NCBI GenBank assembly: GCA_964247135.1
Contig: CAXTTL010000049.1
Span: forward strand, 1-23,346
Length of the DNA stretch: 23,346 nt
Direction of reading: 5' to 3'
Source: an uncultured Deinococcales bacterium
GTDB taxonomy: Bacteria > Deinococcota > Deinococci > Deinococcales > JAAFIG01
Shown here: piece after piece, positions 1-23,346 of the stretch
Layout: the number at the start of each line of letters is the position of its first letter
How positions within the stretch are numbered: position 1 is the first letter of the stretch
The notes under the pieces: model-generated
The model's input: the letters and a program-made list of their open reading frames with translations, nothing else
The model's database searches: none
Told to the model about the DNA's origin: nothing
Program-made: the position numbers and the translations under genes

Positions 1-1284
1 CACAAGACTGAAGCGGAAGGCACCACAACAGGTGGTATGGGCATTTACTTAAACAACACCTCGAACGTCTCGTTGGCGCGGATGCAGTTGAATGACTTTG
101 ACAACTACGCGATCCGTGGCTCGACGGTCAACGGTTTTGCCATTTCTGACAGTGTGATCAATGGCACGAATGGCACCAACGGTACAATTGATACCTACGG
201 TGAAGGCAGCGTCTATTTTGGCAGTCCTTCGGGGGTGACAGGATTGACCGGTTCGGCAACCGTCACCAACCTCAACATCAGTGGTGGCTTTGCCCGCAAT
301 TTCTCGCTGGTCAACACAAGCGGCACACTCAACCGCTTCACGATCACTGGTAGCACCTTTGGTTTGACCAAAGCGACCAGCACTGGAAACAGTCTAACAA
401 TGGAAGCCCGCAATGGCGGGACGACACTCAACGCCACCGTCCAAAGCTCGAGCTTTCTGGGTGCATCAGGAGACTTGTTTAACTTCACTGGTCAAACCGG
501 CACGGTCATGAATTTAATTTTTGGCGGCGTTGGTCAAAGCAACACGCTCTCGAACAACCATCCACTCAACAACCTTGGCGGCGGTGGCATCAGTCTGTCA
601 ACCAATGGCTCGATGCGGTTCGATGTCAACCACAACACCTTCAGGGATGCCAGCGGTAGCGCCGTCGGGATGTATTTAGCCAGTACGGCAACCTCTCTGG
701 ATGGAAACTTTGACAACAACACCATTGGGGTGTCTGGTATTGCCGATTCTGGATCAAAGTCGGGCAACGGTATCTTTGTCTCCGCTCTTGGCGGCGGCAC
801 CATCACACTGGCAATCACCAACAACACCATCCAGCGCTACAGTGGTAATGCTGGCTTTTACGGAGATAACACAGGGGGCAGCTATCCAGTCAACTTAACC
901 ATGACTGGAAACACAATCCGTCAGCCTGGCGCAGGCGCCTTTGCCGCTTTTGCATTGACCAATGGTGCTCCGAGCAGCACGGACACAACCAACGTCTTTG
1001 CAAAAATCTCTGGCAATGACTTTAGCGATGGAGTCTCGGCAGGTCCTGACGTGTACCTGGGTGCCAGTGGCAGTGCCGCCGCCAGTCACACCTTTACGCT
1101 CTCGGGTGCGACCGCCGCAAATGTTGCCTCAGAAGTCGCCATCGAAACATTTATCAAGAATGCCAACAACTTGAACAATGCCTCTGTGAATACCATCGTG
1201 GATGCTTACACCGATGCTCCAGTCACGTTTTCTGCTTTTAAAGCATCTGCCAGTTTACCCCCGCTTCCCCTTGCACCTTTATAG
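1..1284 (+). CDS. Large secreted/surface beta-helix (parallel beta-strand repeat) protein, C-terminal part; 5'-truncated by the window
   Basis: Frame is open from position 1 (HKTEAEGTTTGG-MGIY...). Sequence is rich in G/N/S/T with recurring 'I.NNTI', 'ISGNDF' and 'GI.V' beta-helix-like motifs. Stop TAG ends at 1284. Confidence 0.7.
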   Translation, partial: HKTEAEGTTTGGMGIYLNNTSNVSLARMQLNDFDNYAIRGSTVNGFAISDSVINGTNGTNGTIDTYGEGSVYFGSPSGVTGLTGSATVTNLNISGGFARNFSLVNTSGTLNRFTITGSTFGLTKATSTGNSLTMEARNGGTTLNATVQSSSFLGASGDLFNFTGQTGTVMNLIFGGVGQSNTLSNNHPLNNLGGGGISLSTNGSMRFDVNHNTFRDASGSAVGMYLASTATSLDGNFDNNTIGVSGIADSGSKSGNGIFVSALGGGTITLAITNNTIQRYSGNAGFYGDNTGGSYPVNLTMTGNTIRQPGAGAFAAFALTNGAPSSTDTTNVFAKISGNDFSDGVSAGPDVYLGASGSAAASHTFTLSGATAANVASEVAIETFIKNANNLNNASVNTIVDAYTDAPVTFSAFKASASLPPLPLAPL

Positions 1285-1334
1285 CAATTCTGACTGGCAT
1301 CAAAACATAACAAGCCCTTAAAATAACCACCCTG

Positions 1335-1371
1335 AAAAGCTCGAGAATTGAAATGGTTCTCGAGCTTTTTT
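1335..1371 (+). terminator. Intrinsic terminator, possibly bidirectional, with CTCGAG in both arms
   Basis: AAAAGCTCGAGAA (1335-1347), 9-nt loop, TTCTCGAGCTTTTTT (1357-1371), about 50 nt after the upstream stop. Confidence 0.8.
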
Positions 1372-1466
1372 CATGAACGGTTCTCTTGGCGAGTATCAAG
1401 GCATGGTTGCTCGAGTTTGAAAGCAAGAACATTGAACACGTCGCAAACTCGAGTTAGACTCGAGCC

Positions 1467-1766
1467 ATGTTCTGGCGTCGTAAACCCGTTGATACCAAAC
1501 CGCAATACCTCAAAGCCGACGGCACGCTGGCGTACCGTGTGCGGGTCAAAACCGCCAAACGCGGTGAAATTGTCGAGATTCGGTTTACCAAATCTGGCGA
1601 TGTCAGTTCCCAGGAGGGCGGTGGGTATTTCGTGCGCAAGCACATCGTTGGACCGAATACTTTTGACCGTGCGACGCTCGAGATTCACTTTGGCGCAAAT
1701 TACGGCAACCCAAGTTTTAACGTCGAGGGTGGCGAGGTCGTGCCCGTTTCTGAATGGGTCGATTAA
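1467..1766 (+). CDS. Hypothetical 99-aa beta-rich protein (leaderless)
   Basis: Clean ORF with protein-like composition. -10-like TAGACT (1455-1460) lies 6 nt before the ATG. Confidence 0.75.
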   Translation: MFWRRKPVDTKPQYLKADGTLAYRVRVKTAKRGEIVEIRFTKSGDVSSQEGGGYFVRKHIVGPNTFDRATLEIHFGANYGNPSFNVEGGEVVPVSEWVD

Positions 1767-2737
1767 AGCTTAAAACCGTACCGTAAAAGCCGCTGCTCGA
1801 GTTCGAGGTCTTTGGCGGCTCGAGCGCCAAACCTGGACACCACCCAACCAGCAACCTGCGCGGCGAGTTCGGCGGCGGCGAGTGCATTTTTGGATTGCAA
1901 ATAATGTCCCAAAAACGCGCCACAAAACGCATCACCTGCACCCGTGGCATCGACGGCGGTGTCAATGGTGGCGGCAACTTGAAACGAGTTGTGTCCTTCG
2001 GCGATCAGTGCGCCGTTTTTGTCGAGTTTTAAGACGATCATGGTGTCTGGATACAGGTCTTGCAACGCCTCGAGCACCTCGGTTGGGGTTTTTGCACCCG
2101 TCATGGCGCGTCCTTCTTCTAGGTTTGGAAACAGAAAATCGACGCTCATTTCGCGGGTGGTGCGTCTGAATTCCTCGCGTCCAATTTCGCGGATCATCTG
2201 GTAACTGCCAGGGTCAAAACTGACGCTGGCACCCGCCTCGGTGGCAAGTTTGGCGGCACGCAGCGCGGCTTGGCGCGGCGGGTCGGTAAAGACACTCCAG
2301 GCGGTGATGTGAACGTGGCTCGAGGTTTGAATCGCGGCAATTGGCAGCTCAGTTGGCTCGAGCAAGAAATCTGCGCCCTGCGAGGTGATCATGCTTCGCT
2401 GTCCGCTCGAGTCGATCAAGACCAGAATCACACCGGTCGGGCTGGAATCCGTCCAGATGACGTGCGCTGCCACACCCTCGGCTTCCAGGTCTTGCACGGC
2501 AAACTCGCCAAAACGATCCCGTCCGACCTTTCCCAAAAACCCTGTTGGCATTCCGACCCTTGCTGCCCAAACCGCAACATTGGCGCTCGAGCCTCCTGGC
2601 GCGAGTTGCACGCGTCCTGTGGTGTCACCGCCGGGCAAAATGATTTGGTCGGGTTTGGTCAGCACGTCCCAGGCGAGGTCTCCAACGGCAAGCATGGGGC
2701 GGATAGTGTTTTGGGAATTCACAATGCCGAGAATCAT
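1763..2737 (-). CDS. PfkB/ribokinase-family carbohydrate kinase (start uncertain; GTG at 2722 or a later ATG is possible)
   Basis: N-terminal GGSSANVA...GKVGRDRFG motif and C-terminal DATGAGDAF PfkB signature. Confidence 0.92.
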   Translation of the reverse strand: MILGIVNSQNTIRPMLAVGDLAWDVLTKPDQIILPGGDTTGRVQLAPGGSSANVAVWAARVGMPTGFLGKVGRDRFGEFAVQDLEAEGVAAHVIWTDSSPTGVILVLIDSSGQRSMITSQGADFLLEPTELPIAAIQTSSHVHITAWSVFTDPPRQAALRAAKLATEAGASVSFDPGSYQMIREIGREEFRRTTREMSVDFLFPNLEEGRAMTGAKTPTEVLEALQDLYPDTMIVLKLDKNGALIAEGHNSFQVAATIDTAVDATGAGDAFCGAFLGHYLQSKNALAAAELAAQVAGWVVSRFGARAAKDLELEQRLLRYGFKL

Positions 2738-2809
2738 AACAGTTCAGTTGACGGCGGCTCGAGTAAGCCATTCAACGTAGTCGTACCTCACATTTTCTTA
2801 TGGTTTTCG

Positions 2810-2818
2810 TGCTAATGT
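2810..2818 (+). promoter_or_regulatory. Extended -10 promoter (TG-c-TAATGT) for the short intergenic transcript
   Basis: Matches TGnTAnnnT and predicts a TSS near 2824-2826. No convincing -35. Confidence 0.5.
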
Positions 2819-2824
2819 TTTTGT

Positions 2825-3004
2825 ACACCAGAAAGGGGGTGGTCCAACTGTTAAGCAAAAGATTTATGGTTGGTGGAGGTGCTCGTCGGGGCTAGCTCAA
2901 GCCGTCCCTTTTTTCAGGGCGACTGAATCCCGAATGCGGGCATGGGCATAGTCCCAGACCCAGGCGGGTATCGAAGGAGACCAGAATCATCTGGTCTCTT
3001 TTTT
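2825..3004 (+). ncRNA. Candidate stand-alone small RNA or micro-ORF transcript with extended anti-16S-3'-end element
   Basis: Bounded by a candidate promoter and a strong terminator. Contains AGAAAGGGGGTGGTCCAACTG (2830-2850), a second SD GGAGGTG (2875-2881), a short ORF ending at TAG 2893-2895, and several small hairpins. Confidence 0.55.
2977..3004 (+). terminator. Intrinsic terminator
   Basis: Perfect 9-bp stem GAGACCAGA-ATCA-TCTGGTCTC followed by T6. Confidence 0.88.
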
Positions 3005-3026
3005 ATTGTTGGCATAGAATAGAACC

Positions 3027-3473
3027 GTGAAACTCGAGGATTACACGCTGAATGTGCGTTACCGTGAGGATTGGAATTGTTTTGAAGCCAGCCTGAACGA
3101 ATTTTTTGCGCTGATCGCCAGCGGTCAAACCGAACGGGAAGCCCTGACCGAACTCGAGCGTTTGTACCTCGAGCGCGTGATTTATCTCGAGGCAATTGGC
3201 AAACCGCTGCCGATTCCTGGTGAAGCGCCAGAACCAATGTTTGCCACCAGCGCCAGGGTGGATGCTTTAAGTGGCACGGCAAGGGATTTTTTTCGGCGAG
3301 TATTGAGTTTGGATTACGACGATGTGTTCGTTTCCGACGCCACCAGGCTCGAGGAATTTGGCACGCTGGAATATTTGCGCGAAAAAATCAAACTCGAGTA
3401 CGGTGTGGACATTGGTTTTGACCTCGAGCAACCGCTTTGGGAAGTGCTGGGGAAGATTCGGGGTTTGGCTTAG
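3027..3473 (+). CDS. HicB-like N-terminal domain protein with an uncharacterised C-terminal domain (leaderless)
   Basis: N-terminus 'YTLNVRY.EDWNCFEA...IASGQTEREAL.EL...YLEAIGKPLP.P' fits the HicB partial RNase-H pattern (G.T.EEA...G..lP.P). TAGAAT (3015-3020) lies 6 nt before the GTG. Confidence 0.7.
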   Translation: MKLEDYTLNVRYREDWNCFEASLNEFFALIASGQTEREALTELERLYLERVIYLEAIGKPLPIPGEAPEPMFATSARVDALSGTARDFFRRVLSLDYDDVFVSDATRLEEFGTLEYLREKIKLEYGVDIGFDLEQPLWEVLGKIRGLA

Positions 3474-4096
3474 CCTGCCGTGCGCATCAAGATCAAGACC
3501 AGAACCGTTCCTGCCAAGGCGGTCAGCATTGCCGCAACTCGAGTTTTTTTCATGAACAAGGACAAGCCAAAACCCGTCACTGCCACCAGCAACAAAAATC
3601 CGCCCGACAGGTCAATCAGCCACGCCCAAGGCTTGCCCGAATCGCGTCCTCGGTGAAGGTCGTTTAACACCGCGACTGGTCCTTGCGCCACCACCTTGAG
3701 CGAGTAGGTTCCGTCCTTGATTTCGATGAACGCATCGGCGGCGTAGGCGGGCGCTCGAAAGCTGATGGATGCCTCGTTTTCGTCACTGCGGTGATCGGTC
3801 ACGCTGCCCTTTAAACCGTATTTGGCGCGTAAGGTTTCGGCGGTCGCCAGCCAGTCCACCTTGCCAGATTGCAACCAGGTTTTGGGCATTGTGCCAGTCA
3901 AATTTTGCTCGCTCGAGGCGCTGCCAAAAATCCATTCTGGATGGTTTAAGGTGATGCCTGTGGCAGCAAAGAACACCACCACCAACAGGCTGATCATCGA
4001 GGTGTACAGGTGCAACCAACGCACCAACAAGTACCAACTGCCTCGAGCTTTCGCCGGTTTTTTGGTCTGGATTTTAGCTTCGCTTAAGGTATTCAA
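3470..4096 (-). CDS. PepSY-associated TM helix domain protein
   Basis: Motifs RWLHLYTS...FFAATGITLNHPEW and LNDLHRGRDSG..W.WLID. Sits in the usual operon with DUF2271 and ApbE. Confidence 0.88.
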   Translation of the reverse strand: MNTLSEAKIQTKKPAKARGSWYLLVRWLHLYTSMISLLVVVFFAATGITLNHPEWIFGSASSEQNLTGTMPKTWLQSGKVDWLATAETLRAKYGLKGSVTDHRSDENEASISFRAPAYAADAFIEIKDGTYSLKVVAQGPVAVLNDLHRGRDSGKPWAWLIDLSGGFLLLVAVTGFGLSLFMKKTRVAAMLTALAGTVLVLILMRTAG

Positions 4097-4619
4097 GGTT
4101 CACCGTTTTCAGTTCGCCATCTGGGGTGAAAGATTGCTTTAAAACACTGCTGGTCAGGTTGAGTTTTTCCCTGAACAACTGGTACGGTCCGTGCTCTCGA
4201 GCCATTTCAATGCAGACGTAATACTCGCCTTGGCTCAGCAAATTGCCCTTGTCGTCCTTGCCGTCCCAGGTCAGGCTGTACTTGCCAGGTTGACGGGTTG
4301 GGCTTGAAACGGTAGTCGTTAGGTTGCCGCTGCGATACCAGCGTTTGAGTTCGTTGAGCCAACGCGAACCCTTACCAGATTGCTCGAACCACAATGCCAG
4401 TGTGCGGACTTGTGCGCCCTGGGCATTCTCGAGCCAGACCGCGACATACGGCGGGTGATACCCAAAACTACCCGCGCCAACGATTTCAAATCCGATGTCG
4501 AGTTTCATGGCGCTCGAGAGTTTCGCGGCTTGCGCCAAGCTTTTACCGACCAGCAAGGTCAAGGCTGCGCCCGTGGCTTGGAAGAGAAAGCTTCTGCGGC
4601 TGATTTGACTTTGTTTCAT
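4074..4619 (-). CDS. DUF2271 domain protein with Tat signal peptide
   Basis: Start revised to ATG 4619 (ATGA overlap with the upstream stop). Twin-arginine signal SRRSFL. Motifs PYVAVW.E...RTL.LW, WDGKDDKG and E.AREHG. Confidence 0.88.
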   Translation of the reverse strand: MKQSQISRRSFLFQATGAALTLLVGKSLAQAAKLSSAMKLDIGFEIVGAGSFGYHPPYVAVWLENAQGAQVRTLALWFEQSGKGSRWLNELKRWYRSGNLTTTVSSPTRQPGKYSLTWDGKDDKGNLLSQGEYYVCIEMAREHGPYQLFREKLNLTSSVLKQSFTPDGELKTVNLEYLKRS

Positions 4620-5512
4620 GATCTGACCTCCGTTGTCTGTAAGGCTTGAAAACTTTGATTTATTAGGACTTCCCCTGCAACTGTGACCAATAAACAACCG
4701 ACTTGCGAAGATTCGGTGAACGCCAAACTTTCCTGGGCTTCGAGCACACAGCAGATCGTGGCGATCACGTCGGCGCTGGCGGCATCGGGCGCGATGATCG
4801 TGACCTGGGCAATCTCGGTCACGGCTTTGGCGGCTCGAGGGTCGAAAATATGTGCCCCTCGGTGGGTGTGTCCGCTGGTTGCCACGCCCTGATTTTGAAT
4901 CCGAACTCGAGTCAATTCTGGAGCGTTGTCGGCTTTGGAAAATGGGTGGGCAATTGCGACCTCGAGCGTTCCAGTTCCACGGTGGCACAGATCGCCACCC
5001 AGGTTGACCAGCACTTCTTGCACTCCCTCGAGTTTGAAAGCGGCATTCACGGCTTGATCGGCGATTCGTCCTTTTGCCAGCGCATTAAAGTTGAGTTTGT
5101 GCGCGGTCAGTTTTTGGACTTGGTTTTCTTGCCAAATCCAGAGCGGATGTTGCACATCCTCGAGTTGTTCTTGGCGACGAATCGAATCATGGATTGCGGG
5201 ATGAAACGCGCCGTGGCTGATGTGCTGCCAGTGTTCTGCCGCCTCGAGCAACCAGCGCAAATCGGTTGACGGTGTCATGTTTCCTGCGGTTTGCCAACGG
5301 TTGAGTTCGCTTTCGGGCAAGAAATAACTGTAGACCCGCTCGAGCCTGGCAATTTCCTCGAGAATGGCATGTTCGGCTTTCAAGGCGGTGGCGTGGTTGT
5401 CCACCAGCAATTGCAACTCCAATGCCGTGCCAAGAATCCCTTCAAAACGCGCTTGGTGTTGCAACGCTCGAGGTTTAAAGAATTTTTTGATCGCTGGCAA
5501 AACCGAATTCAC
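4616..5512 (-). CDS. apbE: FAD:protein FMN transferase (ApbE family)
   Basis: Motifs LGT.LEL, SELNR, FNALAKG...D, VNLGGDL, ATSG...HIFDPR and AD..AT. Start revised to GTG 5512, which follows the SD AAGGAGG. Confidence 0.88.
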   Translation of the reverse strand: MNSVLPAIKKFFKPRALQHQARFEGILGTALELQLLVDNHATALKAEHAILEEIARLERVYSYFLPESELNRWQTAGNMTPSTDLRWLLEAAEHWQHISHGAFHPAIHDSIRRQEQLEDVQHPLWIWQENQVQKLTAHKLNFNALAKGRIADQAVNAAFKLEGVQEVLVNLGGDLCHRGTGTLEVAIAHPFSKADNAPELTRVRIQNQGVATSGHTHRGAHIFDPRAAKAVTEIAQVTIIAPDAASADVIATICCVLEAQESLAFTESSQVGCLLVTVAGEVLINQSFQALQTTEVRS

Positions 5513-5535
5513 GGGGCTGACCTCCTTGGTGGTGA

Positions 5536-5568
5536 ATCTTAAAATCCAAGGGTAACAGTTCGGTAACA
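5536..5568 (-). promoter_or_regulatory. apbE operon promoter: -10 TAAGAT with a TGTTACC direct repeat (11-bp period) over the -35 region
   Basis: GGTAACA at 5551-5557 and 5562-5568 on the + strand; ATCTTA at 5536-5541. Confidence 0.55.
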
Positions 5569-5576
5569 ACGCAACG

Positions 5577-6032
5577 TCACTTGTGATACGGTTCGCCGCG
5601 TTCCAGGGTTGCGGCACGGTACAATGCCTCGAGCATCACGAGTTGCGCCAGATCGTGCGGCATGGTCAGGCTCGAGAGTGACCACATCAGGCGAACGCTG
5701 GCGCGTACCTCGTCCGAGAGTCCTTCGTCGCCGCCGACCAGAAACGCCAGCTCACCCTCGCCATTCACGCCCAAACTCGAGATTTGGGCTGTGAGGTTCT
5801 CAGTCGTGAACTGTTTTCCGCGCGGGTCAAGCGCAATCGTGTACGCCCGTCCTGCCGCCTCGAGAAGTGCTTGCCCCTCCTCGAGCATCGCGGTTTCGCC
5901 AGTTCGTTTGGAATCTTTTACTCGGGTGACTTTCAGTTTGTGATACCGCTCGAGGCGTTTTAAGTACAAGCCGCAACCAATTTTGGCGTACTCGTGTTTG
6001 GGTTCTCCGACCGTGATGATGTGCAAACGCAT
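5577..6032 (-). CDS. rlmH: 23S rRNA (pseudouridine1915-N3)-methyltransferase
   Basis: SPOUT motifs ALDPRGKQFT, F.VGG..GL, SLS.LTMPH and YRA......PYHK; 151 aa. Confidence 0.95.
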   Translation of the reverse strand: MRLHIITVGEPKHEYAKIGCGLYLKRLERYHKLKVTRVKDSKRTGETAMLEEGQALLEAAGRAYTIALDPRGKQFTTENLTAQISSLGVNGEGELAFLVGGDEGLSDEVRASVRLMWSLSSLTMPHDLAQLVMLEALYRAATLERGEPYHK

Positions 6033-6035
6033 GAG

Positions 6036-7628
6036 CTAGCGTACTTCATACGCACCGAGGTCAATGCCCGCCCCGAGCGGTCGGATTTTACCTTCGATAT
6101 CGTCTTTTGCAGCCAAACTCGAGCTTCCGGCGTCGATGGCGGGGCTGTCAGTTTGCAGTCGGAAATCTTTGACGTTCAAATCCACAAATTTCGGGTCAAT
6201 GCCAATTAAATTTTTGGTTTTATCGGCGTCAAAACCCAGCCCGCCAAACACCAGATTGCGTTCAAAGACTTGCGTCGCTTTTTCAGCCGCAGTGCTCGAG
6301 TAACGCGTGATGCTGACCCGATCAGGGCGCGGCACGAGAATGTTATTGAACACCCGCACGTCGCTGGCTTCAATGGTTGACGCCTCGCCTTCGGGCGTCT
6401 CTGGCTGAAAAGAATTGTGATACGAGGTGTTGTTGACCATGTCCACATGGTCGCTCGAGTAGACGTGCAAGCCTCGAGCGCCGTTTTCAAACACGATGTT
6501 GTTTTCAACCAGCGTGCGCCCCGTGTAAACGCCCAATTTGGAATTGTTCTGGGTGTTCCTCGAGTCGTCGATGATGATGCCGTTGCCGTCGGTGATGACG
6601 CGTTTGGCGGGGTCGGGGTCGCTGGCGATAAATGGAATTTTGTTTTGATTGCCGTAGACGATATTGCGGCGCACGATCATCTTGTAACCCGTGGTGGTAT
6701 CGCTGTTCCAATTTTGGTACAACGAAATGCCCGAGGTGTCGTAGGGCGAGTAAAACGAATTGCCCCAAACCGTGTTGTCTTCGATGGTCACGTAATCGGC
6801 ATGAATCGTGTAAATACCGCCACCAGGACATTTGGAAACCGTGTTGCCCCGAATGATGACATGGTGCGACAAGATGTTGGTGTTGTATTTCTCGGAAACA
6901 CCCATGCAGTTGCCGCCAGTCAACGGGTTGCTGTTGTTGTTCTTTTCAGCCAGCGCATAATCGAGTGTGATCTGGTCGCGGTTGCCTTCAACTTCAAAAC
7001 CTTCAACCAAAATGTACGATGCCTGCACGCTGATGCCCTGCCAATTTCGGGATTGAACCTTGGGTTTGTGACCAGGGTACGCCATCAAGGCGATCCAAGC
7101 GTTTGCCGTCCCAGAATTGCCGAGCGTCACCACATTGTCGTTCTGGTCGGCTTTGGTGTACGTGCCGTTCATGACCAAAATCGTATCTCCAGGAGCACTT
7201 TTGTCGGCGGCGTTTTGTATCGTCAAGAATGGTCTGGTTTCGGAGAGTCCATCATTGCCATCCGAACCTGTTGCCGAGACAAACCAGACTTTCCCCGCAA
7301 TGTTCACCTCGAGTTTTGCCGCTTGGCTTGAGGTTGACTTCCCTGATGCGTTGAAGGCGTTGAGGGTAAATTGATGCGTGACCTGCTCGGCTTTGGTCTG
7401 TACGACTTGGGTTTCAAACGGTGCGGCGCTGTCGATGCCAAGACTTTGACCATCTTGGAAAAACTCAACTTTGGTCGTGTCTTTGGAAACTCGAGCCATC
7501 AGTTTGACAAGTGCGGGTCGCGCGATTTTTGAAGTTGAGAGTTCCAAGGTCGGTGGCGTGGAAATCTGCGCGGAATTTTCGGCACATGCCACGCAGCACA
7601 TCGCCAGAATCAGGATTTGAATTCGCAT
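6036..7628 (-). CDS. Secreted or lipoprotein with an Ig-like domain and a right-handed parallel beta-helix (pectate-lyase-like) domain
   Basis: Start revised to ATG 7628 (MRIQILILAMCCVAC signal/lipobox-like; TG-t-TACGGT -10 lies 6 nt upstream). Ig-like 'KVEFFQDG..LG.D..APF'. Motif 'FVSATGSD.N.G.S...PF.TIQ.A....PGD', beta-helix repeats, and C-terminal 'DFRL...SPAIDAG...DLGAYE'. Confidence 0.85.
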   Translation of the reverse strand: MRIQILILAMCCVACAENSAQISTPPTLELSTSKIARPALVKLMARVSKDTTKVEFFQDGQSLGIDSAAPFETQVVQTKAEQVTHQFTLNAFNASGKSTSSQAAKLEVNIAGKVWFVSATGSDGNDGLSETRPFLTIQNAADKSAPGDTILVMNGTYTKADQNDNVVTLGNSGTANAWIALMAYPGHKPKVQSRNWQGISVQASYILVEGFEVEGNRDQITLDYALAEKNNNSNPLTGGNCMGVSEKYNTNILSHHVIIRGNTVSKCPGGGIYTIHADYVTIEDNTVWGNSFYSPYDTSGISLYQNWNSDTTTGYKMIVRRNIVYGNQNKIPFIASDPDPAKRVITDGNGIIIDDSRNTQNNSKLGVYTGRTLVENNIVFENGARGLHVYSSDHVDMVNNTSYHNSFQPETPEGEASTIEASDVRVFNNILVPRPDRVSITRYSSTAAEKATQVFERNLVFGGLGFDADKTKNLIGIDPKFVDLNVKDFRLQTDSPAIDAGSSSLAAKDDIEGKIRPLGAGIDLGAYEVR

Positions 7629-7787
7629 TTTACGACCGTAACACCGTGGCATCTGAGAAACGCCGAAAGCAAATGAGATGTGTTGTACAAGGTTTTGGGC
7701 AAAATTCTTGGGTGACAGTTGTGACTCGAGTCTCAAAACGCGAGCCAGTTCACGCCGCGTTCAAACAGATGAGGGTAGTCTGTGAAT

Positions 7788-9611
7788 ATGTTTGCCCCTC
7801 CTGGTCGCGCCGCACAAACCAAAAAACCGCCCACAGTAAAAGATTTTAACCAATTCAAACGCCTGTTGATGTTCACCAAGCCTTACCGTTGGCGTCTGGG
7901 GCTGGCAATTTTGGCAACGCTGGTCTCGAGCGGCTTGGGACTGGTATTTCCGCAGGTGATTGGCAAACTGATTGACGCCAGCTTCTTAAAAATCGGCTCC
8001 AAGGACACCTCGAGCCTCGACGGTACGGTTTTGATGCTGTTCGCGGTATTTGGCACGCAATTCTTGTTTGGTATCGTCCAAAATTATTCGCTGTCGTTCG
8101 TGGCTGCCAGCGTGGTCTCGGACTTGCGAAAAGCCGTATATGCACACCTGGCAAACATGTCAATCAAGTTCTTTGAGAATCGCAAAACGGGTGAAATCAC
8201 CTCGAGGTTGACCTCCGACGCGGGCACGATTCAGGGCATCGTTTCGACGGTGATCTCCAACCTCGTCTCGCAGAGCATTTCGCTGGTCGGCAGCATCGTG
8301 ATTTTATTGATCACCAATACCAAACTCAGCCTGGTGATGCTCTCGATTGTGCCGGTGATTGTGGTTGCCGCGATCTGGTTTGGACGCCGCATCCGTAAAA
8401 TCTCCAAAGAATTTCAAGACCGTGTCGCCGAAGCCAACGGTCACGCCGACGAAGCCATTTCGGGCATTCGGGTGGTGCAAAGTTTTACCGCCGAGACGCT
8501 CGAGGTTGACCGTTACAGCCAAGCCATCAACGCCTCGTTTGCGGTTGCCATGCGCCGCGCCCGCCTGAACGCTTTTTTCACGCCCAGCGTGTTCTTTGCG
8601 ATGTTCGGCGCGATCAGCGTGGTGCTTTGGTTCGGTGGGCGTTTGGTGATCCAAGGCGAAATCTCGCCAGGGCAACTGACCTCGTTTTTGTTTTACACCA
8701 TCTCGATTGCCGGCGCCATTGGCGGGCTGGCGGGCTTGTTCAGTCAAATTCAGGAAGCCTTGGGCGCATCCAGCCGCATTTTTGAACTGCTCGACGAAAA
8801 ATCCGAACTGATCGAAACGGCAAACCCAGTCAAACTCGAGCGGGTGATTGGTCGTGTCAGCCTCGAGAAAGTCAGTTTCAATTACGGTGATCGCGGCGAG
8901 GGCAAGGTGCTCGACAACGTTTCGCTCGAGGCTCAACCTGGCGAGGTGATTGCTCTGGTGGGTCCGAGTGGTGCGGGCAAAAGTACGCTGGTCACACTGA
9001 TTCCAAGGTTTTACGATGTCACGGGGGGTAAAATTTTGATTGACGGCATTGACGTGCGCGATTTCAGTTTGCATGATCTGCGCTCGAGCATCGGCATTGT
9101 GCCGCAAGAAACCCAGCTCTTTTCGGGAACGATTTTTGAAAACATTCGTTACGGCAAACCCGACGCCAGCGAACTCGAGGTCAAAGAGGCTGCCAAAGCC
9201 GCCAACGCCCACGACTTTATCTCGAGCTTCCAAGACGGTTACGAAACGCTGGTGGGCGAGCGCGGCGTGAAACTTTCGGGAGGGCAACGGCAACGGGTTG
9301 CGATTGCTCGAGCCATCCTCAAAAACCCGCGCATTTTGATCCTCGATGAAGCCACCAGCGCCCTTGATTCCGAATCTGAAAGCTTGGTGCAAGAAGCGCT
9401 CGAGCGACTGATGCAATCGCGCACGACTTTTGTGATTGCACACCGCCTCAGCACCGTTCGCAATGCCAACCGCATTGTGGTGCTCGAGAATGGCACGGTG
9501 ACCGAAGTTGGCACGCACGAGGCGTTGATGGTCAAAGGTGGGCTTTATAAAGATTTGTACGACCTTCAATTCCGTTCGAGTGACAATCTGAATCAACTCG
9601 AGATCAACTGA
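7788..9611 (+). CDS. ABC exporter, fused TMD-NBD half-transporter (MsbA/Sav1866-like)
   Basis: Six-TM domain, Walker A GPSGAGKST, signature LSGGQRQR, Walker B ILILDEATSALD and AHRLST. Start is probably ATG 7788 (TAGTCT 6 nt upstream). Confidence 0.95.
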   Translation: MFAPPGRAAQTKKPPTVKDFNQFKRLLMFTKPYRWRLGLAILATLVSSGLGLVFPQVIGKLIDASFLKIGSKDTSSLDGTVLMLFAVFGTQFLFGIVQNYSLSFVAASVVSDLRKAVYAHLANMSIKFFENRKTGEITSRLTSDAGTIQGIVSTVISNLVSQSISLVGSIVILLITNTKLSLVMLSIVPVIVVAAIWFGRRIRKISKEFQDRVAEANGHADEAISGIRVVQSFTAETLEVDRYSQAINASFAVAMRRARLNAFFTPSVFFAMFGAISVVLWFGGRLVIQGEISPGQLTSFLFYTISIAGAIGGLAGLFSQIQEALGASSRIFELLDEKSELIETANPVKLERVIGRVSLEKVSFNYGDRGEGKVLDNVSLEAQPGEVIALVGPSGAGKSTLVTLIPRFYDVTGGKILIDGIDVRDFSLHDLRSSIGIVPQETQLFSGTIFENIRYGKPDASELEVKEAAKAANAHDFISSFQDGYETLVGERGVKLSGGQRQRVAIARAILKNPRILILDEATSALDSESESLVQEALERLMQSRTTFVIAHRLSTVRNANRIVVLENGTVTEVGTHEALMVKGGLYKDLYDLQFRSSDNLNQLEIN

Positions 9612-9628
9612 AAATAGTGCAATGAACC

Positions 9629-9657
9629 TTGAAAATACCCTTTAAGTCTTTTACACT
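9629..9657 (+). promoter_or_regulatory. Sigma70-type promoter of the TA pair (leaderless)
   Basis: TTGAAA (9629-9634), 17 nt, TACACT (9652-9657), 6 nt, ATG 9664. Confidence 0.75.
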
Positions 9658-9663
9658 TGAGCC

Positions 9664-9849
9664 ATGACCAGTCCAGCCAAAACAACAACCAAAAGTGTTC
9701 GTAAGCCAGCCAACAAAACGGTGGTTAAACCTGTGGCTCAAGCCCCAAAAGTTGACCCTGTGATTGCCAAAACCAACAGCGAATTTTTTGGAACTTGGAC
9801 TGATCAAGAAGCAAAGGCTTTTGCCAAACGTCTTGGACGCAAGCTGTGA
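9664..9849 (+). CDS. Putative antitoxin, 61 aa, upstream of a PIN toxin
   Basis: Has its own promoter, and its stop overlaps the GTG of the PIN gene (GTGA). Position is typical of vapB. Confidence 0.7.
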   Translation: MTSPAKTTTKSVRKPANKTVVKPVAQAPKVDPVIAKTNSEFFGTWTDQEAKAFAKRLGRKL

Positions 9850-10250
9850 GTTTAAAAGCACGATTCGTCATCGATACCAACTTCGTGATCGAGCACCTTC
9901 GAGGCAATGAACAAGCCAAGAAGGTGTTTTCCATGTTGCTGCCCAAACAAATCTCTTTCAGTGTCATTACCTACCTCGAGTTTGCTGAAGGTGAGGCAAG
10001 TGTCAAACGCACAGCACGAGCCTCGAGAAGCTTACGGTTTTTTGAACCGTTCGAGCTTTTGCCTTTGAGCGTTGAAAGTGCAATCAAAACTGCTCGTGAA
10101 GGTGTTCGTCTGGGTGCATCAAGACGGGCTTTAAATGACTTGGCAATCGCTGCCACAGCGCTCGAGTATGGAAGAACTGTTCTCACCAAAAATATCACGG
10201 ATTTTACGGTGGTAAAAGGATTAAACGTACTTAATTGGGAAGACCTTTAA
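9846..10250 (+). CDS. vapC: PIN-domain VapC-type ribonuclease toxin
   Basis: PIN acidic residues present: IDTN, TYLEF, NDLAIAATA and LTKNITDF; 134 aa. Confidence 0.88.
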   Translation: MSLKARFVIDTNFVIEHLRGNEQAKKVFSMLLPKQISFSVITYLEFAEGEASVKRTARASRSLRFFEPFELLPLSVESAIKTAREGVRLGASRRALNDLAIAATALEYGRTVLTKNITDFTVVKGLNVLNWEDL

Positions 10251-10304
10251 CCATACCAGCTTCATCATCCTAGTCAAGCTAAGAACCTGGGTTAGAATCA
10301 CCAA

Positions 10305-10826
10305 GTGCCAGACTTAACCCAACTTGGAAAAGACATTGTCAAAGCCGCGTACCTCGAGGGGGATTTCTTGCTCTCGAGCGGTCAACGCAGCCAGTATTAT
10401 TTGGACAAGTACCGTTTTTCGACCCACCCAAAACTGTTAAAGCCAATAGCCGAAGGTTTGGCGGCACTCTTGCCAAGCGGTCTGACGGTTCTGGCAGGTG
10501 TGGAATTGGGTGCTGTTCCGCTCGTGACCGCGCTGTCGCTCGAGACTGGTTTACCGTTTGTGATTGTTCGCAAAGGCGCAAAAGATTACGGCACGGCAAA
10601 ATTGCTCGAGGGTGTGCTGCCCGACGGCGCGAAACTGGCGTTGGTCGAGGATGTGCTAACCACGGCAGGACAAGCGATTCGGGCGGCGAACATTTTAAAA
10701 GATTTGGGCGCGAGCATCGAAAAAATTGTCTACGTGGTTGACCGCGAACAGGGTGCGGATGCCAACATTCGGGCGGCAGGTTTTGAACCCGCAGCCCTTT
10801 TCACCAAAACCAGCCTGGGTATTTGA
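10305..10826 (+). CDS. pyrE: Orotate phosphoribosyltransferase
   Basis: Motifs GDF.LSSG..S.YY.D, IVRK..KDYGT and PRPP-binding VEDVLTTAG. Leaderless (TAGAAT 10293-10298). Confidence 0.95.
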   Translation: MPDLTQLGKDIVKAAYLEGDFLLSSGQRSQYYLDKYRFSTHPKLLKPIAEGLAALLPSGLTVLAGVELGAVPLVTALSLETGLPFVIVRKGAKDYGTAKLLEGVLPDGAKLALVEDVLTTAGQAIRAANILKDLGASIEKIVYVVDREQGADANIRAAGFEPAALFTKTSLGI

Positions 10827-10925
10827 GAATCTGCGCATTTAAAACTCGAGATTTCCAAATCAAATTTCTGGTATCCTCTCGAGCCAGATCAAGGCACTGT
10901 GATTGCTCGAGGAATTTCATTTTTT

Positions 10926-13514
10926 ATGGACGACCAAAACCCCACCCGCGTACCCCCAAGCAACCTCGACGCCGAAGCCAGCGTACTCGGCTCTATTCTT
11001 CTGGACAACGAGGCGTACTCGAGTCTCGAGGGAATGTTGCGCCCTGACATGTTTTACAAGGAAGCCAACCGCAAGATTTTCATGGCGATGGAAAACTTGA
11101 TTCAACGCGGTTCGCCCGTCGATACAGTCACGATTGTCGAAGAGCTGCGCACCAAAAACCAGATCGATGAAGTTGGTGGCGTGGCGTACCTGGTGGGTTT
11201 GTCCGACAGCGTGCCGACCAGCGTGTACTCCAAATTTTACGCCGGCATCGTGGTCGAAAAAGCGGGTTTAAGAAACTTGATTTCTGCCTCAAGCAAGATC
11301 ATGCAGCTTGCCTACGACGAATCTGCACCCGTGGGCGAGTTGATGGACCGGGCGGAAAAACTGATTTTTGAGGTTTCGACCCAGAAAAAACAGCAGACCT
11401 TTCTGGGAATGCACGAACTGGTGACTGAAACCTTCGAGTACATTTCCACGCTGACCAGCAACCCAAATTTTAGTACGGGCGTGCCGACAGGTTTCCGTGA
11501 TCTTGACGAGATGACCACAGGCTTGCAACCAGGGTCTTTGAATGTGTTGGCGGCTCGCCCGAGCATGGGCAAATGCCTGACCGCCAACACAATCATGGAC
11601 GTTCCAGGCACGGGCGAACGCATCAGGCTAGAGGAATTCATACAGCGCCAATTGCGGTGCGTGTACGGTGTGGCTGCCAGTGGCAAAGTCCGCCCGACGT
11701 TTGTGAGCAATCACATTGACAGTGGCATCAAACCCGTTTGGCGCGTCACTACACGACTTGGCAGGTTCGTTGAAGTCACAGGGCATCATCCGTTCTTAAC
11801 CGCAACAGGTTGGCAACCGCTTCATGACCTCAAAATTGGCGACAGCATCGGCGTCCCTCGAGAGATGGCTTTGTTCGGTGATGACTCGAGCAGCCCTGTT
11901 GAGCTGGCGCGTTTGATGGCGTATTTCATTGCGGAGGGTGGTTTGACGGACAGCAGCCCAGAGTGGACAAACACCGATCCAGTGCTCATTCAGGATTTCT
12001 CGAGCATCATTGCAGATTTTTTCCCAGAACTCAGTTTGCGTCAAGAGAAAATCACTTACGTTATCGCCCGATCTTATGTTCATGGCACACAAAAAAACCA
12101 AGCCAACCCACTGACTCAGTGGCTGAGGTCGCTCGAGTTGTGGGGCAAATCGGCGCTCGAGAAACAATTTCCAGATTGTGTCTGGCGTTTTGATGAAAGC
12201 CGATTGCGTGAATTCTTGCGGGTTTTGTTCAGTTGCGACGGTTCAATTTACAGTTTGCAAGGGAGGGCGCGGATTGAGTTCACGGTGGCTTCAGAACACT
12301 TGGCTCGAGATGTGCAACACGCGCTGGTGAAGTTTGGGATTGTCGCCAAGTTCTGGCAAAAAACCGAACGCTCTTACCGTGTGGAAATCACCGATCCTGA
12401 AGCGATTGCCAGATACCAAACCCGCATTGGTTGGTTGGGCGAAAAATCAACTCGAGTCTTTGAAACTCCTCGAGTTCGTGACAGCCGCAGCAACCTTGGG
12501 CATGTTTCAAAAGAAGTTTGGGAACGTGTGAAAATACTTGCCAAAGCTGGTGGTTTGTCCTTGACCAAACTTGCCGAACTCAGTGGCGAGAACGTCTCAA
12601 GCGGTTACAACGCTCACATCAATCGCAGTTTGCCACAATCGAGATTGCGACGTTACGCCGAGATTCTCGAGGATCGAGAATTGTCAAAACTCGCACACCC
12701 AGATTTGTACTGGGACACCATCTCGAGCATCGAATACTTGGGCGAACAGCAAGTCTACGACCTGACCGTGCCTGATGGCGCGAACTTTATTGCCCAAGAT
12801 GTTTGCGTTCACAACACTGCCTTCGCGCTGTCTATAGCGCAGAATATTGCCATCAGGCAAAACAAAACCGTGGCAGTCTTCAGCCTCGAGATGCCCGCCT
12901 CGCAACTCGTCTTGCGCATGTTGTGCGCCGAAGCTCGAGTGGACATGAACCGCGTGCGCAGTGGGGCTTTGAACGATAAAGACTTTGAAAGATTGGTCAA
13001 CGCGGCGGGTAAACTTGCCGAAGCGCCACTGTTTATTGATGATGCCAGCGATTTAAATATTACTGAGTTGCGCTCAAAGTCGCGTAAATTAATGGCAGAA
13101 CGTGATTTGCAAATGATTGTGATTGATTACATGCAGCTTATGTCTGGTTCACCAGGCAAAGGCAATGGTGGTGACAACCGGCAGCAAGAAATCTCGGTGA
13201 TCTCGAGGGGATTAAAGTCTTTGGCTCGAGAACTCAATATTCCGGTGCTTGTCTTGTCGCAGTTATCTCGAGCGGTGGAAGCACGCCCGAACCACCGTCC
13301 AATGTTGTCTGATCTTCGTGAATCTGGCGCGATTGAACAGGATGCAGACTTGGTTGCTTTCATTTACCGTGATGAATATTATCATAAAGACAGTGAAAAG
13401 CAAGGAATTGCCGAGATTATTATTGGTAAACAACGCAACGGTCCAGTTGGAACCTGCGAGTTACAATTTCACTCGCAGCACGTGCGTTTTAACGATCTGG
13501 CTCGAGAAGGCTAG
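10926..13514 (+). CDS. dnaB: Replicative DNA helicase DnaB, intein-containing
   Basis: N-terminal PP.NLDAE.SVLG, Walker A AARPSMGK|TAF split by the intein, and motifs FSLEM, IDYMQL, LSQLSR, DLRESGAIEQDAD and KQRNGP. Start is probably ATG 10926. Confidence 0.97.
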   Translation: MDDQNPTRVPPSNLDAEASVLGSILLDNEAYSSLEGMLRPDMFYKEANRKIFMAMENLIQRGSPVDTVTIVEELRTKNQIDEVGGVAYLVGLSDSVPTSVYSKFYAGIVVEKAGLRNLISASSKIMQLAYDESAPVGELMDRAEKLIFEVSTQKKQQTFLGMHELVTETFEYISTLTSNPNFSTGVPTGFRDLDEMTTGLQPGSLNVLAARPSMGKCLTANTIMDVPGTGERIRLEEFIQRQLRCVYGVAASGKVRPTFVSNHIDSGIKPVWRVTTRLGRFVEVTGHHPFLTATGWQPLHDLKIGDSIGVPREMALFGDDSSSPVELARLMAYFIAEGGLTDSSPEWTNTDPVLIQDFSSIIADFFPELSLRQEKITYVIARSYVHGTQKNQANPLTQWLRSLELWGKSALEKQFPDCVWRFDESRLREFLRVLFSCDGSIYSLQGRARIEFTVASEHLARDVQHALVKFGIVAKFWQKTERSYRVEITDPEAIARYQTRIGWLGEKSTRVFETPRVRDSRSNLGHVSKEVWERVKILAKAGGLSLTKLAELSGENVSSGYNAHINRSLPQSRLRRYAEILEDRELSKLAHPDLYWDTISSIEYLGEQQVYDLTVPDGANFIAQDVCVHNTAFALSIAQNIAIRQNKTVAVFSLEMPASQLVLRMLCAEARVDMNRVRSGALNDKDFERLVNAAGKLAEAPLFIDDASDLNITELRSKSRKLMAERDLQMIVIDYMQLMSGSPGKGNGGDNRQQEISVISRGLKSLARELNIPVLVLSQLSRAVEARPNHRPMLSDLRESGAIEQDADLVAFIYRDEYYHKDSEKQGIAEIIIGKQRNGPVGTCELQFHSQHVRFNDLAREG
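11574..12815 (+). mobile_element. Intein (414 aa) with a LAGLIDADG homing endonuclease, inserted in the DnaB P-loop
   Basis: Begins Cys (CLTANT), block B TGHHPF, LAGLIDADG-like LMAYFIAEGG and FLRVLFSCDGS, ends VYDLTV...NFIA...VHN, followed by Thr at +1. Confidence 0.95.
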
Positions 13515-13598
13515 TTTTTAGCCGTCAACAAAACCAAACCTCCAGAACAACGCAACTTTGACTTGTCAGTTTTGTGCTTATTCTGTTAAAATCAGAAT

Positions 13599-13832
13599 AT
13601 GAAGTCGCGCTTTCATCAACCGCTCACTGGTATCTCGAGTTACAACTTGGTGCTGGCATGTCCGTCGTGCGCGGCTCGAATGGAGCTGGTTGACCTTCGG
13701 GATGGCGATCAGGCGTACTGGTGTCATACTTGCCAACGTGGTTGGCGTGCGGGGCATTTACCAGAAACATCGAGGTACAAGAAAAACACCAAACTTGAGC
13801 GAAACGATACTTCGGAAGATCACGCCGCATGA
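13599..13832 (+). CDS. Small zinc-ribbon protein (CPSC...CHTC)
   Basis: Two CxxC motifs. Promoter TTGTCA-N18-TAAAAT with extended TG lies 6 nt before the ATG. Confidence 0.75.
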   Translation: MKSRFHQPLTGISSYNLVLACPSCAARMELVDLRDGDQAYWCHTCQRGWRAGHLPETSRYKKNTKLERNDTSEDHAA

Positions 13833-13941
13833 AAAGGACTTGAGTGCAAGCTCAAGACCTCATGCCTAAAAATTACCTTCTCATTCATTTTGCTCCTCTA
13901 AACTGAATTCAGAGGAATGGTTTTCACCTCGCGGAGCAAAA

Positions 13942-14175
13942 ATGATTACGGTCACAGCCTTCAAACTCGAGCATCACCGTGCGATTCAAGCCGAACAAAC
14001 TGGCATGTATCACGTTGCGGTTCAAAACTACTTGCATTGCCTTGAAAGTGTGCAAAGTGTCAGCGATTCTGATATGACCGCCGTGTTTGCCCAGGCTTTG
14101 GAGCATTGTTACCGCAAAATGGGTTTGTTCGAGAAAGCCGCCAAATACGCCCGTTTAAATGTGGTCAAAGCCTAA
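13942..14175 (+). CDS. Small helical (TPR-like) hypothetical protein
   Basis: SD GGAG before the ATG. TPR-like pattern 'A.QNY..CL...L..CY.KMGL.EKA..Y'. Confidence 0.65.
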   Translation: MITVTAFKLEHHRAIQAEQTGMYHVAVQNYLHCLESVQSVSDSDMTAVFAQALEHCYRKMGLFEKAAKYARLNVVKA

Positions 14176-14223
14176 GTTTGATATTTGCACCCTAATGCGC
14201 CCCAATGCGGTATCATGCGCGTG

Positions 14224-14946
14224 ATGAGCCAGCCGAGCAACAGCAGCGACGTTCTCGAGCAACTGCTAAAAGTGCAGTCACTCGACCTCGAACTCGACAA
14301 ACTCAAGTTTGATGAGGCAAGCATCCCAGGTGATCTTGCCGCAACACGCGACGAGAGAGCTTTATTGCTTGCAAAGCTCGAGAGCACCAAAGCCGAACAC
14401 GCGGCGGTCCGTCGGCAGGTCAGCGCGGCAGAGCTGGAACTCAGAGATTTGTCGGCAAAGCGCGAGCGTTCCAAGGTCGATCAGCAAAACTCGAGCAGCG
14501 TCAAAGAGCAATCGCAGTATGCGAGCGTGATCTTGCAACTCGACACGCGCATCGAAGACCTCGAGAATGACAGTTTGCCGTTGATCGAAAAAATGGAATC
14601 CCTGGCGGCAAAAGTTGCTGGTCTTGAGGGCAATTTAAGCGAACTCGAACCAAAATTGCTCGAGCTTGAAAGCTTGGACGATGACCGCATCAAGGCGCTG
14701 CAAGCCAGCTTTGAGGGCAAGATGGCAACCCGCAACGACCTCGCCGAAGACATTGATTTTGACGTGTTGCGCGAGTACAACGCGGTTCGCAAAGCCAAAA
14801 AAGGCGCGGGCATTGTGCCGATTGTCATGGGCAAATGCGGCGGTTGCAAAATGCAGTTACCCATGAACATCGTGCAACGCGTCATGGGCGGCGCGGTTCC
14901 GGTCAAATGCCCTTCGTGTGGGCGGATTCTCACGCCGCGCAGCTAA
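14224..14946 (+). CDS. Coiled-coil protein with a C-terminal C4 zinc ribbon (CT398/DUF164-like)
   Basis: L..LQ.LD.E.D N-terminus, long heptad region, and CGGC...CPSCGRIL. Start is probably ATG 14224 (TATCAT 7 nt upstream). Confidence 0.88.
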   Translation: MSQPSNSSDVLEQLLKVQSLDLELDKLKFDEASIPGDLAATRDERALLLAKLESTKAEHAAVRRQVSAAELELRDLSAKRERSKVDQQNSSSVKEQSQYASVILQLDTRIEDLENDSLPLIEKMESLAAKVAGLEGNLSELEPKLLELESLDDDRIKALQASFEGKMATRNDLAEDIDFDVLREYNAVRKAKKGAGIVPIVMGKCGGCKMQLPMNIVQRVMGGAVPVKCPSCGRILTPRS

Positions 14947-14949
14947 ATC

Positions 14950-15411
14950 ATGACGCTCGAGACGCCCGTTGTGCGCCGCGCCAACAAGCGTGATCTCGAG
15001 ACGTTGATGAACCTCTGCCTGGCATGGACGGACGCACCCGCCAGGCGCGACCCTGAACGCCTGCGCGAACTCCTCGAGCAAGCCCTGTCCGACGACGACG
15101 CGACCATGTACCTGGCGGTCCTGGATCAGATCAGCGTCGGTTTTGCCCATGTCACCTTTCAAGCCCGTCCGGTGCGTTTGGGTTGGCGTGCCACGATTGA
15201 GGAATTGCACGCCCAGGGTGATTTTGCCGGACGCGTCGAAACCCCACTGCTCGAGGCGATTGTGACCGAGTGCCGTGATCGCGGCGATGTGATCGCGCTG
15301 TATTTGCTGACCCAACCCGACCTCGAGCCGCACCAGTTTGATTTTTACTCGAGTTTGGGTTTTAAGGAACGTGGACGCGCCGTGCTGATCTGGTCTGGAG
15401 CGTTGGTTTAA
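14950..15411 (+). CDS. GNAT-fold acetyltransferase
   Basis: Motifs VRRA...D, VGFA, IEEL and FY.SLGFKE. The acetyl-CoA-binding motif A looks degenerate. Confidence 0.75.
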   Translation: MTLETPVVRRANKRDLETLMNLCLAWTDAPARRDPERLRELLEQALSDDDATMYLAVLDQISVGFAHVTFQARPVRLGWRATIEELHAQGDFAGRVETPLLEAIVTECRDRGDVIALYLLTQPDLEPHQFDFYSSLGFKERGRAVLIWSGALV

Positions 15412-15446
15412 CTCGGGTCGGCTGACAATTCGGGTAGACTGCGAAT

Positions 15447-16049
15447 GTGTCCCCGATTTCGTTCGAGCATCGAGCCATCAACACCCGTCAACAAATTGTT
15501 TTGGGGTTGATGAAACTTTTTGGCTGGAAAAGTATTCTTGCGCCCGCGCCAAACAAGAAATTTGTGGCGCTCGGTTATCCGCACACCTCGAACTGGGATT
15601 TTATTCCCGCCGTGGCTTGGGCTTGGTCAACGGGTTTGAAAATGAATTTTGTCGGCAAAGCCGCACTGTTCAAAGGCATCATGGGACCAATCATGAGACG
15701 TTTGGGTGGCATTCCGCTCGAGCGTGACAAATCCAAAAACTTTGTCGATCAGATTGTCGAGATCATCAACTCCAGGGACGAAATTGCCCTGATTGTTGCG
15801 GCAGAGGGCACCCGAAAAAAAGCCGAATACTGGCGCAGCGGTTTTTACTACATGGCGCTCGAGGCAAACGTGCCGATTGGCTTGGCGTACATGGATTGGA
15901 AACGCCGCGAGATTGGCATTAAACAGTATTTGATGCCCACGGGCGACCTCGAGAAAGACTTCGAGATCATCAAAGCCTATTATCAAGGCGTGGTTGGGCA
16001 CGACCCAGACAAGCAAAGTCCAATCATCTTAAAACCCAAAGAAGTTTGA
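15447..16049 (+). CDS. Lysophospholipid (PlsC-like) acyltransferase
   Basis: HX4D motif PHTSNWD, plus F.GK..LF, EGTR and SGFY. Leaderless (TAGACT 15435-15440). Confidence 0.9.
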   Translation: MSPISFEHRAINTRQQIVLGLMKLFGWKSILAPAPNKKFVALGYPHTSNWDFIPAVAWAWSTGLKMNFVGKAALFKGIMGPIMRRLGGIPLERDKSKNFVDQIVEIINSRDEIALIVAAEGTRKKAEYWRSGFYYMALEANVPIGLAYMDWKRREIGIKQYLMPTGDLEKDFEIIKAYYQGVVGHDPDKQSPIILKPKEV

Positions 16050-16051
16050 AC

Positions 16052-16420
16052 TTATGCCAGTCCCAACTCGAGTTTAAGTTGCGCCAAGAATTCGTTCTCA
16101 TTGGGGGCGATGTCATCCGAAATCAGCAGTTCTTCAATGGCTGCCACGGCGTCAATCTTAACTTGTGAGCCATCAAAAACCGCACAGAGTTGCTTTAAAT
16201 AATTGGCTTTCGCCGTCTCGGAACTCGCCGCCCGAGCGCGGGCGTAAGAGGCATTTTTATAACTCGAGACGCTGATGCCCGAAGTCCAAGGCAATGCCAG
16301 CAAATCAGCCTCGAGGAACTCGGTTTCGATATCCGAAAAGGCTTTGTCGGTCATGGTCGCAAACACCAGCAAATCGACCAGCGCCTCGAGTTGTGTTTGG
16401 TTCATCCGTTCTGTTTGCAT
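16052..16420 (-). CDS. TerB-like hypothetical protein
   Basis: Two repeats of the TerB-like 'D....E' helix-loop (MTDKAFSDIE; ISDDIAPNE). SD AGGAG upstream. Confidence 0.7.
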   Translation of the reverse strand: MQTERMNQTQLEALVDLLVFATMTDKAFSDIETEFLEADLLALPWTSGISVSSYKNASYARARAASSETAKANYLKQLCAVFDGSQVKIDAVAAIEELLISDDIAPNENEFLAQLKLELGLA

Positions 16421-16496
16421 AAAATCTCCTGTTGATTCCTACCAATCTTAAGCCAGTATCGTTGGGTATTCACAGTCAGCCGCGTATACTCGAACC

Positions 16497-16715
16497 GTGT
16501 CTCGAGCCTTTGTCAAAGAAGACAACCAAATCCCCGAACCCGAGAGGGCGGGCGAGTTTAGGGCGTTGTGGGGCTTGTCCCGCAGCCAGATTGAACCAGA
16601 CATCAAATTTAGCAGCGACGATTTGAATGCCGTGATCAAATGGGCACGCTCGAGAATCGGTGGTTTTTACTTGCTGCTCGACTCGAGCGGAACAATTTTG
16701 GGCGAAGTCGATTAA
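16497..16715 (+). CDS. Hypothetical 72-aa protein starting MSRAFVKED
   Basis: TATACT (16485-16490) lies 6 nt before the GTG. Stop overlaps the convergent amidase stop. Confidence 0.7.
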   Translation: MSRAFVKEDNQIPEPERAGEFRALWGLSRSQIEPDIKFSSDDLNAVIKWARSRIGGFYLLLDSSGTILGEVD

Positions 16716-18028
16716 CGCGTGTCTGGCGGCAAATTATCCAAATACTCGAGCACCCCTCGGGAAATGCCATACGCGATTCGGTCCAGATAATTTGAATCTT
16801 TGAGTTGCGCACCCTCGATGGGATGCGTGACAAAGCCCATCTCGACCAAAATGGCGGGCGCGGTGTTTTCTTTGATCACCAAATAATCGGCGGTTCGCAC
16901 GCCACGGTTTAAACTGGCAGTCGCACCAAGAATATTGGAAAGCACGCTGGACGCCGCCTTCAAGGACGCTTGACTGCGCTGCGCTTGGTCAACACCCCTC
17001 GCCGACGGACTCGAGCTGGGATTTAAAGCCACCGCGACGGGACGGGTTGCAGTTGGCGGTTCAACATTGACGTTGCTCGAGTTTGGTACGGCGCTTGAAG
17101 CGTCAATCACATTGGTTTCGGGCGAGCTTGGCGCACTGGCATCAACGACATCGGGCACACTTGCCTCTGCTGTGCTTGGACTGACACTCGAGGTCGTCTC
17201 AGGCGAGGCTTGAACTTCAGGTACGCTGAGGAGCTTGGGCGGATTGGCTGGGGTCACATACACTGGCGCTTGAGATTTTTTATTGAAATAATAGACTTCA
17301 GTCCCGTAATTGGTCATGGCGTTCGAGGCTGGACGCGCATTGGCGTGAATGGCGACAAACAAATCCTTGCCCTTCGCCAGATCGGCTCGAGCGCGAAGAT
17401 CGAGTTGCTTGTTGTCCGAAAACACCGTGTTATCTGATCGCGTCATGGTCACTTCCACGCCAGCCTCGGAGAGGGTTTGCGCCACTCGAGTTGAAACACT
17501 TAAATTCACTTCGGATTCTTGCACCACCCCTCGAGCGCCAGGGTCGGTGCCGCCGTGTCCAGGGTCAACCACCACACTGAAGGTTCGAGCGAGGTTCTCG
17601 GGTTTAAAAGCAAAAGGTTCGACCATGCCCAGCGGCGAGGTATCCGAAAAAGCCCCCGAAAGGTCAATCACGACCCTCGAGCCGGTCTTGCCCTCGCCCG
17701 CTGGCAGGACTTGCAAATGCCAACCCGAACGTGAGGTCACGCCCTGCGGCGTCACCAGGGTCAGCACCCCAGATTCAGCGTTTTGCTCGAGCGTGTAGCC
17801 CAAAAATTCGGGATACTTGTATTTTTGAATATCCGCCACCACAATGCCACCAGGAAAAATGATCCTCATGGCGAGCAAATTGAGTTCAACACGGTACGCG
17901 GCATCGCTTGGCAGATCGATCACGACCCTCGAGTAACCAGGGTACTTTCCGATGCGCGGCGCGGGGATGCTCGAGGCAAGTGCGAGGCTTGAACTCCACA
18001 ACACCAACAATAAAATCAAGATTCGCAT
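16712..18028 (-). CDS. N-acetylmuramoyl-L-alanine amidase (signal peptide, AMIN-like domain, Amidase_3)
   Basis: Motifs VVDPGHGG.DPGA, E..VNL, MTRSD, IHANA, GTEVYY and AILVEMGF.T...E. Start revised to ATG 18028 (MRILILLL signal peptide). Confidence 0.92.
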   Translation of the reverse strand: MRILILLLVLWSSSLALASSIPAPRIGKYPGYSRVVIDLPSDAAYRVELNLLAMRIIFPGGIVVADIQKYKYPEFLGYTLEQNAESGVLTLVTPQGVTSRSGWHLQVLPAGEGKTGSRVVIDLSGAFSDTSPLGMVEPFAFKPENLARTFSVVVDPGHGGTDPGARGVVQESEVNLSVSTRVAQTLSEAGVEVTMTRSDNTVFSDNKQLDLRARADLAKGKDLFVAIHANARPASNAMTNYGTEVYYFNKKSQAPVYVTPANPPKLLSVPEVQASPETTSSVSPSTAEASVPDVVDASAPSSPETNVIDASSAVPNSSNVNVEPPTATRPVAVALNPSSSPSARGVDQAQRSQASLKAASSVLSNILGATASLNRGVRTADYLVIKENTAPAILVEMGFVTHPIEGAQLKDSNYLDRIAYGISRGVLEYLDNLPPDTR

Positions 18029-18135
18029 AACACAGCGTACACAAAAACATGAGAATTTGTGTGACACACGGGGCTGTTTTCCTCACAAAGTCCCTCGTGG
18101 TGCCCGAGTATTGTTTCAGAAAGTCGTGTCAGCCA

Positions 18136-18165
18136 TTGACATGTCGGAGAATTCCGACGTATACT
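18136..18165 (+). promoter_or_regulatory. Promoter with a palindromic operator in the spacer (probable ArsR autoregulatory site)
   Basis: TTGACA (18136-18141), 18 nt, TATACT (18160-18165). Inverted repeat GTCGGA-GAAT-TCCGAC at 18143-18158. Confidence 0.75.
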
Positions 18166-18170
18166 TTGAC

Positions 18171-18485
18171 ATGGCTGTGACTGATATCTTCGGCGCGTTA
18201 GCCAACCCTGTACGCCGTCGAATCCTCGAGCTTTTAAACGAACACCCTCGAGCCGCAGGAGATATCGCCTCCGAATTTGAGTTAAACCGTCCCGCCATCT
18301 CTGAACATTTGCAGGTGTTGCGCAATGTTGGACTTGTCAAAGAAGTGCTCCATGGGCGAATGCACATCTACCATTTAAACGCCCCTCCATTATCGGAAGT
18401 GAGTCAATGGTTACACCCTTTTGAACACTACTGGCAACAACGCATCCAAGCCCTCACACAAACACTGAACGAGGAGAAACCATGA
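18171..18485 (+). CDS. ArsR/SmtB-family transcriptional regulator
   Basis: Motif IF.ALANPVRRRIL.LL...AISEHLQVLR..GLV....GR...Y.L. Start revised to ATG 18171 (leaderless). Confidence 0.92.
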   Translation: MAVTDIFGALANPVRRRILELLNEHPRAAGDIASEFELNRPAISEHLQVLRNVGLVKEVLHGRMHIYHLNAPPLSEVSQWLHPFEHYWQQRIQALTQTLNEEKP

Positions 18486-18898
18486 TCGAACCTGGACGAA
18501 TTCAATTGAAACAATTTATCCCGCATCCTCCAAGTAAAGTCTGGGCAGCCCTGACAACACCTGCGCTGCTTGCCAAATGGTGGGCGGCTGGCGATGTGCA
18601 ACCCATTGTCGGACATCGTTTCGTGCTCGACATGGGGGCGTGGGGACAGCAACCCTGCGAGGTTCTGGCAGTAGAATACGAGCACTTGCTCAGTTATTCA
18701 TTCGCGCCAGGAACATTGAACACCACAATCACCTGGCAACTCGAGGCTCAAGGTGAAGGCACACTTTTGTCCTTAGAACACAATGGATTTGATCTGGAGT
18801 CTCCTCTTGGCAAGACTGCATTTGAGGGAATGGGCAGTGGATGGGCAGGAATTTTAGCCCGAATAGAATCGGCAATTACAGCCTCAACAGCAAGCTGA
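18482..18898 (+). CDS. SRPBCC/AHSA1-like domain protein
   Basis: Motif P..KVW.ALT.P.LLAKWW...GT.L.LEH.GF...GW. ATGA-coupled to the ArsR gene, a common pairing. Confidence 0.9.
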   Translation: MIEPGRIQLKQFIPHPPSKVWAALTTPALLAKWWAAGDVQPIVGHRFVLDMGAWGQQPCEVLAVEYEHLLSYSFAPGTLNTTITWQLEAQGEGTLLSLEHNGFDLESPLGKTAFEGMGSGWAGILARIESAITASTAS

Positions 18899-18920
18899 AA
18901 CCCCTCGGCGCCGTTTGGTC

Positions 18921-19109
18921 ACTTGAGCGAACAATATAAACAAAAATTGCCGCTCGAGACAACAAGAATTCAATTTAAGACTTGTGCAACACTTGCTCCG
19001 CTTTGTAACTCGAGCGAACAGTGCTGATAAAAGTCATCGCTCGAGGCGTACCAATTTCGTGATTTAAGTTTTATGCAACACTTGCTCCGCTTTGTAACTC
19101 GAGCGAACA
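18921..19109. repeat. Diverged tandem duplication (units of 87 and 89 bp) including the lipA 3' end
   Basis: 18973-19020 and 19062-19109 match at 45/48 nt. Units are delimited by ACT(C/T)GAGCGAACA at 18921, 19008 and 19097. Confidence 0.9.
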
Positions 19110-19993
19110 AGCGCCCCAGAAACCACCTCGAGAAAACCGAGTTCCATCCCCTCGAGTCTGATCTCGTCAAACTCGTCTGGGGTCACGTACCGCTCGACGG
19201 GCAAGTGGTGTTTGGTCGGGCGCAAATACTGCCCAAACGTCACAATGTCAACCTTGTGCGCCCGAAGGTCGTGCATCGTCTCGAGAATCTCGGCACGGGT
19301 TTCGCCAAGCCCGAGCATCAGGCTGGTTTTGGTGTACACATTGCCAACGGTTTTTGCACCCGCCAGCACTTTTAAAGTCTGGTCGTAACCAGCCCGAGCA
19401 TCACGCACAGGATGGGTCAAACGCCGCACGGTTTCGATGTTCTGCGCGAACACCTCGACGCCAGAATTCACGACCAATGCCACATGCTCGAGGTTGCCGT
19501 TAAAATCTGGGGTTAAGCCTTCGACGCGCACGCCAGGGTTGAGGTCTTTGATGGCGCGAACCGTGCGGGCAAAATGGCTCGCGCCGCCGTCGGGTAGGTC
19601 GTCGCGGTCAACGCTGGTGAGCACCACATACTTCAAACCCATTTTTTGCACGGCTTCGGCAATGTGTTGCGGCTCGAGCGGGTCGAGTCTGCCGTTGGGA
19701 TTTCCGGTGTCCACCGCGCAAAACTTGCAGGCTCGAGTACAGACCGAACCCATCAGCATAAACGTTGCCGTGCCAGCCGCCCAGCATTCGGCAATGTTGG
19801 GACACATGGCTTCCTGGCAAACCGTGGATAGCCCATTTAAATCCACAATGTCTTTGATGCTGCGGTAGCCGATGCCGCTGGGCAGTGCCACTTTCAGCCA
19901 GTCTGGCTTGCGTTCGCGGACACTTTGCGCATCCTGGCGTTGCACGCCGTTGCGAACAACTTGGAAATCGTATTCTCGAGATGGTTTAATCAT
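19064..19993 (-). CDS. lipA: Lipoyl synthase
   Basis: Motifs RKPDWLK, CX4CX5C ([12 protein letters not shown]), radical-SAM CTRACKFC and VRSSY. Start is probably ATG 19993. Confidence 0.97.
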
Positions 19994-20052
19994 TTTTTGT
20001 CCTTGTCTGGGTTGCAGGCAAGGGCGCATTGCCATGCGCCCCTACGGGGTTT

Positions 20053-20727
20053 TTACGCGTAACTGACTTCTTGTCCTGCGAGTTCCTCGAGCCAATGGTA
20101 ATCCTGAAATTCTATTCTGAAGGCATTCTTGAGCCGATCTCGAGCGTCGTCCATGTCGATTTTGTGATTCAAGAGTTTCTCGAGGCTGGTCATTTTCGTA
20201 TCGGTCAAACCGCATGGCACAATCAATTCAAAGTCCTCGAGTTTGGTGTTGAGGTTGATTGCCAGACCGTGAAGCGCGACGTTTCGTTTGATGGCAACGC
20301 CGATGCTGCCAATTTTGTCGCTGTTCACGTACACGCCAGCGTAACCAGGGTTTGGACGGGCAGAGACACCGTATGTCTCGAGCAAACGAATTTGGACATT
20401 CTCGAGCCGCCGCAAAAAATCTCGGACGCGCCGACCCACAGGAAAAATCGCGTAAGCCACCAACTGCCCAGGTCCGTGATAGGTGACTGTGCCGCCACGT
20501 TCGGTGTTGATGACCTCAATGCCTTGCGCCTCGAGCATGGCTTTGGGGACGACCAGGTTTGTCTCTTCATTGTCTTTGCGTCCGTGTGTCACGACCCTGG
20601 GATGTTCGAGCAAGAGCAAGGTTGGCGGCGTTAATCCACTTGCCACGAGGTCGTGCGTCTGGAGCTGCAATTGGTAAGCATCGGGGTACGGCACAAGTCC
20701 AAGTTGTTTGGTGACAAAACCGTTCAC
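20053..20727 (-). CDS. lipB: Lipoyl(octanoyl) transferase
   Basis: Motifs LLEH..V.T.GR, RGG.VTYHGPGQLV.Y, KIGSIG, HG.A.N and IVPCG. Start is probably GTG 20727 (TAGACT 6 nt upstream). Confidence 0.96.
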   Translation of the reverse strand: MNGFVTKQLGLVPYPDAYQLQLQTHDLVASGLTPPTLLLLEHPRVVTHGRKDNEETNLVVPKAMLEAQGIEVINTERGGTVTYHGPGQLVAYAIFPVGRRVRDFLRRLENVQIRLLETYGVSARPNPGYAGVYVNSDKIGSIGVAIKRNVALHGLAINLNTKLEDFELIVPCGLTDTKMTSLEKLLNHKIDMDDARDRLKNAFRIEFQDYHWLEELAGQEVSYA

Positions 20728-20840
20728 TAGCAAAGTCTACTCTTTGATCGCAGCGTCAAGAGATTTGAGCAATACAATCCGCTCGAGTTAGCAAAATTAC
20801 AAAGCCATTACACCACCGTTTGGCGCTCGAGATTTGAGGC

Positions 20841-20906
20841 TTGACAAATGGGTTGTAAATCACTAAACTCTTCAATCATTAGTGCCATAACGTTTGATCT
20901 CTAACG
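20841..20906 (+). promoter_or_regulatory. Sigma70 promoter with candidate tandem MarR operators
   Basis: TTGACA (20841-20846), 17 nt, TAAACT (20864-20869). Imperfect palindromes CATTAG-N4-ATAACG (20877-20892) and CGTTTG-N4-CTAACG (20891-20906). Confidence 0.65.
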
Positions 20907-20909
20907 ATC

Positions 20910-21476
20910 TTGTTTGAACCGTCCAAAGCGGAGAAAAGAGCGTTTCTGTTGCCAGTTCATGACGATTTTAGCCTGCCCGAACTCGAGGTGATGCGACGTG
21001 CCAGCGGTTTGCCGATAGACGAACTGGCGCTGGCGGTGGCATCCAACATCTGGCGTGCCGCGCAAGGCTTCAAACTCAAAATGGAACGCGAGGTCTTGCG
21101 CGAGCACAACCTCAGTTTCGCCAGTTTTTCGACGCTGTTTATTGTCTGGATTTGGGGTCCAATCGAAACCCGTGAGATCGCCAAATCGCAAGCGGTCAGC
21201 AAAGCCACCGTCACCAGTTTGCTGATCACGCTCGAGAAACGCGGGTTGGTCAAACGCCGCGCCAGCAAGGTTGATCGGCGTTTGGTGATCGTCAAACTGA
21301 CCGATGCGGGACGGACGCTGATCGAATGGTTGTTCCCGAAATTCAACCAGGGCGAAAGCGAGATGGCTTCGGTTTTGACCGCTGATGAGCAAGAAACCCT
21401 GGCGCACTTGCTGCGCAAGATTGTGGCTGGGGTCAATACCGAACTCGAGGATGGAAGGGTGGAGGTCAGCGCATGA
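20910..21476 (+). CDS. MarR-family transcriptional regulator (start uncertain)
   Basis: Winged-helix motif VSKATVT.L...LEKRGLV.R.....DRR...V.LT..G. Confidence 0.92.
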   Translation: MFEPSKAEKRAFLLPVHDDFSLPELEVMRRASGLPIDELALAVASNIWRAAQGFKLKMEREVLREHNLSFASFSTLFIVWIWGPIETREIAKSQAVSKATVTSLLITLEKRGLVKRRASKVDRRLVIVKLTDAGRTLIEWLFPKFNQGESEMASVLTADEQETLAHLLRKIVAGVNTELEDGRVEVSA

Positions 21477-22948
21477 ACACGGTCAAGATTGCTGGCGTTC
21501 AAGTTTCAACCGATCACTTTATCAACAACCAACGCATCTCGAGCAGCCAGACTTTTGAAGCCCACAGCGCGATTGACGAAAGCCTGCTGGGGCATGTGGC
21601 TCGAGGAACGCAACTCGAGGTTGATCTGGCAGTAACGGCAGCCACAAACGCCTTCCAAACGTGGGCGGCACTTGGCGCGAGTGGGCGTTTTGAAATCCTC
21701 GAGCGACTGGCGCACATCATCGAAGCTCGGGTTGAAGATTTGGCGGCGGTGGAAACCATGAACAACGGTTCACTGCTCGAGGCGAGCCGTTTGCGGGTGA
21801 TGAAACGCGGCGGGCACAACATTCACTTTTTTGCGCAAATGGCAAAAGAGTTGTTGACAGACCCCAAAAACGAATGGGACACCGAAGCCGCCAAGAACGC
21901 GCACAACTCGGTTCGTTACGACCCTGCGGGCGTCACGGCACTCATCACGCCTTGGAATGCGCCATTCATGCTGGCAACCTGGAAGGTTGGACCCGCGCTG
22001 GCGGCAGGCAACACCGTGGTTTTAAAACCTGCCGAGTGGACGCCATTCACCGCGTCACTGCTGGCAGATTTTGCGCTCGAGGCAGGTTTGCCGCCAGGGG
22101 TGTTCAACGTGGTGCAAGGCTTGGGCAATGAGGCTGGCGCGGCGTTGGTGGCACACGAGGATGTCAAACGCATTTCGTTTACGGGCAGCGTGCCAACCGC
22201 CAGGAAGATTGCCGCCAGCGCCGCGCAAAACCTGACGCCGCTGAGCTTTGAACTCGGTGGCAAATCGCCGTTTATTGTGTTCAACGATGCCGACCTCGAG
22301 CTTGTAATTCGCAATGCAGTTGACCAATACGACAACTGTGGGCAGGTCTGTCTTTCGGGCACGCGCCTGTTGGTTGAGGCTGGTATTTATGACCGATTCC
22401 TCGAGCAATTTAAAAACGCAGTGAAAAACACCAAACAAGGTGACCCTCGAGAGGCAAGCACCGTCGTTGGTCCACTGGTCACACGGACGCACCTCGAGCG
22501 GGTGCAAGGCTTTGTGGATCGCGCCATAAAAGCCGGTGCGAAGCTCGAGTTTGGGGGAACAGTTTCACCAGATTTGGGAGGCTTGTACTTCCAACCAACT
22601 TTGTTTACCAACGTTCCTGACAGCGCAGAAATTTTAACCAAAGAAGTTTTCGGACCCGTTTTGACGCTGCAAAAATTCTCGAGCGAACGAGAGTTGGTAT
22701 CCCTTGCCAACAACACCGAATACGGACTAGCCGCCATGATCTTCAGCGCCGACCAAGAAAAAGCCGAACGAATCTCGAGTCAACTCAGCGCCGGCACGGT
22801 TTGGATCAATTGCTTTTACGTGCGTGACCTGGCAGCACCTTTTGGCGGCTCGAGGCAATCTGGCATCGGACGTGAGGGAGGACACTGGAGCTTTGATTTT
22901 TACTGCGACGTGAAAAATGTCATGCACCGCAAAAACACTTTCGCCTGA
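21473..22948 (+). CDS. Aldehyde dehydrogenase (resembles hydroxymuconic-semialdehyde/HpaE-like dehydrogenases)
   Basis: Motifs ITPWNAP, KPAEWTP, FTGS, ELGGKSP, catalytic Cys in GQVCLSG, EVFGPV and PFGG...SGIGREGG. Substrate assignment is inference. Confidence 0.93.
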   Translation: MNTVKIAGVQVSTDHFINNQRISSSQTFEAHSAIDESLLGHVARGTQLEVDLAVTAATNAFQTWAALGASGRFEILERLAHIIEARVEDLAAVETMNNGSLLEASRLRVMKRGGHNIHFFAQMAKELLTDPKNEWDTEAAKNAHNSVRYDPAGVTALITPWNAPFMLATWKVGPALAAGNTVVLKPAEWTPFTASLLADFALEAGLPPGVFNVVQGLGNEAGAALVAHEDVKRISFTGSVPTARKIAASAAQNLTPLSFELGGKSPFIVFNDADLELVIRNAVDQYDNCGQVCLSGTRLLVEAGIYDRFLEQFKNAVKNTKQGDPREASTVVGPLVTRTHLERVQGFVDRAIKAGAKLEFGGTVSPDLGGLYFQPTLFTNVPDSAEILTKEVFGPVLTLQKFSSERELVSLANNTEYGLAAMIFSADQEKAERISSQLSAGTVWINCFYVRDLAAPFGGSRQSGIGREGGHWSFDFYCDVKNVMHRKNTFA

Positions 22949-22956
22949 ACCCCAGG

Positions 22957-23042
22957 CACAGGAGGGTCTATGAGCCAACCACAGGAGGGTCTATGAGCCA
23001 ATCACAGGAGGGTCTATGAGCCAATCACAGGAGGGTCTATGA
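22957..23042 (+). repeat. 23-bp tandem repeat (3 full copies plus 1 partial) of RBS and start codon
   Basis: CACAGGAGGGTCTATGAGCCAA(C/T) begins at 22957, 22980 and 23003, with a partial copy at 23026. Confidence 0.95.
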
Positions 23043-23346
23043 ACTCGAGCAACAATTCGCAGCTTGGTCAACCCAAGCTCACGGTACTGGACGCCATTGC
23101 GCAATCCTTGGCAATTGGTCCAGTTTTATCGGCAGGCTTGTTGGCTGGACTGGTCGCGGGTGCGGCTGGCAGCGCCGCGCCGTTGGCGACAATTCTCGGC
23201 GCGATTGGTTCGATCTGCGTCGGCTGGGTGATCGTGCTGTTTGCAAGGCAGTACACGGGCGCGGGCGCCATTTACGATTATGTGCGCCGTTCGGCGGGCG
23301 CAACGCTCGGTTTGTTCACCGCAGGCATGTATTTTATTGGCGCGAT
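23039..23346 (+). CDS. APC-family amino acid/amine permease, N-terminal part (3'-truncated; absent from the ORF track)
   Basis: Hand translation MNSSNNSQLGQPKLTVLDAIAQSLAIGPVLSAGLLAGLVAGAAGSAAPLATILGAIGSICVGWVIVLFARQYTGAGAIYDYVRRSAG... shows hydrophobic TMs and the APC-type 'AG..Y.YV' motif. SD AGGAGG upstream. Confidence 0.85.
   Translation, partial: MNSSNNSQLGQPKLTVLDAIAQSLAIGPVLSAGLLAGLVAGAAGSAAPLATILGAIGSICVGWVIVLFARQYTGAGAIYDYVRRSAGATLGLFTAGMYFIGA

Follow-up and report, generated by a model that had tools for sequence, protein, structure and literature searches.

The stretch of DNA considered here, 23,346 bases from an uncultured Deinococcales bacterium (hereafter the window), raises the question of why one exact six-base palindrome, CTCGAG, recurs throughout it, both within genes and between them. 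For three decades highly iterated palindromes (HIPs) have been described almost exclusively in cyanobacteria, and what they do is still disputed. The initial annotation had likened CTCGAG to such a word, possibly tied to a methyltransferase, on the strength of a hand count of about 168 copies where about 6 would be expected. The count is exactly 168, one per 139 bp (1..23346, unstranded), and the flanks of these dispersed copies have no common sequence. In 100 dinucleotide-preserving shuffles of the window, the GC fraction of which is 0.48-0.55, the mean was 4.85 copies (sd 2.22, maximum 12), and none reached 168. We argue below that CTCGAG is a genuine word of the HIP kind, in a phylum new to such words, and that a weak bias directed at the word as a whole keeps it in place.

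Abundance of CTCGAG in the window, the genome and the proteome

Within the window the density is 7.15-7.24 per kb in coding DNA (145-150 sites) and 6.9-7.6 per kb in non-coding DNA (18-23 sites). The copies occur in all three reading frames and in genes of both strands, as initially described, and two intergenic clusters lie where they had been placed. The first comprises five unstranded copies at 1340..1464 (starting at 1340, 1359, 1410, 1448 and 1459), between a gene that ends at 1284 and the one that follows; here the hexamer alone recurs, and the DNA between the copies has no common repeat unit. The second, three unstranded copies at 10845..10911 (10845, 10878 and 10906), is found upstream of dnaB and is flanked by a phosphoribosyltransferase-like gene (10305-10826) and the DnaB gene (10899-13514). 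The closest pair of the window, 7 bp apart (CTCGAGTCTCGAG; 11018..11030, unstranded), falls within dnaB. DnaB further contains a forward-strand intein with a LAGLIDADG domain (11573..12812; domains Intein_splicing and LAGLIDADG_3), which is present in genomes G001-G003 and missing in G004 and G005. Despite being a mobile insert, it carries 10 CTCGAG (listed sites 11857-12722), or about 8 per kb.

The 5.09 Mb source genome (G000) contains 33,925 copies, 6.7 per kb and 24.7 times the zero-order expectation. CTCGAG outnumbers every other hexamer on each contig longer than 5 kb, and genome-wide it is 2.3 times as frequent as the runner-up, which itself overlaps CTCGAG. The possibility raised at the outset that the enrichment is confined to one contig does not hold, all 297 contigs longer than 5 kb carrying 2.6-10.5 copies per kb; in the 18 other family genomes, without exception, the density is 4.3-6.8 per kb. 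Nor does the enrichment vanish once the inner TCGA is controlled for: among the 16 NTCGAN words CTCGAG alone stands out (33,925 versus 121-2,188). The 8-mers and 10-mers that contain it show no enrichment beyond that of the hexamer (Markov ratios 0.44-1.11). Its occurrence in every reading frame and in non-coding sequence, together with the lack of conservation in its flanks, shows that it is no repeat element.

The genome-wide frame counts are 18,134 (CTC|GAG), 6,620 (nCT|CGA|G) and 4,261 (nnC|TCG|AG), so that 62% of the coding sites encode Leu-Glu in the first of these frames. The suspicion that Leu-Glu codon usage would not suffice to explain the word proved right under codon-preserving controls. 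With amino acids and codons fixed, 500 synonymous shuffles of the window genes yielded 20.0 ± 3.6 copies (maximum 30) versus 145 observed; across the genome the figures are 4,034 ± 46 and 29,015, a 7.2-fold excess, with the shuffles accounting for 14% of the coding copies. Non-coding DNA (46% GC) is as dense in the word (7.2 per kb, more exactly 7.24, versus 6.6 in coding DNA) and holds 4,902 copies versus 141 expected, a 35-fold excess. The enrichment is not a codon effect, and an artefact of codon or dipeptide bias is excluded. CTCGAG is a HIP in the broad sense of abundance, an exact short palindrome far above both compositional and codon-aware expectation.

The proteome bears the mark of this word. 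CTC-GAG encodes 18,134 of the 23,576 Leu-Glu pairs (77%, versus 11% expected), and Leu-Glu stands at 2.35 times its expected frequency in the proteome, with Glu-Leu at 1.01. In the same orthologue columns the source genome has 158-188 Leu-Glu pairs, whereas genomes from three further families have 52, 91 and 134-139. The pressure suffices to recode 77% of the Leu-Glu pairs and to supply proteins with additional Leu-Glu and Ser-Ser; pressure on a six-letter DNA word can alter amino-acid sequences proteome-wide.

Along the chromosome the spacing is near random (coefficient of variation 0.96; variance-to-mean ratio 0.91 in 500-bp windows) and hence gives little sign of selection for even coverage. 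Spacings below 20 bp occur at 0.25-0.56 times the exponential expectation, with a mild excess at 50-200 bp. Copies at a distance of 6 never occur in the genome, because they would create GAGCTC. Nowhere is the word missing for longer than 2,644 bp. Its density is 6.9-8.1 per kb in divergent, tandem and convergent spacers alike and peaks at 12 per kb (1.7-fold) within 25 bp downstream of stop codons.

Conservation and turnover of sites

The positions of the sites are conserved among orthologous regions, as the initial annotation had suggested checking. Between the source genome and its congener G005 (85.7% identity), 1,045 of 1,339 sites (78%) are common to both, versus 45.7% for all hexamers, which places CTCGAG 3rd among 1,759 hexamers; in non-coding DNA the figure is 127 of 172. 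Across genera and families 20-22% of the sites are common, versus a background of 7-10%. Per-base identity is 0.90-0.95 within the word versus 0.73-0.88 (mostly 0.75-0.82) in the 20 flanking bases on each side, giving a conservation footprint of exactly 6 bp.

Among 476 unshared sites, 461 are ungapped and only 15 have gaps; 260 differ by one base (202 of these by a transition), with 41-48 changes at each of the six positions. CTCGAG is gained and lost by single point substitutions, throughout coding DNA in all frames and throughout non-coding DNA. Protection is equal across the six positions and does not extend to the flanks: the force involved targets the exact hexamer as a whole, and it keeps the word at about 25-35 times its compositional expectation. 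In non-coding DNA the composition-normalised ratio of the motif to its variants is 13-61, consistent with the roughly five-fold slower loss in the comparison with the congener. Comparisons between species do not tell selection on function apart from biased conversion or drive.

Comparison with known words and the enzymes that read them

HIP1 (GCGATCGC) and the alternate cyanobacterial HIPs are described as exact short palindromes, spread genome-wide over coding and non-coding DNA by indel-free substitution, conserved beyond background between related genomes and debated in function (PMC5861425, PMC4390886, PMC13756078); the HIP1 density is given as about 1 per kb (PMC4390886). CTCGAG shares with HIP1 its exactness, hyper-abundance, spread over coding and non-coding DNA, turnover by substitution and conservation. 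However, HIP1 is an octamer of cyanobacteria, whereas CTCGAG is a hexamer of Deinococcota at 6.7 per kb; the variants of CTCGAG show no first- or last-base bias, and a distortion of the proteome has been measured for it. HIP1 proper, with its CGATCG/GATC core, is ruled out, CGATCG being nearly absent from the source genome (47 copies, 0.03 times expectation). HIP1 also has the methyltransferases DmtA and DmtC, whereas we found no conserved cognate methyltransferase among six genomes of this family. Elhai reportedly noted in 2015 that a cognate methyltransferase is present wherever a HIP is abundant. CTCGAG is a second and apparently independent case, far denser than HIP1, and as the two differ in word, phylum and variant spectrum and no conserved methyltransferase came to light here, it tests which features of the HIP1 models are general.

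The DNA uptake sequences of Neisseria (DUS) and Pasteurellaceae (USS) are likewise lineage-wide over-represented words that accumulate by substitution, mark peptide composition and have weaker or variant forms in related lineages. CTCGAG resembles them in all these respects, and a lineage-specific over-represented word coincides here too with a competence channel, ComEC. That gene, though, is found in 18 of 19 family genomes (the source genome counted), in 12 of 12 from families lacking the enrichment and in 30 of 31 overall, and being equally present without enrichment it does not discriminate. DUS and USS are 9-12 bases long, asymmetric and present at about 1 per kb; CTCGAG, an exact 6-base palindrome at 6.7 per kb with flanks that hold no information, does not match a form of at least 9 asymmetric bases, often with inverted pairs at terminators, the only related sign being the peak just after stop codons. 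No uptake receptor for CTCGAG was identified, and we know of no uptake bias in Deinococcota; to our knowledge Thermus and Deinococcus, the phylum's two genera with experimentally studied competence, take up DNA without sequence preference.

Nocardia has an orphan, non-restriction methyltransferase for CTCGAG, with the motif clustering near dnaA (Blow et al. 2016, PMC4752239), and Halorubrum carries m5C at CTCGAG (PMC8112702). The Nocardia case thus concerns the same hexamer, enriched and not avoided, but its enrichment is local to the replication origin, whereas in the Deinococcales it is genome-uniform and no such methyltransferase was found. XhoI and PaeR7I also recognise CTCGAG. Restriction targets are generally avoided, as CTCGAG is in genus g7 (0.01-0.25 per kb), whereas the source genome is 25-fold enriched; the XhoI-family nuclease (PF04555) had no matches in any of three family genomes, G000 (84% complete), G009 and G012, and a role as an XhoI/PaeR7I restriction target is not supported. 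Elsewhere in the phylum 4 of 201 genomes have such a nuclease, adjoining an N6_N4 or TaqI-like methylase.

No support was found for a link to an XhoI/PaeR7I-type or TCGA methyltransferase, as initially proposed. None of the family methyltransferases exceeds 28% identity over its length to the two methylases beside the phylum's XhoI-family nucleases. When 56 methyltransferase frames from six family genomes were clustered, no group was common to more than three of them; specificity is unreadable from sequence, and gene presence is a weak proxy in this comparison. A PF01555 methylase is lacking from G011, a complete single-contig genome. The source genome has solitary methyltransferases without assigned specificity (C36:20010-21056 and C4:28580-29977), and four of its solitary or unusual methylases recur in 3-9 of 18 family genomes at the E-value cut-offs used, with close intact orthologues in 1-4. 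Restriction-modification nonetheless shapes this genome heavily: GGCC has 380 copies, CCGCGG 11 and GAGCTC 0, and matching nuclease-methylase pairs are present. A SacI-like nuclease occurs in 10 of 18 family genomes (6 close homologues and 4 at 25-27% identity), while 15 of 18 have hardly any GAGCTC, its presumed target; with a gene so patchy behind so general an avoidance, gene presence is a low-power test for a determinant.

Very-short-patch repair by Vsr in E. coli, with its excess of CCWGG, illustrates how a palindrome can become more frequent through site-specific repair bias, and CTCGAG is comparable in that idea. It differs in that no Vsr was found in the source genome, CTTGAG and CTCAAG, the deamination variants, show no depletion (1.16-fold) and protection is equal at the six positions. 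DUF559 genes, which are Vsr-like, have multiple copies and occur also in families without CTCGAG enrichment.

Candidate forces behind the word and its wider occurrence

What remained of the initial proposal of a HIP-like system was the exact palindrome, its extent over genome and family, its presence in all frames, its spread by substitution and its conserved positions; the methyltransferase tie did not. As a broad reading, CTCGAG is a highly iterated palindrome like HIP1 and the uptake sequences that is quite possibly, if at less than an even chance, maintained by a fixation bias that a putative reader imposes. Such a bias would be weak at each site, with a scaled strength of perhaps 3-4, and the reader, which we did not identify among the candidates searched, would be a protein that recognises CTCGAG as a type II restriction or modification enzyme does. 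It would most likely act when homologous DNA of relatives is taken up, recombined or repaired, such that word-carrying alleles are fixed more often than word-less ones, a molecular drive tagging resident DNA as 'self'. Methylation of CTCGAG may be part of the reading, albeit support from a conserved methyltransferase is absent. The more specific version, an independent HIP-type architecture in Deinococcota whose putative reader is not a conserved methyltransferase, tags resident DNA and biases fixation after exchange or repair, is a tentative and somewhat unlikely one. If it is true, a fixation bias puts 4% of all bases into CTCGAG and rewrites proteins across a bacterial family.

The closest competitor retains methylation: an orphan CTCGAG methyltransferase would mark the sites, and methyl-directed or methyl-sensitive repair would ratchet near-sites towards the word and protect existing ones. 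A sharp 6-bp footprint on an exact palindrome is as expected of a word read by a type II methyltransferase, CTCGAG is methylated in Nocardia and Halorubrum, the source genome combines a heavy restriction-modification imprint with solitary methyltransferases, and gene presence is a weak test in this family. We nevertheless hold this account to be doubtful, given that no methyltransferase group spans more than three of six genomes, that G011 lacks PF01555 and that the four methylases tested are patchy. MutH, moreover, was found in 2 of 31 genomes and Vsr not at all in G000, and the even losses over six positions are unlike repair centred on one methylated base; the first- or last-base bias reported for HIP1 (PMC4390886) is lacking. 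Less probable still is direct selection of CTCGAG as the binding site of an abundant architectural or segregation protein, or in RNA through pairing of self-complementary copies. Some 34,000 sites covering the genome with no larger gap than that given above, the deficit of short spacings with the mild excess at 50-200 bp, and the peak after stop codons would all fit such roles. However, the motifs read by nucleoid proteins are as a rule longer or degenerate and AT-rich, not an exact 6-mer, the spacing is nearly exponential, and the similar densities in divergent, partly untranscribed spacers and convergent ones (6.9 versus 8.1 per kb) speak against a purely RNA-level role.

That the word is a by-product, whether of codon and amino-acid usage, a relic high-GC Leu-Glu habit, context-dependent mutation or the avoidance of many other palindromes, is exceedingly improbable. 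The predominance of the CTC|GAG frame points that way, as do the 1.6-2.6-fold enrichment of the transition one-off variants and the high-GC relatives, the synonymous-shuffle ratios of which are only 1.8-2.0, codon choice there explaining part of the count. Yet the observed/expected ratio stays at 23-26 across all GC classes, GAGCTC of equal composition has no copy, and this explanation is already contradicted by the synonymous-shuffle and non-coding counts and by the conservation between G000 and G005, which stands well above the flanks in non-coding alignments too.

No published account of CTCGAG over-abundance in Deinococcota turned up in the literature searched. The suggestion that other Deinococcota may share the motif was borne out: a weaker, graded and context-free enrichment (8-11-fold in non-coding DNA) occurs in five other lineages and includes named Meiothermus and Calidithermus loci. 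The large genera g9 and g7, which may be Thermus and Deinococcus, show no enrichment, or avoidance. If the proposed reading is true, HIP function becomes testable outside cyanobacteria, with cultured Meiothermus and Calidithermus, which have the weaker form, as the experimental entry point. In addition, the CTCGAG count together with the near-absence of GAGCTC provides a simple compositional marker of the family for metagenome binning.

Abundance and sequence definition of the word

The window contains exactly 168 copies of CTCGAG (one per 139 bp), matching the approximate figure of the initial annotation; 100 dinucleotide-preserving shuffles of the window, whose GC content is 0.48-0.55, yield 4.85 ± 2.22 copies with a maximum of 12 and never reach 168. 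Its two intergenic clusters are as that annotation had described them, and the DNA between the copies within either cluster has no common repeat unit. The enrichment extends well beyond this contig (C49): every one of the 297 contigs longer than 5 kb in the parent genome (G000, an assembly of 5.09 Mb in 386 contigs, 84% complete) carries the word at 2.6-10.5 per kb. Genome-wide there are 33,925 copies (6.66 per kb), which is 24.7 times the zero-order expectation of 1,371 and takes up 4.0% of all bases. CTCGAG tops the hexamer ranking by a factor of 2.3, and the next-ranked words are ones that overlap it.

The enriched unit is the bare hexamer. Longer words that include it show no further enrichment (Markov ratios 0.44-1.11), and of the 16 words of the form NTCGAN it is the only one at a high level (33,925 copies versus 121-2,188 for the rest); therefore, the excess of the shorter word TCGA is a consequence of CTCGAG rather than its cause. 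A maximum-order Markov test returned a ratio of just 1.24, a figure without information here, since 88% of all CTCGA words are part of a CTCGAG in the first place.

Coding context, maintenance and phyletic spread

With genes predicted by a simple purpose-written caller (4,524 genes, 86.6% coding), the density of the word is 7.24 per kb in non-coding and 6.57 per kb in coding DNA. The non-coding DNA (46% GC) holds 4,902 copies, against 141 expected from a zero-order and 129 from a first-order Markov model. The enrichment also survives control for amino-acid and codon usage, with 29,015 copies in genes versus 4,034 ± 46 after within-gene shuffling of synonymous codons (145 versus 20.0 ± 3.6 for the genes of the window), a conservative control since it retains the codon usage inflated by the word itself. 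CTC-GAG spells 18,134 of the 23,576 Leu-Glu pairs (76.9%), for which codon frequencies predict 11.2%, and the dipeptides themselves are skewed: Leu-Glu is over-represented 2.35-fold and Ser-Ser 1.61-fold, with Glu-Leu at 1.01-fold. Alignments of orthologues contain 158-188 Leu-Glu pairs in G000; for genomes from three other families the counts in these columns are 52, 91 and 134-139, and the pairs standing opposite are mainly Leu-Asp, Leu-Lys, Leu-Arg, Leu-Thr, Val-Glu and Ile-Glu. Taken together, these controls indicate that the pressure works on the DNA, overriding weak constraints on the proteins.

Comparison with a congener (G005; 173.6 kb aligned at 85.7% identity) revealed that 1,045 of 1,339 sites (78%) are kept, the figure for all hexamers being 45.7%; this places CTCGAG third among the 1,759 hexamers that occur 40 times or more, behind two words with ATG in them. 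Both genomes have the word at 127 of 172 non-coding sites. Conservation is sharply confined to the 6 bp of the word, per-base identity being 0.90-0.95 within it and mostly 0.75-0.82 (range 0.73-0.88) in the 20-base flanks. Of 476 unshared sites, 260 are a single substitution apart (202 transitions and 58 transversions), spread as 41-48 differences at each of the six positions, and gaps are involved in only 15. Comparisons between genera and between families find 20-22% of sites in the same place, versus 7-10% for all hexamers; therefore, single sites come and go at a density that is maintained overall. CTCGAG is accordingly a real word of the entire family, actively maintained, turning over by substitution and read as exactly these six bases.

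Normalized for composition, the word exceeds each of its one-off variants in non-coding DNA by a ratio of 13-61, the two CTAG-containing variants being excluded. Under a simple mutation-fixation balance, in which this ratio equals exp(S), S would be about 2.6-4, and sites would be lost five to ten times more slowly than neutral ones. In the non-coding alignment 74% of sites are retained, versus about 23% predicted by flank identity; the same range of S would also predict about 77% saturation at Leu-Glu. The agreement of non-coding and synonymous sites thus speaks for a single weak force at each site.

The word is present at 4.3-6.8 copies per kb in every one of the 18 other family genomes, which belong to five genera. 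A scan of 201 genomes across the phylum Deinococcota recovered several lineages of intermediate density (2-3.6 per kb), in five of which the enrichment is again context-free, being 8-11-fold in non-coding DNA with CTC-GAG making up 58-79% of Leu-Glu. The word is avoided in a large genus of 83 genomes (g7; 0.01-0.25 per kb), and in another genus (g9) its level equals that of the reversed-word control, GAGCTC. Nine loci named as Meiothermus have 1.9-3.0 copies per kb and loci named as Calidithermus 4.5-5.4, both showing the intermediate form, each locus spanning only 3.4-7 kb. Viral contigs dense in CTCGAG, among the matches listed, are of high GC and rich in GAGCTC and GGCC, unlike the family, and are uninformative regarding its phages.

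Candidate enzymes and avoided palindromes

The initial annotation had raised a possible link to an XhoI/PaeR7I-type or TCGA methyltransferase, which finds no backing here: a profile search of G000, at its 84% completeness, recovered no XhoI-family nuclease. The model matches 4 of the 201 phylum genomes and none of the three family genomes covered. Two of the loci are G021:C1:74896-76793 (L296), where the nuclease is paired with an N6_N4 methylase of 340 aa, and G104:C1:1093829-1096226 (L299), where a nuclease broken by stop codons is paired with a TaqI-like methylase of 583 aa. These two methylase classes are unrelated, and no methylase of the family exceeds 28% identity to either. G021 retains 3,937 CTCGAG copies.

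G000 itself encodes nuclease-methylase pairs of the NgoPII, Eco29kI, SacI-like and MvaI/BcnI types, together with two MmeI-like enzymes, a type I system, an MTase-SNF2 fusion and three solitary N6_N4 methylases. At E-value cut-offs, four solitary or unusual methylases match 5, 9, 6 and 3 of the 18 family genomes. As family-wide readers we rejected the methylase at C36:20010-21056 (close intact orthologues in 2 of 18), the C207/C4 methylase (4 of 18), that at C4:28580-29977 (1 of 18, and two more with internal stops) and the C112 MTase-SNF2 protein, whose best matches are merely 35-45% identical. A census of five Pfam methylase families in five further family genomes, pooled with the frames of G000 (56 frames), returned no group present in more than three of the six genomes, and the complete family genome G011 is without a PF01555 methylase. 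Screening the G000 gene calls for [DNS]PP[YFW] gave 39 matches, of which 21 were subjected to Pfam searches without yielding an additional DNA methylase. Neither Vsr nor MutH was found in G000, MutH being present in 2 of the 31 genomes. DUF559, with a Vsr-like endonuclease fold, was rejected as a determinant for being unspecific: 16 of the 18 family genomes have it in multiple copies (1-11 matches per genome bearing it), and it also occurs in 3 of 3 and 2 of 3 genomes of two other families (f3 and f4). Its four genes in G000 lie at C142:2027-2323, C61:2809-3129, C252:2796-3104 and C290:138-449, one of them with stop codons.

GAGCTC has zero copies in the whole of G000 and at most 25 in 15 of the 18 family genomes. 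G000 carries a SacI-like nuclease adjoining a D12-class adenine methylase as a restriction-modification pair (C320:1064-2985); homologues of the nuclease occur in 10 of the 18 (six close, four at 25-27% identity) and in none of 12 genomes outside the family. That the nuclease is rarer than the avoidance calls for caution in the enzyme search, implying that a compositional mark can outlast its gene, or that the gene escapes notice in incomplete metagenome assemblies. Many other palindromes show extreme avoidance as well: GGCC has 380 copies (0.02 times expectation), GGGCCC 1, CGGCCG 3, AGGCCT 4, CGTACG 5, GGATCC 7, CCGCGG 11 and CAGCTG 15, and CTAG stands at 0.07 times. The NgoPII-like (C14:36040-37933), Eco29kI-like (C178:2933-4752) and MvaI/BcnI-like (C189:4080-5632) pairs match some of these.

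Readings of the word and its local arrangement

We infer that a sequence-specific reader imposes a weak fixation bias, and tentatively favor a drive linked to the exchange or repair of DNA, with CTCGAG serving as a tag of 'self'. ComEC, present in 30 of the 31 genomes, fits uptake and is not discriminating; a classical uptake sequence is argued against by the lack of enrichment in the large genera g7 and g9 and by the shortness of the word. A methylation ratchet, as proposed for the cyanobacterial highly iterated palindrome (HIP) known as HIP1, has precedents for the modification itself, in an orphan CTCGAG methylase of Nocardia with motif clusters near dnaA (Blow et al., 2016; PMC4752239) and m5C at CTCGAG in Halorubrum (Anton et al., 2021; PMC8112702). 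We consider it rather unlikely: protection is equal across the six positions, which speaks against repair centered on one modified base, and the lack of a conserved methylase counts weakly against the model. The string CTCGAG gave no hits in term searches of the HIP papers PMC4390886 and PMC5861425, nor does it appear in the excerpts of a third (PMC13756078) that matched other terms; full-text searches of openly accessible articles, main texts only, found no report of its hyper-abundance in Deinococcota.

An architectural or RNA role appears improbable, and that the abundance is a mere by-product is scarcely credible. Regarding the former, neighboring copies, being mutually pairable, could make hairpin stems. 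The word peaks at 12.0 per kb in the first 25 bp past stop codons and reaches 9.3 per kb at -50 to -25 from start codons (about 7 elsewhere); spacers between divergent, tandem and convergent genes have 6.9, 7.6 and 8.1 per kb. Distances between successive copies average 148 bp and follow a nearly exponential distribution, with a coefficient of variation of 0.96; those below 20 bp are depleted (0.25-0.56-fold) and those of 50-200 bp mildly in excess, and a distance of 6 is never seen because it would create GAGCTC.

The longest gap between copies is 2,644 bp. Among the longest CTCGAG-free stretches (1.9-2.6 kb) are C70:14167-16418, C13:11892-14536, C135:845-3324 and C1:102560-104482, all in low-GC regions (0.33-0.46, flanks included) in which Rfam matched no RNA gene. 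They harbor accessory-type genes, including a 630-aa AAA ATPase-like protein, a pilin-like N_methyl protein beside a Wzy_C-like one, and ORFs without a Pfam match. As a sign of late foreign DNA such gaps are weak: they fall in low-GC islands, yet the observed/expected ratio is 23-26 across all GC classes.

Within the window, the DnaB gene (10899-13514) is interrupted by an intein (approximately 11573-12812) with a LAGLIDADG homing-endonuclease domain, which is present in three compared genomes (G001-G003), absent from the congeners G004 and G005, and carries CTCGAG at full density. The window also contains a stand-alone ORF of 134 aa with a PIN domain (9846-10250), which may encode the toxin of a toxin-antitoxin pair.

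Follow-up and report, generated by a model that had tools for sequence, protein, structure and literature searches.

A conserved stand-alone RNA of the Deinococcales with an over-long Shine-Dalgarno sequence, probably a small mRNA of the rreB/Ms_IGR-5 type

What kind of RNA, if any, is specified by a stretch of about 180 nt that lies between a candidate promoter and an intrinsic terminator, and that carries close to its predicted 5' end a complement of the 16S rRNA 3' end? This question is raised by a locus in a metagenome-assembled genome (MAG) of an uncultured Deinococcales bacterium (G000), within a contig stretch of 23,346 nucleotides (CAXTTL010000049.1, forward strand) that we refer to as the window. 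A previous sequence-only reading had proposed either an RNA that captures ribosomes or a micropeptide mRNA with unusual initiation. The sequence features it listed (promoter, 16S complement, codons, second Shine-Dalgarno (SD) sequence and terminator) were all found at the positions it gave, and are compiled in Table 1 together with the helices considered here.

Table 1. Features of the predicted RNA and of its flanking signals in the window.
Feature	Position	Strand	Basis or remark
Extended -10 promoter element, TG-c-TAATGT	2810..2818	+	Sequence
Predicted stand-alone RNA, ~180 nt	2825..3005	+	Model R1 match 2825-2899, single in G000
Small 5' hairpin P0, CACC 2826-2829 with GGUG 2838-2841, loop showing AGAAAGGG	2826..2841	+	Fold
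16S complement AGAAAGGGGGTGGTCCAACTG	2830-2850	+	Sequence
Extended SD, complement of 16S 3' end	2830..2851	+	22-position pairing with G011 16S tail
SD core GGGGG	2835-2839	+	Sequence
Hairpin P1, CCAACTGT 2844-2851 with ATGGTTGG 2866-2873, variable A/U-rich loop	2844..2873	+	Fold
Micro-ORF CUG...UAG, 15 codons (LLSKRFMVGGGARRG)	2848..2895	+	Frame open in 54/56 unique homologues
Codons CTG, ATG, TAG	2848, 2866, 2893-2895	+	Sequence
Second in-frame SD, GGAGGTG, 12 nt 5' of stop codon	2875..2881	+	AGGT invariant
Long-range helix, 5' strands: P2 2878-2887, P2b 2888-2892	2878..2892	+	Covariation
Variable apical region, small hairpins, e.g. CCCGAATGCGGG 2930-2941	2893..2950	+	No structure claimed
Long-range helix, 3' strands: P2b 2951-2955, P2 2963-2972	2951..2972	+	Covariation
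Intrinsic terminator, 13-pair stem 2973-3002 then T-run	2973..3005	+	Sequence

Transcript boundaries, distribution and gene neighbourhood

In 65 of 66 homologous loci, a conserved 5' A is preceded by a TANNNT hexamer whose last base lies 5-9 nt away, the spacing being exactly 6 nt in 63 of them; the TG extension of the -10 element is present at 22 of the 66. In the window, transcription is predicted to start at A2825. The homologues inspected by eye present a stem and T-run at the equivalent place, with unrelated stem sequences. Copies from the same genus share 97-99% identity across about 205 nt (5/5 genomes), and the minimum free energy of the RNA, -72.0 kcal/mol, lies well below that of shuffled sequences (-57.5 +/- 4.3 kcal/mol; z -3.39; none of 200 shuffles as low). 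Judged from these signals, positions 2825-3005 of the forward strand are a predicted single-copy RNA running from promoter to terminator. A short, stand-alone transcript with promoter and terminator of its own, as predicted here, also characterises the rre small mRNAs of Alphaproteobacteria, to which we return below.

The sequence-only reading had made conservation in relatives a test of its proposal, and the RNA was detected, at one copy per genome, in three Deinococcales families: 17 of 18 genomes in f1, 35 of 37 in f2 and 12 of 14 in f3 when genus g7 is set apart. It was not found in any of the 26 g7 genomes. Weak matches to model R1 in families f5 (7/8 inspected, all but G058) and f4 (one) fall in coding-like DNA with neither SD nor terminator, and were rejected as spurious. 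The same applied in f3 to five GGTCC matches to the pattern AAGGAGGTGRTCC, which correspond to ordinary gene starts or coding DNA, and to the GATCC matches, presumed to be antisense of 16S genes. In a scan of genome contigs with a loose pattern, 12 of the at least 120 loci listed satisfied a stricter regular expression; among these matches listed, nine are real, all in Deinococcales or Deinococcaceae records, and three are chance occurrences.

The gene neighbourhood bears on a possible role in cis. A same-strand ORF (3027-3473) begins 22 nt past the terminator, a layout kept in six genomes of genus g1, and the combination of a micro-ORF with a terminator resembles leader-peptide attenuation. 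Nonetheless, a cis-acting leader or attenuator for this ORF is very improbable and was rejected on synteny: neighbours change from genus to genus, no same-strand downstream gene is conserved, and in f2 the downstream gene is BioY, encoded on the opposite strand in 30 genomes, with a gene for an Fe-S/CCG protein lying divergently upstream of the RNA. Moreover, the stop codon of the micro-ORF is located about 80 nt from the terminator, and no antiterminator is evident.

Pairing with the 3' end of 16S rRNA

No 16S gene is assembled in G000, and the assemblies G005, G009 and G007 lack it as well. The two identical 16S copies of a complete genome from the same family (G011), which end in ...GCGGUUGGAUCACCUCCUUUCU, were therefore used as the reference tail. 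Against this tail, the window element forms 22 consecutive pairs, 18 Watson-Crick and four G-U. In an ungapped scan of both strands of G000 (10,167,192 positions) it is the single best 16S-pairing site, followed by runs of 19, 17 and then five of 16, which upholds the proposal of a complementarity far longer than usual. Carriers in f2 and f3 show at least 16 nt complementary to their own 16S. Hence, complementarity of at least 16 nt to the 16S 3' end and spanning the SD, as in the rre RNAs, is found in every family and reaches 22 nt in the window copy, where it includes G-U pairs and is measured on the 16S of a family member. Duplex energies with 16S tails from carrier genomes range from -25.6 to -35.4 kcal/mol, and the seed AGAAAGGG is predicted to be unpaired (P 0.84-0.98) in 18 f1 RNAs. 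Since most members contain G-U pairs within the complementarity, exact-match searches missed such RNAs.

These results also bear on whether the element is a strong ribosome-binding site of the ordinary kind or a fortuitous match in intergenic DNA. Normal gene starts elsewhere in the genome do offer pairable runs of 15-19 bases, but the window site stands alone with 22, the next best run being 19, is followed by no normal gene and belongs to an element conserved from promoter to terminator in 64 genomes of three families (18 in f1, 35 in f2 and another 11 in f3). We give this explanation next to no credence; it is refuted by the distribution of the RNA in f1-f3 together with the genome-wide pairing scan.

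The suggestion that pairing extends into helix 45 of 16S rRNA holds in part. The segment responsible, CCAACTG, is shared by f1 and f3, whereas pairing in f2, which lacks it, ends after 16 nt; the extension is therefore not a core feature of these RNAs. Pairing past 16 nt would presumably require helix 45 to be opened, and the extra complementarity may be no more than a reflection of P1. For the mature 16S 3' end we assumed ...UUUCU, the Rfam model stopping two bases earlier. No compensatory change between RNA and 16S was seen among the carrier 16S tails compared; in G133 a CCAGC faces 16S GGUUGG, and CCAGC is also carried by genus g5.

A micro-ORF running through a second Shine-Dalgarno and a covarying helix

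The frame entered at the CUG codon, which falls inside the 16S complementarity, lacks internal stops in 54 of 56 unique sequences, as opposed to 12 and 26 of 56 for the other two frames. It spans 13-15 codons, and its candidate start lies 7-9 nt past the SD core. The codon at this position is AUU in 21 sequences, CUG in 19, AUA and AUC in six each and UUG in two, and never AUG or GUG. An alternative start candidate, a GUG within the SD, is in frame in 47 of 54 aligned rows. The association of CTG 2848 with an in-frame ATG 2866 was only partly borne out: the CUG frame is widely open, but a canonical start occupies the place of ATG 2866 in only 25 of 54 aligned rows. A small, clade-conserved ORF starting at the end of the complementarity is thus present, as in the rre RNAs, with a near-cognate start instead of GUG or AUG.

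In all 54 open-frame sequences the stop lies 15 nt past the GGU codon, and all three stop codons are used (UAA 31, UAG 22 and UGA 3 among the 56; that of G144 is a UGA at the fixed position). Loop indels of +3 preserve the frame, and those of -1, +1 and +2 in genus g19 sit 5' of the AUU codon, so that the AUU frame survives. In genus g2 (G006 and G010) the CUG frame leads instead into a different ORF of 23 codons with another C-terminus, as established partly by eye; neither the peptide nor the exact stop position is therefore universal.

The frame passes through the second SD and then along the 5' strand of the long helix. Within this SD, AGGT (alignment columns 60-63) is invariant across 53 aligned sequences, even though two of its letters are third codon positions, and the two preceding G differ only in g2 (GUAGGU) and G103 (GAAGGU). 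Its GGUG also opens helix P2. The covariation check proposed by the sequence-only reading supports P2/P2b: 89.8% of 793 cells are paired, compared with 40-50% when the partner is slid, the covariation score of 0.269 exceeds the 0.198 of shuffled alignments (none of 500 as high), and five pairs have changed on both sides. A small hairpin previously read in this area (ACCC-AGGC-GGGT) is better interpreted as the 3' strand of this long-range helix, with 2963-2972 pairing to 2878-2887.

The 5' hairpins are consistently paired, P0 in 13/13 f1 rows and the five inner pairs of P1 in 23/23 f1 and f3 rows, and f2 presents a hairpin at the place of P1 in another register (UGGUC/GACCA; 28-30 of 30). The columns of P0 and P1 hardly vary, and hence provide no covariation support. 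The apical region varies in length and sequence by genus and shrinks to almost nothing in the short f3 forms; no structure is claimed for it because the MAFFT alignment is unreliable there.

This degree of structure admits a reading as a purely non-coding sRNA, in which the SD-like boxes would be structural strands or seeds for other RNAs (an internal CCUCC-type segment, C/U-rich partners) and the open frame incidental. Conserved bases acting at the RNA level are in line with it, as is an internal GCCUCC-like box (alignment columns 141-146) in many f1 and f2 members, which can be paired by hand with the 5' GGAGGUG and for which apparent compensatory changes were read by hand (GGAGG:CCUCU versus GGGGG:CCCU; GGUGGU:ACCGCC versus GGUGAU:AUCGCC). 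The SD of rreB is likewise largely base-paired internally (PMC5711450). However, the short f3 forms do without this internal box of the Deinococcales RNAs while keeping all else, and a frame-specific lack of stops, frame-keeping indels and three different stop codons at one position would not be expected without translation. We regard this reading as unlikely; as far as the comparative sequence evidence goes, the RNA is not purely non-coding.

The peptide conservation that the initial reading proposed to test was found for the C-terminal eight residues, which are shared across f1-f3 (...V/T-G/S-G-G-A/T-R-R-G), and not for the N-terminal half, which varies freely. Such conservation, together with the clade-conserved peptides of rreB and rreR, which are described as having no similarity to each other (PMC5711450), could indicate that the 13-15-residue peptide is the product that matters. 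This appears decidedly unlikely. The conserved half overlaps P2 and the invariant AGGU of the second SD, its two synonymous positions included, the frame shift in g2 yields a different peptide, and actinobacterial relatives read the GAGGUG box in another frame (..TREVAAR). In addition, the same source describes synthetic RreB and RreR as unstructured, and their overproduction as causing no phenotype.

Proposed mechanism and comparison with known systems

The data make it probable that the RNA is a stand-alone small mRNA of about 180 nt of the rreB/Ms_IGR-5 type, for which we infer the existence of the transcript, 30S binding, weak translation, initiation-factor dependence and a downstream output. 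Between the two options originally put forward, an RNA that captures ribosomes and a micropeptide mRNA with unusual initiation, the conserved CUG frame and the over-long SD favour a blend.

In the mechanism that we propose, transcription would begin at a sigma-70-type promoter and stop at a terminator, both specific to this RNA. The exposed A/G-rich 5' seed would nucleate a duplex with the 3'-terminal bases of 16S rRNA, which would then spread across the whole free tail and tether a 30S subunit much more firmly than an ordinary SD does. With a near-cognate start eight bases past the SD core (CUG here; AUU, AUA or AUC in f2), the over-long SD and the weak start would jointly make initiation a rare event, one that probably responds to the supply of initiation factors and of 30S subunits. 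Any ribosome that succeeds in starting would read 15 codons, unzip P1 and the whole 5' strand of P2/P2b, and terminate 12 nt past the second SD; the conformation and lifetime of the RNA would be set by this ribosome traffic, not by the peptide.

A single earlier description, from Alphaproteobacteria, exists of small mRNAs whose SD spans the entire free tail of 16S rRNA (Hahn et al., RNA Biol 2016/17, PMC5711450). It reports that rreB has a 17-nt SD and co-sediments with 30S subunits, and that its SD and GUG start account for its weak translation; the over-long SD acts as a tether to 30S and limits translation, 30S binding having been shown for rreB only, and the RNA was stabilised once its start codon had been swapped for a stop. 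Overexpression of rreB gave no growth phenotype, which makes plain ribosome sequestration doubtful. The BLASTN search reported there recovered four alphaproteobacterial orders only, and our literature search returned no follow-up to rreB.

The element had not been recognised as a named family, and the window copy indeed reached no Rfam gathering score and showed no match to RF02471 (E<=10) or RF01867. It does, however, share its architecture with the rre small mRNAs and with these two families, Ms_IGR-5 (RF02471) and CC2171 (RF01867), the only near-matches of the Deinococcales elements. The Ms_IGR-5 model aligns full-length to f2 elements of G031 (29.6 bits) and G019 (28.8 bits), below its gathering score of 45 and in the range of divergent actinobacterial members (27-35 bits); conversely, R1 scores only 7-15 bits on actinobacterial sites. 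Comparison of the Ms_IGR-5 loci with the Deinococcales elements, by eye and by script, revealed a common layout of a 5' ACAC..GGAAGGAGGUGGUCC, a hairpin, a GAGGUG-opened long helix closed by ..CACC, and a terminator. In 20/20 actinobacterial loci an extended SD is followed by a hairpin and by GAGGUG, with a stop codon 14-15 nt beyond that box; the ORFs span 10-13 codons and start with AUG (6), UUG (7), CUG (5) or AUU (2), so that seven of 20 carry CUG or AUU at +8, as in the Deinococcales, and the G188 locus has an f2-like ACCAC...AGUGGAGGUGG form. The shared GAGGUG box is nonetheless read in a different frame. Ms_IGR-5 is expressed in M. smegmatis and Streptomyces and has been termed 'validated but yet uncharacterized' (PMC8079986, PMC8780764, 10.1101/2021.12.14.472595, PMC10454040); the literature retrieved consists of expression reports in which neither its SD nor its ORF is described. 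Our search found no published link between Ms_IGR-5 and rre and no published Deinococcales member, a point on which the supplements of PMC5711450 (rre alignments and analogue lists) may bear.

CC2171, a Caulobacter sRNA confirmed by Northern blot in Methylorubrum (10.1101/2022.01.24.477521), has a consensus beginning ..GAAAGGAGGUGAUCCAGUG. The short f3 form of G133 is matched by its model over the full length, at 30.1 bits and thus far short of the gathering score of 75. CC2171 differs from the Deinococcales RNA by a GUG start, the lack of a second SD and a longer, unrelated ORF. Since rre analogues are reported from Caulobacterales (PMC5711450), CC2171 is probably the Caulobacter one, although that paper mentions neither Rfam nor CC2171.

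A tentative extension of these parallels, which we put forward as possible rather than likely, is that the Deinococcales RNA, Ms_IGR-5 and rre/CC2171 belong to a single class of micro-ORF RNAs that tether ribosomes, ancient in origin and spanning several phyla. Their SD would capture free 30S, the weak start would report initiation capacity (free 30S, initiation factor 3 and initiator tRNA), and ribosome passage through the second SD and P2 would make the RNA alternate between two states, one closed and the other open or degraded, so that it would serve as a gauge or buffer of idle small subunits and not a messenger. A parallel is infC, whose non-AUG start (AUU) is sensed by initiation factor 3. 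In both cases a near-cognate start would tie initiation to the fidelity function of the initiation machinery, but infC encodes the factor itself, whereas the Deinococcales RNA has no link to a factor gene. That three Deinococcales families carry this RNA almost universally as a single-copy gene, with a design common to an actinobacterial Rfam family, recurring near-cognate starts and a second in-frame SD, suggests a widespread, selected engagement of the small subunit rather than a one-clade curiosity. Two Rfam 'sRNA' families are hereby flagged as probable tiny mRNAs, and cultured, genetically tractable carriers are now at hand in three phyla.

The closest known system is rreB/rreR of Alphaproteobacteria. 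Homology at the sequence level was not detected, only the SD region aligning: R1 scored 9.9 bits on L209 (Bradyrhizobium, 14 codons) and 13.0 bits on L212 (Rhodobacteraceae, 18 codons), two loci that show the published rre forms, 5.4 bits on L211, and gave no match on L210 at E<=10. The Deinococcales RNA further differs in its phylum, its CUG, AUU, AUA or AUC start (GUG in the rre RNAs), the G-U pairs in the complementarity of most members, its second in-frame SD, the course of its ORF along one strand of a covarying long helix, and a peptide bearing no similarity to RreB or RreR. The likenesses are those of overall design: both are stand-alone RNAs of about 165-180 nt with promoter and terminator of their own, at least 16-17 nt complementary to the 16S 3' end with the first few bases exposed as a single-stranded seed, a tiny ORF whose weak start lies at or overlaps the end of the complementarity, and a genomic context that is not conserved across clades.

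Layout and distribution of the element

In the element (2825-3005, forward strand), the sequence-only reading had described a promoter motif, a 16S complement, candidate codons, a second Shine-Dalgarno (SD) sequence and a terminator, all of which were found as described, and had proposed a ribosome-capturing RNA or a micropeptide mRNA with unusual initiation. The observation was thus confirmed and the interpretation partly supported: the best-supported reading is that the element is a small mRNA of the type represented by the alphaproteobacterial rre transcripts.

Features of the element and its flanking genes
Feature	Position	Strand	Basis
Extended -10, TG-c-TAATGT	2810-2818	+	sequence
Conserved 5' block, ACACC	from 2825	+	sequence
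16S-complementary stretch, AGAAAGGGGGTGGTCCAACTGT	2830-2851	+	sequence
Codons CTG, ATG, TAG	2848, 2866, 2893-2895	+	sequence
Second SD, GGAGGTG	2875-2881	+	sequence
Terminator, 13-pair stem then T-run	stem 2973-3002	+	sequence
pfkB-family kinase gene	1763-2737	opposite to element	flanking gene
148-codon ORF without Pfam family	3027-3473	+	flanking gene, 22 nt past terminator

The predicted minimum free energy of the 181-nt RNA was -72.0 kcal/mol, versus -57.5 +/- 4.3 kcal/mol for shuffled sequences (z -3.39; 0/200 shuffles as low). No Rfam family reached its gathering score in the window, and the sole match in a permissive scan of 2700-3100 was a chance hit to a miRNA on the opposite strand. 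The downstream ORF keeps its initial codons across six same-genus genomes; a reverse-strand run of three genes (3470-5617) encodes PepSY_TM-like, DUF2271 plus FlgD_ig, and ApbE domains.

BLAST searches located the element at 97-99% identity in all five same-genus genomes; of the 13 other genomes of its family (f1), 12 gave matches to the 5' 70-90 nt, with 77-87% identity. R1, a covariance model covering the first 72 nt, was searched against 151 Deinococcales genomes and matched 17/18 genomes in f1, 35/37 in f2, 1/36 in f3, 1/23 in f4 and 8/36 in f5. Eight of the nine f4 and f5 matches (22-24 bits) were inspected and rejected, as all lay within coding-like DNA with neither SD nor terminator. 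A second search of f3 (40 genomes) identified the element in 12 of 14 genomes outside genus g7 and in none of the 26 g7 genomes, where five AAGGAGGTGGTCC matches were ordinary gene starts or coding DNA. True copies occur once per genome throughout the Deinococcales carriers; genome G006 presents one additional R1 match in the weak range (E 0.007, 23.4 bits).

The resulting homologue set comprised 66 sequences, which reduce to 56 unique ones across the analysed region. A TANNNT hexamer ends 5-9 nt upstream of the conserved A in 65 of the 66 loci (exactly 6 nt in 63), with a TG extension in 22, and the homologues printed show, by eye, a stem and T-run at the equivalent place with unrelated stem sequences. 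The gene neighbours argue against a cis-leader: f2 carriers have BioY downstream, encoded on the opposite strand in 30 genomes, and a divergently oriented Fe-S/CCG protein gene upstream, and f1 carriers have the pfkB kinase gene on the upstream side. We therefore class the element as a stand-alone gene.

Several f2 terminator stems are built around CTCGAG (e.g. G031, G019, G027, G132 and G147), echoing a genome-wide excess of this hexamer. It occurs 168 times in the window against 4.85 expected (e.g. 2758-2763, 3033-3038), with no instance within the small RNA, and 33,925 times in the 5.09 Mb of the source genome (G000), as its commonest hexamer (24.7 times mononucleotide expectation). The same 5.09 Mb contain GAGCTC 0, GGGCCC 1, CGGCCG 3 and AGGCCT 4 times.

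Predicted pairing with the 16S rRNA tail

Since the source genome, a MAG (386 contigs, 84% complete), contains no 16S gene, the reference tail was taken from a complete same-family genome, G011. Its two 16S copies end in ...GCGGUUGGAUCACCUCCUUUCU; the Rfam model stops two bases short, and we take the mature end to include the final CU, as in Thermus-type rRNA. Against this tail the element forms 22 consecutive pairs (18 Watson-Crick and 4 G-U), bearing out the long complementarity originally claimed. An ungapped pairing scan of both strands returned this site as the single best of 10,167,192 positions in G000, followed by runs of 19, 17 and then five of 16.

Predicted duplex energies between elements and their own 16S were -35.4 (G011), -35.2 (G133), -27.7 (G019), -27.2 (G059) and -25.6 kcal/mol (G031). 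No compensatory RNA/rRNA change was detected among carriers compared with their own 16S, CCAGC opposite GGUUGG in G133 being accommodated by a G-U pair. In 18 f1 RNAs the seed AGAAAGGG is predicted to be unpaired (P 0.84-0.98) and the remaining complementarity paired.

Secondary structure and reading frame

The 5' hairpins P0 and P1 can form in all families, in nearly invariant columns, with a register in f2 that differs from that of f1 and f3. In f2 the two overlap and are mutually exclusive, competing for the same GUGGUC bases, and this competition may constitute a switch. The predicted fold of one f2 locus (L168 in G031, 1440-1572) instead leaves the SD core GGAAAGGAGG as a bulge of 10 nt, flanked by two stacked stems. 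The long-range helix P2/P2b, joining 2878-2892 to 2951-2955 and 2963-2972, is supported by the alignment: 89.8% of 793 cells are paired (53 sequences), versus 40-50% with the partner slid by 1-3 columns, and the covariation score is 0.269 versus 0.198 +/- 0.010 for shuffled alignments (0/500). In five pairs both partners changed; one is found as A-U in 20 sequences and as G-C in 13, and another as G-U in 26, A-U in 12 and G-C in 12.

The ATG at 2866 is not conserved, a canonical start being present there in just 25 of 54 alignment rows. The frame beginning 7-9 nt past the SD core is conserved: of the 56 unique sequences, 54 keep it open as far as a fixed stop, compared with 12 and 26 for the remaining frames. 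Its start-position codon is AUU (21), CUG (19), AUA (6) or AUC (6), with UUG one codon further on in two sequences (G167 and L052/G163); AUG and GUG never occur there. The micro-ORF spans 13-15 codons, ending in UAA (31), UAG (22) or UGA (3), and the distance from the GGU codon of the second SD to the stop is exactly 15 nt in every one of the 54 frame-open sequences. The frame is preserved by +3 changes in loop length; in genus g19, the AUU frame survives changes of -1, +1 and +2 because these lie upstream of the AUU, and the in-SD GUG frame is broken. Both exceptions belong to genus g2, with a loop 2 nt shorter, CUG in a different frame and a later stop; this 23-codon frame is identical, by eye, in both genomes.

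From its start within P1, the micro-ORF passes through the second SD and continues along the whole 5' strand of P2/P2b. The peptide varies freely in its N-terminal half, and the second-SD AGGT (alignment columns 60-63), which overlaps the conserved C-terminal half, is invariant in 53 aligned sequences, synonymous sites included. We hence read selection as acting on translation through the region, rather than on the peptide.

As an rre-like small mRNA, the putative transcript would bind 30S subunits, be weakly translated and perhaps exert some downstream effect. The exposed seed would nucleate pairing with the 16S tail over 16-22 bp, tethering the 30S, and the near-cognate start 8 nt downstream would hold initiation rare. 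An occasional translating ribosome would open P1 and P2, terminating 12 nt past the second SD. By analogy with infC, which starts at AUU, the element could be sensitive to initiation factors.

Comparison with rre mRNAs and Ms_IGR-5

Permissive Rfam scans of relatives yielded full-length alignments to only two families, both sub-threshold: Ms_IGR-5 (G031 29.6 and G019 28.8 bits; gathering 45) and CC2171 (G133 30.1 bits; gathering 75). Both consensus sequences open with the same extended SD as the element. According to Hahn et al. (PMC5711450), the Bradyrhizobium small mRNA rreB is 165 nt long and includes a 17-nt perfect complement of the 16S 3' end, of which the first 5 nt alone are predicted free and proposed as the seed. 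It carries a 14-codon ORF with a GUG start, co-sediments with 30S, becomes more stable once a stop codon takes the place of the start codon, and is translated weakly on account of its GUG as well as its long SD. Its overexpression had no growth effect and its function is unknown; analogues are reported in four alphaproteobacterial orders only (PMC5711450). A term search of that text found no mention of Rfam, CC2171, Actinobacteria or Deinococcus.

The Ms_IGR-5 literature, in its available parts, consists of expression reports. The Ms_IGR-5 model matched five of five actinobacterial genomes (75-102 bits) and, in a phylum sample, 18 of 61, nine above cut-off (15/58 and 8/58 without three unpublished genomes). 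All 20 loci analysed, from 19 genomes (L204-L208, L265-L270, L272-L274, L276-L280 and L282), present an extended SD and a micro-ORF of 10-13 codons that starts 8-11 nt past the SD core, with UUG (7), AUG (6), CUG (5) or AUU (2), and ends 14-15 nt beyond the first base of a second GAGGUG box. One actinobacterial genome, G194, harbours two copies (L274 and L282; 43.9 and 41.1 bits). Judging from these sequence features, Ms_IGR-5, listed in Rfam as an sRNA, probably represents a tiny mRNA and not a non-coding transcript, a statement for which our literature search found no precedent. The member in G188 resembles the Deinococcales f2 form, and R1 recovers all five sites from the 75-102-bit genomes, at only 7-15 bits; common descent of the two is therefore considered plausible. 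As an rre-like small mRNA, the Deinococcales element would represent the occurrence, in another phylum, of an already known and barely studied kind of RNA.
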